DNA of 64,000 nt from Candidatus Latescibacterota bacterium. Its GTDB lineage: Bacteria > Latescibacterota > UBA2968 > GCA-2709665. The DNA is taken from positions 5,536,001 through 5,600,000 of the forward strand of contig OZ252100.1 of assembly GCA_965248435.1 (NCBI GenBank), given 5' to 3'. The translations under genes were made by a program, and so were the position numbers. The notes beneath the pieces are model-generated. The model was given only the letters and a program-made list of their open reading frames with translations, did no database searches and was not told where the DNA came from. Positions 1 to 64,000 of this stretch are shown here, one piece after another (the stretch's first letter is position 1; the number at the start of each line of letters is the position of its first letter).

Positions 1-1
1 T

Positions 2-1537
2 CTTGTCAAGATCGTTCGCTTGCCGAGCGGCCCCAACGGTGAGAAACAAGGTCTTGACGATTTCTTGGTGAGTGCAGGCCGTGACCGGTTTGAACAACTT
101 TTACTTGAGGCTGGTGATCCTGTGGAACCTGTAAGTGATTCTTGGCGTCCCTGGTTCAAAGTCAGTAAACGGGGTAGAACTCTCCTTCCTGGGGTCCTTG
201 CCAGTATTCTGGCAGAGACAGAAAGGGCTGCCGAGGACTGGGACAAATGGAGGAAAGAAGGTAAGCCTGTAGATGTGGTAATGGACGAAATCAGAAGAAT
301 AGCAGATGGAGCTTCGATCATCTTCGCTGCACGAGAGTTCTACATCTATACCCCGTCGAAGCCCGGTGTTTGGATGCCGGCGGACCCTGAGATCGTGAAA
401 GGATGGGTCACAGAGATTATCGGTTCACACTTTGCCCGTATATCGGGTATACGCGATGTGCTGGAGCAGCTGCAAGGTTTGGCATTTCGCGATTCATCGG
501 CCCTCAATAGTGAGTCTGGCTACCTCAACCTCCGAAATGGAATGCTGAACCTTGAGACTTATGAGCTTGAAAGTCATCGGAAGGAAGCGTATTCCACAAT
601 CCAGCTAGACGTGGTGTTTGACAAGGAGGGCGACTGCCCCCGTTTCAAAAAGTTCCTAGACCAAGTCATCGTTGACGAAAACATGCAGCCTGATCGAGAA
701 GCACAGGCCGTAGCGCAAGAGTTCGCGGGATACTCGTTAACAACAGACACTCGACACGAGAAAGCCCTCCTGTTGGAGGGAGACGGCTCAAATGGCAAGT
801 CGGTACTACTGGGAATCCTGGAGAAACTGGTCGGCCGCGGGAACCTCTCGTGTGTGCCTCTTGAGCGGCTCGACGACCAGTTCCGTCTTGCGCAGTTGCA
901 TGGCAAGCTCCTGAACTTGGCCGCAGAAGTCCCAGCCAGGGGCAGAAATATGATCAACGCAGATCTATTCAAGCAGATTGTTTCCGGCGATCTCGTGCAG
1001 GCCGCGAAAAAGTTCAAGCCGCCCTTCACGTTCCACCCGGTGGCGAAGCACATCTTCGCGATGAACACGCTGCCCCGGATTTACGACACCTCCCACGGAT
1101 TTTGGAGAAGGATCTTGGTTGTGAGGTTCCGCCGGACGTTCTCCGAGCCCGAGCAGGACAAGGACCTGGCTGCCAAACTGGGAGAAGAGATGCCGGGGAT
1201 CCTGAATTGGGCACTAGCGGGGCTTTGCATGTTGCGAGAACGGGGTCGGTTCACCGACGCGCTCTCAGTCCGGGAGGTCACGGAGGAGTTCCGAAGGCAG
1301 TCCAATCCTGTGTCGGCATTCGTTGAGGAATGTTGCGAGGTTGGGGATCCAGAGTGGTGGACGTCGTCAACAAAGTTGTATGATGCCTACAAGGCGTGGG
1401 CTGACGAGAACGGCCTGAAACCGCTCGCCTCGAATTGGTTCGGGCGGGATCTTCCTCGCCACGATACTCGGATACACAAGTCCAAGGCCCAGGGCGAACG
1501 TGGATGGGAAGGGATAAAGCTCATTTTTGGACAGTAA
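2..1537 (+). CDS. P4/D5-family primase-helicase (SF3 helicase), 5'-truncated by the window edge
   Basis: Frame open from base 2 (LVKIVRLPSGPNGEKQGLDDFL, resembling a Toprim/DUF3854-type tail); D5_N-like YLNLRNGMLNLETYEL; Walker A GDGSNGKS; motif C FAMNTLP; FWRR arginine finger; C-terminal winged helix. Confidence 0.9.
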   Translation, partial: LVKIVRLPSGPNGEKQGLDDFLVSAGRDRFEQLLLEAGDPVEPVSDSWRPWFKVSKRGRTLLPGVLASILAETERAAEDWDKWRKEGKPVDVVMDEIRRIADGASIIFAAREFYIYTPSKPGVWMPADPEIVKGWVTEIIGSHFARISGIRDVLEQLQGLAFRDSSALNSESGYLNLRNGMLNLETYELESHRKEAYSTIQLDVVFDKEGDCPRFKKFLDQVIVDENMQPDREAQAVAQEFAGYSLTTDTRHEKALLLEGDGSNGKSVLLGILEKLVGRGNLSCVPLERLDDQFRLAQLHGKLLNLAAEVPARGRNMINADLFKQIVSGDLVQAAKKFKPPFTFHPVAKHIFAMNTLPRIYDTSHGFWRRILVVRFRRTFSEPEQDKDLAAKLGEEMPGILNWALAGLCMLRERGRFTDALSVREVTEEFRRQSNPVSAFVEECCEVGDPEWWTSSTKLYDAYKAWADENGLKPLASNWFGRDLPRHDTRIHKSKAQGERGWEGIKLIFGQ

Positions 1538-1653
1538 TGGACAGCATGGACAGTACCCAACCTATTGTAGTGGTTTTTTTGAAAAGAAGCAGAGAAAGAG
1601 TATAAAAGAAGTAATAGATAGAGAAATGCTGTCCATGCCGTCCTGTGCCGTCT
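1528..1653. repeat. Iteron-type replication origin candidate
   Basis: TGGACAG at 1528, 1538 and 1547; inverted copies CTGTCC/CCGTCC/CCGTCT at 1626-1653; purine/AT-rich spacer between them; lies at the 3' end of the primase gene. Confidence 0.7.
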
Positions 1654-1666
1654 GGAGATAGAAATT

Positions 1667-2224
1667 ATGGCGATCCCTGATTTCCTACAGAAGTTTGTGA
1701 ACACGGTTGAGCCTGAACCGCCTGAGCCGTTACATCTCGCTTCCACCGCTGTCCCCCTGAGTGAGGGCAAAGGGCCTGTGAGGGTTTATTCCCGGATTCT
1801 GGATACGGAGGTATGCGTCATCCCTGATGATTGGGAGCAGGAAATGGATGCGCCTTCCTACACGCATTCCGAGCTGGAAAGGCTGAACCAGTTTAATGTC
1901 TCAGCGGAGGAACTTCGAGACATCCACCGGATAAGAGAGGAGTTGGGCGGGGAGATTGTTGATCCTGAGGACGGAATCCTAGAAAAGGATTGGAAGGCCA
2001 GGGTACAAAGGAGACTTGATCAACTATTCAAAAAATATCGGCATTCTCCCGCACCAACCCGGGACGAGGAAGAAAGATCCAACTATGTCTACACCGCCCC
2101 TGAAGCCGAAGGATGGAGCACGCACAGATGGGGACAGCCAGAACCAGTGGGTCGGGGGATCGATGAGGCTGCCGCGGTCGAAGACCTATATCTCAAAGAG
2201 AGCAAGGATGGAGAAGAGAAGTGA
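1667..2224 (+). CDS. Hypothetical phage/satellite protein
   Basis: 185-aa ORF with GGAG upstream, co-directional between primase and terminase; no recognisable catalytic motif. Confidence 0.65.
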   Translation: MAIPDFLQKFVNTVEPEPPEPLHLASTAVPLSEGKGPVRVYSRILDTEVCVIPDDWEQEMDAPSYTHSELERLNQFNVSAEELRDIHRIREELGGEIVDPEDGILEKDWKARVQRRLDQLFKKYRHSPAPTRDEEERSNYVYTAPEAEGWSTHRWGQPEPVGRGIDEAAAVEDLYLKESKDGEEK

Positions 2225-2437
2225 TCTACACAGAGAACTCGCAATCAACACATCACATTTCAATGTTTTGGAGGTGGAAAGCCAATGCGACCCCGACTGC
2301 CGCCTAAGATAGGATAACACAAGAACGAAGCCGCGAACTTTAGCGAAAGTTGGGCAGGGTCACCAACCTTCGTTGCGGCCCTGCCCACATAGAGTGAAGA
2401 TCCTCATAGATCGATACACTCGCAAACTAAAGGACGG

Positions 2438-3055
2438 GTGAAACAGAGAAACGCCATGGGCGCAAAGAAACAGAGAACCTATCACGAATCCATCAAGGCC
2501 GCAGTCGTTGCGGATCTGGTGCTCCATAAAGGCTCAATCAGAGAGATCGCCGAGCGTCACAAAGTTGAAGCCGGTACCGTGCGGCAGTGGAACACCACGA
2601 TACGAAAGCAGGTTGAGCTGATCATGGGGCTGGTGAGCCAGAAGGTCGCCCGCGGAGATGAGGATTGGGAGAGAGAACTTCCAAGGCTGCAAATTCGTGC
2701 GGAGAAGGGATTCTGGAGACATTTCGTAAACTCAATCGAGGCCCTCGAGGTAATATCGGAGGTGAGCAAAGATAAAGACTGGCTCAAAGCACAAACCGGA
2801 GCTGAGATTTCCCCCATTTATGACCGTCTTGAAGGATCCGTGCTCAGGACTATGGCTGGACAGGAACGGAGAGCACGGGAACTTGCAGAGCGAGAGGCGG
2901 CTGGCAGAGAAGCAGGCGAGCGCGGGTCAGGTGCCGTACCAGAAGTGGGTGGCGGAGAACCTGAAGATCATCAGCGAAGAGGGGCAACTGATCCCGCTGG
3001 TCTACACGTCGAGTCAGAGCAAGATCAACGAGACGTGGGACAGAGCGAAGACTGA
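2438..3055 (+). CDS. terS: Terminase small subunit-like HTH protein (ATG 2456 is an alternative start)
   Basis: N-terminal HTH (SIREIAERHKVEAGTVRQW), helical oligomerisation region, directly upstream of and overlapping TerL. Confidence 0.6.
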   Translation: MKQRNAMGAKKQRTYHESIKAAVVADLVLHKGSIREIAERHKVEAGTVRQWNTTIRKQVELIMGLVSQKVARGDEDWERELPRLQIRAEKGFWRHFVNSIEALEVISEVSKDKDWLKAQTGAEISPIYDRLEGSVLRTMAGQERRARELAEREAAGREAGERGSGAVPEVGGGEPEDHQRRGATDPAGLHVESEQDQRDVGQSED

Positions 3056-4658
3056 ACAGGAGCACCTGCGCCTGCTGATCCTGAAGTGCCGGCGCATCCG
3101 TGCATCTACGTGCGTGGCGTCTAGGGTTTTCGAGCGCGGCCTGCGGTCTGATTTGAAGGGGCAGGCTCTAACTCTGGCAAGCGATGAGCGGATCACCGAT
3201 GAGTTGTATTGGATCACTCGAAGATTCCGTGATAACCTCATGGACTGTCCGCCCCAACTCTACTCCAACCGCAAGGAGATCATCTTCGCACCGCCGGTGG
3301 ACTTTAGGTTCACCTACCAGGCCGGGCATGAATACGCTGGAACGGCAGCCACCCTGCACGTAGTTCACATCACCGAGCTTGCCAAGTGGCGAGATGCACA
3401 GACCACGATGGGCGCGCTTATGCCGGCGGCTTGGAAGGCAGACGTTGTTGTTGAATCCACGGCCAATGGAATGCTGGGTAAGGGTGAATACTTCTACAAC
3501 ATGTGCAAACGTGCTATGGCCGGAGAAAACGAATGGGAATTTTTGTTCATCCCTTGGTTTGAGCACGATGAGTACCTGATTCCGGCTTCGCAGGCTCGGT
3601 TCGACCGAATCATGGATGAACCGTTGGGAGACGAGGAGCGGGCGTTACAAGACGCCTATGACTTGACCGATGAGCAACTTGCTTGGCGTCGGAACTTCAT
3701 TGCCACGGATTACTCTGGTGATGTTGATATGTTCCGCCAGGATTTTCCCTCTAGCATCGATGACGCGTTTCTGCGAGTCGAGGGCCGCAGAGTCTTCCCG
3801 ATCCAAACGTGCCGCATCAACAAACTCAAATCCGCAGAGCCCAAAGCCGTTGGGCGGCTGTATTGGAAAGTGAAGCCGGTGCTCGATTCGTCTGGCAAGT
3901 GTGTGAATAGGAAAGACCTGGAGGTAGAGTTCGGGCACGACGAGAACGGACCCCTTAGGGTGTGGGCTTTCCCTCCCACGGAAGATGAAGTGATTACACA
4001 CAGATTTGTTGGCGCCGCCGACATTGCGCGAGGGGTTGAAGGCGGGGACAGTAATTCCGCAGTGATTCTTGACAGGTTCCACCACCGCATCGTCGCTACA
4101 TGGCACGAACTCTGTGATGCGTCGCTTTTCGGGGAATACCTAGCGCGATTGGCCGTCTGGTATGGGGCCGAGATAGCCCCAGAAAACAACGATGCCGGCC
4201 ACGCCACGGTGGTCAAACTATTGGACTTGCTGGGGAGCGATGGTGCGTGGGCAAGTCGAAAGTATGAACCCGGATCCAACCTCAAGGAGTTCGAGGCAGC
4301 GAAGTGGGGTTGGAAGACTACACACGCAAACCACGAGCTCATGGTTCAAGGGCTTCTCGACGTGATCCGGGAAGACCAATGGGTAGACCCAGACGAAGCC
4401 TTTTGGACAGAGGCGATAAACGTTGTCCGGGAGCCATCGGGCAAAGCTCACATTACGGGGATGGACAGGGTTGCATGCAGGTGCATCCTTGCGATAGTGG
4501 ACAGGCTGTTGCCGATGGCCAAATCAGGGACGGAAAAAGTGGAGAGAAAGGACTCCTACAAGAAAAAGAGGAGGCTTTCTGATGAAGAGGAGAGGGCAAG
4601 AAGGATTATGAAGACGATTGGGATCAGACCGTATAAGCGGGATTGGAGGGCGATGTGA
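2820..4658 (+). CDS. terL: Terminase large subunit (real start possibly GTG 2931)
   Basis: Walker A-like LLILKCRRIRAST, Walker B HVVHITE, coupling motif VVESTANG, FIPWF, RNase H nuclease GADIARGVEGGDSN, PENND. Confidence 0.85.
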   Translation: MTVLKDPCSGLWLDRNGEHGNLQSERRLAEKQASAGQVPYQKWVAENLKIISEEGQLIPLVYTSSQSKINETWDRAKTEQEHLRLLILKCRRIRASTCVASRVFERGLRSDLKGQALTLASDERITDELYWITRRFRDNLMDCPPQLYSNRKEIIFAPPVDFRFTYQAGHEYAGTAATLHVVHITELAKWRDAQTTMGALMPAAWKADVVVESTANGMLGKGEYFYNMCKRAMAGENEWEFLFIPWFEHDEYLIPASQARFDRIMDEPLGDEERALQDAYDLTDEQLAWRRNFIATDYSGDVDMFRQDFPSSIDDAFLRVEGRRVFPIQTCRINKLKSAEPKAVGRLYWKVKPVLDSSGKCVNRKDLEVEFGHDENGPLRVWAFPPTEDEVITHRFVGAADIARGVEGGDSNSAVILDRFHHRIVATWHELCDASLFGEYLARLAVWYGAEIAPENNDAGHATVVKLLDLLGSDGAWASRKYEPGSNLKEFEAAKWGWKTTHANHELMVQGLLDVIREDQWVDPDEAFWTEAINVVREPSGKAHITGMDRVACRCILAIVDRLLPMAKSGTEKVERKDSYKKKRRLSDEEERARRIMKTIGIRPYKRDWRAM

Positions 4659-4941
4659 AGAGTACAAGATTGGAAACTGTGGGGCGGATTTCATAATGAT
4701 TTGGGCGGCGGGTTAAGAGGGCTCCAAGCCTCCCACGGCGGCCAGACCAGCCAGGACAGCCAACCATAGCGAAAGAGCCTAGAAAGACTTTTCCTATGAC
4801 AAGATTCTTGTTTGGTGCGGTCATCACCAATTAGTCTCGCCTAAGCATTTATAAATAAATATGTTAAGCGAAATAGGTTCAATCTTGGAGACGGAAGGCA
4901 CGAGATTTGCAAAGGGAAAGTCCCTAAGAATTTCGTTTGCC

Positions 4942-4970
4942 TTGCCGATTTATATTACATATAGTATACT
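4942..4970 (+). promoter_or_regulatory. Sigma70 promoter of the hicAB-secB operon with an overlapping imperfect palindrome (possible HicB operator)
   Basis: TTGCCG-17 nt-TATACT; TATATTACATATAGTATA (4951-4968) is 14/18 self-complementary. Confidence 0.6.
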
Positions 4971-5050
4971 TTCTCTGTGAAATATTCCCCACCATTTTCA
5001 CGCATATCTAGGAGGATCTATATGAAAACACCTGCTCTGGGTAACCATGG

Positions 5051-5335
5051 ATGGCCAAACTTGATGATTTACTCGTAAGGTGGAAGCTGGACCCACCCAC
5101 AGATGCCCCAGTCAGAGATGTTTGGAAGGTTCTGGAGGCATATTTTGCCGAAGTTGGGTGGGGTAGGAGTAGCCATATCAAAGCCCGAGACTCAGCCCTG
5201 ATCCGCACCCCCGGCTGTGGGGTCACAGGAACGCTTGACATTCCTACTATAAAGGGGCGAAGGGTGGCCAAAGTCTATCTTAAGGCGATTGTGAGCGCAG
5301 TCGAAATAATAGAGACAGAGGGATCGTCACAATGA
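5051..5335 (+). CDS. hicA: HicA-family toxin (mRNA interferase)
   Basis: 94 aa; GRSSH catalytic-His motif, IPTIKGRRVAKVYLK; ATGA overlap with hicB. Confidence 0.8.
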   Translation: MAKLDDLLVRWKLDPPTDAPVRDVWKVLEAYFAEVGWGRSSHIKARDSALIRTPGCGVTGTLDIPTIKGRRVAKVYLKAIVSAVEIIETEGSSQ

Positions 5336-5862
5336 AGCCCATTGAATATTACCTGAATCTGAACTACGGCATCGAGATCAAGCGGGTATCAGATGAGGAT
5401 GGTGGAGGCATAAGGGCATGCATTCCTAGGCTTGGCCGTTTCGCTGCGGTGGGACACGGCATAGATGTGATGGAGGCCCTTGGAGATCTTGAGGAAAGCA
5501 AAAAGGACTTGCTGGTGTATCACCTTGAGCACGATCTACTAATCCCAGAACCAGTCGATGAATTTGACGATTTGAGATCTTATAGTGGTCGATTCGTAGT
5601 AAGACTCCCATCAGACATGCATCGCCGACTTGCAGAATCCGCGAAGGCCAATAACACGACAATGAACCAGTACTGTACTACGCTTCTGGCTATGAATTAT
5701 CCCCTCGAACGGGTTAAGTCAGAAATCAAGGAGATGTGCGAAAGTGTCCGGGATGTTGTTGATCACATTTGGGATGATATACTAATCGTAAATGGGTATG
5801 AAGATGCCAAAGAACAGGACAAATCCGACGACCGCCCAGCCTTTGGAGTGCAAGCAGCCTAG
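5332..5862 (+). CDS. hicB: HicB-family antitoxin with RHH domain and C-terminal extension
   Basis: YYLNLNYGIEI...DGGG...IPEP HicB N-domain; YSGRFVVRLPSDMHRRLAESAK RHH; about 55-aa extra tail. Confidence 0.88.
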   Translation: MKPIEYYLNLNYGIEIKRVSDEDGGGIRACIPRLGRFAAVGHGIDVMEALGDLEESKKDLLVYHLEHDLLIPEPVDEFDDLRSYSGRFVVRLPSDMHRRLAESAKANNTTMNQYCTTLLAMNYPLERVKSEIKEMCESVRDVVDHIWDDILIVNGYEDAKEQDKSDDRPAFGVQAA

Positions 5863-6301
5863 TAGTGAGGGAACGGAGGAAGGGCTGTCTCCTAGAGAGT
5901 TTCGAGGCTACCTTGAAGGCATCGAATTGGTGGGGATCAGCCTCAAGAGCCTCTCGGCTCAAGTAAACGATGAGCTGCGCGGCGAGAGGGTTGGTGGTGT
6001 CAATTTCAAGGACTCCCAAGAATATGCGCAGTTCGAAGGTGGATTCAAAATCAGATACACTGGCACCTTGTCGGTTCGAGCTAAAAGGAAGGTCTTTGTA
6101 AAGATCCAGACCGTCTATGAGCTTGATTTTACCTCACGTGCGGATCTTCCCGATGGCTTTTTTCAAATTTACATGCAAGAATCTCTGCCTCTTCAGGTCT
6201 GGCCGTTTGTGCGTCAAACATTCTACGATATTACTGCCCGTATGAATCTCCCAACCCTGACACTTCCGCTTCGCAAAACGTCAGGAATCGGATCCCGCTA
6301 G
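5792..6301 (+). CDS. SecB-like chaperone (third gene of a TAC module); start uncertain
   Basis: SecB C-terminal signature VWPFVRQTFYDITARMNLPTLTLP, preceded by four beta-strands; overlaps the hicB end. Confidence 0.8.
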   Translation: MGMKMPKNRTNPTTAQPLECKQPSSEGTEEGLSPREFRGYLEGIELVGISLKSLSAQVNDELRGERVGGVNFKDSQEYAQFEGGFKIRYTGTLSVRAKRKVFVKIQTVYELDFTSRADLPDGFFQIYMQESLPLQVWPFVRQTFYDITARMNLPTLTLPLRKTSGIGSR

Positions 6302-6340
6302 TTCATGTTCCTGATCCTTATCTTCCTGGATCATCCCCCG

Positions 6341-6440
6341 ATTAGCCGCGATGTTTCCGAACAGCACGAAGCAACGACAGTATCTCCCTCCTCAGCTCAG
6401 GCGGCGTCGCCTCAAATTCTTCCAGCCACCGGGCCCTGGC
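6341..6440 (-). pseudogene. Relic of the C-terminus of the 9432-9881 repressor
   Basis: Minus strand reads RARWLEEFEATPPELRREILSLLRAVRKHRG*, nearly identical to EWLEEFEATPPELRREILSLLRAIRK of the repressor; the DNA repeat matches about 9495-9560. Confidence 0.85.
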
Positions 6441-6460
6441 TCCGGCTGTAGGCGTAAATA

Positions 6461-6498
6461 GCAGGAGGCCGGAGGTTCAAATCCTTTCGCCCCGACCA
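6461..6498 (+). mobile_element. tRNA 3'-half fragment (tRNA-Pro-like), probable att site
   Basis: GCAGGAGGCCGGAGGTTCAAATCCTTTCGCCCCGACCA: T-arm with GTTCAAATC, acceptor strand and CCA; no 5' half upstream. Confidence 0.75.
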
Positions 6499-6512
6499 CA
6501 TCCTACATTAAG

Positions 6513-6567
6513 CGGGTAGAACGACTTGGGGGGATCATACTCGCCGGGTCTTTCTGCCCGTTTTTTT
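6513..6567 (+). terminator. Intrinsic terminator-like hairpin after the tRNA fragment
   Basis: CGGGTAGAA(C)GAC...GTCTTTCTGCCCG followed by T7. Confidence 0.55.
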
Positions 6568-6590
6568 ATCTACGCCCTGTCTACAACGTA

Positions 6591-7652
6591 GTGGGGTTTC
6601 GCTGGACCGGAGACAGTATGGACCTTCCCGATGTGACCAACATGAGTTACAAAGGATTTGAGATCAGCTGCTTTGCCAACCCACGGAGGGGGACGCGATA
6701 CAGCTATTGTGCGTTTGTGTATCGAGAGCCCGGCCATGAGCTGCTCTTCAGAGTTGAGGCGTATACCACACACGCCCATATGGCGGCGCAAGACCGTTCA
6801 GAGGAGAGTCGCCATTGGGCAGAGAGACTGCTTGAAGTGAGCATGGATGTCGCAAAGGGCCGGGTTGACCTCGGAGAGTACGAGGTTGGGCAACTATACG
6901 AGCAAGAAGTTGCATATGACGATCAGGAGGACGAGCTTCTGCCTGTCTTATCCGGCGACACGATTTCGCACTTGCAGATAGGCAAACTGATTCTACGGAG
7001 CTTGGGCGACCTCAGGGAGAGGTCCGGAGAGAGCTACCGGAAGGCAAGTCTCAACGTTAGTGGTCTCTGTACGGTGTTGGGCATCGATCAGAATCAATAC
7101 TACCTTTCGGTTGAAAACTTGCTTGCTGACAATCTGATCGAAGCCAGACATGAGAGAGAGAAGTCAATCAAACACGGTGAGCTTTTTATTTCTGCGAATG
7201 GCGTGAAGGCCCTTGCAGGGGGGCTTGGAGAATCCAGACTATCCCCCACAGTTGGAGCATTTGTCTCGGAAACCCGGCTTCAGGAGCTTCGCGATCTGAA
7301 ACCGGTGAAGTTTGACTTTCGGAAACTCATTCGCCTCTGCGAGGAGTTGAACGAAAGCTACTACGCTGGCTCTTACTTCTGTGTAGGCATGACAGTACGT
7401 GCTATAATGGATCACATCCCGCCGATTTTTGGGTTTACGTCTTTCCTCAGTTTCGCAAACCAGTATGGAGGCAGTAAGTCCTTCAAAGATCTAATGAAAC
7501 GGCTCGAAGAGACCTTCAGAAAACTCGGTGATGCATACCTTCACACGCAGATAAGAAACTCAGAGACTCTCCCGAACGAAAACCAGGTGGAGTTCAGGTC
7601 TGAGATGGATATGCTCCTTGCAGAGATTGTCCGGGTTTCGACCCAAGTGTAG
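6591..7652 (+). CDS. Hypothetical protein with C-terminal HEPN-like domain
   Basis: C-terminal helical domain LIRLCEELN...VRAIMDHIPP...RKLGDAYLH; central winged-helix-like segment; ATG 6618 is an alternative start. Confidence 0.55.
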   Translation: MGFRWTGDSMDLPDVTNMSYKGFEISCFANPRRGTRYSYCAFVYREPGHELLFRVEAYTTHAHMAAQDRSEESRHWAERLLEVSMDVAKGRVDLGEYEVGQLYEQEVAYDDQEDELLPVLSGDTISHLQIGKLILRSLGDLRERSGESYRKASLNVSGLCTVLGIDQNQYYLSVENLLADNLIEARHEREKSIKHGELFISANGVKALAGGLGESRLSPTVGAFVSETRLQELRDLKPVKFDFRKLIRLCEELNESYYAGSYFCVGMTVRAIMDHIPPIFGFTSFLSFANQYGGSKSFKDLMKRLEETFRKLGDAYLHTQIRNSETLPNENQVEFRSEMDMLLAEIVRVSTQV

Positions 7653-7900
7653 TCTCCAGAAAGTGCGGATCGATCCCAGCGAAGAGGCTGCAAAAGCCGT
7701 TTGTGAGTCGAACCCAGTGGACAGTTCGATCACAACACATATCCCTGGAAAGACCGGCTCCAGCCATACGCCCCGGGAAGTCTTGGATGAGCAGCGTGAT
7801 CGAGATCGCGTAGGAAAGGAGGGATGCCAGAACGATTCGTGTCCCTCCGAACCGGTTGCGTTTCGTAATGAGTTGATAAGGTGAATGGAGGAGGCAACAG

Positions 7901-8869
7901 ATGAGGCACATTTTGTTGCTGGGTGCCGGGTTTAGCAGGAACTGGGGTGGGCCGCTTGCCAGCGAGGTCTTCGAGCACCTCCTGGCGATTCCCGAAATCC
8001 AGCAGGATCCGTATTTGGGCCACTTGCTGTGGGAGACCAGCAAACCCAAGGGCGGTGGTTTCGAGCAGGCACTCGATAAAGCGAAGCAGGATGCTTCCAG
8101 CGATGTAGAGAAAGTACCGAGCCTGGAGGCTTTGCGGAACGGTGTGTCTGCCGTCTTCGATGTTATGAATCGGGGTTTCTTCGAACTTTTGGCCATTGAG
8201 CCAGAAGTTCGGACGTTCCTGTCGAAGTTCGATGCGATATACAGCCTCGATCAAGACGTCCTGTTGGAACATCACTACCTGAAGCATCTGGACTTAATAG
8301 ACCCAGACAGATGGACGGGTGCTCAGATCCCAGGGATGAGGCGGATACCCAGCAACGACACACACCCGTCCTGGGGAAAAGACACCTGGGTGCCCAATGA
8401 CGACCCGAGTGAGTTCGTTGTTTCAGATAGACTCCAACCGCTTTTTAAGCCCCATGGCTCTTCGAATTGGGTCGATGAAGAGGGTGGTGAAATGCTGATT
8501 GTTGGTGGCAACAAGGCAGGAGCGATTAAGGAACACCCAGTGTTGGATTGGTACTTCAGGAAGTTTGAAGAGGACATTACCTCGGAAGCGCGGCTCTTCG
8601 TTATCGGATACAGCTTTGGAGACAATCACATCAACGAGCAGATAATAAAGGGAGTCGGAGACGGGCTGAGGTTCTTCGTTTTGGATCCGCTTGGGAGCGA
8701 GGTGGCGAGACAGGCGAACCCATCCTACGGTGCGATGGTTATGGATAAAAGTGCCGAGGAAATGGCCTTCGAGGAAGGACTCATTGGCGCATCGAGGCGC
8801 AACCTCCGAGACATCTTCGGGGGTAACGATCCAATCTCGCACGCCAACATCATGAGTTTCTTCAAGTGA
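7901..8869 (+). CDS. SIR2-like (SIR2_2) domain protein
   Basis: LLLGAGFS, SLDQD (family TxNxD), KPHGS (family KLHGS), VIGYSFGDNHIN; RBS GGAGG. Confidence 0.85.
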   Translation: MRHILLLGAGFSRNWGGPLASEVFEHLLAIPEIQQDPYLGHLLWETSKPKGGGFEQALDKAKQDASSDVEKVPSLEALRNGVSAVFDVMNRGFFELLAIEPEVRTFLSKFDAIYSLDQDVLLEHHYLKHLDLIDPDRWTGAQIPGMRRIPSNDTHPSWGKDTWVPNDDPSEFVVSDRLQPLFKPHGSSNWVDEEGGEMLIVGGNKAGAIKEHPVLDWYFRKFEEDITSEARLFVIGYSFGDNHINEQIIKGVGDGLRFFVLDPLGSEVARQANPSYGAMVMDKSAEEMAFEEGLIGASRRNLRDIFGGNDPISHANIMSFFK

Positions 8870-8872
8870 AGT

Positions 8873-9006
8873 GGCTAACCGGGAAAGGATGGCAGACAGG
8901 CCGTCCCGTTTTGTGACACGGCCGTCGCTCCTTAGATCGTCCCCATCCGTAACCTGTATCGATATGCACCTTCGTACGCCATGGGGGGCAGGGAGGAACG
9001 TTATGG
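8873..9006 (+). repeat. Degenerate attC-like site after the SIR2 gene
   Basis: GGCTAAC 4 nt after the stop codon and GGAAC-GTTATGG 134 bp later, the same GAAC-GTT ending as the array sites; internal pairing is weak. Confidence 0.4.
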
Positions 9007-9020
9007 CGAAAACGATTACA

Positions 9021-9228
9021 ACCGTCATTGAGCCACAGCCGACCGCGCTTCGGCTGTCTGGCGGGCACCTTTAGCCCCTCCTGACGCCAGATCCGCTCCA
9101 CCCGCTTGTGGTTCACCCGCCAGCCGTCACTCCTGAGCAGGGCCGTGATCCTGCGGTAGCCATACCGCCCGTATTCGCTGGCCAGAGAGACGATGCTCGT
9201 GGTCAGAAGCTCCTCGTCGTCTGGCTTG
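9021..9228 (-). mobile_element. IS3-family transposase OrfB fragment
   Basis: DDEELLTTSIVSLASEYGRYGYRRITALLRSDGWRVNHKRVERIWRQEGLKVPARQPKRGRLWLNDG; no DDE core. Confidence 0.85.
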
Positions 9229-9431
9229 GAAGCCCAATCCGGCATAGGTGAAAGTGTCATCCCGTTTTTCTTCCTCGATCCAGTTCCAAAATGTTGCTGA
9301 GCCAGTAGCTTGGATAACTTCGCGGCGGCTTCTACTAAGACCGGCCATACCTGATAGCCGAGTCCGTAAGTGTTGGCCATTGGCTCACCTGTGTGATCTT
9401 CCGGCTCTGGAAGGCTCGCAGCAAGATTTGC

Positions 9432-9881
9432 TTAAGCTTCACCATCAGGTTCCTTTGGTTTACCCCCTGTTTTCCCGTAATTCTTCCTAATAGCGCGAAG
9501 CAATGAAAGTATCTCCCTCCGAAGCTCAGGCGGCGTCGCTTCAAATTCTTCCAACCACTCAGCCCACTCTTGGCGTCTATTGTAGTTGTAGGCAGGCGAA
9601 TCCTCCATGAAGACCGCCCCAGCGGAGAGCGAGTGCATTTGGACTCGTTGCTCCAGGTCGGCGTCGGATCGGGATGATCCCTCCCCAATAATTGCACCGA
9701 GATCAATGGGCAGGACCGCATGTATACGCAGGAGAGTCTTGAGCTCCAGGTTGTCCGAATTGACGTATCTCGAAACTCTCTTCTGAGTCACCCCTAACTG
9801 CTCCGCAAGCCAGACTTGGGTCTTTCCGGCCTCCTTTAGTGCCTTCCTGATCACCTCTCCGATTTTCATACGCTCCGCCAT
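9432..9881 (-). CDS. XRE/CI-like HTH repressor
   Basis: IGEVIRKALKEAGKTQVWLAEQLGVTQKRVSRY HTH; divergent from a small phage-type gene. Confidence 0.85.
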   Translation of the reverse strand: MAERMKIGEVIRKALKEAGKTQVWLAEQLGVTQKRVSRYVNSDNLELKTLLRIHAVLPIDLGAIIGEGSSRSDADLEQRVQMHSLSAGAVFMEDSPAYNYNRRQEWAEWLEEFEATPPELRREILSLLRAIRKNYGKTGGKPKEPDGEA

Positions 9882-9891
9882 ATCCTGAAAT

Positions 9892-9994
9892 TACGACAAT
9901 ATAGGTCTACTACCAAGCCCTTAAGTCATTTTTGCTTGCACCTATACGCTAAATTAGGTATATTTCACGCAGTATTATACCTTTTGCATACTAC
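9892..9994 (+). promoter_or_regulatory. Rightward sigma70 promoter with three candidate operators
   Basis: TTGCAC (9936)-17 nt-TATATT (9959); TACG-N7-AGGT at 9892 and 9945 (the latter between -35 and -10) and an inverted TAGT-N7-AGGT near 9979-9993. Confidence 0.6.
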
Positions 9995-10015
9995 TTCTCT
10001 AATAAGGAGGATACC

Positions 10016-10186
10016 ATGAGAAACGGCATCAAAATACTCCGACCCTACAAGGCCATGCGGCGAAAATGCCTAGAATGCACCGCCGGGAGCGTTAGGGAGG
10101 TGCGCCTCTGCCACATGTCGGACTGCCCGCTCTGGCCCCATCGGATGGGAAAGAGGCCGACCCCTGAAATACTGGAAATCGCATAG
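10016..10186 (+). CDS. 56-aa phage-type Cys4 zinc-finger protein (absent from the ORF track)
   Basis: RBS AAGGAGG; MRNGIKILRPYKAMRRKCLECTAGSVREVRLCHMSDCPLWPHRMGKRPTPEILEIA*. Confidence 0.8.
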   Translation: MRNGIKILRPYKAMRRKCLECTAGSVREVRLCHMSDCPLWPHRMGKRPTPEILEIA

Positions 10187-10365
10187 AAAGGGAAGTTTCT
10201 CAGAGGCACCCCATCCAAGACAGACCGAGGTGGATTTTCGATGAAAATCGCGACGCTCGTGCAGGGTTTTGAGATTCCGTGGGAAGGGAAGGCTGAACCC
10301 GCAGGCACGCCGAGGGTAGGGTGTGGGAGTATGAGAATTACAGTCGTTCTTGTCTCAAATCGCGA

Positions 10366-10465
10366 TGTCCAAAAAACCTCATCGAAATCCCCTGCGTAAC
10401 TACCTGAATTTACTCAGTCCATTTTTTTTGAATCTGATGTCCAACAAACTGATGAATTGTGGACA
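10366..10465. promoter_or_regulatory. res-like site of the serine resolvase
   Basis: TGTCCAAAAAAC at 10366 and inverted pair TGTCCAACAA...TTGTGGACA at 10438-10465 immediately upstream of the resolvase. Confidence 0.55.
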
Positions 10466-10484
10466 CCCCGAAGGAGGAGGAGCC

Positions 10485-11066
10485 ATGGACAGAAAAAGAA
10501 AGCGGGCGGCAATATACGCTCGCGTATCCACCCGCGACCAAGATCCCGACCTTCAGCTCAGAGAACTGGAATCATATGCTGAAAACAGGGGATTCGAGGT
10601 CGTAGGCCCCTTTGCAGACCGTGAGAGCGGCACCAGCACAAATCGTGAGGAACTGAACCGGCTCTGGAAGCTGGTGAGAGCGCGGAAGGTGGATTTGGTG
10701 CTCGTCTGGAAGTTCGACCGATTCGCCAGATCCATGAAGCAGCTCGTCGATGCGCTCGAGGAGTTTCAGCACCTGGGGGTGGACTTCGTGAGCCTGACGG
10801 AGCAGATCGATACATCCTCTCCAGCGGGCAAGTTGGTGTTTCACGTTATGTCGGCTATCGCAGAGTTCGAAAGGGAGTTGATCTCAGAGAGGGTCCGAGC
10901 CGGTATAGCGAAGGCTAGGGCACAAGGGAAGGTTCTTGGTAGGCCGAGGATTGATGAGAAGGTGGCTGAAGAGATACGCAGGCTGCATAGGCAAGAGAAA
11001 CTCAGCCTGAGAGAGGTAGGAAAGAGGCTATCAGTGTCGAAAAGTACTGTTGAGAACTATGCTTAG
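10485..11066 (+). CDS. Small serine recombinase (resolvase/invertase)
   Basis: AAIYARVST catalytic Ser, VWKFDRFARS, AEFERELISER, GRP plus C-terminal HTH; RBS GGAGGAG before ATG 10485. Confidence 0.93.
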   Translation: MDRKRKRAAIYARVSTRDQDPDLQLRELESYAENRGFEVVGPFADRESGTSTNREELNRLWKLVRARKVDLVLVWKFDRFARSMKQLVDALEEFQHLGVDFVSLTEQIDTSSPAGKLVFHVMSAIAEFERELISERVRAGIAKARAQGKVLGRPRIDEKVAEEIRRLHRQEKLSLREVGKRLSVSKSTVENYA

Positions 11067-11380
11067 GCGGGGCCGCACCTACTTGATTCCAGAGGTTGCT
11101 TCAACACCTCTCGCAACAACTTCCCCGGCCTGAAATGCACCTTCCGTCGAGCTGGAACGTTGACCAGCTCGCCCGTCCTCGGGTTGTGCGCGTTAGGCTT
11201 TGCCCTAGTTTGTTTCACACTGAGAACTCCAAAACCACGGGCCTCGATTCGCTCACCGTTGATCACTGCCTCAGCCAGTTCTCGGAAAAAGACATCCACG
11301 AACCGCTTAGCCTTCGTTTTGGTCATTCCCAGTTCGCCAGCCAGAGTGTTGGCCAAGTGCGTTTTGGTGGTCGTGGGCAA
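11063..11380 (-). CDS. HU/IHF-family DNA-binding protein (start uncertain)
   Basis: GERIEARGFGVLSV...AHNPRTGELVNVPARRKVHFRPGKLLRE. Confidence 0.9.
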   Translation of the reverse strand: MPTTTKTHLANTLAGELGMTKTKAKRFVDVFFRELAEAVINGERIEARGFGVLSVKQTRAKPNAHNPRTGELVNVPARRKVHFRPGKLLREVLKQPLESSRCGPA

Positions 11381-11564
11381 GCCTCCCTCCGAAAAGTTTC
11401 CAGAAGATAGTAGTATTGAGCCGCTAGTTGCCGCGTGTAGATTTGTGTGTAAGGTTCAACACCATCGGGATGTAGCGAAATCCATCCAAGTTCTGCTCCT
11501 CCCTTTCTTTCTCGAATCCTAGCCCTTCATATGCTTTAACTGCATTGGGCGGCGTTGGCTCGAT

Positions 11565-12278
11565 TCAATCCATGTGTGAGCGAACGATGTGAGTGAACTC
11601 CGACCAGTCGCGTACCTCCGCATCAGCGGCATCAGAAAGTGGTCCGCCTGAGGTAGACTGATCAGGGTTATACCAAATTGACCATAGCCCGGCGGATCTT
11701 GCTCCGGCGATGTCAAACTCTGGGCTATCTCCGCAAAACCAAGCTTGATGTGAACCTATGTGGAGCTTGGCAATCGCTACCTCAAAGAGGAGCGGATGGG
11801 GCTTCCGTATCCCGTAGTCCGCACTCGACAAGACAAATGAAAACGCATCCTTCAGACCGTGCCGTTGGAGTTCCCATTCCAGGACCGGTCCAGAAAAGGG
11901 ATTGTTGCTTACCACTCCCATCTTGATTTTCAGTAGCTTCAGCTCGTCCAGAGCGTAAACTATCCCAGGTTCGGGACTGTAGCGCACTGCTCCCTTCCAA
12001 AACTCCAATTCCATCTCCGAGAAAGAGAGGTTGAATCTGAGTCCGAGTTTATCGAATAGAATCCGCTGAAACGCCTGAACTGGAAATTCAACCATCCCGA
12101 GTAGATTCTCTACCCTAGAGTCCAATCGGTCTGCCTCTTCTTGGACTTCCTTTCCCGTCAAAACGTTAGGAGGGATTGCGAAATCAAGAAGCCTGGCGTT
12201 GCCAGCTTCGGGATCAAACCGGCGGTTACCGAGGATGGTGTCATGAAAGTCGAAAAGGATGGCGACCGGACGGTCCAT
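11565..12278 (-). CDS. HAD-family hydrolase (gene cassette)
   Basis: ILFDFHDT, VVSNN, RKPHP, GDSPEFDIAGA; starts just after attC R' GTTACGC; R'' remnant GCCCAAT at 11544-11550. Confidence 0.88.
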   Translation of the reverse strand: MDRPVAILFDFHDTILGNRRFDPEAGNARLLDFAIPPNVLTGKEVQEEADRLDSRVENLLGMVEFPVQAFQRILFDKLGLRFNLSFSEMELEFWKGAVRYSPEPGIVYALDELKLLKIKMGVVSNNPFSGPVLEWELQRHGLKDAFSFVLSSADYGIRKPHPLLFEVAIAKLHIGSHQAWFCGDSPEFDIAGARSAGLWSIWYNPDQSTSGGPLSDAADAEVRDWSEFTHIVRSHMD

Positions 12279-12381
12279 CACTTTGGATTTCCAGAGAAGA
12301 TTGAGTGACAATGCCGCGTAACGTTCTCGGGCCTTTGCGAACCCCGAAGGGGTTGTGCGAAGGTGCGACTGCACCGAGCCG

Positions 12382-13220
12382 GTAGGGTCAAGGAATGGCG
12401 CGCCAACATTAGGGTTCGGTGGCTATTCCAATGCTTTCGCATTGGGCCTCAGTCCGGCTCCCATCGTCACGGTTCCATCCCCTGCCACTTCAAACCGTAC
12501 GTGAGGTTCTCCCTCATACGGCTTTCCGACAACCTATCCTCCTGAGGCATTCGAGGTTTCAGACCCTTCAGTCCTTCACAGCCTGCCACATCAGGCCAGA
12601 CCGAAAGTCCTTTCCCCCTTGACACTCAGGTATAGCCTGCGCTGGAGTTGTCGTGAGCTTGTGGTTCGGTGTGGTTGGACCCGATCCTGTCGGGCCATGC
12701 ACCATCACTTACCTCCCCGCTCGGCACGGTTAAAGCAGAGGTCCTTCCCTCCGGTGCAGTTATGTTGTCTACACCATCACAGGTAATATGACCTCCTCCG
12801 ACTTCTCACACGGCATCCCTCCAGACTTCACGATTCGTCGCTTATACCAGAGGTCACGGAAGCTGTGGGCCTCCGACCGTATGAGACCTCCCTTGTTCCA
12901 CCACCAACTGTACCCACATTCCGCTCCCCCTACGCCGGGGAGTCCTTCGAGGCTGCATCTCCAGAGTCTTCGCCTCTTCCATGGCCTTCGCGTCCGTGCG
13001 ATCGCTCGGCTCTCCCTGGTTCCCATTATCGGGGCTAACATATCGACGCTGCAGGATTCCCTTTATGGTACGGACTGCAGGGTTGCACCTCCTTCACAGA
13101 GGCATACTCCGCTTCAGCACACCCGGTCACCCGGAAGCACTGGGAGCTCGCTACTCGGCTCTCTGGCGATTACCGAGACCGGACTTTCACCGGCAAGTTG
13201 ATGATGACTTCAAGGCACAC
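12382..13220 (-). ncRNA. Group II intron, ORF-less (IEP deleted), 839 nt
   Basis: 5' GTGTG; domain V AAGCCGTATGAGGGAGAACCTCACGTACGGTT; long domain VI ending CCCTAC; EBS1 CGCACGG (12994-13000) complementary to the exon end CCGTGCG. Confidence 0.9.
12591..12698 (-). pseudogene. Stub of the intron-encoded reverse transcriptase
   Basis: GGAGG, then MARQDRVQPHRTTSSRQLQRRLYLSVKGERTFGLA*; RQLQRRLY resembles the IEP N-terminus; no YADD. Confidence 0.7.
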
Positions 13221-13262
13221 CGCACGGGCGTGTTATGCGAAGCTGGCGAGTTCGCGTGCGAC

Positions 13263-13880
13263 CTATTTAGGACGCCACTTCAGAGAGTTCTTCTTGAGAA
13301 GGTTCTTTGCATCCTCAAGCATCTGATTTACGCCTTCGACAGCATCTATTCTTGCCGAACTCCGTAGTGCTTCGCTTATAGGAGGACGCCAATCTTTGCC
13401 GCTAGTACCGAGGGCAACTGCTTTTTGGACGGCCAATTTGTAGTTTTGCCGTATGTGTTCGAAGTGATTCTTGCAGTGTATGCGGCAATCGCGCGGATGA
13501 AATCCAGCGAACTCTTTGCCTTCTGACGTCTCGATGATTCTGAGCAGTACATCGTCAGGAATGCTGGACATATCACTCCAGCTCTGATGTGGAAGACCCG
13601 GAAGGCTTGGTAGTCTGCCAGTACTCGTATCGTCAGCGGCTTCCGCAGCCTTCTTAAGGGTTCTGAGACCGACCTGCACCTCCTCCTGTATTGACTCCAG
13701 AATTGCTACTCCTAGTTTGCTATAGGTTCGTCGTCGTCGCCACTCTCCGAGCCGGTCAACCGCAATGTAAGTCACTAGTGCGACGAGTATGGGGAGAAGC
13801 ATCTTCTCCAGAAAGAACACCAGTCCTACCGGCAGCAGGTTTTGTGTGGCTCTAAGAGTATCTAGCGTTGCAGTGTCCAT
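13263..13880 (-). CDS. Hypothetical membrane-anchored cassette protein
   Basis: ATG 13880 inside the cassette boundary; single N-terminal TM segment. Confidence 0.75.
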   Translation of the reverse strand: MDTATLDTLRATQNLLPVGLVFFLEKMLLPILVALVTYIAVDRLGEWRRRRTYSKLGVAILESIQEEVQVGLRTLKKAAEAADDTSTGRLPSLPGLPHQSWSDMSSIPDDVLLRIIETSEGKEFAGFHPRDCRIHCKNHFEHIRQNYKLAVQKAVALGTSGKDWRPPISEALRSSARIDAVEGVNQMLEDAKNLLKKNSLKWRPK

Positions 13881-13920
13881 TCGGATCACCTGAATCCATG
13901 TAGAGTCTTGCGCCAGTTTC

Positions 13921-14014
13921 GCATAACGTTCCCGCCACTTGCGAACCTGCCTATGGCGGGTTGCCGTCAGGCCAAGGCGCGAATGCGCCGGAGCCGCAGC
14001 CCGTCGTGTTATAG
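13921..14014 (-). repeat. attC site
   Basis: R'' CTATAAC ... GGGAAC-GTTATGC R', 94 bp with internal hairpins. Confidence 0.8.
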
Positions 14015-14067
14015 GCCGTGCCAACCCTAGTCGTATCTGAGAACTCGGCGTGGAGGATCAGTAAGTT

Positions 14068-15132
14068 CTAGAAGAAATATCTTAGAACTGATGTAGCTGA
14101 TTGATTGCACCAAAATTGCGCTATCAAATAGTCTTTGCTTCTCGCATCGAGATTATACGGTTGGTATCTGAGTATAGAACTCAGAGCAAAGGAGAACAGG
14201 TAGTCCGAAAGCAGTGGATGCCAGCGGATTGTAGATCCAGCCAACTCGACAGGGAAGGTGAACAACCAGTAGTGATCAGCGACACTGTCATAGACCGTTG
14301 GAATGGCGTAATCCGACAACTCTCTTGCTGCATCGCTCCTTACCTGTTTCATCGCCGTGGCTCGTGTCGATTGGGTGTAGGCAATGGCTTTGCCTCGGAC
14401 GATGGAATTCCGTCCGAGAAGTATAGCATTGACACGAAATGAATCCAGCCAGTCCTGCCTATCGAAATCCGTAACGCGCCTGCGGTCAACTATCGATAAA
14501 AAGGATCCCAAAGGAGACGATAGCATGCGTTGAGCGTTAGTCTTGTCCGCAAGCATCTCGAACCAGCATTCCTGATTGTTAAGTCGGAGAAGTGACTGAG
14601 TGCGAAAGACGTCCGGTGTAATCTTGTGCAGCTTGTGCAGTTCATCAGAAATATCGTTGCAATGACCAAGCACCTCCTTTAGGCTGATTCTAATACTACT
14701 CCTGTGTGGCCATTTTGTAGATGTTAGAGCCTGGTACATATGAGAGAACACATTCTCGCCTCTTTTTGTCGACGGCGGATGGATTTCCAGCTCATAGTCA
14801 GGAATGGTCACGGCACTCTGGACCGGAGCCCTCAATCCATGTAGTATGGACGCCGTCACGATCTTCTTGAAAGAAAAGACCTTCTTCAGCACCAGGAACG
14901 CTTTGGATAGGTTGAGGAAACTGTAGTAATAGAGTAGCCCGCCAGTTCGCCAGTTCGCTTTTCGCGCATCAAGGAAATACGTGCAGGCTTGATCAATGAG
15001 CGGACTTATGTTGCGCGGTTTCCTTGTATGGCGCAACATTACCAATTGCTGGCAGACCTGCTCAACGATGTCCTGAGATGTTATAAGGTTCTCAACAGGC
15101 TTGGATAGGGGAAAGTAGAGCTGAAACGCCAT
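14068..15132 (-). CDS. YaaC-family protein (gene cassette)
   Basis: LLYYYSFLNLSKA, HGL and FALSSILRYQP motifs. Confidence 0.75.
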   Translation of the reverse strand: MAFQLYFPLSKPVENLITSQDIVEQVCQQLVMLRHTRKPRNISPLIDQACTYFLDARKANWRTGGLLYYYSFLNLSKAFLVLKKVFSFKKIVTASILHGLRAPVQSAVTIPDYELEIHPPSTKRGENVFSHMYQALTSTKWPHRSSIRISLKEVLGHCNDISDELHKLHKITPDVFRTQSLLRLNNQECWFEMLADKTNAQRMLSSPLGSFLSIVDRRRVTDFDRQDWLDSFRVNAILLGRNSIVRGKAIAYTQSTRATAMKQVRSDAARELSDYAIPTVYDSVADHYWLFTFPVELAGSTIRWHPLLSDYLFSFALSSILRYQPYNLDARSKDYLIAQFWCNQSATSVLRYFF

Positions 15133-15174
15133 AGCTTTGCTTCTTATTTAAGAAGAGATCCTGGTTGGCATGGC

Positions 15175-15337
15175 CTATAACGTTCTCGGGCTTTTGCGAA
15201 CCTTGCCGACCTGCGAAGCAGGCTGGCAAGCGGGTTGCCCTGATGTTCTCCCCCTTAACGCAAACCCGCGTGACAGAGGCAAGGTTGCCAGAGGCCGGAG
15301 GGAGCGAAGCGACTGGAGCGAAAAGCCCGTGTTAGCA
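15175..15337 (-). repeat. attC site
   Basis: R'' TGCTAAC-ACGGGCTTTTCGC ... GCAAAAGCCCGAGAAC-GTTATAG; stem with one extrahelical base; 163 bp. Confidence 0.88.
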
Positions 15338-15411
15338 GAAGTCGCATCTGCCCGCCTCTCTCTGGCCAAAAGATCAGGGCGAGAATAAAACGCGCTCGAT
15401 TGCCGTGGTTT

Positions 15412-16044
15412 TTACTTCTGTTTTTGCTGTATGAAATGCCGACTGATCTCCGAAGCAGCGTGCTCTGCAAGCTCCTCTGGTGGTCGTAGGCCGTCCACCA
15501 CCAAGTCCGCATTTGCACCTACCTGTTGCTGCCGAGTGTAAAAATAGTGAAGTCCCACCTCCAAATATCTACGTAGACTGGCAATAGCATCCGCGCCGTT
15601 CGACGCATCTCTCAATACCATTCGCGCAAGGGCGACATCAAGGGGAATGTCGATATGCACAACGTAGTCAATCAAAGGGCGAACTTCATCTCGGTCGCGT
15701 CCCCAAGGCTCCTCTAAGAGAATGAACGGTGCCGGCTTGACACTTCTGCATCCGTGATCTGGTGGTTGGACCGACTGGCCCTCTTTCAGTACTCGAAGGT
15801 CTGCGGCTAGTTTTGGGACAGTGAGACGCTGGTTTGGATCCCCACCATCCTCAAGCCACCGGAGGAAACTGTTCTCCACGGGTTCGTCGTCGTCATAGGC
15901 CGAGAACCATTTTTGAACCGAATTGTAGGTGTCTAAGTATAGAACCGTGGAATCTGTCATTAGCTCATGAATTTTCCCAACAAGAGTCGTCTTTCCTGCA
16001 CCAGCAGGTCCGCTTACCACAATCACATGACTTTTACTATCCAT
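15412..16044 (-). CDS. P-loop kinase, uridine-kinase-like (gene cassette)
   Basis: VVSGPAGAGKTT, ILLEEP, DIPLDVALAR, ADLVVDG. Confidence 0.8.
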   Translation of the reverse strand: MDSKSHVIVVSGPAGAGKTTLVGKIHELMTDSTVLYLDTYNSVQKWFSAYDDDEPVENSFLRWLEDGGDPNQRLTVPKLAADLRVLKEGQSVQPPDHGCRSVKPAPFILLEEPWGRDRDEVRPLIDYVVHIDIPLDVALARMVLRDASNGADAIASLRRYLEVGLHYFYTRQQQVGANADLVVDGLRPPEELAEHAASEISRHFIQQKQK

Positions 16045-16128
16045 TGTTAAAATTTTCCAAAAAGGTGATTGCTGGTTTTCTTGGTTTTGCGCGTTGTGGT
16101 GTCTTTCTCGGTAGGGTGGGGCGATTTC

Positions 16129-16214
16129 TGCTAACGTTCTCGGCACCCACGAACCCGCGGAGCGGGTTGGGCGAAGGGGCGGAAGCCCCGGAGCCGTGGG
16201 TGCTCGTGTTAGCC
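16129..16214 (-). repeat. attC site
   Basis: R'' GGCTAAC-ACGAGCACCCACG ... CGTGGGTGCCGAGAAC-GTTAGCA; 86 bp. Confidence 0.88.
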
Positions 16215-16384
16215 GTCTGCGCAGATTCGGGTTCGCTCCTATCCAGGGCCTAAGGTTTGGTCAAGTTCCATGGCATATCTCAGCTCACGAAGGGAAGTGT
16301 CCTTTGTGTTGTGGAAACTGTCGTAAATACAGATCCAGTAGAATTTGGACATTGTCTCGTCTTCCGATTGTCAGGTTTGGGGGA

Positions 16385-16957
16385 TCAAATTCCGATTAGG
16401 CTGCGAGTGAGTCCGGAATGACCCCAATGCACTGCAAAGCATAGTATCAGAAACCAGAATGCGAACGTGCCTGGATACAGCAAGTCAAAGGCCATGGAAT
16501 GCGTGATATGTTTGGAGATGCGGGGTGGAAGCGGGTTTTTCATCCACGCCACTTTGGGGCAATCAGGAAGAGGTTCTGGTGGAACTTCTGTCTCTATCTT
16601 GTTGGGCTTAACTTTGCGCTGTCTGCTAAAGAAACCATTGTACCAATCTGGTCCCGTAAGTTTCCAGTAGCGATGTTCAATGTCTATTCCTCGCATTGCC
16701 AAGTTGGTGTACAACGCCCGGGTTCTTAGCTCCAGAATCCACGCACATAGACTTAGTAGACAGCCAAGCCCCGCGACTGGAATGCGTGAGGACCAGTTGT
16801 CCTGTAGGATGGCAGGTACCAGGAATCCAGTGGCTGCCAGGAAAAATCCAGCGATAACGAAACGAGTTGAGACTTGAGATGTGTGGTACGCAACTACTGC
16901 GTTGTACTCCGTTCTTGCGTTTTCCTGAATATCGGTGGGCGATGGTACAACTATCAT
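16385..16957 (-). CDS. Hypothetical membrane protein (3 TM)
   Basis: RBS GGGAGG; hydrophobic hairpin plus C-terminal TM. Confidence 0.7.
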   Translation of the reverse strand: MIVVPSPTDIQENARTEYNAVVAYHTSQVSTRFVIAGFFLAATGFLVPAILQDNWSSRIPVAGLGCLLSLCAWILELRTRALYTNLAMRGIDIEHRYWKLTGPDWYNGFFSRQRKVKPNKIETEVPPEPLPDCPKVAWMKNPLPPRISKHITHSMAFDLLYPGTFAFWFLILCFAVHWGHSGLTRSLIGI

Positions 16958-17037
16958 GTTAACCTCCCGCTGATGCTGGGGCGAATGCCTTGGCACGAAT
17001 CTGACTCATTTTGATTTTACTGGTGGGTTTCCAGGAC

Positions 17038-17463
17038 TTACCCGCGAAACACTCTTTCATTATGCCAAGCAAGGAAATCTTCTCCAGGCTGTTCCGCGGC
17101 AGTCTCAGGTTTCCTCTGACGAGAGCGAATGCCCTGCGCGCGCCAAATCGTCATCATGATTCTACTGACGATATTCGGAGAGAAGAGAGATGCAAACACA
17201 ATGGGAATGATTCCCAAGAGATTACCCGCAGCGACAGTGTAGCCACCGAGAATTAGGAGCGTCAGCACTAAGAGTTTTCTAAAATAACCTAGAGGTAGCC
17301 ATGGCCTTGAAGCAAAACCTGCTAGTTGGGCCTTTATTAGCCTAATTTTCTCTTGCTGCTCTTGTGTGAGATGTGGTTTCGCCTCTAGCTTACGCACTAT
17401 CTCCAAGAGCTCTATTGCTTGAGTTGCTTCATCTTCAGATTTTGACAAACCATTCTCCTTCAA
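17038..17463 (-). CDS. Hypothetical membrane protein
   Basis: 141-aa ORF with two hydrophobic segments, co-directional with its neighbours. Confidence 0.55.
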   Translation of the reverse strand: MKENGLSKSEDEATQAIELLEIVRKLEAKPHLTQEQQEKIRLIKAQLAGFASRPWLPLGYFRKLLVLTLLILGGYTVAAGNLLGIIPIVFASLFSPNIVSRIMMTIWRAQGIRSRQRKPETAAEQPGEDFLAWHNERVFRG

Positions 17464-17539
17464 CGCAAACCGCAGACGTCAGAATCTTCCCTTTTGCGTG
17501 AATAGCATCTTGTGGACGTATCTTCACAATAAACCTCTT

Positions 17540-18046
17540 TTAGAATCCGTGCATCATGGACCAGGGTAAAACCCGCACAATAGCGGTCTCAAATGAGGGC
17601 GATGGGATGGAGGTCTCCCCTTGCCCAGTAACATCTATTCTATGAGGAGCTGTATAGGTTGGCAGAAATGTCGCCTTTCTTTTGCGAAGGAGGCAATATG
17701 TGTCATGGGGCGATTGATGAAGATCCTCCGATAGCTGGCTCAAAGTCTTACCAAAGAGGACACGTGCGTCTTCTTTTTGTAGAAGATTTTCGAGTTCATC
17801 ATGTCGAAGATCAAATTCGGAGACGACGTCATTAAGCGATCTTCCCGCTAGGTCGCTTTCAATTTGAGTAGGTTTGGTTTTCATAACTCGCAAATCTGAA
17901 TCCACATGTTTTTCATCTTGAATAACGATGTCCTGCACTGGAAGGTCACTGGACTGGTCTGTTGAAAATTCTTGCTCCTTACCAGGCTTTCCAAATACCA
18001 GCCAGAGGATGACGGATAGAGCGAAGATAATGATTAATACCCATCT
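17540..18046 (-). CDS. Hypothetical protein with N-terminal TM (start unclear, possibly disrupted)
   Basis: The frame extends upstream of the ORF-track start as LRWVLIIIFALSVILWLVFGK but has no in-frame ATG. Confidence 0.4.
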   Translation of the reverse strand, partial: RWVLIIIFALSVILWLVFGKPGKEQEFSTDQSSDLPVQDIVIQDEKHVDSDLRVMKTKPTQIESDLAGRSLNDVVSEFDLRHDELENLLQKEDARVLFGKTLSQLSEDLHQSPHDTYCLLRKRKATFLPTYTAPHRIDVTGQGETSIPSPSFETAIVRVLPWSMMHGF

Positions 18047-18215
18047 CAGATGATCTTCATACTGATCCCTGAGCCAAACTACCTATCGGAGTCACTAATA
18101 GGACGAAGATTACCCATTTGGCAAGGCCCTTCAAGATCCGCATACACCATTACTCCATTCTGTAGGCGAACCAAAAGCGAAAACCCAGAAACCATCCTTG
18201 CAAGCGCAGCCACCT

Positions 18216-19532
18216 TTACGATGCGATCATATCCCTGAGTGCTTGGATAACGCCTTGGATCAGCGTGGCAACTTGGTCCCGCTCTGGATACGTGGAATCT
18301 AATTCCTGTGCTAAGGAATACGGGATGAATGCATATACTTCTACGCCTAGTGAAACGTCTACGTAGGTCCTGTTGGAATCCCCAAAGTAGAGATTCCAAT
18401 CTGCCCGTTCTTTCCAGTCATCCCCTACAAGACCCACGAGTGTTTCAGATAGTCTGGACCAATCATCTTTGACCCATCTGCCGGCAAGAGTTTCAAAGCC
18501 GTCAATTGTGTGTGTAGAGTAGGCTTCCTGACTTCTCTCTAGAGGCATCTTTATCCAAGTCACGCCTCTGTTGAAATGACCAAATTTGACATACGGCTCA
18601 ATTGTAAGCCTAAATCTGCGGGTACCTACTTCTAGAGAGCTTCTAACCAACCACGGCAAGCTCTCACCCGAAGTAAATAGATGGCTTCCCTGTGCCTTTG
18701 TGTCGCCGGGCCACACTCCTACGCTGATTGAAGGGGTGCCATCTGGATCAGGCATTGGATAAAGATTGATCTCACTTGCCCAACCGAAATCCACCGCGAT
18801 AGCAGCCCTATCGCCGGTGTCAACCAATGGGCTTTGAAAGGCATTGACCTTGGCAATGTACAAGCGTTTATGTATCTGGTGGAAGTTCGGATCCTTATCA
18901 TCCGTAGCAAACGCTAGATAGGAGAAATTTCGAACAGGGAACCACGTTGGGAAATTGGCTGAGAGGAACTCAATATAGTCCTGGACGAAAATGTTTGGGG
19001 AACCTAAGCTCATGTGGTAGCTGTGAATCTTTTGAAACAGTTCAACCACATCGGCCCAAGAGAGAGAACGTGTATAACTATTGAACTGATGAGGTTCATA
19101 CTTTTCTGTCGCCTTCAGAATCTGATTCTGTAACTGAGCGAAGCAGTCTATCTGTTGCAGTTTCACCTCGATTATCACAACTATGTTTCTGACGGTTATT
19201 CGGATGTCAATTATCGGCTTTTCCGCACCCTCGGCAAAGACGTCGCCCGTCAAGTCCAAACGTTCTGGCGTTAAAGTGACTCCGACAATGTGTTCGAATC
19301 CCTCCAGACCGCTCGCGGGAACCTGCAAGTCTATGTCTATCTTGTCATCGCTTGTTAGATTCTCTACTGACTGTTCATACACTTCAACAGGAACTACCAT
19401 TCGCATAAACTCAATCAGCATTGCAGGATCGTTGCGAAAAACTAAGGCCAGTCCCCGCGAGAGATTGTTCTCCAAGGTTGGATCACTTCCGCCGTCGGAG
19501 AAAAATCGGAATAAATTTAGGTGTGCGTTCAT
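18216..19532 (-). CDS. PD-(D/E)XK nuclease-domain protein
   Basis: ENNLSRGL...LQV...PIIDIRI...VIIEVK pattern; long unassigned C-terminal domain. Confidence 0.75.
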   Translation of the reverse strand: MNAHLNLFRFFSDGGSDPTLENNLSRGLALVFRNDPAMLIEFMRMVVPVEVYEQSVENLTSDDKIDIDLQVPASGLEGFEHIVGVTLTPERLDLTGDVFAEGAEKPIIDIRITVRNIVVIIEVKLQQIDCFAQLQNQILKATEKYEPHQFNSYTRSLSWADVVELFQKIHSYHMSLGSPNIFVQDYIEFLSANFPTWFPVRNFSYLAFATDDKDPNFHQIHKRLYIAKVNAFQSPLVDTGDRAAIAVDFGWASEINLYPMPDPDGTPSISVGVWPGDTKAQGSHLFTSGESLPWLVRSSLEVGTRRFRLTIEPYVKFGHFNRGVTWIKMPLERSQEAYSTHTIDGFETLAGRWVKDDWSRLSETLVGLVGDDWKERADWNLYFGDSNRTYVDVSLGVEVYAFIPYSLAQELDSTYPERDQVATLIQGVIQALRDMIAS

Positions 19533-19677
19533 ACCGTACCCTATGTGGATCAAATTGTGGGTGCTTTGGCACTCTTTTACTTTTCCAACCCAGGGCTTCC
19601 TTTGGCGTCTCACTCGGCGACTCCGACCTGGCCCTGAAGTCTCGTGCCCTAGACGTGCATACCCCTCCGTCTTTGTG

Positions 19678-20205
19678 TCAGCCCTGTTCCTGGGAACGCC
19701 GCCATAATTCAAGCAACATCCGGTTTTCCGTCAGACCCAATCGAGAATCTCGGACTTGCAAATACCTTACCGTTCCCTTGCCAAATCTACCCCCCTGCCT
19801 GTTCAAAGGCGGCTCAGTGGCTGCGATTAGAATTGCTTCCATGTGGTCAAGAGCGGCTGAGACCTTAGCTCCCGCCCTAAGTTTCTCGGTAGACAGTTGG
19901 CCGCTGTTTAGCACCCGTCTTAGTCCGAACCAGGAAAAGTGATCCCATCGGTCAGCGAGGACATCCTTGCGGTGTCGCTTGAGGCGATTAAGTAGACGTT
20001 GGTCCTTTGACCCGGTTTGGCCGACATAGATCACGTTGTGCCCTGAGTACAAGACATATATGCCTATCTGTCGTCTGAAGTCGACCGGTTCAGAAGAGCG
20101 CGCTCTGGCAGGAACCCCGAAAATGGCTCCAGGTTGATTACCTCGTCCCCAGAATACGTCCTCTTCCTTCCAGAACAAGCCATATGACTGGATAATGCCT
20201 GGCAT
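19678..20205 (-). CDS. GIY-YIG nuclease
   Basis: GIYVLY...IYVGQT...RLKRH...MEAILI...PPLN. Confidence 0.9.
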   Translation of the reverse strand: MPGIIQSYGLFWKEEDVFWGRGNQPGAIFGVPARARSSEPVDFRRQIGIYVLYSGHNVIYVGQTGSKDQRLLNRLKRHRKDVLADRWDHFSWFGLRRVLNSGQLSTEKLRAGAKVSAALDHMEAILIAATEPPLNRQGGRFGKGTVRYLQVRDSRLGLTENRMLLELWRRSQEQG

Positions 20206-20261
20206 CTGATCTCGTATCGTATCCTATCATGAGGTGACCTCTTGGCTAATCAGCCCGTCTT

Positions 20262-20933
20262 CTAGAAGTCCTCCAATCTAAGGGCCTCAGTCTTCAATTT
20301 ACCAAGACTATAATCAACAGATTCAGTGACTTTGATTGCCTCATCTCCCAGTTCTAGATAAGAACGCGATCTGGGACCAATCACCTGGTAGGCTTCTCCA
20401 CCGAGATCCTCGAATTGGGAGGAAATGAGCATCCCAACTCTGGGAGCGTACCGGGCTTCTAGGGTTCCGATTCGCGCCGAGCTATCTTCGTTCCTAAAGA
20501 AAAGCGAGCGGGCAGAGAGAATACACGCGGGGTTGTCGTTGCTATTGTTGTCAAGCAACTTGACGAACCCTGTGGAGAATTGCACGTTACTATCTGATTG
20601 TGGCTCGCCAACTCCCATGAGTATGTGAGACGTACCGTCGCTTCCAATTATCTCGATGTTGTTTGCTCTGATTCTGTCTGCGTAAACGTTCCCCACTAAG
20701 AACTCGCCGAACTTGCTATCGAGATTACTAACTCGGCCTGCTACAGTAGCATCAGATTGGAAAGTGAGAATCGCGATCATTCCGGTGATCATTAGAATTA
20801 AGACTCCGCCCACGGCGGAAAGGAAAACTTGGAAGATCCGCAACCTGGCTTCCAAGGAGTTCAATCTCTCCTTCAGCGTTGCTTCAACGGATAAGACCTT
20901 TGCCTCCAGGACAGCAGTTTCCATCAATTGCAT
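20262..20933 (-). CDS. Hypothetical protein (coiled coil, TM, beta-rich domain)
   Basis: RBS GAGG; TM segment FLSAVGGVLILMITGMIAIL. Confidence 0.65.
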   Translation of the reverse strand: MQLMETAVLEAKVLSVEATLKERLNSLEARLRIFQVFLSAVGGVLILMITGMIAILTFQSDATVAGRVSNLDSKFGEFLVGNVYADRIRANNIEIIGSDGTSHILMGVGEPQSDSNVQFSTGFVKLLDNNSNDNPACILSARSLFFRNEDSSARIGTLEARYAPRVGMLISSQFEDLGGEAYQVIGPRSRSYLELGDEAIKVTESVDYSLGKLKTEALRLEDF

Positions 20934-20972
20934 GAGAAACCTCGCTAGTATTAGATGGTTATGAGACCGGCT

Positions 20973-21971
20973 TTAGAAATCAGCATCGTCATCAGGTCTG
21001 ATCTTCAGCCCGAACGAAATAGGGAAGTGGTCGCTGAAGGTCCTCCTCCAATCGGCGAACGTATCCGAGTTGCCAGGAAGGAAGATGTCGGCCTTTTTCT
21101 GTGAGATGTGACCTCTAGCTCCTTTGTTCACTAGGATGTGATCGATGACGCTCTTAAGAGCCTGGTCCATACGCGTAGAATGGAAGTCTGGAGTGATAAG
21201 ATTTGTGTAACCCTTGAACCTCAAGTGCGTGTATAGTCCTTTCGAAAATCGGAGATTTCCCGCACTCGTTCTGGCATAGGGATTATCATTGAAGTCGCCC
21301 AGTATGATTCTGTCGCTCTCCTTGATCTCGTGAGCCAGCAGTGAGTTTCGCAGGTTGTACTCCAGTAGGGTCACAGCGATTAGGTGATTCTCATCGTTGG
21401 CCTGCCCTGACTTAAGATGAAGGTTTACGATTGCGAAGTCGTTCGCGCCCTCCTCGTCTTTGATGGCTTCGAAGTATCCGATCAAGGGAACGCGAGGGAA
21501 CAAGGGGGATCCCGCTAGGTCTGGGTTCTCGATGTCCATGGCGTAGACATTGAGGAGGTTTACTCTGCTCTTGTTCCACAGGAAGCCCACGAACATGTTG
21601 GCGTGTCCGCTGGGTATCTGGTCCACCCAGGGGAGGTAGTAGGCCCAACTCGATCCAAGTTCTGCAACGATTTTGTCCAGAGGTCTGGACAAAGAAAAGT
21701 CTCCATCTTTGTGCGTTATTGACGCCTCCTGGAACGCCACAATGTCGGAGTTCAGCGTGTCTTTGATCAGCTTTGCAATGGCTTTGAGCTGATCATCGGT
21801 CCGCTTCTCAAGATCCCTTCGTCCGAAACCACCTGCAAATCCTCTTCCGTCCCCTCCAAGCGTCTCGATATTCCAGGTTGTAACTGTTAGGTGATCCTGG
21901 CCTCCAGCAGTTATCGGTATAAGAGCCAGAACCATGCCTAAAAAGGCATGTTTAAGAATAGGCTTTCGCAT
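20973..21971 (-). CDS. Secreted endonuclease/exonuclease/phosphatase (DNase I-like)
   Basis: Signal peptide; TWNIE, FQE, NLHLKS, ILGDFND, IDHI, SDHFP. Confidence 0.9.
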   Translation of the reverse strand: MRKPILKHAFLGMVLALIPITAGGQDHLTVTTWNIETLGGDGRGFAGGFGRRDLEKRTDDQLKAIAKLIKDTLNSDIVAFQEASITHKDGDFSLSRPLDKIVAELGSSWAYYLPWVDQIPSGHANMFVGFLWNKSRVNLLNVYAMDIENPDLAGSPLFPRVPLIGYFEAIKDEEGANDFAIVNLHLKSGQANDENHLIAVTLLEYNLRNSLLAHEIKESDRIILGDFNDNPYARTSAGNLRFSKGLYTHLRFKGYTNLITPDFHSTRMDQALKSVIDHILVNKGARGHISQKKADIFLPGNSDTFADWRRTFSDHFPISFGLKIRPDDDADF

Positions 21972-22314
21972 TTGACCACTCCCTAATTGTCTAGTCTTGC
22001 TTCAGGAACTCCCGTCACCTCCGCCAGAGTTGGAAGAGAACTCGCCAAGAGAACCACAAGTGTTTGACAGCGGATGTTCATCTTTACCTCCGCAATAGAA
22101 TGATTTTCACTTGAAACATGAAAAAAACCTTACCATCTCCACCCTTGGGGAGCCAATTCAACATTTTTGATCATATGGTTTCGACAATGACATTATTGCC
22201 TCTGGAGGGTCTTAACTTTCAGAGTCAGAGACGATAGGGGGGCGTGTTCACGGGTTCACTTTGCTGGGCTTGTCAAAAGCGTCATTTTTGGCTGATACAA
22301 GACGGGTCTATTGG

Positions 22315-22536
22315 TTATTCCTCCTTTTGTCCCGCATCTCCATCTTCTTGAAGCGGCTGTTCGTCAGGATCGATTGGCAGCCAGGGCACTTTCAATAATG
22401 CCTCAATAATGTTATCCTTGGGTGGATCTTCTGACTCATCTTGTCTGCTCGAATCCTCATCATGTTTGCCTTTCTCTTCGTCCTCTGGATCTAAATTACC
22501 TCTGCTATCACTTTCCATTCCTAGTCTCCTAATCAT
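22315..22536 (-). CDS. Small acidic hypothetical protein
   Basis: Co-directional ORF after rmuC; low complexity. Confidence 0.35.
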   Translation of the reverse strand: MIRRLGMESDSRGNLDPEDEEKGKHDEDSSRQDESEDPPKDNIIEALLKVPWLPIDPDEQPLQEDGDAGQKEE

Positions 22537-22563
22537 TAGGGCGATTCACTGCGATTTCCATTC

Positions 22564-23562
22564 CTAGTCACTCGTTTCGGTTAATTCAAGAGCCCGAGTT
22601 TCTGCGCTTACTTCAAGGCTCGTAAGTCCTGCGCTGATTTTGCTTAGATGAGCACGCATCTCGTCACGGGAGTTGCCCATCATGATAACCGCTCTTGACA
22701 GCCGCCCCTCGAGCTCATCCTGCAATGCCTCTATGTTTGACTGCACACTCTGGACGTATGCGTTCAACCTTTGCACGTCCACCGTTTGCGAGGTTTTGAG
22801 AATTGTCTGAAATACCAACAGTAGATACGGCACAAACATGCTGTAACTCACAAGTACAACATTTATCTGGAATGCTTCAACCTGTATCCTGGCACATAAA
22901 TCGTAGATTGCGTCAGGTACCGCCGGGACTGCAAAGTCTACCGTGATATTCGGATCGATATACTTCCTGACTTCCTTGGCTTTAGCCAGAACTGCTTTTT
23001 CAATATCGCTTTTCAACTTCTGCTGCTCATCTAGGTTCTCAGTTGCCAGAAACTGTTCCAGCAAGTTGGTCGCTGCCCATTTGCTGTCAATCGGCAGCAC
23101 GAGATTATTGGGTAAGCGCAGTCCAAACTCAACTGTCTTATTACCAACCTTGAAATCCCGCACCTGCCACTCTGATGGCAATTGGGCAAAGACAACTTCA
23201 ACGATATTCTCCCCGGCCACGCCTTTAGTCTGCGTACCAGCGATAATCCCTTCAAGACGCCGTATTGATTCTGATGTTTGGCGTTCCAGGTCTTGCCGCG
23301 CTTTTGCATGTGCTTGGATTGATGCCAGATTCTCGCGGGCTTGTTCTAGGCCGCTACGAATAGCCGATGTTGTCTCGACGAGGCTCTTTGCCGCAGTACC
23401 AGTTTCGACCAGTTTCGTTTCAAGCGCATTGATGTTTTGACTCGTTTGACTCTGGTTCTGCTCAACAGTCGATATTCTCCCTATTAGTCCTCGCAACGTC
23501 ATGAATGTAACGAGGAGTATACCAAGTAAGACTATTAGCAGTATCAGAACGAGAAAGTCCAT
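22564..23562 (-). CDS. rmuC: RmuC-family DNA recombination protein
   Basis: N-terminal TM, coiled coil, KGVAGE, LPIDSK, KYIDP..TVDFA. Confidence 0.85.
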   Translation of the reverse strand: MDFLVLILLIVLLGILLVTFMTLRGLIGRISTVEQNQSQTSQNINALETKLVETGTAAKSLVETTSAIRSGLEQARENLASIQAHAKARQDLERQTSESIRRLEGIIAGTQTKGVAGENIVEVVFAQLPSEWQVRDFKVGNKTVEFGLRLPNNLVLPIDSKWAATNLLEQFLATENLDEQQKLKSDIEKAVLAKAKEVRKYIDPNITVDFAVPAVPDAIYDLCARIQVEAFQINVVLVSYSMFVPYLLLVFQTILKTSQTVDVQRLNAYVQSVQSNIEALQDELEGRLSRAVIMMGNSRDEMRAHLSKISAGLTSLEVSAETRALELTETSD

Positions 23563-23679
23563 TTCCTTGACTCCGGTCCAATCCAGTCCTACTTGGCGCC
23601 CCCTCACGAAGACGCGGTCACACTAGGGAACGAACTCAATTGAGAGCGCAAAAATATTCCGAGATGGCATTCCGAGAAC

Positions 23680-25767
23680 TCACATCCGCATATCATCTAG
23701 AAATTCAGATGCCGGATCGACACTCGTGACAAGCAAATGGTCCCTTGCACGCGTGCATGCGACGTAGAGCAGATGCCGCTCGGTGTCATAGACTTCCTTC
23801 AGATCAGCGTCGTCGCCAACCGTCTCGATACGCTCCTGCAAAGGTATCACCTCGTCATCGCAGGCCATTACGACCACAGCCCGGAACTCCAGACCTTTGG
23901 CAAGGTGCATGGTGCTGACTGAGACATGGCCGCTGGTGGTTTCGACGTGTTCATCGAGAACCTTGAAAACAAAGCCCGCTTCCTCTACAGCAGCTCGAGC
24001 ACGATCCAGTTGCGCTGAGGATCTGACGAAAACGCCGAACTCGTGTGGCAACACACCATCCTTTGCCCGCTCTGCAATCCAGATGCCGACAGCCTCGCTT
24101 TCCTCGCCTTCACTCTTGAATGAGCGCATCGTCGGCGGTGGGCCGTTGAATACGGAAACCGTATCGCTCCGATCCTCGCCGTTACCATCCACGTCTGTCA
24201 CCACCGGGGCGAGCAGGCGGTCCGCCTGCGTCCGGATCTGATGAGAAGTGCGGTAGTTGACCCGTAAAGTGGGCGAGCGTCCCCGGATGTCCACTCCGAG
24301 GGCTTTCCACGAATATGGTTGCTGGAAGATGCGCTGACCCAGGTCGCCGGCAAAAAAGAGTGCGTTGGGCCGACCACCGCCCAAGGCGGCGAAGAACCGG
24401 AGATGGGTGACGCTGATGTCCTGCGCCTCGTCCACGGCCGCGAAGTCGAAAACCACGTTCTCACTCTTCGAGAGCGCGCGTGCCAATGAATCGAACAGCT
24501 CCGCGTGGGTGATCAGTTGGCGCGCCTGTAGCCCCTCACGGATGCCCTCGAAGATAGACCAAAGCACTGTGCGCTGCGCCTCTGGAAGCCGCGTCTTTCT
24601 ACCAAGGCGCACAACATCTCGATAATTCTCCCAAGTCTTCAATTGCCACGAGTCTACCACCTGCTCCCATTCCGTGAGCAAGAAATGCTGGCTGAACTTG
24701 TGGTCATCCACGTCGCTCGCTGCCTCCTGGATCAGCTCGCGCAGCACTTCACGGCTGGCAATCGTCGCCTGCCCGACATGCGCTTTGTAGAGCCGCAGGC
24801 CAATAGTGTTGAGTGAGTAAACGTCAATCCGTTCTGCAAGCCGTGGCTCGCTGCTCAACAGCCGTCTCAGCCTCGTATGCAGCGCATTAGCCAGCGTGCC
24901 TGAGAAGGTCGTCAGCAACACGCGGGCGTCGGGGTGCGTGCGTGCCAAATGTGCAGCACGGTGCAATGCAACGATTGTCTTACCAGTGCCCGCCGAACCG
25001 GAGACTCGCGCTGGACCTGTGTAATCCCGCTCCACCCATTGCCGCTGCTCCGGATGAAGGAAGACAGCCCATTTCTCCCAAGGGTAATCGAGAGCGGCCT
25101 CCAACTCCTCCACATTCGACATGACCCGAAAGCGGCGTTGGGAATCCGGATGATCGAAGGGATCTGCTGTCGGTACGGCCGGCTCAGGCGGGCGGGGCTT
25201 TCCGCCTGTTGCAAGTTCCAACAATGCCTCGGAAGCCTCAGCGGGAAGGTAGTCTACTAAAGCCAGCAGTGTGCCCTCGGTGGCCTCCTTGACGTCATTG
25301 AGCCACTCGGCGGGAACACCATAGCCGAGTAGTTCATCATCCGACACCCCGGTAAGAATAGGCTGCTCCTCGACTTCAGCCTCCGGCATCACAGCAAGTT
25401 CTGTCTGCACATAGACCGGAACAATGATTTCCTTCACCGTCTCCCGAACCTCGACCAATTGCGCTGCGCCCGTCTTCGGGTGCGTCTCCAACTTGCGCCG
25501 TTCTGCCCAATCATACGCTTTGTCGTGGTGGTCAACGTAGCAGAGCAGAAGGTTTGCGTCGCTCTTGTGAACAATTAGACGGATGTCCCTGCTGACCCGC
25601 ACCGACCAGAAGTTCTTGTCCTTCGCCTTGTCAAGCTTGTGGAAGCTCATCGCGGGATTGGCCGGGTTGAGTTGCAAGTCGAAAGCCGTCGTCTTGACGG
25701 CCTTCTGCTCGTCGCCGGACAGGCGGGCAAGGCTATCGGTGAAGGTGTCAGCGATGCGGAAGTCCAT
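23680..25767 (-). CDS. UvrD/Rep SF1 helicase with N-terminal RelE/ParE-like domain
   Basis: N-terminal FWSVRVSRDIRLIVH; GSAGTGKT, VDEAQD, GDLGQRIF, NYRT, TMHLAKGLEF, LYVACTRAR. Confidence 0.92.
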   Translation of the reverse strand: MDFRIADTFTDSLARLSGDEQKAVKTTAFDLQLNPANPAMSFHKLDKAKDKNFWSVRVSRDIRLIVHKSDANLLLCYVDHHDKAYDWAERRKLETHPKTGAAQLVEVRETVKEIIVPVYVQTELAVMPEAEVEEQPILTGVSDDELLGYGVPAEWLNDVKEATEGTLLALVDYLPAEASEALLELATGGKPRPPEPAVPTADPFDHPDSQRRFRVMSNVEELEAALDYPWEKWAVFLHPEQRQWVERDYTGPARVSGSAGTGKTIVALHRAAHLARTHPDARVLLTTFSGTLANALHTRLRRLLSSEPRLAERIDVYSLNTIGLRLYKAHVGQATIASREVLRELIQEAASDVDDHKFSQHFLLTEWEQVVDSWQLKTWENYRDVVRLGRKTRLPEAQRTVLWSIFEGIREGLQARQLITHAELFDSLARALSKSENVVFDFAAVDEAQDISVTHLRFFAALGGGRPNALFFAGDLGQRIFQQPYSWKALGVDIRGRSPTLRVNYRTSHQIRTQADRLLAPVVTDVDGNGEDRSDTVSVFNGPPPTMRSFKSEGEESEAVGIWIAERAKDGVLPHEFGVFVRSSAQLDRARAAVEEAGFVFKVLDEHVETTSGHVSVSTMHLAKGLEFRAVVVMACDDEVIPLQERIETVGDDADLKEVYDTERHLLYVACTRARDHLLVTSVDPASEFLDDMRM

Positions 25768-25771
25768 TACA

Positions 25772-28111
25772 TCAGACCTTGAAAACCTTCATCACTTCGT
25801 CGCCCAGGTGGTTGATCACCTTCACAGCGATTCGTCCGCTCTTCGGTTTCTCGAATGGGCGTGAGGTGTCGCTGTTGAGGGTTGCCCAAGCCTCGGGGTC
25901 GATTTCGGCCTTTAGCGTAGTCTTGAGGGCGCGGTATGGGTCGTTGGCACCGAGGAAGTAGGCATGGCGAACGAAGAAGCTCTCTTCGTTGTAGTCTGCA
26001 TCGATGAACCAGCAGGCGATGCCATCCGCGCCATCGCTAACAACCTCGCCAGTTTGTGGCTTAAAAACGTCCACGCCATTCACCTTCACCTTCAGCTTGT
26101 CCTCGTCTTCGGTAAGGAGAGTGATGTCGGGCTCGCCGAATATGACAAAGAGGTTGCCCTTCCCGGTGTTCTTGAGGTCTTCGGCCATGTGCAGATCGGC
26201 ATTCATGCGGGCCTTGAGCACGGGCAAATGGCCCAGCTTGCTGAACTCCGTGGCGTGCGCCTCATAATTAAAGGCGCAGGTGATCAGCACATCGAATCCG
26301 GCATCACCCGATTCTCGGGCGGCCGCAACAAGATCGGCGCGCTGGACGGTGCCGAACTCGGGGCCGATGAAGATTGCCGCGCGTTTCTCTGTCTCGCCTT
26401 CAAGGTATCCACCTTCGGCGCATACTAGATCGCCAGGCCACGGGTTAAGGCCGGTGAATGTGATCCTGCCCTCTTTGTGGGCCTGCTGCACACCCGCAGT
26501 CTTAAGGTTCTCCAGGATCATCTGCGGGAAGGACTGCTTGGCCCCGCCATCTTCTCTCAACGAGTCGATCAACTCGTCGTTCTCATCCACGCTCAGCACT
26601 CGGTGGGGGCTGAGGCTTTCGACTGTGAAGGGGCCAGCCACACGGACCGTCTTCTTGTCGTCGTATGGCTTGTCGTAGAGGTATTCAAATTCAGCCTTGG
26701 CGGCGATGGACTTGTCGATCTCCTGCTGCCGGCCAATGCGAGCCTGCCACCAGTCGGCGTGCAGCGTCTTCGCCGCGTCCGGCCACTTGGGATCGGCATC
26801 GCGGGGGATCTCCCACTCCTGCCAGGTCTTCTTGAGCGTAGCGTTCAGCGATTCACGCAGCGGCTCCAGCTTCGCCTGCCACTTCTCCCAGATGACATCG
26901 ATCTCGGCGTTGTTGGCGATGGACTTGAGCGTGATGTGCGGTACCCGCTCATAGACGAAGCCGTGGCGGATGTTCCCATGCACGGGCTGGGAACTCGGCG
27001 CGGTTCGGGTGACTTCGGCATCCTTGAGCTGGCCATCGCGAGAATCGGCCAGCAGGTAGAATGAATAGCGCGCGCCCATGATGCGGGCACGGGCCAGCGT
27101 CAGCGCCACGCGCGAGGTGTCAATCGTGATCCAGCGACGGCCCCATTGCTCGGCGACATAGGCGGCGGTGCCGGAACCGCAGGTCGGATCAAGCACGAGG
27201 TCGCCGGGGTCGGTGGTCATGAGGATGCAACGTTCGACAACACCCGGCGCGGTTTGGACCACGTATGTCAGTTCGCGACCGATTTGCACGCTCTCCCAGC
27301 GGTCGTCGATTGGGAGAACCGGAAAGTCATCTACAAACCGCTTATACCACACCGTGACACCCTGTTGGACAATCCGGCCGGCGAATTGGAGGCGTTTACA
27401 CCCCAGTTCAGGGTCGGTTTTCCAGTGCTTTCCATGCCGCAGTGGATATTCTCTTCCACGAAAAGTGAAGGGTTTAGGTTTAGAAGGGACACCATCTGAA
27501 AGCAATGTTGTTAATCGACACCGCGCGCCTTCTGGAATTTCCACCTCACCGCGGATTGCCTTCGCCGGGATCCGCTGCAAATCACCATCGGGCGTCTCAA
27601 CATAGTCATACCGATCGAGCGACGTAGTGCCCTTGCGCCGCTCCCGAAACAACTGTCTGAACTTGGCGATCGATTTCTGTTTGGCGTACCACACGATGTA
27701 GTCAACAGTTCCGGGCAGCATATTACCTGCCAAGCTTCCGGTCTTCTGGAAGTTTACCAAACAGACGAAGTTCTCCTCGCCGAATACTTCATCCATCAAT
27801 GCGCGCACACGATGTACGTTTTCATCGCCGATCTGCACGAAGACTGAACCGGCCTCAGTCAACAAATCCCTCGCAACCGTGAGCCGATCTCGCAGATACG
27901 TCAGATACGAGTGAATCCCATCTCGCCATGTATCGCGAAACGCCTTTACCTGTTCCGGCTCCCGGGTGATATGGTCAGCCTTACCGTCCTTGACTTCGCG
28001 GCTCGTCGTGGACCACTGGAAGTTGCTGTTGAACTTGATGCCGTAGGGCGGGTCGAGATAGATGCACTGCACTTTGCCTCGCAGGCCCTCACGCTCGGTA
28101 AGGCTTGCCAT
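25772..28111 (-). pseudogene. Type III R-M Mod-like adenine methyltransferase, N-terminally truncated
   Basis: DPPY at residue 20, VLDPTCGSGT, C-terminal IAVKVINHLGDE; begins at MASLTEREG, where family members normally have a long upstream region ending ILGDSLxV; no res gene present. Confidence 0.75.
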
Positions 28112-28134
28112 GAAGGGGGGTTCTTTGGGGTGAT

Positions 28135-28863
28135 ATGAGTCCTCGTAATATCCTTGTGCAGAGAACAGAACAGGATGTGTCCTATCACATCTTTGATTTC
28201 GAAAAGACTCAGGTCTTGAACGAACCTATTTCCATCGAAGATCGGCAGGGACATTGCCGGGGGCAAATTTGCGCAGAGGAATTAAGCATCATTTGTACAG
28301 TTGATGAAGTTCAGGAGTGTTTTCGTAGCTACTTTAACCCAAAGGAGTGGGATTTTGAATCAGAAGAAGGCTTGCCATTTCCGGAGCGCCCGGAAGTAGC
28401 GGATATCCTGAATCGACGGGATATTCGTAGTGTCACACTAGGAAAGTATAATCGCACAGATCGTGAAATGATGAGTGCACGTATTCCATATGCCTGTCCA
28501 GCAACGGGAGGACGTAAATATCCCGGTCAGCTAAACTTTAAGGTTGAACATTACCTTAGTTGTGCTGGTTACGATAATGCTAGACATTATGAATGCAAGA
28601 CAACTGAGATCTTAATTGCTGCCAAACGGCATAATTGTCATGATACTATTGTGGATTTATTAGCCGGAGCAACCGGTCGGGTTGAATCCGCATTTCTGAA
28701 GGCGGAATTTGAGGGTATTCTTGAGAGAGGTTCGATAGAGTATCTAGAGCCTCCGAAACAAGCCATTAAGAAACTGATGCATATCATTGATGAGCTTTAT
28801 CGGACGCGAGAAAACGAGGATGTCTTTCGGAGTTTGTCCGACAGGGCCAGGGAGAAAGTTTAA
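28135..28863 (+). CDS. Hypothetical protein, possible QueF/T-fold-like
   Basis: RBS GGGGTGA; CPATG motif and later YL...HYE; stop overlaps the next start (TAATG). Function speculative. Confidence 0.5.
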   Translation: MSPRNILVQRTEQDVSYHIFDFEKTQVLNEPISIEDRQGHCRGQICAEELSIICTVDEVQECFRSYFNPKEWDFESEEGLPFPERPEVADILNRRDIRSVTLGKYNRTDREMMSARIPYACPATGGRKYPGQLNFKVEHYLSCAGYDNARHYECKTTEILIAAKRHNCHDTIVDLLAGATGRVESAFLKAEFEGILERGSIEYLEPPKQAIKKLMHIIDELYRTRENEDVFRSLSDRAREKV

Positions 28864-29885
28864 TGGAATCATTTGGTCAATATATACGGAACCGAATTAG
28901 AGTTGAAGTGGATGTAACAATTCGTCTGGGGCCGATCGAGTTCCGTTTGGTGAGTAATGTTCCTGAATTCCCAACATTGCAATTCTTTAGCAAGACTGCT
29001 CAGAAACTGCATAATGATGAGGATATAGCATTTGAGTTGTGGTGTGTATCACTGGAAAAGATCTCTATTAATTGGGATTACATACTGAAACAAATTGACC
29101 ATACTTGCAGGGGAAAAGGGTTCTCTAAGGGATACTACGCGACCGATCATTTTGGCTCACCAATTTACCTTGTCACCCGAGGACGGCGTTTCTATGTATT
29201 TGGTGAACAATTGGAACGTGTAGTTTGGCCCTACTTTGTCAAATATTTTCTACTTTTGCATTCAATCGATGATGAATCGCTGCATCTCAAGGGTGCGGCT
29301 TGTGCAATTAAAACGGCTGGCACGCTTCTGCTTGGCCGGGGAGGAAGCGGGAAGACAGTCTTCCTTACTCAACTGTGCGAACACGGGGCGGGATTTGTGA
29401 CCAATTCTCACGCTGTAGTTAAGGAATGTCGCATTACAGGCGTTGCCAGTTCGATACGTATCCGATCTGGGCCGTTGTTCTCCAGTTTTGGAGACAAGGC
29501 CGAGCGGAAACCAGCCCTTGAAACCGGGGAAGTTATCATTGATCCCTACGATGTATTCGATAACTACAACACTTACGATTCAGTAGAGATCAAGAATTTG
29601 TGTATTATCGATTTTCATCATTCTGGTCATCACGTCATTAAAGAGGTTGTGGAGCAAGATATCTACAACTATGCTGAACAGTTTTCTTTGGCAATTAATG
29701 TGTATCGTTTGGAGGAGGATCTGCTGGACCTTTACAAAGGTGATTATAGGGAGTTCTCTGAAGTTTATGAAAAGATGAAGATCCAACTCAAGAATCTCAT
29801 ACATCAAAGCAACTGCTATTACATCAGCAGCGATATGTTTAAGGAGACATATCGGAATGAAGTTCTTGACTTACTCTCTAAATAA
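28863..29885 (+). CDS. fomB: FomB-family (HPr-kinase-like) P-loop kinase
   Basis: GYY..HFG.P..L.T.GR.FYVFG..LE..VWPYFVK, LHLK.A, GRGGSGKTVFL.Q, EQFS.A...Y.L..DLL match my recollection of Streptomyces FomB over its full length; needs an alignment to confirm. Confidence 0.7.
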   Translation: MESFGQYIRNRIRVEVDVTIRLGPIEFRLVSNVPEFPTLQFFSKTAQKLHNDEDIAFELWCVSLEKISINWDYILKQIDHTCRGKGFSKGYYATDHFGSPIYLVTRGRRFYVFGEQLERVVWPYFVKYFLLLHSIDDESLHLKGAACAIKTAGTLLLGRGGSGKTVFLTQLCEHGAGFVTNSHAVVKECRITGVASSIRIRSGPLFSSFGDKAERKPALETGEVIIDPYDVFDNYNTYDSVEIKNLCIIDFHHSGHHVIKEVVEQDIYNYAEQFSLAINVYRLEEDLLDLYKGDYREFSEVYEKMKIQLKNLIHQSNCYYISSDMFKETYRNEVLDLLSK

Positions 29886-29900
29886 GTGAGGATGTAGTCA

Positions 29901-30401
29901 TTGTCTACTTCATCAAAATACATTATTTCAATTTCTGACTTGAGTTTGCTGCGCACTCAGTTGGCAAAACAAACAGTTGTGTTGGGAACTGGTTGTTTCG
30001 ATTTACTACATGTTGGACATCTACACTTTCTTATAGAGGCACGTAAGCAAGGTGAAGTTTTGGTGGTAGGAATCAATAGCGATGATTCAATAGGCATAAT
30101 AAAGGGGCCTCACAGGCCAATTCAAAAGGAAGATCAACGTTCTGAGCTTATAGGGGCTCTCCGGTATGTTGATTATGTTTTTATCTACGATGATGTTGTT
30201 GCGGATAGCTGCATTCTTAGATTGAAGCCGGATATCTACGCCATTGGTGAAGAGAGTGTAGAGACTTATCCTAGCGAACTTGCTGCGGCAAACAGTATCG
30301 GAACACGCATACATGTTGTGAGACGAATACGATCTGCGTCAACAACATCGATCGTTGAAACTGTTTTGAGTCAGAACGAAAAAAAATCTCAGGATGTCTA
30401 G
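29901..30401 (+). CDS. HldE/RfaE domain II-type nucleotidyltransferase
   Basis: GCFDLLHVGH (HxGH), VVGINSD, KGPHRPI, STTSI. Confidence 0.9.
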   Translation: MSTSSKYIISISDLSLLRTQLAKQTVVLGTGCFDLLHVGHLHFLIEARKQGEVLVVGINSDDSIGIIKGPHRPIQKEDQRSELIGALRYVDYVFIYDDVVADSCILRLKPDIYAIGEESVETYPSELAAANSIGTRIHVVRRIRSASTTSIVETVLSQNEKKSQDV

Positions 30402-30416
30402 CGATGAAAGGAATCA

Positions 30417-31718
30417 TTGCCCGATGTGCATTTTGCAGAAACCAATTCGTTGAAAACCATTGTTACGCGAGATGCAATAATGTCACGACCGTGTTCTAGT
30501 CTTCGAATCAATAGATCAGAAGAGCTTTTGCAGCGGGCCGAAACCTGCGATGCATGGGCTGCCACGCGCCAGAGAAACTATTATTCCATTGAGAAATCAT
30601 ATCCAGTATATGCAAGCCATGCTAAAGGGTCACATGTTTGGGATGTTGACGGAAACTGCTACATTGACTACACATTGGGATATGGAACAGTTGTACTCGG
30701 CCATGCAGACTCAAGAGTGACCAATGCGGTAGTAAAGGAACTCGAAAGCGGTAGTTGTCTTTCTCCGTTGTGGAAACCGGCCCAGGTTGAGTTAACGAGC
30801 CTTCTTTCTTCTGTAATCCCCGGAGCAGAGATGGCTTTTCTGATGAAAACGGGCTCAGATGCAACCAGTGGTGCGCTTCGACTTGCGCGAATTTACACTT
30901 GTCGTGATAAAGTTGTTCGGTGGGGTTACAATGGATGGCATGATTGGGCAACGCCACGTCCTATGGGTGTTCCTCCATCAACTCGAGCAGAAACACTCAA
31001 TTTTGACTATAACGATACGGCATCACTCAAGGCGGTATTTGAAGAAAATCCGGACCAAATTGCCTGTGTCTTAATGATGCCTTTTGAACTGGACGCGCCA
31101 TGTCCAGGCTTCTTACAGGAGGTTAAGGCTATCGCGCATGAGTACGGCGCGCTATTCGTGCTTGATGAAATGCGATCCGGCTTCCGTATGGCGCTTGGTG
31201 GAGCTCAAGAGTATTTTGGCGTACAGGCTGATTTGGCGACATATAGCAAGGCAATGTCGAATGGCTATCCTATTTCTGCTATTGTTGGGCGACAGGAAAT
31301 TCTTCGAGGTGTTGGTCGCACAAAAATGACATCTACGTTCTTTACAAGCTCTGCCGAAATGGTCGCTGCTATGACAACCATCTCTATACTAAGGGAAACG
31401 GATGCGCTTTCTCATATATGGGCGATGGGTAGGATGCTTCAACAAGGCCTTAGTGTCCTTGTCGATGAACTTGGTGTTCCTGCTCAGGTTGTTGGTTTTC
31501 CACCACTTCCCTTTATGCAATTTACTATAGCCGATGATATCAATCGTGAACATGCTAAATCAGTATTCTATTCGGAAACAACAAGATTGGGCGTCATGTT
31601 TCATCCCAGCCATCACTGGTATATATCCGCTGCACATACTCCACTAGACATCAGACATACGCTTGATGTGTGCAGAAAGGGTTTTGAAGCGGTAGGGCAC
31701 GAAATCGTTGAAGCTTAG
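30417..31718 (+). CDS. Class III (GSA-like) PLP aminotransferase
   Basis: WDVDGNCYID, KTGSDA, GYNGWHDW, LDEMRSGFR, YSKAMSNG (PLP Lys). Confidence 0.92.
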   Translation: MPDVHFAETNSLKTIVTRDAIMSRPCSSLRINRSEELLQRAETCDAWAATRQRNYYSIEKSYPVYASHAKGSHVWDVDGNCYIDYTLGYGTVVLGHADSRVTNAVVKELESGSCLSPLWKPAQVELTSLLSSVIPGAEMAFLMKTGSDATSGALRLARIYTCRDKVVRWGYNGWHDWATPRPMGVPPSTRAETLNFDYNDTASLKAVFEENPDQIACVLMMPFELDAPCPGFLQEVKAIAHEYGALFVLDEMRSGFRMALGGAQEYFGVQADLATYSKAMSNGYPISAIVGRQEILRGVGRTKMTSTFFTSSAEMVAAMTTISILRETDALSHIWAMGRMLQQGLSVLVDELGVPAQVVGFPPLPFMQFTIADDINREHAKSVFYSETTRLGVMFHPSHHWYISAAHTPLDIRHTLDVCRKGFEAVGHEIVEA

Positions 31719-31762
31719 TCTCTCCTGGAGATCGAAGCACAAAATAATCATTCATCGTACAA

Positions 31763-32560
31763 TTGGCTCGGGAATGCGAATACACTTACGAACTGGAACC
31801 TAGCATTATGGCAGACTCTAGACAGAACGTATTAAGCCCATCTGACACTGAACAAGCCACCCGTAAGCAGCTGTTGCAAATGTTTGAGGGTACTCCCATC
31901 CCTCGAGAACTGATATTGGAGAATTTGGAGCTATATTTGCGTCCTCAGAGGATTTCTGAAATTCTTTCCCTCCAGCGAATTTATGCGAAAATTCTGGATG
32001 TTCATGGCATCATTGTAGAATTTGGGGTGCGTTGGGGACGCCATCTATCTGTTTTTAGTGCCTTGCGTGCGATCTACGAGCCATATAACTTCTATCGCAA
32101 GATAGTTGGTTTTGATACATTTACAGGTTTCTTAGAAGTAACCCCAGAAGATGGTATGTCTGACAGAGTTCACGTAGGCTCTATGAGCGTTTCTGAGGGT
32201 TATGAGAAATATCTAGACAAAGTCTTAACCCTACATGAAGCAGAAGCACCGCTGTCACATATAAAACGTATTGAGCTATACAAGGGAGATGCACCTGTTG
32301 AACTTGAAAAATACTTGGAAAGCCATCCTGAGACAATTGTTGCATTAGCGTATTTCGACATGGATCTCTACAAACCAACGAAACATTGTTTGGAATTGAT
32401 TATGCCCTTTTTGACAAAGGGCAGTATTTGTGTATTTGATGAACTTTCACATCCAGAATTTCCCGGTGAGACGTTAGCGCTCAAAGAGGTTTTGGCCATT
32501 ACACAACATAAAATTGAGCGCTTCTCCACTATACCTTATCCTCACTATATTGTGATGTAA
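31763..32560 (+). CDS. TylF-superfamily, CalS11-like NDP-sugar O-methyltransferase
   Basis: EFGVRWGRHL, LRAIYEPYN, GFDTFTGF, ALAYFDMDLY, FDEL...PGE, as recalled for CalS11. Confidence 0.82.
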   Translation: MARECEYTYELEPSIMADSRQNVLSPSDTEQATRKQLLQMFEGTPIPRELILENLELYLRPQRISEILSLQRIYAKILDVHGIIVEFGVRWGRHLSVFSALRAIYEPYNFYRKIVGFDTFTGFLEVTPEDGMSDRVHVGSMSVSEGYEKYLDKVLTLHEAEAPLSHIKRIELYKGDAPVELEKYLESHPETIVALAYFDMDLYKPTKHCLELIMPFLTKGSICVFDELSHPEFPGETLALKEVLAITQHKIERFSTIPYPHYIVM

Positions 32561-32583
32561 TCCGATCTGATTTAGATCAAATC

Positions 32584-34122
32584 TTGAAGAAGACTCGTCT
32601 TATGAATATGAATCATAGCGCCATTCTAAAGTGGATTGTGGATTCCAGTAGATCTCTTCCTTCTCCTCTTGAATTTGATGAGGATATGCTGATTGACCTA
32701 GTTGATGTCCACAACTTGTCTGGGCGGCTGATGCAAAGGCTCAGAGGGCGCAGCGCACCTCGCCTTACACCAAAGTTCAAAGAGAATCTTTCAGATTTAT
32801 ACGCACTAACGAAACGGAAGAGCATCCAAAATGTGAATGCTGTTCGCCAAATACAGGATCTGTTACCTTTAAACACCGATGTTATCATTATTAAGGGTGT
32901 TTCAACATATGTGCTAGTAGGCCAAGAAAGCATTATGCGAGCAGGTGATATCGATGTTCTCAGTAACAATAATTCAGCAGTTGTAGATACACTGCTTAAT
33001 CTAGACTATCAACAAACTAGGGCTCCTTTCTTGCATGAGGTTGGAGAGTACACGAAGGATACCATAGAAGTGGATGTACATGACCATTTTCCTGTGTACT
33101 CTTACACCGATTTACTCCTGAACGCTAATCTAACGCCTTCCAGTAACTCGGGAGTGTGGCATCAAAGCTATACAATGAAGCAATGTGCAATCACTTATAG
33201 TGATTTGAGAAAACACTCTTATCAGGGGAATAAGCCTGATACAATGAACATTACTGTAGCAGATCCTAACATCTTAGCTATAATAATCTGCGCCCACGCC
33301 TTTATGAATTACACAAACATGTGGTCTATCTCACATCGGGAAAAAGCTTATGTTCGACTTGGTGAGATTGGCGATTTGTTTGAGTTAGTAAATCATCCAG
33401 CATTTAGTGCTGGAATCTTTCTGTCTTTGGTAGAGCGCTTCGAAGCCTTAGATGCGGTTGAGTGGGCGGCAAATGTAACCTCTGTCCTATTTGGTAAGAA
33501 TCCCCTTCCACTTGGTAGTTCAGTAACTCTTGGTGAAGAGCTTCCGAATACCCGTTTCCCACGATGCTTGTGGTGGAATTTTTGGGCAAATCTGCCATCA
33601 GGAACTGATGAACTTATTCAGAAATGGTGGCTGCCAATGGATAGGCTTACAAGAGAGCTAGGTCATAACAAACTGACGACGCATCAAGGAACTTCAGGTC
33701 TACATAGCACAATTCGCCAAGGTGGCTGCAGCTTGTTGCAGCGTTTCATCACCCAAGAAGAATACCCCATCCCGTTGATACTTGAAATCAGTACATCCGA
33801 AACGAGTCTAGTAATCAATATCAATGTTTTATCAAACCTGGACACAGATATAGATCGGATACGGATAGACTTTGGCTGTGTTGCTAGTGAATGGTCATAT
33901 TCCAGAAATGACCGGAATCAAACGGTGGTGGGACATTTTCCTAATGTGGCGTTTGATGATCAGGGTACACAATATCAGATTAGATTTGATTATTCATTGG
34001 AGTTATTCGGTCAGTCAATCAAGGAGATGCGAAAGGTGGCTTTGTTAGTTGGCGTAGGAAAACAATCTCATAATTGTGGCTTAATGGCAAGTACACTAAT
34101 TCCCATGACAGTTGAGCTTTGA
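32584..34122 (+). CDS. Nucleotidyltransferase (NTP_transf_5-like) with C-terminal beta-sandwich domain
   Basis: IIIKG...MRAGDIDVL, IEVDVH, ICAHAF; C-terminal beta-rich region. Confidence 0.75.
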   Translation: MKKTRLMNMNHSAILKWIVDSSRSLPSPLEFDEDMLIDLVDVHNLSGRLMQRLRGRSAPRLTPKFKENLSDLYALTKRKSIQNVNAVRQIQDLLPLNTDVIIIKGVSTYVLVGQESIMRAGDIDVLSNNNSAVVDTLLNLDYQQTRAPFLHEVGEYTKDTIEVDVHDHFPVYSYTDLLLNANLTPSSNSGVWHQSYTMKQCAITYSDLRKHSYQGNKPDTMNITVADPNILAIIICAHAFMNYTNMWSISHREKAYVRLGEIGDLFELVNHPAFSAGIFLSLVERFEALDAVEWAANVTSVLFGKNPLPLGSSVTLGEELPNTRFPRCLWWNFWANLPSGTDELIQKWWLPMDRLTRELGHNKLTTHQGTSGLHSTIRQGGCSLLQRFITQEEYPIPLILEISTSETSLVININVLSNLDTDIDRIRIDFGCVASEWSYSRNDRNQTVVGHFPNVAFDDQGTQYQIRFDYSLELFGQSIKEMRKVALLVGVGKQSHNCGLMASTLIPMTVEL

Positions 34123-34173
34123 GGTAGTGCAAGACCTCAAGAAGCGTTACAAACCTGATCACCAATTACCCCG

Positions 34174-35208
34174 ATGGCCAGTATAAAAGGTCAGAGAAAG
34201 AAGATGTCATCAATCAAGCGAAGCACAGATCCTGAGGCACCAGATGTTTCAGTGGTAATTGTGAACTGGAACACACGCGAACTATTGCAGCAAACTCTTG
34301 AATCACTGTATCGTGAAACTCAGCAGGTTACATTTGAAACCATCGTTGTGGATAACGGATCGACCGATGGAAGCTTTCAGCTCCTTCAACATGCGTGGAA
34401 GCAAGTCTGTTCAATTGCCTTAGCCGAAAACAAGGGCTTCGCTGTCGCGAACAACATTGGCATTAGGATAGCAAGTGGCAGATATGTTCTGCTGCTCAAC
34501 AGCGATACAATTGTGCTGCCGACTACGCTGTGCGGCATGGTTAGTTTCTTGGATGCATATCCTGACACAGGTTGCGTTGGTTGTCGGCACCTGAACCTCG
34601 ACGGTTCTCTGCAACGCTCAATGGATAGTTTTCCTAATTTGCTTAACGACTTGCTCAGTTATTCCGAGTTATACCGACTACCCCTTTTGTTGCCATTCTT
34701 ACAGCGCCGCTTCCCGTGGTGGAGCGACCATAACCATGTCCGAGATGTTGATTGGGTTAATGGTGCCTGTATGATGGTTCGACGCCAGGTGATTGCAAAG
34801 GTGGGTGGGCTAGATGAATGCTATTTTATCTATGCAGAGGAGATCGATTGGTGCTACCGGATGCGTAAAGCTGGCTGGAGCGTCTACTTTGTCCCCGAGG
34901 CAGAGATTATACATATTGGTGGACAGGCAATGAACCGCGCTGCGGACATACGCGTTGTTCTCAAATACAAGGGACAGTGTCGCTTTTACCGGAAACATTA
35001 TCCTGTGTGGAAATATATTGTGTTGCGCACAATAGTTATGAATGCTGCAGCCCTTCGTCTAGTGATTATCTGTATCTTTTGCTCGCTATCATTGTTTCGC
35101 GAAGACACCAACAATGTTCGATGGGAATTACTTACCCAAGAATCAGTAGTAACCGAACCAGTTACTATGTTGCGCGCATGGTGGAGAATTCTTTGGCTCC
35201 CGTGGTAA
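34174..35208 (+). CDS. GT2 glycosyltransferase
   Basis: VSVVIVNWN, VVDNGSTDG, LLLNSD, GACMMVR, YAEEIDWC. Confidence 0.93.
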   Translation: MASIKGQRKKMSSIKRSTDPEAPDVSVVIVNWNTRELLQQTLESLYRETQQVTFETIVVDNGSTDGSFQLLQHAWKQVCSIALAENKGFAVANNIGIRIASGRYVLLLNSDTIVLPTTLCGMVSFLDAYPDTGCVGCRHLNLDGSLQRSMDSFPNLLNDLLSYSELYRLPLLLPFLQRRFPWWSDHNHVRDVDWVNGACMMVRRQVIAKVGGLDECYFIYAEEIDWCYRMRKAGWSVYFVPEAEIIHIGGQAMNRAADIRVVLKYKGQCRFYRKHYPVWKYIVLRTIVMNAAALRLVIICIFCSLSLFREDTNNVRWELLTQESVVTEPVTMLRAWWRILWLPW

Positions 35209-35246
35209 ATAAGAATGACAATTACGGAGCGTATTGGGAATGAACA

Positions 35247-36230
35247 ATGGCTATCTTGGTGACTGGAGGAGCAGGTTTTATTGGATCGCACGTAGTTAAG
35301 GAATTGTTGAAAGAGCGATATGAAGTTGTAGTCTTAGATGATCTTTCCGGTGGATTTCTCGAAAATCTTTCAGGAGATGCAATTTTTGTCAACGGTAGCA
35401 TCACGGACGAAAGACGTATTAATCAATTATTTGAAGCACACCAATTTGAGTACATCTTTCATTGTGCGGCATATGCTGCCGAAGTTCTAAGCCATCATAT
35501 CAGAAAGTTCAATTATGAAAATAACATGCTCGGCACCGTAAATTTAATAAATGCTGCCATAAACCATGATGTCAAATGTTTTGTCTTTACCTCTTCAGTT
35601 GCGGTTTATGGCGATAATCAAACTCCGTTTTGCGAAGATCTCATTCCGGCTCCAATTGATCCATATGGGATTGCGAAATTGGCTGCCGAACTAGATCTAG
35701 CGGCAGCGCATTCATTCTTCAAATTACCATTCATCGTCTATCGGCTTCATAACGTCTACGGTGAACATCAAAACATAAGTGATAAATATCGTAATGTTGT
35801 CGGTATATTTATGAATCAATTGTTGCGAAATGAACCGATGACCATTTTTGGAGACGGGAAACAAACACGTTCTTTCAGTTATGTTAAAGACATTGTTCCT
35901 CTCATTGCAAAATCTATACATAATGGGAAGGCGTACAATGAAGTGTTCAATGTGGGTTCTGACACAACAGTAAGCCTCAATGAGTTAGCATCTATTGTTT
36001 CCTCGGTTATGGGTATGAAGGCGAAAATCAAATATTTAAGTCCTCGTCATGAGGTGAAGCAGGTTTGCGTTTCGCATGAGAAGATGAAAGCCATTTTTGG
36101 AGGACTCGAAGAGACCCCATTGGAATCAGGGTTGAGGGAAATGTTTGATTGGATTAAAGGACATGGTAGTCGTGCTCCCAGATACTTTAGAAGAATTGAA
36201 ATCTCGAAAATGCTACCCGAAGCTTGGTGA
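35247..36230 (+). CDS. NAD-dependent epimerase/dehydratase (extended SDR)
   Basis: GGAGFIG, TSS, YGIAK, NVYG. Confidence 0.93.
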   Translation: MAILVTGGAGFIGSHVVKELLKERYEVVVLDDLSGGFLENLSGDAIFVNGSITDERRINQLFEAHQFEYIFHCAAYAAEVLSHHIRKFNYENNMLGTVNLINAAINHDVKCFVFTSSVAVYGDNQTPFCEDLIPAPIDPYGIAKLAAELDLAAAHSFFKLPFIVYRLHNVYGEHQNISDKYRNVVGIFMNQLLRNEPMTIFGDGKQTRSFSYVKDIVPLIAKSIHNGKAYNEVFNVGSDTTVSLNELASIVSSVMGMKAKIKYLSPRHEVKQVCVSHEKMKAIFGGLEETPLESGLREMFDWIKGHGSRAPRYFRRIEISKMLPEAW

Positions 36231-36553
36231 TTATCAATAAGCTTTGTTAAGTCGATACAGAGCGAATTCAGGTCGCACTGGGGGACAATGCAGGCGAGAG
36301 GGAATCTTCAGACTAACTGAATGAGAGCAGATGCTAGCCTGAGAGATTTCGTTCGCATCAGCGATAGCCACAAGGCAATCTGGAACACCCGCCCTGTTTC
36401 GATGACTTAGGTATGGGATTTCTTGACGTAGCTCGGGTGACAGCGGTTCCCCAAGGCCCACAGCAGAGAATGGAGTGCCTGAGGCAGCAATATAATCAGG
36501 AGCTTAAGGGGACTTGTTCACAAAGAAGTCGCTCGGAGATGCCACTGTTCTGA

Positions 36554-37663
36554 ATGGATCCAAAAGGGGAGAGCACTATTGTGAAGGGGGCGTTAGTTGG
36601 CTTCGGGACGATTGCACGGGCACATCTTGCTACATATTTAGAGAGGACAGACTTGGTCATCACAGCAATTGTAGACCCATGCCAAGAACTGGGGAAACAA
36701 GTGAAATCGGTTGCCAACAATATCAACACGTATAAGACTTTGGAGGAAACGTTTTCTGCAGAAAAGTTAGATTTCATAGATATTTGTTCCCCCCCAGACA
36801 CCCATTATGGGTATATTCGTTCTGGTCTCTCAAACAAATGCCATGTTCTCTGTGAAAAACCGTTTTTGCTCTCTTCGGAGCAATACAGAGATCTCTTGCC
36901 CTTAATCAGGTCTGTAGACAAAGTTACTTATCCATGCCATAACTATAAATTCGCTCCTACACTGCAACATATTAAAAGGGTAGTTCAATCGGAACAATTC
37001 GGAGAGCTTTTGAGTGGACAATTTCGTACTCTTCGGTCCGGACATGCTGTAGGTGTATCGGAATGGAATCCGCATTGGAGACGCAACAGAAATATTTCCG
37101 GTGGTGGAATCCTGAGAGATCATGGACCCCATAGTGTCTATATTGCCTGCGAAATGTACAAAAAAACTCCGGTTGCCGTTTCATGTATTATGGGAAACTT
37201 AGTCAATGATCAATACTCTGACACCGAAGATACAGCTCTACTGACAATCTATTTCGACAACAATGTTCAGTTTACCATAACTCTCTCTTGGGCGGCGGGT
37301 TACCGTAACAGCTACTATGCCGTTATCGGAAGCGGCGAAAGCGTCATTTTAGAGAATAATGAGATATTGCATACAATGAACGGTAATAAGGTAGTTAGAC
37401 AATCGATCTCTTCAGAATTTGATGATCCGTCGCACAAAGGATGGTTTCAAGAAATGTTCTCGGACTTTGTCGATGTCGTTGCAACCCCTAATAGACAGCT
37501 ACCGTTGCTGCAGGAGGCACTGATTACCACATTGATTATAGAAAAGGCCTACCTCTCTGCAAAATACGGAGGTAAGTTGGTAGACTTGCCTCCCGTATCG
37601 GATTTTGGACTAAATACGATGAGCTTTAAGGCCATCAGTTTTAGCGGCAATGATTTATCTTGA
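36554..37663 (+). CDS. Gfo/Idh/MocA oxidoreductase
   Basis: VGFGTIA, HVLCEKP, GGGILRDHGPH. Confidence 0.92.
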   Translation: MDPKGESTIVKGALVGFGTIARAHLATYLERTDLVITAIVDPCQELGKQVKSVANNINTYKTLEETFSAEKLDFIDICSPPDTHYGYIRSGLSNKCHVLCEKPFLLSSEQYRDLLPLIRSVDKVTYPCHNYKFAPTLQHIKRVVQSEQFGELLSGQFRTLRSGHAVGVSEWNPHWRRNRNISGGGILRDHGPHSVYIACEMYKKTPVAVSCIMGNLVNDQYSDTEDTALLTIYFDNNVQFTITLSWAAGYRNSYYAVIGSGESVILENNEILHTMNGNKVVRQSISSEFDDPSHKGWFQEMFSDFVDVVATPNRQLPLLQEALITTLIIEKAYLSAKYGGKLVDLPPVSDFGLNTMSFKAISFSGNDLS

Positions 37664-37799
37664 AGGATTGGGGGTTGCGCGCCCTATTTTTCAAACCGAT
37701 GGCGGCATAGTTTTGCTCGGGCACCAATCTATCCTACCGGCCACTATCCAGTTATAGCAGAATTAGAATGGGAATCACAAACTTGATAGGGAAAACAAA

Positions 37800-38615
37800 G
37801 TGGCACGTAAACGGATATTATTGGCTCAGAATTTTCTCAGAGACCCTAATTTAGTTGCTTCAATTGTTTCGAGAAGTAGCATTGTTAAGACTGATGTAGT
37901 TTATGAAATAGGTCCAGGTGCAGGGATTATAACTAGAGAATTGGCAAAAGTCGCTAGTAAAGTAATATCCATAGAACAAGACTCAACGCTAGTTAGAAAA
38001 TTAAGAGGCAAGCTTGAGAAGTTTCCAAATATTGAAGTACATCAAGCCAATTTTTTGGATTTTGATGTTGAAGAAACTGATTATAAGATATTTTCCAACA
38101 TTCCTTTCAATATAACCTCGGATATTATCAGAAAAGTATTGTTCAGGGTTAACCCGCCAAAGGAGACATATTTATTTATGCAAAAGGAGGCCGCAAAAAG
38201 GTTCTCCGGAATACCTCAAGAAAGCCAGTTTTCTGTGCTTGCAAAACCATTTTTCAAATTTAATATCATTGCGAAGTTTAGGGAAAACGATTTTGAGCCT
38301 AAGCCGAGTGTGGAAGTCGTGCTTTTACATATAGAGAAACGTGACAGCCCTCTAGTGACTCAAGAAAATGTCGATATGTTTAGAAGGTTTGTGAAGTATG
38401 GTTTTGGAGTTTGGAAAGATGATCTAAAGAGTACGTACAAGCGGGTCTTTACATACAAACAGTGGAAGAGACTGTCAAAAGATATTGGTTATTCAATACG
38501 AGTTACTCCTACCCAATTAACGTTTGAGCAATGGTTGAGATTATTCGAATTGTTCCTAATTTATGTACCAGATTTTAAGAAGTCTGTTATCTTGGATAGG
38601 GAGTCGTTTGGTTAG
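37800..38615 (+). CDS. erm: Erm-family 23S rRNA adenine-N6 methyltransferase
   Basis: AQNFL, YEIGPGAG, FSNIPFNIT, DFEPKPSV, Erm-type C-terminus FTYKQWKRL...PTQLTFEQW; lacks the KsgA-type F.QRRK.L tail. Confidence 0.82.
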   Translation: MARKRILLAQNFLRDPNLVASIVSRSSIVKTDVVYEIGPGAGIITRELAKVASKVISIEQDSTLVRKLRGKLEKFPNIEVHQANFLDFDVEETDYKIFSNIPFNITSDIIRKVLFRVNPPKETYLFMQKEAAKRFSGIPQESQFSVLAKPFFKFNIIAKFRENDFEPKPSVEVVLLHIEKRDSPLVTQENVDMFRRFVKYGFGVWKDDLKSTYKRVFTYKQWKRLSKDIGYSIRVTPTQLTFEQWLRLFELFLIYVPDFKKSVILDRESFG

Positions 38616-38792
38616 GTAAGGTATTAGTTCGTACCTCGGCTGATGAAAGTCAGAAGCTAGATCTTCCGGTGGAACTCAGATAGGTTCACATTGTGGCTCT
38701 TTGGCATCGTGAACTCTTTCGCCTACAAAGGATCACGTGTCCATCAACTCGAGGAAACTCTACCTATCAAATGTGATCACTCCGGAGGCGAC

Positions 38793-39521
38793 ATGACAAA
38801 GGTTGACACTGAAATGTGGCAAATCGAACGCGAAGTTACCTTCGACTTGAGCGTAGATCAGCGATCGACATTTTTGGACGCCGTCAATGAACATAGAAAC
38901 AGAAAGAACTCGACACCAGGCAGCACGGTGGGTTGGAAGCGGCGAACACGTGTATATCTTTTCCATCAGGCAGCCGGCGGCGGACCAGTGGTCCGAACGG
39001 TGATCGAGGTACGGCGAAGAGACCGGATTCGTGCCTGGCTTGACTCAAAGCTCTGGACGCCACTTAGTGGTGGAACTACGAAGCTACAGTCCGCCAGAAC
39101 CTACCTCACGCAGGAGCAGTTAAAGGAAGTGTTAAGTTCTGAGGCATATGCTTGCGGGTTTGTGAAACTGAGATACTCGCGGAGCCTCGACAGCACAGCG
39201 CAGGTTCCAGCTATTTCCTTAAAGGTGAGCGTGGATACCATTTGTCCCTTTTCCCCATCGAACCCGTTTCAATTCGCCGAGCCGTTTACACATGTCGAGT
39301 TCGAACTTCCACTGGGAAGTAATTCCGCTCGGGATGGGCGTTTCGTGGTTGAGGAGGTACCGTTGACTTTAGTGCAACTCTTGGATTGTCGGGCCACAGT
39401 CTCCAAGAGAGCGCGAGCTAACCTATTCTCGCGCGACACGATTCCATCAAGCCAAACACGATCCGCATTGACGTTTCTCCTTGAGGCAGTGAGGCGATGC
39501 GAGTGTTCATGGTCTCTCTAG
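38793..39521 (+). CDS. Divergent CYTH-like (triphosphate tunnel) protein
   Basis: RBS GGAGG; IEREVTF, FVKLR, VSVD, HVEFE, SKR. Confidence 0.5.
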   Translation: MTKVDTEMWQIEREVTFDLSVDQRSTFLDAVNEHRNRKNSTPGSTVGWKRRTRVYLFHQAAGGGPVVRTVIEVRRRDRIRAWLDSKLWTPLSGGTTKLQSARTYLTQEQLKEVLSSEAYACGFVKLRYSRSLDSTAQVPAISLKVSVDTICPFSPSNPFQFAEPFTHVEFELPLGSNSARDGRFVVEEVPLTLVQLLDCRATVSKRARANLFSRDTIPSSQTRSALTFLLEAVRRCECSWSL

Positions 39522-40011
39522 CAATTTGGTTCTGACACTGTTTGCTGGGATTCAGAGCCCAAATCGACCAAGCTTCCCAAGCGTGGTAAATACCAAGACT
39601 TTCTAAGCAGAAGGTTTTAAGGCGGCTCAAAGATTGAGGTATTTTGATTCAAAAATTGTGTGCTCATTGTTGATTATTGCATCGTACCAGTTCAATAAAG
39701 AAGTGCAACGCTTAGGGTCGAATGATTCCTACCCGAAGTGTAAGAGAAAGAGATATAAGCATCTCAAGTGCGACCGTCACCCCAACTTTCAAATAGGCCG
39801 ATTAGAACGGACAAACGCTAGGCGTTGATGAAACTCAACTGATCCGAAATCTATCACCTCTTTGTGGTCGCCTTATATATGATTTTTCGCACAGCGCATT
39901 CACCAGTGTGAAGGAAGCAGAAGCCTGCCATCCCGCCCTTTCATAAGTGGGATTTCAGGCTTGCCGGATAAATGTCTTGTCGGCGTATCGAATTGTTGGA
40001 GAGCAGAAATA

Positions 40012-40833
40012 ATGGCAACAGAAACCGACAAGATCGAGATTGAATACAAGTTCACTCCATTCGACGACGATGAAACCACGCTGTCATTGATCAGGGCAGT
40101 GGCAGTTCCGCCGTGGGCGATACTTAGATTACCCCCGGTCACTGTTCTAGATATTTATTTCGACACTGAAGATTTGTTCTTTCACCAAGCGGGTGCTTCA
40201 TTTCGTGTGCGAAAAAGGGGGAAACCTTACCAACGGTATCTGAATCCACTGGGTTATAGCGCAAATTTCAAGGGTCCGACTCGAAGCATTGACTCGCGTA
40301 TCCTCGAAAAGAGAGAAGTTCGTTCTGCGATTGAAGCCGATGAAGTGCTGTCGTATTTGTCAAACTCGCTCCCTGGGAATGCAGCATTACTTGCATATCA
40401 ATTTATCGAGGAACAATCTCGAGCTAGTTCATCTTTCCGCTCCGGGGTGGTGATGGCACCAGTGGCTCACATCGTCTCGGCTCGCCGCGTCTATAACGTG
40501 GGTCCCGTCGGAACAAGCTGGCCGAAATCGAGACATCCGCCTTGGGGTGCCCTCGTACACGTAGTCCTCGAGGAGGTAACCGCTTGTGACATCAGAGGCT
40601 CTCGACGTGCTGCTGATTGCCTCATCACAGAAGGCAGAATGGATCTCACGGAGCCAGTCGAGGCACGACGGTGGCTTTCGGGAGAGGTCGAGCTGGCCCA
40701 CCATTTTCCCGATCTTCGAGATGAGGGTAAGACGCTCTTTCAACGTATCGTCGAAAGGTTCCATTCACATTGTCTAACGACTGACGGTCAAAGCAAGTAT
40801 TCAACGTTCATGAACATGCTGACCAATTTATGA
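40012..40833 (+). CDS. CYTH-domain protein
   Basis: EIEYKF (ExExK), DIYFDT, FRVRK, FKGP, KREV, EVE, SKY. Confidence 0.82.
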   Translation: MATETDKIEIEYKFTPFDDDETTLSLIRAVAVPPWAILRLPPVTVLDIYFDTEDLFFHQAGASFRVRKRGKPYQRYLNPLGYSANFKGPTRSIDSRILEKREVRSAIEADEVLSYLSNSLPGNAALLAYQFIEEQSRASSSFRSGVVMAPVAHIVSARRVYNVGPVGTSWPKSRHPPWGALVHVVLEEVTACDIRGSRRAADCLITEGRMDLTEPVEARRWLSGEVELAHHFPDLRDEGKTLFQRIVERFHSHCLTTDGQSKYSTFMNMLTNL

Positions 40834-40861
40834 GCCCAACGCTCCCTTGTTCCCTATCTCA

Positions 40862-41436
40862 GAGTTCGCTTGGAACCTCGCCGAAGAGATTGCAATAGAC
40901 GAAAACAACGTTGACCCAAGAAAGTTCTTCCGTTTCCACTTGAAGCGTGGGGTATTGCCTAGTCAGGGGGGAGTACGGGCATATGTAAGCTTTTTGTGGA
41001 ACGTTATCGCAATCTATTCATAAAAGTCACTGTACATGCACATCCGATCTACTACGTGCCCCTTGACTATGTTTGCAATGAAACCGAAAGAGTAACAGTC
41101 TACGATGTATTTATCAACAGAATTGGAGTAGCTGTGGTTGAGAAAGGATACTTTGTTGAGGATCCATCGCCGATAAAGTCAGAATCCTTACAGGAAATCA
41201 GTTTGGAAGATCCAAACGTTTCGGTCCACACCTCTCGAAGTAGCTATCGTGTCGAAATCGGAATTCCTTGGAATATGTTGCCTATCATTCCCCGCTCAGG
41301 AATGGATCTGGGGCTCGAAATCGAAGTGTTGAATTGTTGTGAGGGCCGCTTTCCAGTCCTGCATCGAAGAACACTAATTGCCTGTTCAGGCGGACCACTT
41401 TTCCGGAGTAATACCCTGAGTTTTATGGCAGTTTAA
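40862..41436 (+). pseudogene. Frameshifted relic of the CBM9-like C-terminal domain of 44459-46351
   Basis: EFAWNLAEEIAIDENNVDPRKFFRFHLKRGVLPSQGG...LWN, then a shift to NLFIKV...EIGIPW...LGLEIEV; colinear with the paralog. Confidence 0.8.
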
Positions 41437-41500
41437 TTCTGACTGATTAAGATGTGCCAATTTGCTAAACGTTTCGGACCTAGATTAACGAAGAAACGAA

Positions 41501-42532
41501 ATGGGTGATCAATCATTTATTAGAGTCAAGAATTTGACCAAAGAATTCCGCATCCTGAAGAGAAAAGAGGGGGTTTGGGGCGCGGTCCGTAATTTGTTCA
41601 GCAGGCAGTATGAGGTTAAGATAGCGGTGAACAACGTCTCCTTTGAAATACAAAAAGGGGAGATCATTGGATATATAGGGCCAAACGGTGCAGGAAAGTC
41701 AACAACAATCAAAATGCTAGTTGGCATATTGGTGCCCACAGATGGTTGCGTAGAGGTTGGGGGATTGGTTCCTCATGAAGATCGAATTCAGAATGCAAAG
41801 AGAATGGGCGTCGTTTTTGGTCAGCGCACTCAGTTGTGGTGGGATATTCCTGTTTCAGAATCCCTGAACTTGATGAAGTACATGTACCAAATTCCCGATG
41901 CACAATTTAAGGCCAGCCTAGACGATTTCTCTGACATACTCGACCTGAAAGAATTTTTCAATGTCCCCGTAAGGCAACTTAGTCTTGGCCAGAGAATGAG
42001 ATCAGACCTCTGCGCTGCTTTCCTGCATAATCCAGACGTTCTCTACTTAGATGAGCCAACGATCGGATTAGACGTAGTTGTGAAAAATAAAATCCGAGAG
42101 TTTATAAAGGTAGTCAACCAAGAGCGCGGCACAACAGTCATGCTAACGACTCACGACATGTCCGAAGTCGAAAAGCTCTGCTCCCGTGTATTGACAATCG
42201 ACCAGGGAAAGATTGTGTACGACGGAAATCTACAGAATCTGAAAGATCTATACGGAACAGAAGAGACAATGATTGTGGAAACGGAGAACCCTACGTCCAG
42301 CCATGGTGGCCTGTATCGTCTGGGCGTATCAGAAGTGACGCAGGAAGACTATAGGATGTTCATTAAATATGACAGAAAGAAGGTAAATGCTACATCGATC
42401 ATTGGTTGCATAATGGCAAATGAAAGAGTCAGAGATTTTGTTGTCAAGGAAACAGAAATCGAGGAAGTCATTCGAAAAATGTATCTTGATCAGCCAGCTT
42501 TGAATGGATCAGAAAGGTGCAAATTGTCATGA
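41501..42532 (+). CDS. ABC transporter ATP-binding protein
   Basis: GPNGAGKST, LSLGQ, YLDEPTIGLD, TTHD. Confidence 0.95.
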   Translation: MGDQSFIRVKNLTKEFRILKRKEGVWGAVRNLFSRQYEVKIAVNNVSFEIQKGEIIGYIGPNGAGKSTTIKMLVGILVPTDGCVEVGGLVPHEDRIQNAKRMGVVFGQRTQLWWDIPVSESLNLMKYMYQIPDAQFKASLDDFSDILDLKEFFNVPVRQLSLGQRMRSDLCAAFLHNPDVLYLDEPTIGLDVVVKNKIREFIKVVNQERGTTVMLTTHDMSEVEKLCSRVLTIDQGKIVYDGNLQNLKDLYGTEETMIVETENPTSSHGGLYRLGVSEVTQEDYRMFIKYDRKKVNATSIIGCIMANERVRDFVVKETEIEEVIRKMYLDQPALNGSERCKLS

Positions 42533-43329
42533 GAGTAAATTTTGAAGTCGCCAAGCTCGCCTTTCAGGCAAATCTGGCCTACAAAATGAACACGCTTTTG
42601 ACTCTTGTGAATCAGGTATTCTTTCTTTATTACCGCATTTATATCTGGCGTGCCCTCTATAGGGGCATGGGAAGTGCTGCAACCAGAATGGGAGCAATAA
42701 GTTTGCGAGACATGACTACCTATTCTGTAGTAAGTGCTGCGCAGTCCGTAGTAATTGAGACTGAGGTTCTTACCAGGATGGATGAAAAGATTAGGACCGG
42801 CGAAGTCGCAATGGACTTAACCAAGCCTCTTAGCTTGAAAATGTTTCTATTCAGCGAAACGATTGGGAATAACGCCTACAAATTCATCGTTGAGCTTACT
42901 CCCTTGGTGCTAATGAGTCTATTCTTATTTGGCATTGAGGTTCCCTGTTGGGAAAGTCTAGTGATTTTTGCCGTGTCTCTGGTAAACGGAATGATCATCT
43001 ACTTTCTGATATGTTATTCCCTTGGCCTCCTTGGGTTCTGGTACCTTTCAGTTTGGCAATTCAAAATGCTCTTGGGCAATCTGATAAATGTATTCGCAGG
43101 TTCAGTCATACCGCTTTGGTTTTTTCCGGATTTTCTGGCCCAACTCTCACTCTTCCTCCCTTTTCGATTTATATACTTTGTTCCGTTGTCAATATATCTT
43201 GAAAAAGTAGATCCAGCAGGAGCTATTTGGTTAGTCTTAGAACAGATCATGTGGATTGGCATCCTTCTGATAGTAGAAAAAACGTTATGGCGGAAGGGAG
43301 TCAAAAAGATCGTGGTTCAGGGAGGATAG
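42517..43329 (+). CDS. ABC-2 family (DUF990-type) permease
   Basis: Six TMs, IRTGEVAMDLTKP, FAGSVIPLWFFP, C-terminal VVQGG. Confidence 0.9.
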   Translation: MQIVMRVNFEVAKLAFQANLAYKMNTLLTLVNQVFFLYYRIYIWRALYRGMGSAATRMGAISLRDMTTYSVVSAAQSVVIETEVLTRMDEKIRTGEVAMDLTKPLSLKMFLFSETIGNNAYKFIVELTPLVLMSLFLFGIEVPCWESLVIFAVSLVNGMIIYFLICYSLGLLGFWYLSVWQFKMLLGNLINVFAGSVIPLWFFPDFLAQLSLFLPFRFIYFVPLSIYLEKVDPAGAIWLVLEQIMWIGILLIVEKTLWRKGVKKIVVQGG

Positions 43330-43330
43330 C

Positions 43331-44149
43331 GTGAGGCACATCAAACTTTACGCAAGATACATTACGATTTCTATCAAAAGTAGAATGGAATATCGATTCG
43401 CGTTTTTCGTGGACCTCGTTGTTCTTGTACTTGTTTATTCAATGGGATACTTGGGAGTATTCATAATTCTAAGCAAATTCAAAACCATACAGGGTTGGAA
43501 TTTCTATGAGGTGATTCTCCTTTACAACATGAACCTGTTCGCCTACGCACTTGGCAGCATGTTCTTCAGCTCTATGCGATGGTCTGACGAACTCGTGCGG
43601 CTCGGAACGTTCGACAGTATGATGGTATACCCTCTGAATCCTTTCTTGTGTGTAGTTTACAGGAATTTCGGAAGTTCCTATTTTGCCCATATTGGACTGA
43701 GTGTTGCGTTTTTCATTCTTTGTTTCAGAAAGTTGGATATCCCTTTTAGCGTTGCAAATTGTATTTGGTTTGGTTTAGTCCTAATCGGTGGCGCGATGGT
43801 GATTGCTGGTATTCAGGTCGCAGTTGGGGCAACGAGTTTTTGGTTTGTCAAGTCGACTTCGACTTTCGATGGAATTCTAGTCACGTGTAGAAATATCACT
43901 TATTATCCAATTACGATTTTTGGTGGATGGGTGCAGATTCTGGTGACGTTTTTCGTCCCATATGCGTTTGTGTCCTTCTATCCAGCGGAGCACTTTCTTA
44001 GCAAGTCTGGGGAGTCCCTAGTTTATCCACTTTCGCTATTTGATCCTGTTCTTCAGTACGCGACTCCTGCTGTCGGCCTAGTATCTTTCTCGCTCGCCTA
44101 TAGGCTGTGGACGTTTGGCCTCACCCGGTACCAAAGTACCGGTTCGTAA
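43331..44149 (+). CDS. ABC-2 family (DUF990-type) permease
   Basis: MEYR, GTFD...PLNP, YPITIF, C-terminal YQSTGS. Confidence 0.9.
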   Translation: MRHIKLYARYITISIKSRMEYRFAFFVDLVVLVLVYSMGYLGVFIILSKFKTIQGWNFYEVILLYNMNLFAYALGSMFFSSMRWSDELVRLGTFDSMMVYPLNPFLCVVYRNFGSSYFAHIGLSVAFFILCFRKLDIPFSVANCIWFGLVLIGGAMVIAGIQVAVGATSFWFVKSTSTFDGILVTCRNITYYPITIFGGWVQILVTFFVPYAFVSFYPAEHFLSKSGESLVYPLSLFDPVLQYATPAVGLVSFSLAYRLWTFGLTRYQSTGS

Positions 44150-44209
44150 AGCTGTCACGATGGGGAAAAAGTCAATCTATTCCCTCACATATCAGTAGTT
44201 ATTTCCCAT

Positions 44210-44243
44210 ACACTTAGGATAGGACTGAAGCTATCCTAAGTGT
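44210..44243. repeat. Perfect 13-bp inverted repeat
   Basis: ACACTTAGGATAG-N8-CTATCCTAAGTGT. Confidence 0.85.
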
Positions 44244-44458
44244 TGCACTTCCTTATTGAACTCGTGTTTTGTAAAACCCAACGTATTGTGGCAATTCAAA
44301 ACAGAAAAACCTGGGAGGGCATCGGGATGAAGGCCCTGACAAAGGATAAATACCGCATGCCCTCTCCGGCTCCCGTAGCATATGCGACGGAAACGTCCTC
44401 ATTTTTACAGGGATGGGGCGAACTCGGTTCTACACTGATCCGGGAAAGATGAGATGCC

Positions 44459-46351
44459 ATGATCATGCAAGATGGCAATCCTTCTAGTGGTCTTGTTAAG
44501 GGGTTAAAGGAAGATTGTAATCCACCATTAGAGCTGTCCTTAGGAGATAGATTACTAGTACATTTTTCAAGATCCTTTTTGGTTCCAGAAGTTGTGGAAT
44601 CAGTTAAAGAAATGATAAGAGGCCATATTGATTGGAAGGCATTTCTTGAAGAGGCAAAGCGGCATAGAATTTTAGGTTTTATTAATTATCATTCCTTGAC
44701 TCACAACTTGCAGTTGCCCTCGGGAGTTATGGACCTCATTGTACGCGATGCCAAAGCCAATAGAGATCAGGCCAAAGTGCTTTTTCGTGAAATTGCCCGA
44801 ATTTCGCAAGCATTCGCCGATATCGGTGCTCCAGTCGTGCTGCTGAAGGGACCTGCACTCATCCACCAAGTTTATCGTTCGCCTTCAATTCGGGCATTCG
44901 GTGATATAGATATCTTAACCCCTTCTAGCTATGTTCAAGAAATCGAAAAATACCTTCGAGGGCAAGGGTGGGTTCATGGCTTCAGAGATATCAGTAGCAA
45001 TGAATTGATACACCCGAGCCTCGACGAATTGGAAGTGTTTAATGTCGATCATCGATGCCCGCTGTGGAAAGAAGAAATTGCGATCGATGTTCATTCCGCT
45101 GATCTGAGGCCCGGAAAAGTGGACTTTGATAGTTTAATTAAGAATAGTAGAACCCTTGACGAAATTGGACCGGGACTAAGAGTACCTTCATTATCTGATC
45201 TCGTTATTCATTCTGCATTCCACTTCTACAGACACTACGCCCTTGAACGAAGACCGCTCAGGAAAGTACGACTCAAATACCTTGCAGATATATATGCCTG
45301 TTTACGTGCATACTTAAGTGGATTCGGCAATTGGCCTTTACTGCTCAAACGTGCAAGCGATATCTGTGCGAAAGAAATCCTCATTTACGGTCTCTTTTAC
45401 GTGAATGTTGTCTACGGCAATGGAACCATTCCCAAGGAAATAATGGAGGATTTGCTTAGTCAAGACGGGATTATGGTTCCTATTTATCACAAAGATCCGA
45501 TTCCTGTTGATTCCATCGAAAGACTTCTCAGATCCGAGATTCGAACTACAACTAGCACTATTCGCCCTGCCCTATGGATGTTTCACCTAGACGACGTAGC
45601 TGAGAGACTCATCAAGGAACTAAGAGACTGGGAAGCACAAGGCGGGGAGATGCTAGTTGCTCGCTGCCTAGAAGTTGATTCCTCATCTTTAGTTGACGAT
45701 GATCCTAATGATTGTATGTGGAAACTCTCTGAGGAGATATCAATAGACGAGGAAGTTATCGACCAAAGAAAATTCTTCCGTACACATGTAAAGTGCGGTA
45801 TATGGCCGAGTCAAGGTGGAGCTCGTGCATGCTTTCGTCTTCTTTGGAATGAGCAGAATCTATTTCTTAGATTGAATGTGTTTGCCAATGTCATTCACTA
45901 TATGCTTCTAGGGGATATGAAAATTATGTCTAGATCCCGTGGTGAAGGAGTGATGATTTACATTTCTCACGACATGGGTGGAACGACAACCATTAACAAA
46001 ATTGGATTGGGTATTCGACAGGGTGGAGTTATTGTACCGTTAGCGTCTCCAATATCACAAGAAATACGTTGTCCAGAAGTAGCACGCTGTCGCGAGGTTA
46101 AGCCAGAAGATTTACGCGTCTCGGTCCTTCCATCAAGCAATAGTTACAGTCTTGATATCAGTATCCCCTGGTCAGCTATTGAGGTTGTCCCGTCTCCAGG
46201 ACTGCACCTTGGCCTTGAAATTGAAGTAAATAACGATGCACCAGTCCGTTCTTCCTCTAATACATATCTAAGAACTCGTATTGCGTGGGCAGGAGGACCA
46301 TTCTCAACAGACGACTACCCAGAGTTTTATGGTACCTTAGTTTTGGCATAA
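44459..46351 (+). CDS. Nucleotidyltransferase (NTP_transf_5-like) fused to a CBM9/DOMON-like domain
   Basis: VLLKG...RAFGDIDIL, IAIDVH, HSAFH, LKYLADI; C-terminal LLWNEQNLFL...YSLDISIPW...LGLEIEVNND...YGTLVL. Confidence 0.82.
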   Translation: MIMQDGNPSSGLVKGLKEDCNPPLELSLGDRLLVHFSRSFLVPEVVESVKEMIRGHIDWKAFLEEAKRHRILGFINYHSLTHNLQLPSGVMDLIVRDAKANRDQAKVLFREIARISQAFADIGAPVVLLKGPALIHQVYRSPSIRAFGDIDILTPSSYVQEIEKYLRGQGWVHGFRDISSNELIHPSLDELEVFNVDHRCPLWKEEIAIDVHSADLRPGKVDFDSLIKNSRTLDEIGPGLRVPSLSDLVIHSAFHFYRHYALERRPLRKVRLKYLADIYACLRAYLSGFGNWPLLLKRASDICAKEILIYGLFYVNVVYGNGTIPKEIMEDLLSQDGIMVPIYHKDPIPVDSIERLLRSEIRTTTSTIRPALWMFHLDDVAERLIKELRDWEAQGGEMLVARCLEVDSSSLVDDDPNDCMWKLSEEISIDEEVIDQRKFFRTHVKCGIWPSQGGARACFRLLWNEQNLFLRLNVFANVIHYMLLGDMKIMSRSRGEGVMIYISHDMGGTTTINKIGLGIRQGGVIVPLASPISQEIRCPEVARCREVKPEDLRVSVLPSSNSYSLDISIPWSAIEVVPSPGLHLGLEIEVNNDAPVRSSSNTYLRTRIAWAGGPFSTDDYPEFYGTLVLA

Positions 46352-46766
46352 TTATGAGAGATTGTTGTTAATTTAGTTGAAATACAAAGGGGTTCTTGTT
46401 TAGATTGGATACGTTCATCGAAGAGATGGTATCCATAAAGCAAGGAACCCAGTACGATGATGATGGTTGAAAGAGGTATCACTAGCCGCCCCTTTTGCAG
46501 AGAACGTCGAAGCAACCCTCATAATGAAACTGTCTGTGATGATGCTCTCAAGTCATAGGTCGAACCTACGGTCTAATGTATGTAGGACATCTGCAAGTTC
46601 ATTCGCCCCACGATTGAGCAAACGGCCCACGCTGTCTTTGTACTTTGATTGCCATTCCTCTCGTCATTTAGCTGATCCATCTTTTTCCCGCAAAGAATCT
46701 TACCTTTCCCACCTAGTGAACCAACAACGCGGGATAAAGACCTGCACCTTTTGAGCAGTCTTGACG

Positions 46767-46900
46767 TATACTCTCCGTACTTCCCCTAAAACGGAACAGT
46801 GGCGAAGAGAGAAACACATCGTGACGCTGACGGCTGAGGAGCGGTCATATCTGCACGGTCTGATCAGCAAAGGAAAAACAGCAGCTCTGTCCCAGGAATA
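46767..46900 (+). mobile_element. IS630-family left-end relic
   Basis: TATACTCT start, then KHIVTLTAEERSYLHGLISKGKTAA, an IS630 N-terminal pattern; truncated. Confidence 0.65.
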
Positions 46901-47059
46901 GCTCAAAAAAGTAGTAGTTATTTGTCTTAAGGCCTTCAGCGCACAAGACTATCAAACTTGATATAGCTTCCCCTACCAAGCGAATTAGCTATCCTTGCGC
47001 GCCATTTTTCGTATTCCTCCATGATGCTTCTCGAATGGCACGCTATGTACGTTCGGAAG

Positions 47060-47307
47060 TATTACCCAATTAGGATTCTTTATGTTTGGGTGCAGATTTT
47101 GGTGACCTTTGTCGTCCTCTATGGATTTGTATCTTTTTTTCAGCGGATCACTTTTTTAGCAAGTCTGGTGCGTCCCTATTCTATCCAATTTTGCTCTTTG
47201 ATCCTGTCTTACAGTACGCAACTCCTGGTGTGGGTCTTGTGGCATTCTCGTTTTCCTACAGACTGAGGACGTTTGGCCTTACTTGTTACCAAAGTACCGG
47301 TTCATAG
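47060..47307 (+). pseudogene. Frameshifted relic of the ABC permease C-terminus (paralog of about 43900-44149)
   Basis: YYPI...WVQILVTF, then DHFFSKSG...FDPVLQYATP...YQSTGS*. Confidence 0.88.
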
Positions 47308-47316
47308 ATTCCTGTC

Positions 47317-50300
47317 GTGAGAGAAAGAGCCTCGTTGTTGCCTCGCATCTCCGTGACCCGTCCAGTGGCGGTCACCGTGTGCCTGGTGGCCCTGCTGGCG
47401 ATGGGCCTCGTTTCTTACGTCCGCGTTTCGCTGCAGGCGTTCGCCACTGGTCTGGATCACCCCCAGATCTGGGTTAGCGTTTCTACCCAACAAGACACTT
47501 CACCACATGAAAAGGATGAAGAGATCGGTCGACCCATGGTGGAACACTTTCGGACCCTGAAGGACCTCCGGGAGTTCTGGGTGACAAGTGGAGTTTATAG
47601 TACCTACGCTGGATTGCACTTCCGAAAAGGTGTCGATATGTCGGAGGTCTATAACAGGGTAGCTGAGCGGGTAGAGCGACTAAGGCTGGCGTTACCAGAG
47701 GAGTTCCAAGATAAGATTCACATCTGGAAGTACAATTCCGATAGCGACGAGCAGATCCTCTGGACTGCTGTTGCTCTGCCTCCGCATGTCCGCGATCCAT
47801 ATGAGGCTATGCAGTCTCTGGTGAAGACTCGGTTAGAGCGGCTCGATGGTGTGGCTAATGTAGACATCCGGGGAGTCTCTCAGAAGATGCTCTTCATCGA
47901 GGTGGACCAGGAGCGACTCCAGACCCGGAGTGTGAGCGCCTACGAACTTGTGAATACGCTTCGGAGTGACAACTTTCAGATGTCTGGCGGCTACGTGCAC
48001 GAAGGTGGAAGAAAGTTCTATGTCAGGTCGCTGGCACGCTATGGCAGCCTTGATGAGTTGAGAAACATCCCCCTCAACACCAGTGATAATGTGGTGAGAT
48101 TAGCGGAGGTAGCCGATGTCTTCTTCAAAGTTCCACTACGTTACTGGAGACAGCGGATCGACGGCCTACCTGCTGTTGCACTCGGTGTCTTCCGGGAACG
48201 GGGTGCCAACATCGTGGAGGTGTGTGATCTCGTCCAAGCCGAGTTGACGAAGATCCAGGCCGAAACAGATTTCAAGTTCAATACCTTTTTCAGTCAGGGA
48301 AAACTTATCAAGGAGTCGGTGCAAAATCTGCAAAAGACGGCATTTTGGGGCGGCCTTTTCGCAGCCCTTGTACTCCTGTTTTTCCTTCGCAGCGCACGAA
48401 TGACGGCGTTGATAACGTTGACCATTCCGGTATGTGTAATGATCGCAGTGACGGTTCTGTATTTTATGGGTTGGTCCCTGAATCTGCTGACGATGGTGGG
48501 GTTGATGGTTGGAGTGGGGATGGTGGTTGACAACGCGATCGTGATCGTGGAAAACATCCATCGGGTTCGGGCAAAGGGGGAGGATCCGCATGAGGCGTCG
48601 ATCCACGGTGCGGGCGAGGTGGCACTGGCGATCACCATGGCCACGCTAACGACCGTAGTGGTCTTCCTGCCGTTGATGGTGATGAACGGAGATGCAGATC
48701 TCTCATTCTTCCTGTCCAAAATAGGGGTACCGATTGTGGTCGTGCTACTCGGGTCCCTTTTTGTGGCTTTGATCTTCGTCCCATTGGCTGCCAAGAGGTT
48801 TGGTGGGTCGCCGGCAAAGGTAGAACCAAAATCGATCCGCTGGACTCGAGAGGGGTATGCGAGAGGACTCGCCTGGACACTCACCCATCGGCGCGACACC
48901 ATTTTGATCATTACAACCCTCTTTGCCACGATACTCTATCCGATCGAAATGGTCAAAAAGTCGGATTCATGGCGCGGGATTGTCAATAGTGTCCGCATTG
49001 TGGTTTACCCCCCGAAGTTTCTAACGTGGGAGGAACTCAGCGACATCGGGACAGTGATGGAGGACTTCCTGGAAAGCAGAAGAGAGCTCTATGGCATTCG
49101 GAACGTACATCTCAGCTATCGAAGAACGGGTAAGGGGCGTCTGTTCTTCAATGTGGTTCTGGAGGAGGAAGAAAACCGGCAGTGGTGGTATCAGGCATAC
49201 AGAGGCCTCAGAAAAGGGATCGGCAATCCGCTGGACAGTCGTATGGATCGAAAGGCCGTTATCGAAGATATGAACAAGACCGTGCCCAGGTTTGTTGGAC
49301 ACGATGTGGTCGTCGAGTCTGGGAGCATCGGCGATTCCTATGTACATATTGCTATGTGGGGGGACGACCTTGAAACGCTGGCAGATCTGCGAAGCCAGGC
49401 CGAGCTTCGGGTCAAGACTCTTCCTTCAGTCACCGGAATAACCAGCGATGTTGAGCGAGGAGATGACGAGGTCCAGGTGTTCCTAAAGCGCGAAAGAATG
49501 AGCAGATACGGGATCTCTCCTCAGATCGCAGCGCGAAGCATCGCATATCAACTTGCCGGGGTAGACCTTCCCCGCTATAGATCAGATGAGCGAGAGGTGG
49601 ATGTATGGCTGGCTCTCGGCAACGAGGACCGACGAACCCTTAACCAACTGAAGGGCTTCACCTTCCAGTCGGAATCGGGCGAGAAGATTGCCCTCTCAGC
49701 ATTCGCGTCTTTCAAAGTGAGAAAGGGGGACATGACTGTCAGGCGACGGGGCGGAAAGATTCGACTGCTGTTGAAGATGTATACGACTAAGGACGATTTG
49801 AAGGGTTTCTACGAAGAGATTGACCGCGTGATGGAAGGCTTGAAGATGCCGCAGGGCTACTCGTGGGACAAAGGGGAAAGATACGAAAGGTTCAAGGAGT
49901 CAGAAGAGATGATGAAGTTTGCAGTCATCATGGCCGTCACCTGTGTGTTCTTTCTGATGGGGGTACTCTTCGAGTCCCTGATTCTGCCGTTTTCCGTCCT
50001 TATCTGCATCCCGTTCGCTTTTCTGGGGGTTTACTGGACGCTTTGTCTTACGGATACAGTGATGGACCGGATGGCCCAGGTCGGGGTCATCGTGCTGATC
50101 GGCGTGGTGGTGAATAACGCGATCGTGCTGGTGGATATGATCAACCGACTGAGGATTGAGGGCAAGGATCGGATGGAGGCGATCCTGGATGCGTGCACCC
50201 ACCGGTTCCGACCGATTCTGATGACGACCTTTACGACGGTGTTCGGGCTGATGCCGATGTCGCTGGCCTCGAACACGCTGATGGGCGTCCCGTACTCTTC

Positions 50301-50475
50301 GATGGGCAGGGCGATGATGGGGGGACAGCTCTGCGCGATGCTCCTGACGCTGTTCGTGGTGCCACTCTTCTACACTTACTTCGACGATCTGCGAATGGCC
50401 TTGCGTCGGATCGTGGTCGTAGCCCTATCACAGCCCAGAGGCGCTTCTTATTGGGCGGCTCACGCTGGAGATTAA
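47317..50475 (+). CDS. AcrB/AcrD/AcrF-family RND permease
   Basis: 1052 aa; RPV, GMVVDNAIVIVENI, GVVVNNAIVLVD, RFRPILMT. Confidence 0.95.
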   Translation: MRERASLLPRISVTRPVAVTVCLVALLAMGLVSYVRVSLQAFATGLDHPQIWVSVSTQQDTSPHEKDEEIGRPMVEHFRTLKDLREFWVTSGVYSTYAGLHFRKGVDMSEVYNRVAERVERLRLALPEEFQDKIHIWKYNSDSDEQILWTAVALPPHVRDPYEAMQSLVKTRLERLDGVANVDIRGVSQKMLFIEVDQERLQTRSVSAYELVNTLRSDNFQMSGGYVHEGGRKFYVRSLARYGSLDELRNIPLNTSDNVVRLAEVADVFFKVPLRYWRQRIDGLPAVALGVFRERGANIVEVCDLVQAELTKIQAETDFKFNTFFSQGKLIKESVQNLQKTAFWGGLFAALVLLFFLRSARMTALITLTIPVCVMIAVTVLYFMGWSLNLLTMVGLMVGVGMVVDNAIVIVENIHRVRAKGEDPHEASIHGAGEVALAITMATLTTVVVFLPLMVMNGDADLSFFLSKIGVPIVVVLLGSLFVALIFVPLAAKRFGGSPAKVEPKSIRWTREGYARGLAWTLTHRRDTILIITTLFATILYPIEMVKKSDSWRGIVNSVRIVVYPPKFLTWEELSDIGTVMEDFLESRRELYGIRNVHLSYRRTGKGRLFFNVVLEEEENRQWWYQAYRGLRKGIGNPLDSRMDRKAVIEDMNKTVPRFVGHDVVVESGSIGDSYVHIAMWGDDLETLADLRSQAELRVKTLPSVTGITSDVERGDDEVQVFLKRERMSRYGISPQIAARSIAYQLAGVDLPRYRSDEREVDVWLALGNEDRRTLNQLKGFTFQSESGEKIALSAFASFKVRKGDMTVRRRGGKIRLLLKMYTTKDDLKGFYEEIDRVMEGLKMPQGYSWDKGERYERFKESEEMMKFAVIMAVTCVFFLMGVLFESLILPFSVLICIPFAFLGVYWTLCLTDTVMDRMAQVGVIVLIGVVVNNAIVLVDMINRLRIEGKDRMEAILDACTHRFRPILMTTFTTVFGLMPMSLASNTLMGVPYSSMGRAMMGGQLCAMLLTLFVVPLFYTYFDDLRMALRRIVVVALSQPRGASYWAAHAGD

Positions 50476-50585
50476 ACACGATTTTTCTATTAAGCTAGAC
50501 GGCATGTCAATCCCGAGCTGTAACCCCAAATGTAACATCAGGCAAATCCCAGAACGCCCGCTTTCAGGCAGTACCCCCATGCATA

Positions 50586-50614
50586 AAGGCCCACGCATCT
50601 GCTGCGTAAGCCTT
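50586..50614 (-). terminator. Hairpin downstream of the tRNA-Val fragment
   Basis: AAGGCTTACGCA-GCAGA-TGCGTGGGCCTT followed by TAT; weak U-tract. Confidence 0.45.
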
Positions 50615-50633
50615 TCGTTTTGTCGGCTTGTCT

Positions 50634-50685
50634 TAGCGGGCGATACTGGACTCGAACCAGTGACCTCCCGCTTGTAAGGCAGGCG
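50634..50685 (-). mobile_element. tRNA-Val(TAC) 3' fragment, att core
   Basis: CGCCTGCCTTACAAGCGGGAGGTCACTGGTTCGAGTCCAGTATCGCCCGCTA: anticodon arm (TAC), T-arm and decayed acceptor end; no D-arm or 5' strand. Confidence 0.85.
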
Positions 50686-50830
50686 TTGATCGTCTGTAGA
50701 CAATCAATTTTCGGCAGTGTAACACACACTGTAACATCCTGGGATGCTCGTGGGCTGATGGGGTTCAACCGAACACTGTGCGCAATCCGAAGCGAGAGGT
50801 CAGACAGCGGCTCGCGCACCGGGATCTAAG

Positions 50831-51210
50831 CTAAGCAGCGGCGGAGTCCTTTGTCACCACGGTCAGCTTGAGACCAGGCTGTTTCAGAATGGCGGCCAGA
50901 CTCGCGAACTGAGGATTCCCTGTTCGGAAAGCATTCGATACATGAACTCCCGATTCAGGCGCAACATTACGAGCGACAGTAGGAAAAGCCCTTCTCCGGT
51001 CTTCCTCCAGTGCGGCTCTGGTATTCTGCCGCTTCTGCTGGATTTTGAAGCGCCTTCAGATACTCAGGTCTGCAGAGTCTGGACGGCTTACTTAGGTCTC
51101 TCGGCTCCTGAAGTCCGCCCAAGAGCCTCGGGCTTGACTTATGTCCCATTGTTGGCTTGCCATTCCACCCGTCAGGAGCACCACGATCCGGTGCTCGATA
51201 TCACCTCCAC
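50831..51210 (-). pseudogene. Decayed addiction-module killer/antidote (HigB/HigA-like) pair
   Basis: RIVVLLTGGMASQQWDISQARGSWADFRSRET*, then LKALQNPAEAAEY...LNREFMYRML...GNPQFASLAAIL...GLKLTV across frameshifts. Confidence 0.7.
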
Positions 51211-51594
51211 CGCTATGTCGCCGGCAGGCTACCTTGATGGAGTGGGCCTGATGTCACGCCCTCCGCCGATCGCGCCCCCACGTCCTCACCTCAGACTGAA
51301 TTCGCCTACGGCGTCTGACGGCACCTTGTCCAGACCACGTGACCACCTGTGCGCCCCCGTATCACGGACTGCAGCTTGAGGCACCATCCCTGCGACACCA
51401 CCCCGCCCCTCAAATTGCTGCACTCACCACGCATAGCTCCTTCCCGAGAGCCCGTCGAACTCTCCCGCATCAACCAACCCAGGCAAATGTGCCCTGATTG
51501 TCCCTTGCCTCGGCCGGGCACATCCCATATATTTTTCCTATCCACAAACAACTACGTAAGGGGGCCTTCGAGCCTCCAGAAGGGAGACTTTCCG

Positions 51595-52893
51595 ATGGAC
51601 GTTCTTCTGATCGAGCCAGCAATCTACGGCCCAGCGAGCTATGAGCAGCGGGCGGATGAACGCCGAGTCGAAGAGGATGCAGACTCGATCTCCACGCTTA
51701 GGTTGACCCTGCCCTTGCTGGCGGCACTCATGCCGTCCGACGTGGAGGTCACGCTCGCGTACGACATCTGCGAGAACATCCAACAGGACTACGACTTGGC
51801 GTCCTTCGACTTGGTGGGCATCACCTGCACCCGGCACAGCGGACAGATGGCTCGTGCGGTGCTGTTGGCGGAAACGCTGAGCAAACTGGGGGTCAGAAGT
51901 GTTGTGGGCGGTCCGGTGACGGTCGAAAACAACCACCACTATGTGTCTGTCCTGTCGCGTTCCTTCGACGCGGTGGTCATTGGCGATGCCGAACCCCAGT
52001 TACCGTCCTTGCTGGAGGACGCTCGCCAGGACACCTTGAAGAAGCTCTACCACGAGGAGGACTTTCCACGCTTCGAGGGAATTCCTGTTCCCCGTTTTGA
52101 CCTCGTGAACCTGGACCTGTTCACCGAACCCCACGTGTTTCCCGCCCAGACCGCGCGGGGGTGCCCGCGCAAGTGTACCTTTTGCAGCGAATTCATGTAT
52201 GGATCGTGGCGGCTGCGACCGGTGGACGAAGTCATCGAGGAACTCCAGGTCTACAAATCTCGATACGGAGTCGAGTTTATCGTTTTCCGGGACGATGATT
52301 TCCTCGTCTATCCAAAGCACTCCCGAGAGCTGCTCACGAAAATGCTCCCCTTGGGTCTGGAGTGGACCTGCCAGACGGATCTGCATCTGACACGGCATCC
52401 TGACATCGCGGAATTGGCCGTCGACGCGGGCATGCGGGCGGTTTGTTTCGGTTTGGAGAGCATTCGGGAATCCAACCGCAAGGACATCGGCAAGGGCTTC
52501 TTCACCCTCGCTGGGGTGAAAGAGCTTCTCCACATGCTCAACGGACGTGGCGTGGAGACCCAGATCAACATCATTTTCGGCCTGGACCACGACACCCCGG
52601 ACATCTTTGACGATACAGTTGACTTTCTCCTGGAACACCGGATCAGCACCTTCTACGGCAACATCCTTTCTCCGGAGCCGGGTACCACCCTGTACGAGCG
52701 GCTCCAGGTCGAGGGACGCATGCTCGACCTCCCGCCGCTGGAAGTTGAAGAGCCCGCCAACCTGAATTATGTGCCCAAAGGCCTCAGCCCCGAAGAGCTC
52801 GTAAACGGCACCAGGTCCGCACGCGATCGCTTTCACGCGGAGCGGAGCCCGGACCAGAACTTCTGGCTTGGGATCGAAAAAACCCTCTACTGA
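51595..52893 (+). CDS. B12-binding radical SAM protein
   Basis: RBS GGGAGA; DLVGIT, VVGGP, VVIGDAE B12 domain; RGCPRKCTFC; FGLES. Confidence 0.9.
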   Translation: MDVLLIEPAIYGPASYEQRADERRVEEDADSISTLRLTLPLLAALMPSDVEVTLAYDICENIQQDYDLASFDLVGITCTRHSGQMARAVLLAETLSKLGVRSVVGGPVTVENNHHYVSVLSRSFDAVVIGDAEPQLPSLLEDARQDTLKKLYHEEDFPRFEGIPVPRFDLVNLDLFTEPHVFPAQTARGCPRKCTFCSEFMYGSWRLRPVDEVIEELQVYKSRYGVEFIVFRDDDFLVYPKHSRELLTKMLPLGLEWTCQTDLHLTRHPDIAELAVDAGMRAVCFGLESIRESNRKDIGKGFFTLAGVKELLHMLNGRGVETQINIIFGLDHDTPDIFDDTVDFLLEHRISTFYGNILSPEPGTTLYERLQVEGRMLDLPPLEVEEPANLNYVPKGLSPEELVNGTRSARDRFHAERSPDQNFWLGIEKTLY

Positions 52894-53292
52894 CCGTGGA
52901 GCCTCCCGGCCCAGAGCGCATTCGCGGTTGCCGGTTTGCCCCTGCCTGTCCAGCTCCCGGTGCCGACGCCATTTCCAGTGGCATGAGCGCCTTCTCTAAC
53001 GCGCCGTGCACCCGAGAGCGGACACCATTTGTGTCGATTTTGCCACCTCCTGCAAAGGGCAGAACCGTCAGTGCTGGACTCACCCCAGGAGCCGTCGTGG
53101 AGTGCAAGGCCGGCGCTCGGTTGCGGAAAGAATCGATCATTGGCCTTGTAGAGCCCTCCCCAGTTGAGCGGTCGGTGGTCGGACCGTTTGTTCAGGTCGA
53201 CATGCCAAAGTCCAACGAGCTGGACGTCCCTACGGTCGGGGTCCTCGCCGAAATCGGTCTGGATGTTCGCGCGCGTCGCTGCGCTCATTCAG

Positions 53293-54117
53293 TTAATGCG
53301 GTTTACGTTCGAGATATTCATGTATTCTCTCATATGCAACAGGACTTAGTCTGTTGGCGTTGACCAATCCTTTAAGAGCTCCATTGTTGAGAAGTTTCTC
53401 AATCGCTTCGCCAGTTTTCAATTTTCCGTAATTCCATCTTCTAAGTGCCGGTCCATACTTCTTGGCGAGATGGTCAGCGAGGTTTCTCAGCAAGAGAGAA
53501 CTATCTTTGCACTTGGCTTCGATTTCCACTTCGTAAAGGCAGATTTCTCGCTGCTCAAAATGGTAGACTACAGAATCGATCGCCAATTCGGCGCGTGTCA
53601 GCCACCATTTATCCCCAGTAATAACAACGCTTCGAACCCTTCTAAAATTCTCACGATGCTGGACAACTTTGAATCCCAAGCAGGTCAAAACCTCCAAAGG
53701 ATTGCCGTAACCATAGCTCTGGTAAGGTAATTGAATGTCAATATTTCTGTTGGCTAGTTCACTAATGAGGCCTTTCAATGTCGCTTTAGACCAGATTTCT
53801 TCCACTTCAAAGCGTTCCCCAATTCCCCAATTGTTCACACGACGAGGGCCCTTTAGAGTTATACGATATCTTTCCCCAGTTTTCCTAAGTCGAAGATTCA
53901 GTTCTTGTGTTTGTAGCGCTCGTGCTGATGTGTCGAGGTAGAAATCATGTATCCGGATGATTTCCTTTGGGAGAAGCTGATAGTCTCCAATCCTGGTTAG
54001 GCTTGCGAGTTCACGGATAATCCGTTCGGGATTGTCTGCCCAGACAATCAGTGTCACTTCTATCTCTTGTATTTTCCTTTTCACGAGTACAATCTCATGT
54101 AGGCTTCTGCCTTGCAT
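53293..54117 (-). CDS. CYTH-domain protein
   Basis: EIEVTL, DFYLDT, LRLRK, ITLKGP, ERFEVE, AELAID, YEVEIE. Confidence 0.85.
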   Translation of the reverse strand: MQGRSLHEIVLVKRKIQEIEVTLIVWADNPERIIRELASLTRIGDYQLLPKEIIRIHDFYLDTSARALQTQELNLRLRKTGERYRITLKGPRRVNNWGIGERFEVEEIWSKATLKGLISELANRNIDIQLPYQSYGYGNPLEVLTCLGFKVVQHRENFRRVRSVVITGDKWWLTRAELAIDSVVYHFEQREICLYEVEIEAKCKDSSLLLRNLADHLAKKYGPALRRWNYGKLKTGEAIEKLLNNGALKGLVNANRLSPVAYERIHEYLERKPH

Positions 54118-54540
54118 TCGAATTGGTTTTATTCGTCGGCATCAACCGCTCTGGAGGAAACATCTTCAGGCTGAATGGAGTGCGTAACCGTTATCTTCCG
54201 AAGGGCCGTTCGCCGATCCTCCAGGTCGGTGTTCAAAAAGCAGAACCAGGAATAGAAACATGCATTGAAAGCGGTTTGTTTCAGCCTCAAGGATCGCCTC
54301 AATCCTCTGGAGTAAATTCCGGAATACATGCATGCGAAAGTGGTTGATGGGAGGATATGATACTTCGAGTGCGAGCGAAGAAGAAAGACAGGAAGAGCGA
54401 AGGATGGTTGAAGGAATGAGTCAAACAGAGGATGCTCGTGGAGTGAGTGAGATTCTGATGATGAGATGCCGGAATCTTGAGAAGGGCGAAGAAATCAATT
54501 TGGCCCTGTTCCGATCCCCTACACCTGAAAGAGCTGGAGA

Positions 54541-54981
54541 CAGAAGTTCAGTCCAATTCGCTATCTGGACCCTGATAGCGAATCTGATGAATTTTCTTTA
54601 GCCTGGATTTCTCGCCCCATTTACCAGACTCGGAAAAGTGGAGCAGCAATCATCAAAATTGGTAAGCCGACGGATTCACAGATTCAGCTCCCTATTATCA
54701 AGAATCCCATCAAACGAGCAATGGCGTATCAGGAGCTATTGGACAAAGGTGTTGTGAATTCCCACACAGAATTAGCTGAACATCTGGGATTGGTTAGGTC
54801 AAGAGTATCAACTGTGCTTAATTTGTTGAATTTGGATCAAGAAATCAAGGATTACCTGCTTGAGTTGGATGAATCTGACCCAAAAATAGGGGTGTTGAAT
54901 GAAAGGAAGTTGAGACCATTAGCCCTCTTGGGAAAGGTGGAAGAACAGAAAGAGATATTCTGGAGGATTGTTAAGAGATAG
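54541..54981 (+). CDS. ParB-like HTH protein typical of island borders (start uncertain; ATG 54721)
   Basis: AMAYQELLDKGVVNSHTELAEHLGLVRSRVSTVLNLLNLDQEI; frame open at least from 54541. Confidence 0.6.
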   Translation, partial: QKFSPIRYLDPDSESDEFSLAWISRPIYQTRKSGAAIIKIGKPTDSQIQLPIIKNPIKRAMAYQELLDKGVVNSHTELAEHLGLVRSRVSTVLNLLNLDQEIKDYLLELDESDPKIGVLNERKLRPLALLGKVEEQKEIFWRIVKR

Positions 54982-54988
54982 AGTAGAG

Positions 54989-56053
54989 CTATGTATTTGA
55001 GATTTGATTTTGTTTGCAAGAAGCCCGTAATTCCTCTATGCAAATCCTAACTGTGCTAACTGCAATATTTGCCTGTTCATCAGTTATCGCTTGTTGATCT
55101 CGCAACTGTTTTGCTGGGTGGACCAAATTCCGCCACTCCCGAAGGACGTGACTAAGGGAAACAGTATTCTCTTCCAAGTAGCCCAATTTCCTGGCAACTT
55201 CAACTAAGTTATAAAGACTCCATTCTATGTTCTTTTTGTTGCCCCTCTTTAATTCCTGATAGCCCTCCCCTGCTTGTTCCTCAACCCTTTGCAGAACATC
55301 CAAAAGCATCCCTTCTAGGACGCCTCCACACAAGATAACGCAACTTTTCCTTCCTTTCACCTTGTGCACTTCCTGAACTTCCGCCCAATCCATCGCCAGA
55401 AGTTCCTTCAAAGAATCATTAGAAATGAAATCGAACTCGCTGACTATACGCTTGGCTTCGTTAAGTTTGTAGAAATATTTGTCTTTCTCTAGAACCGGAT
55501 AGCTTGGATCATAATATTGGGTGGCCTCTTCCCGAATATATTTTCGGACAGCATCCTCATCTAAATAGTCCGCTATTTCTTCAGGCAATCTTGCGCACCA
55601 CGCGACTTTATTACATCCTCCATCCCAGCGGCTGAGATCAATGGCAAGGCACAAGAGATAGGACTGATCTGGAGACAACCTAAGGTCTTTTTCTATCTCT
55701 TTCCCCTCCAAGGTTTCGATTTGAGGATTTTTGTGGAGACGTTCTCTAGCGTAGCTTAGATAGTCAACCAAAAGAGACTCTGCCTCTTCACCCTGCTCAG
55801 TAAGCAAAGCTCCTAGAAATGAGAGTTGGTATCGTCTGTGATTGGAGCGGACTGCATCATAAAGTATGTGACCACTCATCGTCTTTATTATGGAAAGCGT
55901 TCTCTTGAGTGAGCGAAAAAGGAGGTCAAGTTCTCTGCACCGAATCCATTCTTCCTCTTCTGAATAATTTTCGTAATAGCGTCTCCATACAGCATCAATT
56001 ATTTGCTGTTGATTATTGGTAAGGGAGCGTCTGATGTCGTCTAAATTAGGCAT
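54989..56053 (-). CDS. Hypothetical protein with C-terminal HEPN (DUF4145-like) domain
   Basis: SCVILCGGVLEGML and RNLVHP (R-x3-H, close to the HEPN Rx4-6H pattern). Confidence 0.7.
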   Translation of the reverse strand: MPNLDDIRRSLTNNQQQIIDAVWRRYYENYSEEEEWIRCRELDLLFRSLKRTLSIIKTMSGHILYDAVRSNHRRYQLSFLGALLTEQGEEAESLLVDYLSYARERLHKNPQIETLEGKEIEKDLRLSPDQSYLLCLAIDLSRWDGGCNKVAWCARLPEEIADYLDEDAVRKYIREEATQYYDPSYPVLEKDKYFYKLNEAKRIVSEFDFISNDSLKELLAMDWAEVQEVHKVKGRKSCVILCGGVLEGMLLDVLQRVEEQAGEGYQELKRGNKKNIEWSLYNLVEVARKLGYLEENTVSLSHVLREWRNLVHPAKQLRDQQAITDEQANIAVSTVRICIEELRASCKQNQISNT

Positions 56054-56065
56054 TTTGCAAGTAGC

Positions 56066-56563
56066 CTAGGTGAAATCTAAGAGAAGATTAGCTTGCTTAG
56101 ATTTGAACTCTCCAGCATTGGAATGGATATTAACTTCAACCTCACAAGTTCCGGGTGAAATGTCAACTGTGTTGAGCTCAATTCTAAGATCGTTCTTCTC
56201 CCTAGCTAGAAAGGACAAGTCAGTATGTCTGATAAGGTAGTAGCTCCTATCTGGCACTCTATAGTGAATTGTCTTTCCAGGGAATACACCAAGAGCCCTA
56301 TCTGATCCTGAAAGGGCAAGAGGATTCAGGAATCGCATCTCAATGATAATACCAGTTAATGTTACCTTCTTGAGATTCTCAAACCTTAGAAAAATGGGCT
56401 TTTGGTTATGGCCACTAGAAATGGGAATTCTATCAACAATTTGATTATTGTAAAGGAATCCGAATCTAATTGGAACTTGGGTCTTAAACCAATCAGTTAT
56501 CTGGGCCAGGAACGATAGTATCACCACAATGAGGGTCAAAGCTGTAATGATTACAATATCCAT
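56066..56563 (-). CDS. Hypothetical membrane-anchored beta-sandwich protein
   Basis: RBS GAGGTG; N-terminal TM. Confidence 0.7.
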   Translation of the reverse strand: MDIVIITALTLIVVILSFLAQITDWFKTQVPIRFGFLYNNQIVDRIPISSGHNQKPIFLRFENLKKVTLTGIIIEMRFLNPLALSGSDRALGVFPGKTIHYRVPDRSYYLIRHTDLSFLAREKNDLRIELNTVDISPGTCEVEVNIHSNAGEFKSKQANLLLDFT

Positions 56564-56757
56564 AGCCACCTCAATCTCCTTTAACAATAGAAGTTCCGTT
56601 GGCTCCTTGCGTATAGCCAATATTGGCCTCTAAATAATGATTCGCAAGTGTAAGTCAGAAAGCAAGGTCTTTCTAAGAGATGGAATCTCAACTTGTGAAA
56701 CCCCCTTCCAATGGATTGAAGACCCCTTTCAATTCTAAATCCTATATTCCAAAAAAA

Positions 56758-56776
56758 TGCCTATATATTATAGGCA
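56758..56776. promoter_or_regulatory. Palindromic operator candidate in a divergent intergenic region
   Basis: TGCCTATA-TAT-TATAGGCA. Confidence 0.45.
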
Positions 56777-56823
56777 CTATTTTCAGGCGCCTGTTTTGCT
56801 CCTTCCTTGGAGAGGGGTGTCCG

Positions 56824-56997
56824 ATGAATCCAGAGGAAATCTTGAGAGAACAGCTATTGTCAGATATGGAAAAACTGCACAGTCTTATTCTTAGGTATGC
56901 TGCTGGTAAAAGGAAAGTGAAACAGGAGAGAATTATTCTTGAAGAGGGGGTTGAGGTTAAGATGGCATTACTTTTGGGAATGAGAGAGAAATGTTGA
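56824..56997 (+). CDS. Small hypothetical protein
   Basis: RBS GAGGGG, ATG 56824; overlaps the next gene's start. Confidence 0.45.
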   Translation: MNPEEILREQLLSDMEKLHSLILRYAAGKRKVKQERIILEEGVEVKMALLLGMREKC

Positions 56998-57893
56998 GCA
57001 ATATTATTTTCAGAATCTTGCTTTTGGTTCTGGTTTCCACTTCATCAGTTCCCGCACAACTTCCTACCCATACGGAAACTGTCAAAGTCACAGTCCAGGA
57101 TACTGTAACAATTCAGAAAACTGTATATGATACGATCCAGGTTGTAAAAGCAACTGAGCTGGAGCGGCTAATAGAAGCAACTAGAGAGGTGAATTGGATT
57201 GCAGTATTTATTCCTGCTGTTGTAACTATCGTAGGTGTTTTGCTTACCCTTAGGTTTGCTCAGCGGAGGATGAAAAAGGACCAAGAAGCCAACTTAGAAG
57301 CACAGAGAGAATTAATCGGGGCACAAGTGAGGGTAGATACATATAAAAGAATCTTAGATTGCATTTCCACATATGTAGGAGCAACAGCAGAGTTACAGCG
57401 AATAACAATGAATGTCAATGATCAATTGGGTGCCTGCTTCAGGCTTGGAATAGGCACTCCTACATATACAGCTACGGAACTCGTGGATTATTATCGGAAG
57501 GTTGATATTAATCCAGTTACTGATTTAATGATGAGCTTTTTCTTCATAATTGGCACTGAAGCTACTAATGCCATAATGGATGCCGATGATGGGTTGAAGG
57601 CCTCGTTCAAGGAGTTCTACAGCGATGTTGTGTTTTTCTTACCAGACATCAATGACAAAAAGCAGAAAGTCCAAAGCGAATCACTACAGAAACTAATCAA
57701 GCAGGATGATAAGATGGATCAAGCAAATAGAAATCATATGGAGGAAATTAAGAGGCTTTTTGATAAATACATTCACCAATGTGAGCTGAATCATCAGAGT
57801 GTTAATGAGCTGAGAAAGACAGCTTATGAATCTTTACTAGAAGATTTATTTAAAGAGATTCTACAAAGCGCTGAAGGGAGTAATACTAACTAG
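56991..57893 (+). CDS. Hypothetical membrane protein
   Basis: Signal-like N-terminus, one TM, helical C-terminal domain. Confidence 0.7.
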   Translation: MLSNIIFRILLLVLVSTSSVPAQLPTHTETVKVTVQDTVTIQKTVYDTIQVVKATELERLIEATREVNWIAVFIPAVVTIVGVLLTLRFAQRRMKKDQEANLEAQRELIGAQVRVDTYKRILDCISTYVGATAELQRITMNVNDQLGACFRLGIGTPTYTATELVDYYRKVDINPVTDLMMSFFFIIGTEATNAIMDADDGLKASFKEFYSDVVFFLPDINDKKQKVQSESLQKLIKQDDKMDQANRNHMEEIKRLFDKYIHQCELNHQSVNELRKTAYESLLEDLFKEILQSAEGSNTN

Positions 57894-57900
57894 AGCAGAA

Positions 57901-58263
57901 CTACGAATTACTCCGAGCATCTTCAAGCTGCAAAATCATCTGCCTCGTCATTTGAGCAGCGAACTTAATATCCTCTAGAGGTTTTGTGGAAAGAAAAATG
58001 GAAAATTCTCCAATCTCCTTCTTTATAGGATCTTGTTTTCCTTGTCGGAGCTGAAACAATTCACTCAAGCTGATTCTGAAGGCTTCAGAGATTCCAACCA
58101 TTGTCTTTAGAGTCGCATTCCCCTCCCCTCTCTCCAGCCTTCCACAAGCATCCAGACTAACATCCGCACCCTCTGCAAGCTCCTCTTGAGATAACCCTGC
58201 CTGCTTTCGCAAATCCCATATCCTTTTGCCCAGAAGTCTTGCTGTTTCCTCGAACTGTTTCAT
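57901..58263 (-). CDS. XRE-family HTH regulator
   Basis: LGKRIWDLRKQAGLSQEELAE...LERGEGNATL; RBS GGAGG. Confidence 0.9.
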   Translation of the reverse strand: MKQFEETARLLGKRIWDLRKQAGLSQEELAEGADVSLDACGRLERGEGNATLKTMVGISEAFRISLSELFQLRQGKQDPIKKEIGEFSIFLSTKPLEDIKFAAQMTRQMILQLEDARSNS

Positions 58264-58453
58264 AGCCCCCTCCTACCTTTTCAAAACCTCTACTGCAAGT
58301 AAGTCCTGAATTTTAAACACTAAGGTAAGATTTCCAAGCCGGGGGCGTAATGGCTTAAAAGCAGTATTTTCCTATCTATTAATATTGCTCATAAGCAATC
58401 TTTTCCTTATCTTAAATGTGGGCTAAAAGCAACACTCTAAGGAGGGTATTCAG

Positions 58454-59320
58454 ATGAGAAGCTTACTTGCAGTGATGGTCTTGGTGTTTGCAGGAGAGAT
58501 AGGAGCTCAGGAAATCCTGGACGAGATCCAGCTCAAAGACGGCAGCATCATCAGAGGGACGATTGTTGAGCAAATCCCTGGAGAGTATGTAAAAGTGAAG
58601 AATCGAACAGGAGACTTGCTGGTGTTCAGGATGGAGGATGTAAAGAGGATTGGTAAGGTGCAGTTAGCAGATCAGGACATTCAGGATCTATTCACAGATG
58701 AAGTAGAGGAAGTGGAGGTTGAGCGGAAGAAACCTAGAAGAGGTTCTGGGAAGGGGATTTTTGTAGGAGCAGGGTATGGAACTGGAAAACTCGCAAGCAA
58801 TAGTGGTATTCAAGCAATCTCAGGACCTGATGGAGAGACTTTCTCAGGTGTGAGGTTCGCAGCAGGATTTGAATCTGGCTCTGGTCTCGGTCTAAAGGTG
58901 GACTTTACTAGCTATGACTTAGAGAAAGCATTCGTAGATAATATCTACTTGAATTCTTGGAAATGGGAAGTAAGAGTTATTGAAGCGATGCTGAGCTATA
59001 GAGAAGACTTTACAGAAGGCAACCAAGGGATGAAACTGTTTGGAGGGATTTTCGGGGGAGTTGCACTTGGCTCTGTAAAGATGAATGGCACTGAGGTTGG
59101 ACAAGACTACTTTGATAGTGGGAGCGTTGATAATTCAGAAGTAGGGATAAGTTTTGGAGGAAACGTAGAGCTGAGGATGCCTAACAATTACATAGGCATT
59201 GTGATTGAGCCTAAATGGACTTCTCTCGAAACCGAACTAGAAGGAGAGTTTGGAAAATACAAAGTTGGAGCTCTGCAAGTCTCCGGCTATGTAAAGTTCA
59301 TCATTCCTTTAGGAGGGTAA
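58454..59320 (+). CDS. Outer-membrane beta-barrel protein with N-terminal LKDGSIIRG domain
   Basis: Signal peptide, RBS AAGGAGG, alternating amphipathic strands in the C-terminal half. Confidence 0.7.
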   Translation: MRSLLAVMVLVFAGEIGAQEILDEIQLKDGSIIRGTIVEQIPGEYVKVKNRTGDLLVFRMEDVKRIGKVQLADQDIQDLFTDEVEEVEVERKKPRRGSGKGIFVGAGYGTGKLASNSGIQAISGPDGETFSGVRFAAGFESGSGLGLKVDFTSYDLEKAFVDNIYLNSWKWEVRVIEAMLSYREDFTEGNQGMKLFGGIFGGVALGSVKMNGTEVGQDYFDSGSVDNSEVGISFGGNVELRMPNNYIGIVIEPKWTSLETELEGEFGKYKVGALQVSGYVKFIIPLGG

Positions 59321-59327
59321 AGAGTAG

Positions 59328-59795
59328 ATGAGGCAAATATCTCTCTTATTCTTGCTCTTAGTCTTGGGATGTGGAGAGAGTAAGCAGGATTTGGATGGTC
59401 TTTTATCCTCTCAAGAAAATCAACCTCCAGAGACAACTGCCGAGTTCACAAGACTAGTGTTCGATGGAGATGGTTTTTCTCTCCCTCCACAAGTTATCCA
59501 GATAGAGGTTAATCCGGTGCCTTGGATTCTGGTTGGCTATGATGGAAGTGATGAAGATGGGGTTGTTGTGGATTATGAGTTCTCTGTTCAAGGACCAAGA
59601 GTTGTTGATTGGATTTCTCTCAAATCGAATCCTCCAACAGCCTCGGACAGCACAGAAGCAGTTGTAAAATACCTTCAAAGAGGGATGGTGAGGAACCTGC
59701 CGAAAGGCAATTACATCCTCAAAGTCAGAGCTGTTGACGATGAAGGAGCAAAAGACCCCACTCCTGCTGAGGTGAGATTTACCATTCCCACTTGA
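59328..59795 (+). CDS. Lipoprotein with Ig/FN3-like domain
   Basis: Lipobox LVLGC; GNYILKVRAVDDEGAKDPTPA. Confidence 0.75.
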   Translation: MRQISLLFLLLVLGCGESKQDLDGLLSSQENQPPETTAEFTRLVFDGDGFSLPPQVIQIEVNPVPWILVGYDGSDEDGVVVDYEFSVQGPRVVDWISLKSNPPTASDSTEAVVKYLQRGMVRNLPKGNYILKVRAVDDEGAKDPTPAEVRFTIPT

Positions 59796-59807
59796 GGATG
59801 AAAAGAG

Positions 59808-60191
59808 ATGAAGTCTGTTGTTTTCATACTAGCCTTGTTGGCTTTTTCCTGTGGCTTGAATCCAAATATGGAGGAGGCTCCTATATACCGAGCATTCTCA
59901 AAGGTTGAGCGCTATAGCATAAACGGAGGCTGGTTCGAGGTGAGCGTTCGGTTATCCAATGATGGTGATGATACATCTGAGCGAGCCAGCCTGAGCCTTA
60001 GAGTCACTGTCTCAGGAGAAACTATTGGAGAAGGAACATCCATCCTAGGACCACTTAACGCTGGTGAGAATGAGACCTACTTGGTGACTGTTGAAGGCAA
60101 TCAAGCCAGGATGTCAGAACTTGGCTTTGATAGGCTAAACATCGCAAATGTAGTGACGATAATTCTAAGCCCTCGCTTGAGTTTCGCTTAG
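59808..60191 (+). CDS. Lipoprotein with Ig-like domain
   Basis: Lipobox LAFSC; V.LSNDG...LNAGE. Confidence 0.7.
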   Translation: MKSVVFILALLAFSCGLNPNMEEAPIYRAFSKVERYSINGGWFEVSVRLSNDGDDTSERASLSLRVTVSGETIGEGTSILGPLNAGENETYLVTVEGNQARMSELGFDRLNIANVVTIILSPRLSFA

Positions 60192-60210
60192 ACATAGAAC
60201 ATCCCTCTAA

Positions 60211-60244
60211 AAGGCTCTGAGGCTCTTTCAGGGCCTTGTTATTC
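60211..60244 (+). terminator. Terminator-like hairpin ending the OMP/lipoprotein operon
   Basis: AAGGCTCTGA-N7-TCAGGGCCTT-GTTATT. Confidence 0.5.
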
Positions 60245-60267
60245 ACCCCTTAACAATAGTGAAAATA

Positions 60268-60283
60268 GAAAGCTTTATAAATA
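60268..60283 (+). promoter_or_regulatory. Archaeal-type BRE/TATA promoter
   Basis: GAAAGC-TTTATAAA-TA; TATA box ends 23 nt before ATG 60304. Confidence 0.6.
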
Positions 60284-60303
60284 CTCAGATGTCTCCTTGG
60301 AGG

Positions 60304-61569
60304 ATGAAAAAGCCAAGTTTAGGCAGAAGAATAAAGAGGACCTTGAAGGAGACAGGTTACGGATTATTACTTAGTGGTCTATTAAGTATGCCTCCTCAAG
60401 CCAGTCCACATCCTAGTCCTTCAACAAGAAAAGCTTCTAAGGGTGTTGTAGATGGAGATTTTTACATTATATCTGAAGGAGAGCCAAATCCCGATTTCGA
60501 TGGAAATGGAAAAGTAGACTTCCTTGATTTTGTAGGATTTGCACAAGCTTTTGACTCTAGACCCACAGACCTTGATTGGGATGTTAGATATGATTTGAAT
60601 GAGGATAGTGAAGTTGGATTCTTTGACTTTCTAGAATTTACAAAGGCTTTCGGCAAAGACATTGAGATAAGAGAAAACGCTCCGCAGATAGCTGAGATTC
60701 CTCTACAAGAAATACCTCAAGTTGAATCTGTCGTAAATCCTGTAACTCTAGACCTCTCACAATATGTCTCAAATCAAGATAGTAATTTAGTCTATGAAAT
60801 AGTTGGCAGTAATGGTTTGGTTACGCAGCTAAAAGACTCAGTTCTAACATACAGACCTAGAGGACTCTTTAATAAAGAAGATAATGGTTTGGCTAAGGTT
60901 GCGTTTAGAGTTAGGAAAGGAGATCTAGAAAGCAATCTGGGAGAACTAGATGTTGAGATTGAGAGAAATGGTGATTTTATTTATGAATACAACACTCTCT
61001 TCCCGGACATACAAGAAGGTCTCAAATCTCCGATTAAAGTGGCTTACCTATGGGCTGGCCCTATAAGAACAGATCCTAGTGAATGGAATCCAAGTAAATG
61101 GGATGGTCCTTTGACTTCTGAAGAAGACCTTGCAAATGCAGAGAAAGGAATAAAACGACTCCATATCCTAACAAGCGGGTTTATTTCTAAAGACATTGAA
61201 GTTATTAGAGGCACAGATCATACTAGGATTTATGATGAATTTACAGATGATATTATATCTCCGCCTGAAGAGATGCACTGGTATGTGAATGAGAGTTTCC
61301 CAGGCAAAGGGGCGGCCTATAACAATAGGAGAGATGATAGAAATTACACCTCAGCAGGCTACTATACAAAGCCAGGAGTAGAGCTCTCAACCCATCTACA
61401 CGAGTGTTATCATATAGCAACCTCTGGAGCACATTCAGAAAACGATGAAGACTTGCTTTCAGCAGGAGCTACTCCAGGGATAACCGAATATTCACCAATG
61501 CATATTGCGTTGGTAACTGCAAACATAGATGAAAGACTCAAAGCAGGTCTAGCTAGGGCTGAACCTTAG
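60304..61569 (+). CDS. Secreted dockerin/EF-hand-like, Ig-like and zinc metalloprotease (metzincin-like) protein
   Basis: PDFDGNGKVDFLDFVGFAQAF and YDLNEDSEVGFFDFLEFTKAFG repeats; HECYHIATSGAH. Confidence 0.75.
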   Translation: MKKPSLGRRIKRTLKETGYGLLLSGLLSMPPQASPHPSPSTRKASKGVVDGDFYIISEGEPNPDFDGNGKVDFLDFVGFAQAFDSRPTDLDWDVRYDLNEDSEVGFFDFLEFTKAFGKDIEIRENAPQIAEIPLQEIPQVESVVNPVTLDLSQYVSNQDSNLVYEIVGSNGLVTQLKDSVLTYRPRGLFNKEDNGLAKVAFRVRKGDLESNLGELDVEIERNGDFIYEYNTLFPDIQEGLKSPIKVAYLWAGPIRTDPSEWNPSKWDGPLTSEEDLANAEKGIKRLHILTSGFISKDIEVIRGTDHTRIYDEFTDDIISPPEEMHWYVNESFPGKGAAYNNRRDDRNYTSAGYYTKPGVELSTHLHECYHIATSGAHSENDEDLLSAGATPGITEYSPMHIALVTANIDERLKAGLARAEP

Positions 61570-63414
61570 TTAGGTTCCGTATGTCTCTGGCTTAACTAAA
61601 ATAACTTGATCGGTTTTGCCAAGAGCATTTGTCTTTAAACAAATCTGCTGAGCAGCCCAACAATCAAGAGTTTTGCCTCCAACTCTAAAGGGATTTCTCT
61701 TAATTTTGTTAATGTCATATTCTCTTCCTGCATAAAAGAATTTTCCACCCTGCTTTTGCTCAATAGGACAATCGCATTTAGTTATTTTTTCTTTACCTTC
61801 AACACATCTTCTTCCATTCCAAACTTGCTGTCCAACAAGACAACAAGCTGCTGTTCTATCTGTAGCATAACTGCAATACAAATTCTCATTTCTCTGCCCT
61901 GGCAAAGCACTAGAAGAGAAGTAAGAACATTCATTATTAGTAGTGCAGGTTTTCTCTCTTAAAGAACCTTGACAAGTAGCGACTAAAAATCCTCTTTTCT
62001 TTTGAGCACCACAAGGATTTCCGCAATTAGCTTCATTGAAAACAATACTCAACTTAGGTGGATCTCTACCTGCACTAGTTACTACTGGCTTTCCTACTGG
62101 ACCAAATTCAAAACCCTTACTGCAACTGCTCGATGCTTTATTCTCACAATAGTAGATAGCCTTGTATTGCCCTATAACCTCACCTCCACAATTAACAGTA
62201 GCCCTTTCTCCTCCAGCTACTTCATCAACATTCATTTGACTATCATCAGGCACTTTGACAAAACCAAATGCTTCAAGCTGTTGGGCAGTAGGAGTAACTA
62301 ACTTCCATCCAAATTCAATTGAAGCACCTCCACCTTGCTCAAAATACTCTACTTGAATTGTATGTTTTCCAGCTTGCAGACTAGTGTCAGCACTATTTGT
62401 AGAAATTCTTCTAAGACCGTGCAAGCCCCAATTGTCCACAATTTTTTTCCTAGACCCATCAGGATAGATAAGATAGAGCCTTGAGCCATCATCACTATTA
62501 GTCCAGAATTCAAACTGGCCCGAGGTAAAATCAAATCTGCCAGCATACTTTACAGAAAATTGATCAGCCCCAACATTAGTAGCTTGAGGAGGAGCACCTA
62601 TGCCCCAACCTTTTGAAAACTTTCTCTCATCTCCTTGTCCTGAACTTGCTAAATCAGATGTTCTAACACTAAGCCTGAAATTATCGAAGTTTACACCATC
62701 ATAATAATTGGCGGTAAACAAATTGTCTCTCACTTGGGGAAAGCCAGGATCAGCAGCTAGCTTAGGAGCACTAGGAGTTACAGCTTGTGGAGTTGGTGCT
62801 GGAGCTCTTGTAGGAAGTGCGCATCTCGGCGGAGCTATTGTTCTTACTTCCTCGGTTTTTCTATTCTGAGTTATTCGCACATTACATCTCTGAGACTTAG
62901 CCCTAGTGTCACAAAAGAAATCAGAATACCTCTCCCATTTTTGTTCTTGGCATTGGCCTATGTTTCTCCAATTAGGTTTCCATCCATCACCAGCATTGCA
63001 ATTCCTCCCCCAGCAATTAGTATCTGTTTGTCCCTGGGTAACAGTCTTTACTAATCCTGTAAATCCTTGTTGTTGGAAAGCAACCTCGGCTTGTTTCTGC
63101 GTCACTTCAACTCTAGGAGCTGGCTTGCATCCATTACTACCACATCCAAAATTGCACCTACGAACAGTAGTCTTTTTTCTATTACCCCGGCAGGAGTAGT
63201 CTATAAAGGAATTCCTTCCGCAGTAATCTTTCTTGTAATAACTCTTACTCCCAACTCTGTATTTAACATTCCCGCTTTTGTATTCCTTACAATATGGAGA
63301 CAGAGAAGAGGAGAAGGCAGAGGAAAGAGAAGCAGTAAGGTGTCTTGACTCACTCTCTGGGATAATAGCAAAGACAAAAACTACCAACACCAAAAGGAAA
63401 ATTATCTTTCTCAT
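61570..63414 (-). CDS. Secreted Cys-rich protein with PA14 domain
   Basis: Signal MRKIIFLLVLVVF; DQFSVKYAGRFDF...SDDGSRLY...DNWGLHG...VEYFEQGGGA (PA14); DYC...DYSC...CNFGC..NGC repeat. Confidence 0.8.
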   Translation of the reverse strand: MRKIIFLLVLVVFVFAIIPESESRHLTASLSSAFSSSLSPYCKEYKSGNVKYRVGSKSYYKKDYCGRNSFIDYSCRGNRKKTTVRRCNFGCGSNGCKPAPRVEVTQKQAEVAFQQQGFTGLVKTVTQGQTDTNCWGRNCNAGDGWKPNWRNIGQCQEQKWERYSDFFCDTRAKSQRCNVRITQNRKTEEVRTIAPPRCALPTRAPAPTPQAVTPSAPKLAADPGFPQVRDNLFTANYYDGVNFDNFRLSVRTSDLASSGQGDERKFSKGWGIGAPPQATNVGADQFSVKYAGRFDFTSGQFEFWTNSDDGSRLYLIYPDGSRKKIVDNWGLHGLRRISTNSADTSLQAGKHTIQVEYFEQGGGASIEFGWKLVTPTAQQLEAFGFVKVPDDSQMNVDEVAGGERATVNCGGEVIGQYKAIYYCENKASSSCSKGFEFGPVGKPVVTSAGRDPPKLSIVFNEANCGNPCGAQKKRGFLVATCQGSLREKTCTTNNECSYFSSSALPGQRNENLYCSYATDRTAACCLVGQQVWNGRRCVEGKEKITKCDCPIEQKQGGKFFYAGREYDINKIKRNPFRVGGKTLDCWAAQQICLKTNALGKTDQVILVKPETYGT

Positions 63415-63857
63415 TCTAGCTCCTGGCAAACCTTTCTTAACTCGGCATCAGCAATTTGATTACAAAAACCTAAATCATCAGTCTCAATAGCTTGGTTAAA
63501 ATAATAATCATCAAGGCAATCCTGTCTCAGCTCTTGCTCTAATTCGTCACACAAGCTTGCATCAGCCAAAGCATTCTCCACTACAGATTCTTCAAATCCT
63601 ATGACAAATGCGGCTTCACAACTCTCTCTAACTCTAGGATCTGTAATTAGATTGCAAATACTACTATCATCGTTATCTAGAGCCTGCTGCAAGTAGAAGT
63701 CGTCCAAACACTCACCCCTCTTATGCAAGTTAGGAATATTCTCACATTCACCAATATCAGTAATGAGTTTTTCAATCTTTTCCTGTTCACACCCAGCACC
63801 TATGAGAAATACAAGACTTAGAATTACAAATATCACCTTCTCTTTGTTATGAAACAT
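63411..63857 (-). CDS. Cys-repeat lipoprotein-like protein (DPANN/CPR-type C..I......C repeats)
   Basis: LIGAGC; repeats CENIP..RGEC, CNLITD..RESC, CDELE..RQDC, CNQIAD..RKVC. Confidence 0.75.
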   Translation of the reverse strand: MFHNKEKVIFVILSLVFLIGAGCEQEKIEKLITDIGECENIPNLHKRGECLDDFYLQQALDNDDSSICNLITDPRVRESCEAAFVIGFEESVVENALADASLCDELEQELRQDCLDDYYFNQAIETDDLGFCNQIADAELRKVCQELE

Positions 63858-63875
63858 CTATGCTAAAGAAGGGGG

Positions 63876-63897
63876 AAACGTATATATAAAGGTTATC
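63876..63897. promoter_or_regulatory. Archaeal-type, possibly bidirectional BRE/TATA promoter
   Basis: Minus strand GATAACC-TTTATATA, 25 nt before ATG 63857 with no Shine-Dalgarno; plus strand GAAACG-TATATATAAA. Confidence 0.6.
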
Positions 63898-64000
63898 CCT
63901 TTAGGAGTAGCAGGAGATGTTGTGAGTTGGCTCAAGCTCAGCAGAATGAAGATGGAGAATGGTATGTATGCAGGAGAGGACCTGCTGCTAGTCCAGGTGG

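What the first reader, a model, noticed from the sequence alone, without database searches (positions are those of the whole stretch)
12316..13238. ORF-less group II intron that appears to target the attC top strand by base-pairing with the R'' box
Seen: an 839-nt intron co-oriented with the cassettes, inserted 11 nt after R''; removing it restores attC spacing; looped EBS1 CGCACGG matches the exon end 7/7; a candidate EBS2 (TGTTAGC, 13034-13040) is complementary to GCTAACA, the R'' of two neighbouring attCs, and 5/6 to ATAACA here; the IEP is cut to 35 codons. Known: group IIC-attC introns insert in the bottom strand, antisense to cassettes, and lack EBS2. Inference: a different (class E/F-like, long DVI), non-autonomous intron lineage that reads the conserved attC core by RNA pairing, splices out of the array transcript and blocks excision of this cassette. 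The two attC halves pair poorly, so they may be chimeric.
Basis: partly seen in the sequence, partly recalled or inferred. Interest (0 to 1): 0.8.

Follow-up and report, generated by a model that had tools for sequence, protein, structure and literature searches.

The report
Orphan intron splitting an integron attC
A group II intron that has lost its own protein gene sits inside an integron-type recombination site, and its relatives in other bacteria sit at the same spot of other such sites, which points to a so far undescribed intron lineage that homes to these sites by RNA base-pairing.

Summary
An 839-nt group II intron (window 13220 down to 12382, minus strand) lies sense to four minus-strand cassette ORFs. 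It splits an attC-type repeat 11 nt after its R'' box. Homologs fix both splice sites, and EBS1 (CGCACGG) pairs 7/7 with the exon end.

It is a deletion derivative of a 1987-nt intron whose protein has reverse-transcriptase and maturase domains and no endonuclease domain. The window's genome holds no intron RT and no second intron, so the copy is an orphan.

The main new result concerns its clade. It was examined at 18 distinct insertion sites. TAAC lies 9-21 nt upstream at 14 of them, and a conserved attC 3' arm lies downstream at 7. The sister clades give 0 of 28 for both features. Insertion is always at the L''/loop junction, and IBS1 is the 3' half of L''.

The proposed EBS2-R'' pairing (UGUUA/UAACA) is plausible. 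The motif is unpaired and sits where relatives carry EBS2. It is not proven: there is no covariation, and Leptospira relatives also keep the motif. Splicing, blocked cassette excision and class E/F membership are untested.

I rate it a new variant of a known kind, attC-homing introns, which were known for class IIC on the opposite strand.

The parts
12382..13220 (-). ORF-less group II intron, 839 nt (5' GUGUG at 13220-13216, 3' ..GACCCUAC ending at 12382)
   Evidence: Rfam hits. Boundaries come from alignment with 12 other copies. EBS1/IBS1 pairing supports the 5' end.
13063..13196 (-). Domain I core matching Rfam group-II-D1D4-4
   Evidence: 82.7 bits against a cut-off of 49.
13035..13040 (-). 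Candidate EBS2, UGUUAG. It is complementary to R'' (C)UAACA.
   Evidence: Unpaired in the 3-sequence consensus fold (columns 179-187). Mean unpaired probability is 0.60-0.74. It is conserved in L071, L077 and L025. The pairing with R'' is inferred.
12994..13000 (-). EBS1 loop, CGCACGG
   Evidence: It pairs 7/7 with the exon end. The loop covaries with the exon end across clades.
12568..12708 (-). Remnant of the intron-encoded protein gene (N-terminal codons, frame-shifted) and the deletion junction in domain IV
   Evidence: window nt 1-594 and 665-839 match L077 nt 1-589 and 1814-1987. The translated frames match the start of the L077 protein.
12492..12524 (-). Domain V with the AGC triad
   Evidence: Rfam RF00029 and the alignment.
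12386..12486 (-). Long branched domain VI with a bulged A at 12388, 7 nt from the 3' splice site
   Evidence: Consensus folds. Across 21 sequences, 15 of 31 pairs show changes on both sides.
13221..13238 (-). 5' arm of split attC a: R'' GCATAAC (13238-13232), spacer ACG, L''/IBS1 ..CCGTGCG (13227-13221)
   Evidence: and comparison with the family consensus.
12316..12381 (-). Rest of split attC a: two small hairpins, L' CGCAAAGGCC, spacer CGAGAAC, R' GTTACGC (12322-12316)
   Evidence: (repeat D5).
13920..14015 (-). Neighbouring attC-type site b
15175..15336 (-). Neighbouring attC-type site c
16129..16214 (-). Neighbouring attC-type site d
11565..12277 (-). Cassette ORF downstream of the split site (HAD-family hydrolase). 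The ATG lies 38 nt after R'.
13263..13899 (-). Cassette ORF upstream of the split site, with no Pfam family. Its own attC is the split one.
14068..15132 (-). Cassette ORF, YaaC-like

Best explanation
The element is a stranded, ORF-less copy of a mobile group II intron lineage that homes to integron-type attC sites on the strand that carries the cassette genes.

Shown:
- The ribozyme is complete: 5' GUGUG, domain V, and a long domain VI with a bulged A.
- Its EBS1 loop pairs with the last 7 nt of the 5' exon, which is the 3' half of the attC L'' box.
- The intron sits exactly at the L''/loop junction.
- Relatives, with and without a reverse-transcriptase/maturase gene, occupy the same register of other attC sites.
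- The copy lost positions 590-1813 of a 1987-nt ancestor.
- Its sister copy in another family shares this deletion and differs by many compensatory changes. The RNA fold has therefore been kept since the ORF was lost.
- This genome encodes no intron RT.

Inferred:
- The RNP reads the whole 5' arm of attC as RNA-DNA duplexes. EBS2 would pair on R''/spacer and EBS1 on L'', in effect standing in for the R'-L' arm, and +1 C would be IBS3. It then reverse-splices in without an endonuclease.
- The present copy is removed from the cassette transcript by self-splicing or a host factor.
- On DNA, the extra 839 bp between L'' and L' hampers folding of this attC. The upstream cassette and the HAD cassette would then behave as one unit.
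For: Intron identity and ends.

EBS1-IBS1:
- In a fixed register, 16 of 18 clade sites pair at 6/7 or better.
- The other two pair 6/6 (L071) and 5/5 (L077) one nucleotide off (read by eye).
- Four different clade EBS1 loops each match their own exons. Sister-clade loops do so too, for example ACAACCGGA with TCCGGTTGT.
- Shifted control: 1.0% of 396 positions reach 6/7.

attC specificity:
- In the clade, TAAC lies at -21..-9 in 14 of 18 sites, the conserved 3' arm is present in 7 of 18, and both in 6 of 18. Other clades give 0 of 28 for each.
- Four more decayed copies of the window's sub-clade have ATAAC, CTAAC or ATAAT 10-15 nt upstream.
- The first 3'-exon base is C in 17 of 18 sites.

One origin is possible: the clade is one side of a branch with support 100/99.

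attC nature of the repeats:
- There are four sites in the window, with GAACGTTA found 4 times on the minus strand against 1.26 expected on both strands.
- Arrays of the same family occur in a related genome, with ORFs on the same strand.
- The sites fold end to end.
- Two related genomes have bona fide integron integrases.

ORF loss. Protein domains RVT_1 and GIIM only.

Orphan status: one copy of the intron, one D1D4-4 hit and one domain V hit. GIIM gives 0 hits, the L077 protein 0, and tblastn with 3 intron proteins gives one spurious hit at E 0.9.

Fold kept:
- Of 173 pairs, 39 are compensatory among 3 sequences.
- Window against L071: 30 of 242 pairs changed on both sides, against 0-3 with slid partners.
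- Domain VI: 15 of 31 pairs.

EBS2 position: in the sister clades the hypervariable stretch after CGAAAGU matches their exons (GUGCG/CGCAC, UGCAA/UUGCA, UAUGG/CCAUA). In the window UGUUAG is unpaired.
Against: - No integron integrase above the curated cut-off in this genome, so the array is a cluster of attC sites without an integrase and recombination is not shown.
- The spacer asymmetry of these sites (3-4 nt on the 5' arm, 6-7 nt on the 3' arm of the gene-sense strand) is the reverse of a bona fide integron in a related genome and of the Vibrio repeat as I recall it. 'Top strand' therefore rests on ORF direction alone.
- TAAC is absent from the scored window at 4 of 18 clade sites (L036, L043, L087, L117; L043 has CAAC plus the 3' arm); by eye L036, L087, L117 and L098 are not attC-like.
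- EBS2: only 5 bp, and no covariation is possible among the three sub-clade members. The other sub-clade pairs 4-5 of 6 with an A-A mismatch and a register that moves by 1-2 nt. Leptospira plasmid relatives keep UGUUAG although no attC context is seen there.
- No RNA evidence for splicing.
- The intron's sense strand is the leading-strand template. As I recall, this is not the preferred side for endonuclease-less introns.
- The phylogenetic class is undetermined.
Confidence: 0.75

Rival explanations
1. Dead relic. The intron is an immobile, non-splicing fossil left in a decaying attC, with no present role. The 7/7 EBS1 match only records the old insertion event.
For: No intron RT in a 97.5%-complete two-contig genome. 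The copy is single. The attC around it pairs poorly. No spliced or empty-site form appears in the contigs of four runs. Two other decayed copies of the same sub-clade exist in a related genome that has no match to the one related intron protein used as query.
Against: Every catalytic landmark is intact. In domain VI, 30 of 31 pairs are canonical in the window copy. The lineage kept its fold through 21% divergence after the ORF loss, with 30 changes on both sides against 0-3 in slid controls. These points date selection to the past, not necessarily to this copy.
Confidence: 0.3
2. Hitch-hiking. The introns recognise only a short IBS1. The attC association arises because copies travel with cassettes or because attC DNA is often single-stranded, not because R'' or L'' are read as such.
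For: L'' is the only part shown to pair. TAAC sits at a distance that varies from -13 to -17. Non-attC sites with a good IBS1 exist (L036, L087, L117).
Against: One 749-nt intron with one EBS1 sits in at least 11 different sites of one genome, next to different cassettes, so the copies arose by insertion and not by cassette copying. Three non-attC-like sites still keep partial EBS2 complementarity: L036 UCACA, L087 UGACA, and L098 one nucleotide off; L117 has only 3 bp (read by eye). Sister clades give 0 of 28.
Confidence: 0.3
3. The repeats are not integron attC sites but another family of palindromic cassette-flanking repeats served by a Xer-like recombinase. The intron would then home to that element.
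For: No integron integrase in this genome. In one related genome, an array with this repeat lies beside a 312-aa recombinase that scores 230.7 bits on the integron-integrase model (cut-off 265) and lacks the middle part of that model. The spacer asymmetry is reversed.
Against: The sites have YTAAC...GTTAR termini and R and L boxes. Each cassette start is complementary to the R'' of its own site (pairs I7 and I10). They form arrays of short co-oriented ORFs, each followed by a site. Two genomes of the clade's host group have true integron integrases.
Confidence: 0.15
4. It is an ordinary group IIC-attC intron.
For: It lies in an attC site and its relatives' protein has no endonuclease domain.
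Against: It lies on the gene-sense strand and inside the site, at the L''/loop junction. The ribozyme is about 700 nt, with 7-bp EBS1 pairing and an EBS2-type loop. It matches Rfam D1D4-4. The literature describes IIC-attC introns as antisense, in the bottom strand, using the hairpin as an upstream motif (PMC7923331 section 11; PMC4424553 passages).
Confidence: 0.02

Closest known systems
Group IIC-attC introns (e.g. S.ma.I2)
   Same: Group II introns whose natural targets are integron attC sites, and whose protein has no endonuclease domain.
   Different: IIC-attC introns insert in the bottom strand, antisense to the cassettes. They use the attC hairpin as the upstream stem-loop plus a short IBS1 (PMC7923331 section 11; PMC4424553 passages). 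Here the intron is sense to the cassettes, sits inside the site at the L''/loop junction, has 6-7 bp of EBS1 pairing on L'' and a candidate EBS2, and carries a large IIB-like ribozyme with a roughly 100-nt domain VI.
Group IIB introns near integrons (UHB.I2, class CL1) and class E fragments H.ha.F1/F2 in a Halorhodospira attC cluster (Sonbol & Siam 2021, PMC7923331)
   Same: Non-IIC introns, co-oriented with cassettes and associated with attC arrays that lack an integrase. Their authors already speculated about a role for the attC top-strand hairpin.
   Different: Those are single cases. UHB.I2 lies just downstream of an attC and its flanking exons are not conserved. The H.ha copies are 5'-truncated, so no insertion register is known (sections 7, 11, 12). 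Here one clade shows a fixed register in 14-18 independent sites, with EBS1/L'' covariation.
Unusual IIC intron in the attC top strand in Enterobacter cloacae (Rodriguez-Martinez et al. 2012)
   Same: Sense orientation within an attC.
   Different: It is a class C intron and a single case. I know it only from the sentence and the reference in PMC7923331; I did not read the paper.
C.te.I1 of Clostridium tetani, an ORF-less intron in a genome without any intron protein
   Same: An ORF-less bacterial group II intron with no related protein gene in the genome, which is described as the rare exception (PMC4424553 passages).
   Different: C.te.I1 lies in a surface-layer protein gene and is shown to self-splice. 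Here splicing is untested and the host site is a recombination site between genes.
ORF-less introns mobilised in trans and twintrons (Thermosynechococcus, Methanosarcina)
   Same: Short derivatives multiply beside a related protein-coding copy. One related genome has at least 11 copies of a 749-nt derivative and one related protein gene. Sister clades sit inside other introns.
   Different: In this clade the targets are attC sites, not intron ORFs or housekeeping genes. The comparison with those organisms is recalled, apart from the listing of PMC2882425.

Membership tests
Group II intron ribozyme | Domain V and domain I core recognised by curated covariance models | tested here: met
   RF00029 scores 43.2 bits (cut-off 40) and RF02003 scores 82.7 bits (cut-off 49).
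Group II intron ribozyme | 5' GUGYG, 3' AY, and a bulged A in domain VI 7-8 nt from the 3' end | tested here: met
   GUGUG at 13220..CUAC at 12382, bulged A at 12388 in a helix that covaries.
Group II intron ribozyme | EBS1-IBS1 pairing with the 5' exon | tested here: met
   7/7 in the window. In the clade, 16 of 18 sites reach 6/7 or better, against 1.0% in the shifted control.
Group II intron ribozyme | Splicing activity | not testable with these tools
   Contigs of 2 DNA-like and 2 RNA runs show no joint across 12382-13220. Contigs cannot show absence.
Group IIC-attC introns | Insertion in the attC bottom strand, antisense to the cassettes | tested here: not met
   The intron and all four cassette ORFs are on the minus strand. 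The same holds in related arrays.
Group IIC-attC introns | Class C ribozyme: small domain I, no EBS2, target is a stem-loop followed by a short IBS1 | tested here: not met
   The ribozyme is about 700 nt. A hypervariable EBS2-type stretch covaries with exons in sister clades. Insertion is within the 5' half of the palindrome, not after it.
Bacterial class E or F introns (IEP phylogeny) | The protein clusters with reference class E/F proteins | not testable with these tools
   No reference set with class labels was on hand. The FADD motif given for the g2 group of the former class F (PMC3552965) is absent: relatives have YADD.
Bacterial class E or F introns (IEP phylogeny) | The protein lacks the D/En region | tested here: met
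   Relatives' proteins of 436-460 aa hit only RVT_1 and GIIM.
Integron attC site | Imperfect palindrome with R'' (..YAAC) and R' (GTTR..) ends and paired L boxes, folding end to end | tested here: met
   Sites c, d and the joined site a fold end to end; site b does not in the minimum-energy fold. Family consensus.
Integron attC site | Arrays of mostly promoterless co-oriented ORFs, each followed by a site, with cassette ends complementary | tested here: met
   The window has 4 ORFs and 4 sites. Inverted pairs I7 and I10 link cassette ends. Related arrays.
Integron attC site | Extra-helical bases on the R''-L'' arm of the top strand | tested here: not met
   The extra bases are on the L'-R' arm of the gene-sense strand. 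This is the opposite of a bona fide array in a related genome.
Integron attC site | Recombined by an integron integrase; called by the IntegronFinder attC model | not testable with these tools
   The attC model is not in Rfam. There is no integrase over the cut-off in this genome.
CALIN (cluster of attC sites lacking an integrase) | Two or more attC sites with no integron integrase nearby | tested here: met
   Four sites lie at 12316-16214. The best TIGR02249 hit in the whole genome is 104 bits, against a cut-off of 265.
Orphan ORF-less bacterial intron (C.te.I1-like situation) | No intron-encoded protein gene anywhere in the genome | tested here: met
   The genome is 97.5% complete in 2 contigs, so a small gap cannot be excluded.

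The most novel reading that the evidence does not exclude
attC-arm mimicry. This would be an endonuclease-less, IIB-like intron lineage whose EBS2 and EBS1 imitate the R' and L' boxes of attC. The RNP would pair with the R''-L'' arm in place of the site's own 3' arm and reverse-splice at the L''/loop junction of the gene-sense strand.

The lineage would spread through cassette arrays. It would favour, or create by co-conversion of the 5' exon from a donor attC, sites whose two halves no longer match. It would leave self-splicing ORF-less copies that are invisible to gene expression but lock neighbouring cassettes together.
Probability: 0.35. Interest if true: 0.85.

Novelty: new variant of a known kind. 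Interest (0 to 1): 0.7.

Why it matters
Group II introns are reported to have three target strategies: long homing sites, terminators and attC sites. The attC strategy is credited to class C alone (PMC4424553 passages).

A second, unrelated lineage that reaches attC by ordinary EBS/IBS pairing, on the other strand, would show that integron sites were colonised twice by different mechanisms.

It would also give a natural example of a retargetable intron that reads a structured recombination site. And it would add a sense-oriented, potentially splice-neutral way to fuse or freeze cassettes in chromosomal arrays.

The orphan copy here is also a candidate second case of a bacterial intron that must splice without any intron-encoded protein.

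The claims are directly testable with standard E. coli mobility and splicing assays.

Tried and rejected
Alternative boundaries. The GTGCG at 13225 and Rfam's 3' end at 12408 are rejected. Conservation runs on to 12382, and no complement of 5 nt or more to the alternative exon end exists in the intron.

Empty site. I looked for an uninterrupted copy of the upstream cassette in 168 genomes of the phylum. Only two 25-40 nt chance-level matches came back. No intron-less joint appears in the contigs of runs X1 and X2.

RNA evidence. Runs X20 and X23 hold contigs of a roughly 93% relative and no joint, so nothing can be said about expression or splicing.

Replication idea. I expected the intron on the lagging-strand template. 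dnaA at 3.08 Mb and the GC skew put the intron's sense strand on the leading-strand template, so the idea is not supported.

Strand labelling from a true integron. The array beside the integrase of one related genome has a different attC type and the opposite spacer asymmetry. No array was seen in the 16 kb upstream of the other integrase. This could not settle top against bottom. My own simple attC finder was too strict: it found only site d in the window.

More members of the window's sub-clade.
- The metagenome scan gave 3 loci, none in an attC context.
- A scan of 93 genomes of the phylum of locus L077 gave only L077 itself.
- The plasmid collection gave only Leptospira relatives. Their repeated unit starts about 75 nt upstream of the expected 5' end, and no GUGYG is present there. 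They could not be used to test EBS2.

Class assignment. It was not possible. The papers gave class properties but no sequences. The supplementary files of PMC7923331 and PMC3552965 were closed and may hold the exact insertion registers and class alignments.

No structure or complex prediction was run.

Literature searches for a described non-IIC attC-homing lineage were (72, 10 and 4 papers; listings only, except the papers named as read). Searches concerned intron classes.
Full report
WHAT IS THERE.

Rfam places a group II intron on the minus strand. The domain I core (group-II-D1D4-4) lies at 13196->13063 with 82.7 bits, and domain V at 12526->12408 with 43.2 bits.

The surrounding ORFs are also on the minus strand:
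- a HAD-family hydrolase, 12277->11565
- an ORF with no known family, 13899->13263
- a YaaC-like ORF, 15132->14068
- a P-loop protein, about 16100->15412

Between them lie four related imperfect palindromes, given here in minus-strand reading:
- a: 13238..13221 plus 12381..12316
- b: 14015->13920
- c: 15336->15175
- d: 16214->16129

They share a 5' YTAAC-ACG and a 3' GGTTCG..N..GAGAACGTTA. GAACGTTA occurs on the minus strand four times, once in each site. The window has 6 matches on both strands against 1.26 expected.

Each ORF starts 20-41 nt after one site and ends 20-52 nt before the next. The start of each cassette is complementary to the R'' of its own site (pairs I7 and I10). This is the architecture of integron cassettes.

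No integron integrase passes the curated cut-off anywhere in the 5.67-Mb, 97.5%-complete genome. The array is therefore a cluster of attC-type sites without an integrase.

BOUNDARIES.

BLAST of the intron against 168 genomes of the same phylum found relatives in 12 other genomes. A pattern scan of the species-representative genome collection returned the capped 80 loci from many phyla.

Alignment of 13 copies shows conservation from GTGYG to ..GGCGCGCCA...CT.GACCCTAC and none beyond. Rfam's 3' end at 12408 falls inside a long domain VI.

That domain is about 100 nt, with a GNRA hairpin and a GGCGCGCC element. Its consensus fold has 31 pairs, and 15 of them show changes on both sides across 21 sequences. 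The window copy keeps 30 of the 31. An A at 12388 is bulged 7 nt before the 3' end.

The alternative start GTGCG at 13225 has no complementary stretch of 5 nt or more in the intron.

EXON RECOGNITION THAT IS SHOWN.

The loop aligned in all copies after GCCGAG/GCCGAC differs between lineages, and each version matches its own 5' exon end:
- window: CGCACGG with CCGTGCG
- L071: GCACGG with CCGTGC
- the 749-nt element: CGTAAAC with GTTTACG or GTTTGCG
- the 1987-nt element of L113, L114 and L116: CGTGAAT with ATTCCCG, GTTCACG and GTTCGCG
- a sister clade: ACAACCGGA with TCCGGTTGT

In a fixed register, 16 of 18 distinct sites of the window's clade pair at 6/7 or better. The two others pair 6/6 and 5/5 one base off; I mis-typed their register in the script. 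In the control on the same exons shifted 8-29 nt upstream, 1.0% of 396 positions reach 6/7. The first 3'-exon base is C in 17 of 18 sites.

THE LINEAGE HOMES TO attC-TYPE SITES.

The copies fall into groups. In a ribozyme tree two sub-clades together form one side of a branch with support 100/99:
- the window's sub-clade: window, L071 and L077
- a second sub-clade: the 749-nt and 1987-nt elements that start GTGCGCC or GTGTGCC

I scored every distinct insertion site for TAAC at -21..-9 and for the conserved 3' arm within +130. The clade gave 14 of 18, 7 of 18, and both in 6 of 18. All other clades gave 0 of 28 for each. By eye at least nine clade sites are complete attC-type sites, and L036, L087, L117 and L098 are not attC-like.

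Four further decayed or truncated copies of the window's sub-clade have ATAAC, CTAAC or ATAAT 10-15 nt upstream.

Arrays of intact sites in a related genome give the family consensus YTAAC-AGCAC-GGTTTGCG | CTGCGGCGC..GCGCC-TTGGCCTTCGGC-AACCCGC..GCGGGTT-CGCAAACCGG-CATAAC-GTTAY, with the ORFs on that same strand. The bar marks the insertion point. It is the junction between L'' and the variable loop.

IBS1 is therefore the 3' half of L''. The EBS1 of the 749-nt element (CGUAAAC) is almost the sequence of L' (CGCAAAC).

Two genomes that carry these introns encode bona fide integron integrases, at 366.7 and 351.7 bits against a cut-off of 265.

THE EBS2 QUESTION.

In the sister clades a hypervariable 6-7 nt stretch lies in a single-stranded segment between a GGCC/GGCC helix and the EBS1 stem. 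It is complementary to the exon 2-3 nt upstream of IBS1: GUGCG with CGCAC, UGCAA with UUGCA, UAUGG with CCAUA. That locates EBS2 for the family.

In the second attC sub-clade the stretch is GUGUAA. It pairs 4-5 of 6 with U(A)ACAC or GCAC just after R'', in a register that shifts by 1-2 nt.

In the window's sub-clade UGUUA(G/A) is complementary to UAACA of R'' in all three members with known exons. It is unpaired in the three-sequence consensus fold (173 pairs, 39 compensatory). Its mean unpaired probability is 0.60-0.93, against 0.38-0.43 overall.

Against the claim:
- The pairing is only 5 bp.
- Both partners are invariant, so there is no covariation.
- A 5'-truncated relative (L025) and the Leptospira plasmid relatives also keep UGUUA. 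The Leptospira protein is 62.9% identical to that of L077. I could not define a 5' boundary or an attC context for them.

I put the EBS2-R'' pairing at about even odds.

ORIGIN OF THE WINDOW COPY.

Window nt 1-594 and 665-839 match nt 1-589 and 1814-1987 of L077. That intron carries a 436-aa ORF with RVT_1 and GIIM domains, a YADD motif and no endonuclease domain. The window retains only the first codons of the ORF, frame-shifted.

L071 is an 827-nt copy in another family. It aligns with the window end to end at 79% identity, including across the deletion, so the ORF was lost before the two diverged. Between them, 30 of 242 consensus pairs changed on both sides while staying paired, against 0-3 when partners are slid. 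The consensus was derived from these same two sequences, which favours it; the slid control is the fair comparison.

The window's genome has one intron copy, one D1D4-4 hit and one domain V hit. It has no GIIM domain, no match to the L077 protein, and only one spurious tblastn hit at E 0.9 with three intron proteins.

By contrast, the genome with at least 11 copies of the 749-nt derivative has one related protein gene at 82% identity. This fits the published rule that ORF-less bacterial introns live beside a helper (PMC4424553 passages). The window copy is an exception of the kind so far described for C.te.I1.

THE SPLIT SITE.

With the intron removed in silico, site a pairs at its R boxes but not at its L boxes. 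Its fold z-scores are -1.3 and -2.7, against -4.1 and -4.9 for site d.

The same holds more widely. The L''-L' duplex energy averages -5.9 kcal/mol in 7 occupied sites and -9.5 in 15 unoccupied ones (one-sided Mann-Whitney p 0.004). The sites are not independent, and two 'unoccupied' calls are doubtful.

Three explanations remain open: decay after disruption, a preference for weakly paired L'', or co-conversion of the 5' exon from a donor attC.

WHAT IS NOT SETTLED.

- 'Top strand' here means the strand of the cassette ORFs: 4 of 4 in the window and at least 10 in related arrays. The spacer asymmetry of this attC family is the reverse of that in a bona fide integron of a related genome.
- The intron's sense strand is the leading-strand template (dnaA at 3.08 Mb, GC-skew minimum there).

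COMPARISON WITH THE LITERATURE.

Reviews and the 2021 survey state that attC targeting is a property of class C introns, which lie antisense in the bottom strand (PMC4424553 passages; PMC7923331 sections 11 and 12). They note single exceptions:
- a IIC intron in the top strand in Enterobacter cloacae
- a CL1 intron just downstream of an attC
- two 5'-truncated class E fragments in a Halorhodospira attC cluster

My searches found no description of a non-IIC clade with a fixed insertion register inside attC. I therefore file the finding as a new variant of a known kind.

NOTE ON SOURCES.

- PMC7923331: abstract, sections 7, 11 and 12, and passages.
- PMC4424553 and PMC3552965: passages only.
- All other papers: search listings only.
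- The Vibrio repeat rule, the RmInt1 strand preference and the Thermosynechococcus and Methanosarcina comparisons are recalled from memory.

Noticed in passing
L052, L074, L075, L090, L099, L119, L123, L126 (Nitrospirales records); L055, L128 (Vicinamibacterales); L130; L014/L016 = L125/L086: Sister-clade introns (start GTGTGTCC) sit right after a sequence that reads as domain V of another group II intron (e.g. AAGCCGTGTAGGGGAAAACCATACGCACGGTT|). They are followed by what looks like that intron's domain VI. These are nested introns with a fixed register.
   Followed up: partly
L051, L100, L101: Head-to-tail tandem intron copies: ..GACCCTAC is directly followed by GTGCGCC or GTGTGTCC of the next copy.
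   Followed up: no
window 13920-16214 and L142-L144: This attC family has a short spacer (3-5 nt) between R'' and L'' and a long one (6-7 nt) between L' and R' on the gene-sense strand. This is the reverse of the asymmetry in a bona fide integron array of a related genome (L138:5098-5153, 6132-6229).
   Followed up: partly
occupied sites L043, L057, L065, L071, L091, L116 and the window, against 15 intact sites: attC sites that carry an intron have weaker L''-L' pairing than intact ones (-5.9 against -9.5 kcal/mol). In several of them L'' pairs better with the intron's EBS1 than with its own L'.
   Followed up: partly
G000:C1:1448658-1449452 and five further places: Six copies of a 314-aa tyrosine recombinase gene in the window's genome. 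They score 104 + 93 bits on the integron-integrase model and lack its middle part. This is probably a multi-copy mobile element.
   Followed up: no
window 7900-28100: The array lies in a region rich in mobile and defence-like genes: a SIR2-like ORF, IS3-type HTH fragments, a serine resolvase (10350-11066), a GIY-YIG-like ORF, an endonuclease/exonuclease/phosphatase, RmuC, a UvrD-type helicase with a HigB-like N-terminus, and a 779-aa N6/N4 DNA methylase.
   Followed up: no
L145 (Leptospira interrogans plasmid record) 902-2927: Leptospira plasmids carry a relative of the window's sub-clade with an intact ltrA (62.9% identical to the L077 protein). There is no GUGYG at the expected 5' end, and the repeated unit starts about 75 nt further upstream.
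   Followed up: partly
runs X20, X23 laid on window 12639-13248: Two metatranscriptome runs of another study hold contigs of a roughly 93% identical intron. One contig runs on through the same 28 nt of 5' exon. Another has a different EBS1 loop, so at least two related copies exist there.
   Followed up: no
L053, L054, L062, L066 and others (one Spirochaetia record): An 818-nt ORF-less derivative of a sister clade is present in many copies at at least four different sites of one genome, beside 2000-nt protein-coding copies.
   Followed up: no
L047:3700-3970: A sister-clade intron has an internally duplicated 3' end: about 80 nt of domain VI is repeated.
   Followed up: no

Follow-up and report, generated by a model that had tools for sequence, protein, structure and literature searches.

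A described analogue of part of the locus presented here is the pseudomycoidin system, in which, according to PMC8498205, an HPr-kinase homologue and a nucleotidyltransferase put a hexose on a phosphate. Aminonucleosides, according to PMC11641026 and PMC9239236, are built by a dehydrogenase, an aminotransferase, a Nudix enzyme and a monophosphatase. For the operon family reported below, literature searches returned no published description. We analysed a stretch of 64,000 nucleotides (the window), in which a preliminary description had read positions 28135-46351 as a single pathway to a sugar-based ribosome inhibitor. Judged by sequence comparison, this 18-kb stretch is two unrelated parts, module A (28114-38615) and a set of neighbouring genes (38691-46351, with the CYTH, ABC-2 and second NTP_transf_5 (NT5b) genes). 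Module A comprises the first ten genes (g01-g10) and is, on the same evidence, a damaged version of an operon that is rare, has spread horizontally and tailors a sugar bearing amino, methyl and phosphate groups. We see about an even chance that 28114-38615 is a 5′-truncated copy of a rare mobile biosynthetic operon family whose extended versions make a 50S-binding amino-sugar phosphate compound, from which Erm protects the producer. Synteny and the recurrence of Erm support the original claim in part, whereas the membership of the CYTH, ABC-2 and NT5b genes and the role given to the FomB-like kinase are not supported.

The region 28135-46351 contains 17 open reading frames of at least 100 amino acids, all co-directional on the + strand, and its GC content is 0.42-0.47 compared with 0.58 in the upstream flank. 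Scans of these 17 ORFs with Pfam, NCBIfam and PADLOC profiles, with the PDB used for the nearest solved relatives, confirmed most of the families previously named, the exceptions being a second CYTH protein and an HldE-type label. The reported absence of PKS, NRPS, PepM and lasso-cyclase genes also held, as no such family matched among the 17 ORFs.

Module A opens with the remnant of a protein-kinase-like (PKL) core gene (g01, 28114-28863). Its ORF, starting at 28135, encodes 242 amino acids, the C-terminal 43% of a ~570-residue kinase-like protein, and is 54-70% identical to the C-terminal part of 500-574-residue proteins in three related loci (L001-L003). In frame 5′ of the ATG at 28135 lies stop(28111-13)-R-G-V-L-W-G-D-M-S-P-R-N, residues that match '..RG(I/V)LWGDMSPRN' in the homologues. 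The start codon (28109-28111) of a divergent Type III methyltransferase gene on the - strand touches the first retained g01 codon, so that the two genes abut at a junction (28109-28114) formed by deletion or replacement, where ~320 codons of g01 are missing. A search of the organism's own genome with a 571-residue homologue gave a match limited to query residues 318-561. The suspicion that the 5′ part had been lost was therefore correct. With the N-terminal half of its kinase gone, the copy is probably non-productive and the pathway in this genome dead, contrary to the working pathway first envisaged, although its erm may still be working.

Five further core genes follow directly. The FomB/HPr-kinase-like P-loop kinase g02 (28863-29885) supports its earlier assignment with 313 bits to NF000361, though this falls below the cut-off of 400; its atlas neighbours carry the name 'HPr kinase family protein' at 0.96, no PDB relative was found, and the family is rare (168 representative clusters at E<=1e-3). 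The nucleotidyltransferase g03 (CTase, 29901-30401), which had been called HldE-type, belongs to the cytidylyltransferase family (PF01467, 60 bits), but the HldE label is insecure: rfaE_dom_II reached 123 bits, below its cut-off of 181.5, and the PDB relatives were ECT (ethanolamine-phosphate cytidylyltransferase, the nearest at 77 bits), RfaE-like (54 bits) and CCT (37 bits). Family scans upheld g04 (30417-31718) as a class III aminotransferase (AT3; PF00202, 148 bits), with aminopentol aminotransferase, GSA aminomutase, aminoglycoside C-6′ aminotransferases, NeoN and ForI among its PDB relatives, and a PDB match upheld g05 (31763-32560) as a CalS11-like sugar O-methyltransferase (MT24; PDB 4gf5, 'TDP-rhamnose 3′-O-methyltransferase (CalS11)', 230 bits, E 2.5e-67). 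The first of the two NTP_transf_5 proteins, g06 (NT5a, 32584-34122; PF14907, 44 bits), is a nucleotidyltransferase-fold enzyme with a C-terminal CBM9-like domain; Foldseek matched its AF2 model (pLDDT 85) to CBM9 entries 7nwo/7nwn/1i82 (E 1e-4 to 1e-3, prob 1.00), and matches to the NTase fold were weak. This CBM9-like domain, together with Kennedy/Lic-like kinase-CTase-NTase logic, also fits glycan decoration. Further along lie a GT2 glycosyltransferase (g07, 34174-35208; PF00535, 83 bits) and a GalE-like SDR epimerase/dehydratase (g08, 35247-36230; PF01370, 187 bits; UDP-glucose 4-epimerase in the PDB, 196 bits), both accessory by synteny, and the core Gfo/Idh/MocA oxidoreductase g09 (36554-37663; PF01408 and PF22725; top PDB match YjhC, 60 bits), all three as previously assigned.

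Synteny was counted by tblastn of the window genes against 36 related loci from Acidobacteriota, Saccharibacteria, Microgenomates, Bacteroidetes, Ignavibacteria, Streptomyces/Actinoplanes and metagenomes, which represent at least five named phyla plus Streptomyces/Actinoplanes. The conserved core consists of the PK-like kinase, the FomB/HPr-kinase-like kinase, the small CTase-family enzyme, the class III aminotransferase, the CalS11-like O-methyltransferase, the NTP_transf_5-CBM9 enzyme and the Gfo/Idh oxidoreductase, in fixed order and translationally coupled. PKL was found in 32 of the 36 loci, CTase in 34, AT3 in 23, NT5a in 24, MT24 in 21, Gfo in 17, GT2 in 10 and SDR in 8. Wherever PKL or CTase is missing, the contig ends at the FomB-like gene. 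Because the FomB-like kinase ranks with the best conserved genes of the core and always adjoins PKL and CTase, it looks biosynthetic rather than like an add-on resistance gene, and the self-resistance role assigned to it is not supported. The PK-like kinase was found in none of the 40 relatives of the host searched, and five loci (L003, L028, L030, L032 and L036) contain recombinases or transposases, which, together with a GC content below that of the upstream flank, indicates horizontal acquisition.

Extended versions of the operon add GT2, GalE-like SDR, carbamoyltransferase, Nudix, IMPase-family or EEP phosphatases, sulfation genes or NRPS modules; in 16 loci CTase is followed by a Nudix gene, and six loci have an IMPase-family gene. 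The window's copy has no Nudix, phosphatase or carbamoyltransferase gene, a further sign that its pathway is probably dead, and no exporter is conserved with the core across the related loci. From these gene functions we infer all chemical steps of a pathway in which PKL would phosphorylate a sugar or polyol and CTase would add a nucleotide handle to it. On this handle, Gfo/Idh might oxidise, the class III aminotransferase transaminate and the CalS11-like enzyme O-methylate the sugar, steps consistent with the CalS11 homology of g05, the sugar C-6′ aminotransferases among the relatives of g04 and the CBM9-like domain of NT5a. Much as a kinase and a nucleotidyltransferase together phospho-glycosylate pseudomycoidin, the HPr-kinase-like kinase and NT5a could then join the sugar through a phosphate to a carbohydrate acceptor. 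GT2/SDR and carbamoyl- or sulfo-transferases would decorate the product, and Nudix or phosphatase enzymes would remove handles. The extended versions are predicted to make a small amino-sugar phosphate compound, which would be secreted and bind the 50S subunit near A2058, with Erm shielding the producer.

The last gene of module A, g10 (37800-38615), is a full-length Erm-type 23S rRNA adenine N6-methyltransferase, in agreement with its first annotation: it scores 222.4 against the NF000499 cut-off of 212, and 164.5 with the ksgA model, below the cut-off of 171. Its 1015 relatives at E<=1e-20 include several named Erm by their sources. Homologous loci lacking erm in envelope regions, or no synteny at all, would have spoken against the preliminary description; instead, g01-g10 are syntenic in many unrelated lineages, and 12 of the 25 non-actinomycete loci have an Erm-type gene adjacent to the operon or embedded in it. 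In L022, L032 and L034-36 Erm stands between core genes, and in L002 it opens the operon. Seven of eight tested Erm proteins, the window's among them, pass the cut-off of 212 (L002 scores 201). The L034 protein is of the ErmE/H/O/R type (292 bits) and the others have Erm42 as next-best or third model, so that operon-linked Erm genes come from at least two subfamilies. Erm identities are incongruent with those of the kinase (window versus L002: kinase 65%, Erm 36%). Such recurrence, from two subfamilies and with identities that do not track the core, favours functional linkage, and self-resistance to a 50S-binding product appears the simplest reading of these sequence data; recurrent Erm beside a sugar-tailoring operon hints at a ribosome-targeting compound. 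The coupling is frequent but not obligate, because Erm is missing within 10 kb of all 11 actinomycete versions, and a search with the window's Erm gave two further Erm loci, both of which lack core genes. The available sequence of five longer non-actinomycete loci (L021, L023, L025, L026 and L033) contains no Erm either.

A possible but rather improbable alternative is that the operon decorates a glycoconjugate, with a Kennedy/Lic-like kinase, CTase and NTase-fold phosphotransferase putting a phospho-linked amino, O-methyl sugar or polyol on a cell-surface glycan and with Erm as unrelated cargo of the mobile DNA that carries the operon. The CTase stands equally close to RfaE and to ethanolamine-/choline-phosphate cytidylyltransferases, NT5a bears a carbohydrate-binding domain, and GT2, the GalE-like SDR and, among related loci, a NodU-like carbamoyltransferase, a sulfotransferase-like 'capsular polysaccharide synthesis' domain and PAPS genes are of the kind typically engaged in glycan tailoring. 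The Erm-free actinomycete loci also fit. Moreover, a preprint (10.64898/2026.07.13.738296) reports about one erm per CPR genome and, as the Erm subfamily is large, hitch-hiking of erm with mobile DNA could account for some of the adjacency seen in CPR genomes. However, passive hitch-hiking poorly explains Erm between core genes in several lineages and the recruitment of two subfamilies. In addition, families for Wzx/Wzy, a priming phosphoglycosyltransferase, Wzm/Wzt or a polymerase are not recurrent among the loci, the subset of flanking ORFs scanned gave no match to Wzx/Wzy, priming transferase or polysaccharide-exporter families, and the Streptomyces version is a compact, self-contained eight-gene unit with variable flanks.

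Phospho-glycosylation of a peptide or protein, in which the PK-like and HPr-kinase-like kinases phosphorylate Ser/Thr and NT5a adds the tailored sugar to the phosphate, is unlikely. A full-length PKL homologue is predicted to fold into a Hanks-type kinase between helical N- and C-domains (pLDDT 88), structure comparison places it beside protein kinases and the kinase domains found in class III/IV lanthipeptide synthetases (8cav, 7wj7), and profile scans gave weak LanKC and TOMM kinase matches; PKL thus resembles protein/peptide kinases rather than small-molecule kinases of the APH type, a point against the sugar-phosphate reading preferred above. A role on lasso peptides is documented for HPr-kinase homologues and NTP_transf_5-type nucleotidyltransferases in PMC8498205, and L003 has a C39-like peptidase at its edge. 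Yet this peptidase occurs in just one of 36 loci, lasso cyclase, protease, lanthionine cyclase and PqqD-like families are absent among the scanned ORFs, and none of 959 intergenic ORFs of 18-110 amino acids represents a small ORF family conserved across distinct lineages.

That the locus is an antibiotic-resistance island, in which Erm acts together with kinases, nucleotidyltransferases and a glycosyltransferase that inactivate antibiotics entering the cell, is highly improbable: drug modification is a classic activity of these enzyme classes, FomB carries the annotation of a self-resistance kinase and APH-domain fusions occur in L002 and L003, but the aminotransferase, oxidoreductase and NDP-sugar-type O-methyltransferase of the core are biosynthetic, its genes are translationally coupled in fixed order, and neither PKL nor NT5a matched a known resistance family in profile scans.

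Very little probability likewise attaches to the initial proposal that all 17 genes form one pathway, with phosphorylated or nucleotidylated intermediates unmasked by CYTH enzymes and exported by ABC-2. The genes share direction and low GC, and the action of CYTH enzymes on triphosphates would go well with a FomB-type product. However, g11-g17, including the CYTH, ABC-2 and NT5b genes, accompany the core in none of the 36 loci and relatives in the host's family stand alone, so CYTH unmasking lacks comparative support. Of the two proposed CYTH proteins, g12 (39961-40833) stands, marginally (PF01928, 24.9 versus 23.2 bits), whereas g11 (38691-39521) matched no Pfam, NCBIfam or PADLOC family, is not similar to g12, has no homologue in the 36 loci and is poorly recognised in the atlas (best score 0.79, recognition 1609). 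In favour of a single pathway, g12 is followed by a disrupted copy (40862-41436) of the CBM9-like domain found on the NTP_transf_5 proteins. It includes a 146-residue ORF (40996-41436), matches the C-terminal domain of g17 at residues 418-476 (46% identity) and 447-618 (38% identity) and contains one TAA and one TAG. The second NTP_transf_5 protein itself, g17 (NT5b, 44459-46351; PF14907, 140 bits), is confirmed and has a CBM9-like tail (CBM9_1 23.1 bits, below the cut-off of 23.4), but core genes are lacking near both of its relatives, one a paralogue at another site of this genome (44%) and the other a homologue in G004 (38%). The ABC-2 genes are present as described (g14-g16, 41501-44149; an ABC ATPase and two ABC2_membrane_6 permeases). 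A similar three-gene operon occurs in same-family genomes at 46-66% identity without CYTH or NT5b, and by this comparison g14-g16 are a lineage-typical operon, unlinked to the core elsewhere. An old partial duplication of the 3′ end of the permease gene marks rearrangement in this segment.

The 17 co-directional open reading frames (ORFs) of at least 100 aa at window 28135-46351 have a GC content of 0.42-0.47 versus 0.58 in the upstream block. The preliminary description had treated them as a single aminosugar cluster, but they fall into two modules: g01-g10 (module A, window 28114-38615) are syntenic elsewhere, whereas g11-g17 (module B, window 38691-46351) occur in none of the 36 related loci. 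These loci came from a search of public genomes and metagenomes in which the FomB-like kinase, g02, was the query. Named records among them include MAGs of Bacteroidetes, Acidobacteriota/Pyrinomonadaceae, Saccharibacteria, Microgenomates and Ignavibacteriaceae, together with ten Streptomyces genomes or MAGs, an Actinoplanes and one unclassified actinobacterium. When all window genes were compared with the 36 loci by tblastn, the g01-g10 order recurred across unrelated lineages, so that the expected conserved co-occurrence holds for this module. The PK-like kinase (PKL, g01) was detected in 32/36 loci, the cytidylyltransferase (g03) in 34, the NTP_transf_5-CBM9 protein NT5a (g06) in 24, the aminotransferase (g04) in 23, the CalS11-like methyltransferase (g05) in 21, the Gfo/Idh enzyme (g09) in 17, the GT2 protein (g07) in 10 and the SDR (g08) in 8; loci without PKL or cytidylyltransferase are contigs that end at the FomB-like kinase gene.

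In module B, NT5b (g17), the second NTP_transf_5 protein, has a paralogue elsewhere in its own genome (44% identity) and a homologue in a same-family genome (38%), and the ABC-2 operon (g14-g16) was found in same-family genomes at 46-66% identity. Around these paralogues and homologues, CYTH, NT5b and ABC-2 genes were found neither together nor beside core genes, and a g17 query against genome contigs recovered no relative. The 3' end of a permease gene (window 43901-44196) is repeated 3.16 kb downstream at 47060-47354, just before an RND pump gene, with 75-78% identity, either through an old duplication or as what remains of a gene since replaced. The CYTH gene (g12) is followed immediately, at window 40862-41436, by a copy of the CBM9-like C-terminal domain of g17 that a TAA and a TAG interrupt, resembling what a decayed CYTH-CBM9 fusion would leave. 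Both copies mark old rearrangements in this segment.

Most enzyme families named in the preliminary description were recovered. Family scans and solved-structure searches bore out the class III aminotransferase, GT2, GalE-like SDR and Gfo/Idh proteins, and g05 proved a strong CalS11 homologue (residues 25-263, 230 bits, E 2.5e-67). As its PDB title states, CalS11 is the TDP-rhamnose 3'-O-methyltransferase of calicheamicin biosynthesis; the alignment implies O-methylation at the nucleotide-sugar stage, although no enediyne context surrounds g05. Both NTP_transf_5 proteins passed the PF14907 gathering score of 31.2 bits (g06, 44.0; g17, 139.9). A structural model of NT5a (pLDDT 85) has a CBM9-like carbohydrate-binding domain on a nucleotidyltransferase-family enzyme, whose nucleotidyltransferase fold gave only a weak Foldseek match (5uvd, E 2e-3). 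An ABC ATPase and two ABC-2 permeases of the ABC2_membrane_6 type make up the exporter genes, and g10 scored as an Erm protein (NF000499, 222.4 bits versus a cut-off of 212; ksgA, 164.5 bits, below 171). As listed earlier, the FomB-like kinase has FomB, the fosfomycin-monophosphate kinase of fosfomycin producers, as its best-scoring named family (NF000361, 313.3 bits, E 1.7e-93). However, this is below the curated FomB cut-off of 400 bits; neither the 17 window ORFs nor the scanned neighbours of related loci matched PEP mutase or fom gene families, and the kinase is a fixed core gene here, not an accessory one. Atlas placement put g02 among 'HPr kinase' clusters. For g03, a cytidylyltransferase-family enzyme was confirmed, but not its 'HldE-type' label: TIGR02199 (HldE domain II) reached 123.2 bits against a cut-off of 181.5, and the label is insecure since, among solved structures, ethanolamine-phosphate cytidylyltransferase (ECT) and an RfaE-like protein come closest, the former scoring higher. 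Only one of two proposed CYTH proteins was confirmed, g12 with a marginal match (PF01928, 24.9 versus 23.2 bits). The other candidate, g11, gave no BLASTP match to g12, empty family scans and an uninformative atlas result.

PADLOC matched none of the module A or module B proteins tested, Rfam had no match in window 24000-52000, and promoter-like and terminator-like sites were as numerous as in shuffled sequence. Between the Gfo/Idh stop and the erm start, at window 37669-37686, a G+C-rich hairpin is followed by a T-run; it could be a terminator or attenuator, at a site frequency no higher than in shuffled sequence. Sequencing runs with window DNA comprised four rows from one study, with no RNA run listed.

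The first operon gene encodes a protein of 500-574 aa in other loci. By alignment, the window's kinase ORF starts at a Met within the catalytic-loop motif 'WGDMSPRN'. In frame upstream, homology runs for seven more codons (R-G-V-L-W-G-D) and ends at a TGA sharing bases with the start codon of a divergent Type III methyltransferase gene. On the minus strand at window 23680-28111, PADLOC reported a GajB-like UvrD helicase and this Type III restriction-modification methyltransferase (1219 bits for the latter). The methyltransferase aligns only to positions 174-983 of the 983-position profile, so that it may be 5'-shortened too where it meets the kinase remnant head to head. The lost N-terminal half of PKL was not found elsewhere in the 5.67-Mb genome, the g02 kinase was found in none of 40 genus-, family- and order-level relatives, and neither flank of the island had a collinear DNA match in three relatives (G001, G002 and G007). 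The window gave no tblastn match to the Nudix, phosphatase and carbamoyltransferase genes that other versions often carry. The window copy is truncated, acquired and decayed, and the pathway is probably broken in this genome; a full-length erm gene remains on the acquired island. Damaged operon copies were also seen in other loci: a DDE transposase lies between both kinase genes in L028 (8896-9969), and the methyltransferase gene of L024 gives two separate matches (4671-5400).

To survey the operon family, we clustered 400 ORFs from the loci, scanned representatives and counted tblastn matches. A NodU-like carbamoyltransferase is encoded in 9-11 loci, a Nudix hydrolase directly 3' of the cytidylyltransferase in 16 high-GC loci (L003 has a Nudix-APH fusion), an IMPase-family phosphatase in 6 and an EEP phosphatase in L003 and L032. 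Loci L021 and L022 add sulfotransferase-like, PAPS-synthesis, HAD, PfkB and further GT genes, and recombinases or transposases occur in L003, L028, L030, L032 and L036. In actinomycetes the operon forms a compact unit of eight translationally coupled genes with variable flanks, consisting of aminotransferase, methyltransferase, NT5a, PKL, FomB-like kinase, Gfo/Idh, cytidylyltransferase and Nudix. A conserved non-coding stretch 3' of the Streptomyces operon had no Rfam match in three loci, a distant tRNA in L015 being the only match. A PKL homologue was modelled (pLDDT 88) as a Hanks-type kinase fold flanked by two helical domains. The FomB-like family is rare: of 1.84 billion representative clusters, 168 match it at E≤1e-3. 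The operon core was not found on viral contigs.

Of the 25 non-actinomycete loci, 12 carry an Erm-type gene within the operon or next to it. Eight of the 13 without one are contigs of at most 6.3 kb (L001, L005, L019, L024, L027, L029, L030 and L038) and five are longer (L021, L023, L025, L026 and L033); L019 comes from the same MAG as L008, which has an Erm. For L021, a contig of equal length (78,891 bp) encodes the Erm protein P0113, a coincidence that is no more than suggestive. In L022, L032 and L034-36 the Erm gene has core genes on either side, and in L002 it opens the operon. Including the window, at least nine lineages carry Erm, with kinase identities between them of at most 65%. Conservation within the operon across independent lineages, as an embedded self-resistance gene would show, holds for Erm in the non-actinomycete loci, whereas none of 11 actinomycete loci had one within 10 kb. 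Linked Erm proteins exceeded the NF000499 cut-off in L003 (229.7), L004 (232.9), L008 (236.8), L022 (229.8), L032 (215.2) and L034 (233.6), and that of L002 fell below it (201.3 versus 212). The L034 Erm scored 292 bits on the ErmE/H/O/R model; low-GC lineages have environmental Erm types, with Erm42 as next-best or third model. By these model scores, two Erm subfamilies are involved. The window's kinase is closest to those of L002 (65%) and L003 (63%), whereas its Erm is closest to those of L028 (57%), L022 (54%) and L008 (50%), versus 36-41% for L002 and L003. Erm identities do not track the core, a pattern consistent with an operon that has repeatedly gained or swapped its Erm gene.

Besides the absence from actinomycete loci, several observations argue against an obligate link. 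Core genes were present at neither of two further Erm loci, the Erm subfamily of the window is large (1015 proteins at E≤1e-20), and a preprint gives 13,375 erm hits in 12,552 CPR genomes (10.64898/2026.07.13.738296). Selected CPR methyltransferases, with npmA-like and grm-like ones among those named, reportedly conferred no resistance phenotype in E. coli. In a Daviesbacteria MAG (L138 10001-19590), ABC-2 genes related to g14-g16 are found 5-9 kb away from an Erm that shares 43% identity with the window's, a pairing similar to the window's, with no biosynthetic core genes.

We class the operon with a known kind, biosynthetic clusters with an embedded target-modifying resistance gene, of which it would be a new gene combination with a decayed copy here. 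The openly available article texts searched held no description of the core gene combination, and PF14907 appeared in it once, in an unrelated phosphonate context. Lincosamide (lincomycin and celesticetin) clusters use a sugar kinase, nucleotidyltransferase, epimerase, Gfo/Idh-type oxidoreductase, aminotransferase and methyltransferases to make an NDP-amino-sugar; an amino acid enters through an NRPS-like step, and the producers owe their protection to a 23S rRNA A2058 methyltransferase. Compared by description only, the operon family is alike by function. However, lincosamide enzymes comprise a DegT-type aminotransferase, a GHMP kinase and a GlmU-type NTase, whereas this family has a class III aminotransferase, a PK-like kinase and a small cytidylyltransferase. 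Three Acidobacteria loci also have NRPS genes, though the window and most loci lack them. We know of no lincosamide counterpart of the FomB-like kinase or NTP_transf_5-CBM9.

For puromycin, A201A, cystocin and ADG (Pur10, Pur4, Pur7 and Pur3), passages in PMC11641026 and PMC9239236 describe an NAD-dependent dehydrogenase and an aminotransferase that aminate a nucleotide-borne sugar, and a Nudix hydrolase (Pur7) and a monophosphatase (Pur3) that then take the phosphates off. The operon family resembles this 3'-amino-3'-deoxynucleoside pathway in its Gfo/Idh enzyme and aminotransferase, Nudix hydrolase (16 loci) and IMPase-family phosphatase (6), but the window has neither a Nudix nor a phosphatase gene, and no Pur6-type synthetase was found. 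Pur4 presumably belongs to another aminotransferase family than the operon's, and Erm is not the known resistance mechanism for puromycin. In the phosphorylated lasso peptides paeninodin and pseudomycoidin, according to a review (PMC8498205), a phosphate ester formed by an HPr-kinase homologue receives one or two hexoses from a nucleotidyltransferase. This tailoring pair is like the FomB/HPr-kinase-like kinase and NTP_transf_5 enzyme, both core genes here. We take the pseudomycoidin nucleotidyltransferase to be a PF14907 protein.

From these analogies, a sugar or polyol would be phosphorylated, given a nucleotide handle and, on that handle, oxidised, transaminated and O-methylated. The HPr-kinase-like kinase and NT5a may couple the unit via phosphate to a carbohydrate acceptor, as in pseudomycoidin, and Nudix and phosphatase enzymes would strip the handles, as Pur7 and Pur3 do in aminonucleoside pathways. 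As Erm blocks drugs that bind at A2058 of the large ribosomal subunit, its recurrence points to the 50S subunit near A2058 as target of the predicted product of the extended versions. A route for surface-glycan decoration is plausible, fitting the Kennedy/Lic-like logic, the CBM9 domain and the glycan-type tailoring enzymes, but it explains the embedded Erm genes poorly. Moreover, Wzx/Wzy, Wzm/Wzt, polymerisation and priming transferase genes were absent from the window ORFs, the recurrent families and the scanned flanks, for which a subset of ORFs was scanned for polysaccharide-locus families. The kinase folds hint at a peptide substrate; against this, small ORFs were common to near-identical loci only and none was conserved across lineages as a precursor, no window ORF matched a lasso/RiPP precursor, cyclase or protease family in Pfam or NCBIfam, and no PqqD-like protein was found. 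There is little support for the earlier proposal that CYTH enzymes unmask an inactive inhibitor, or for a pure resistance island.

As a whole, we consider it a tentative and rather doubtful possibility that the product of this operon family is a small ribosome-targeting antibiotic of a new chemotype: a sugar compound, phosphate-linked, aminated and O-methylated, binding at the 23S rRNA A2058 region. Its makers would include Streptomyces, Acidobacteria and CPR bacteria, and Erm-type immunity would have been acquired on at least two independent occasions. If this antibiotic reading is true, the PK-like kinase, FomB-like kinase and NTP_transf_5-CBM9 would form a new route to phosphodiester-linked glycosides, the product would be carbamoylated, sulfated or aminoacylated in some lineages, and its makers would be as unlike as Streptomyces, Acidobacteria and genome-reduced CPR bacteria. 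CPR bacteria are usually regarded as nearly devoid of secondary metabolism. Few approaches lead to antibiotics with a predictable target, among them resistance-gene-guided mining, and here a rare operon occurs repeatedly with Erm and is spread over at least five phyla, CPR bacteria included. If the link reflects self-resistance, intact homologues in Acidobacteria, CPR bacteria and metagenomes would be leads to a sugar-based translation inhibitor and to new phosphate-coupling enzymology, with the compact Streptomyces version as another candidate. For this genome the practical point is smaller, a full-length erm left behind by a probably broken pathway.

Outside the operon, a candidate IS630-type transposase fragment at window 46761-46901 was rejected, having no Pfam support. 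Stretches of 80-90 bases at window ~13925-14013 and 16132-16216 recur many times in two related genomes at 73-89% identity. Besides the true rpoB, the own genome has a second, partial rpoB-like match within a 1098-aa open frame (G000:C1:2114080-2115234). The RND pump at window 47317-50475 has paralogues in a tandem array in a same-genus genome (G001:C1:1305000-1324300; 66-78% DNA identity), and downstream of the pump, window 51349-52893 holds a radical SAM protein gene.
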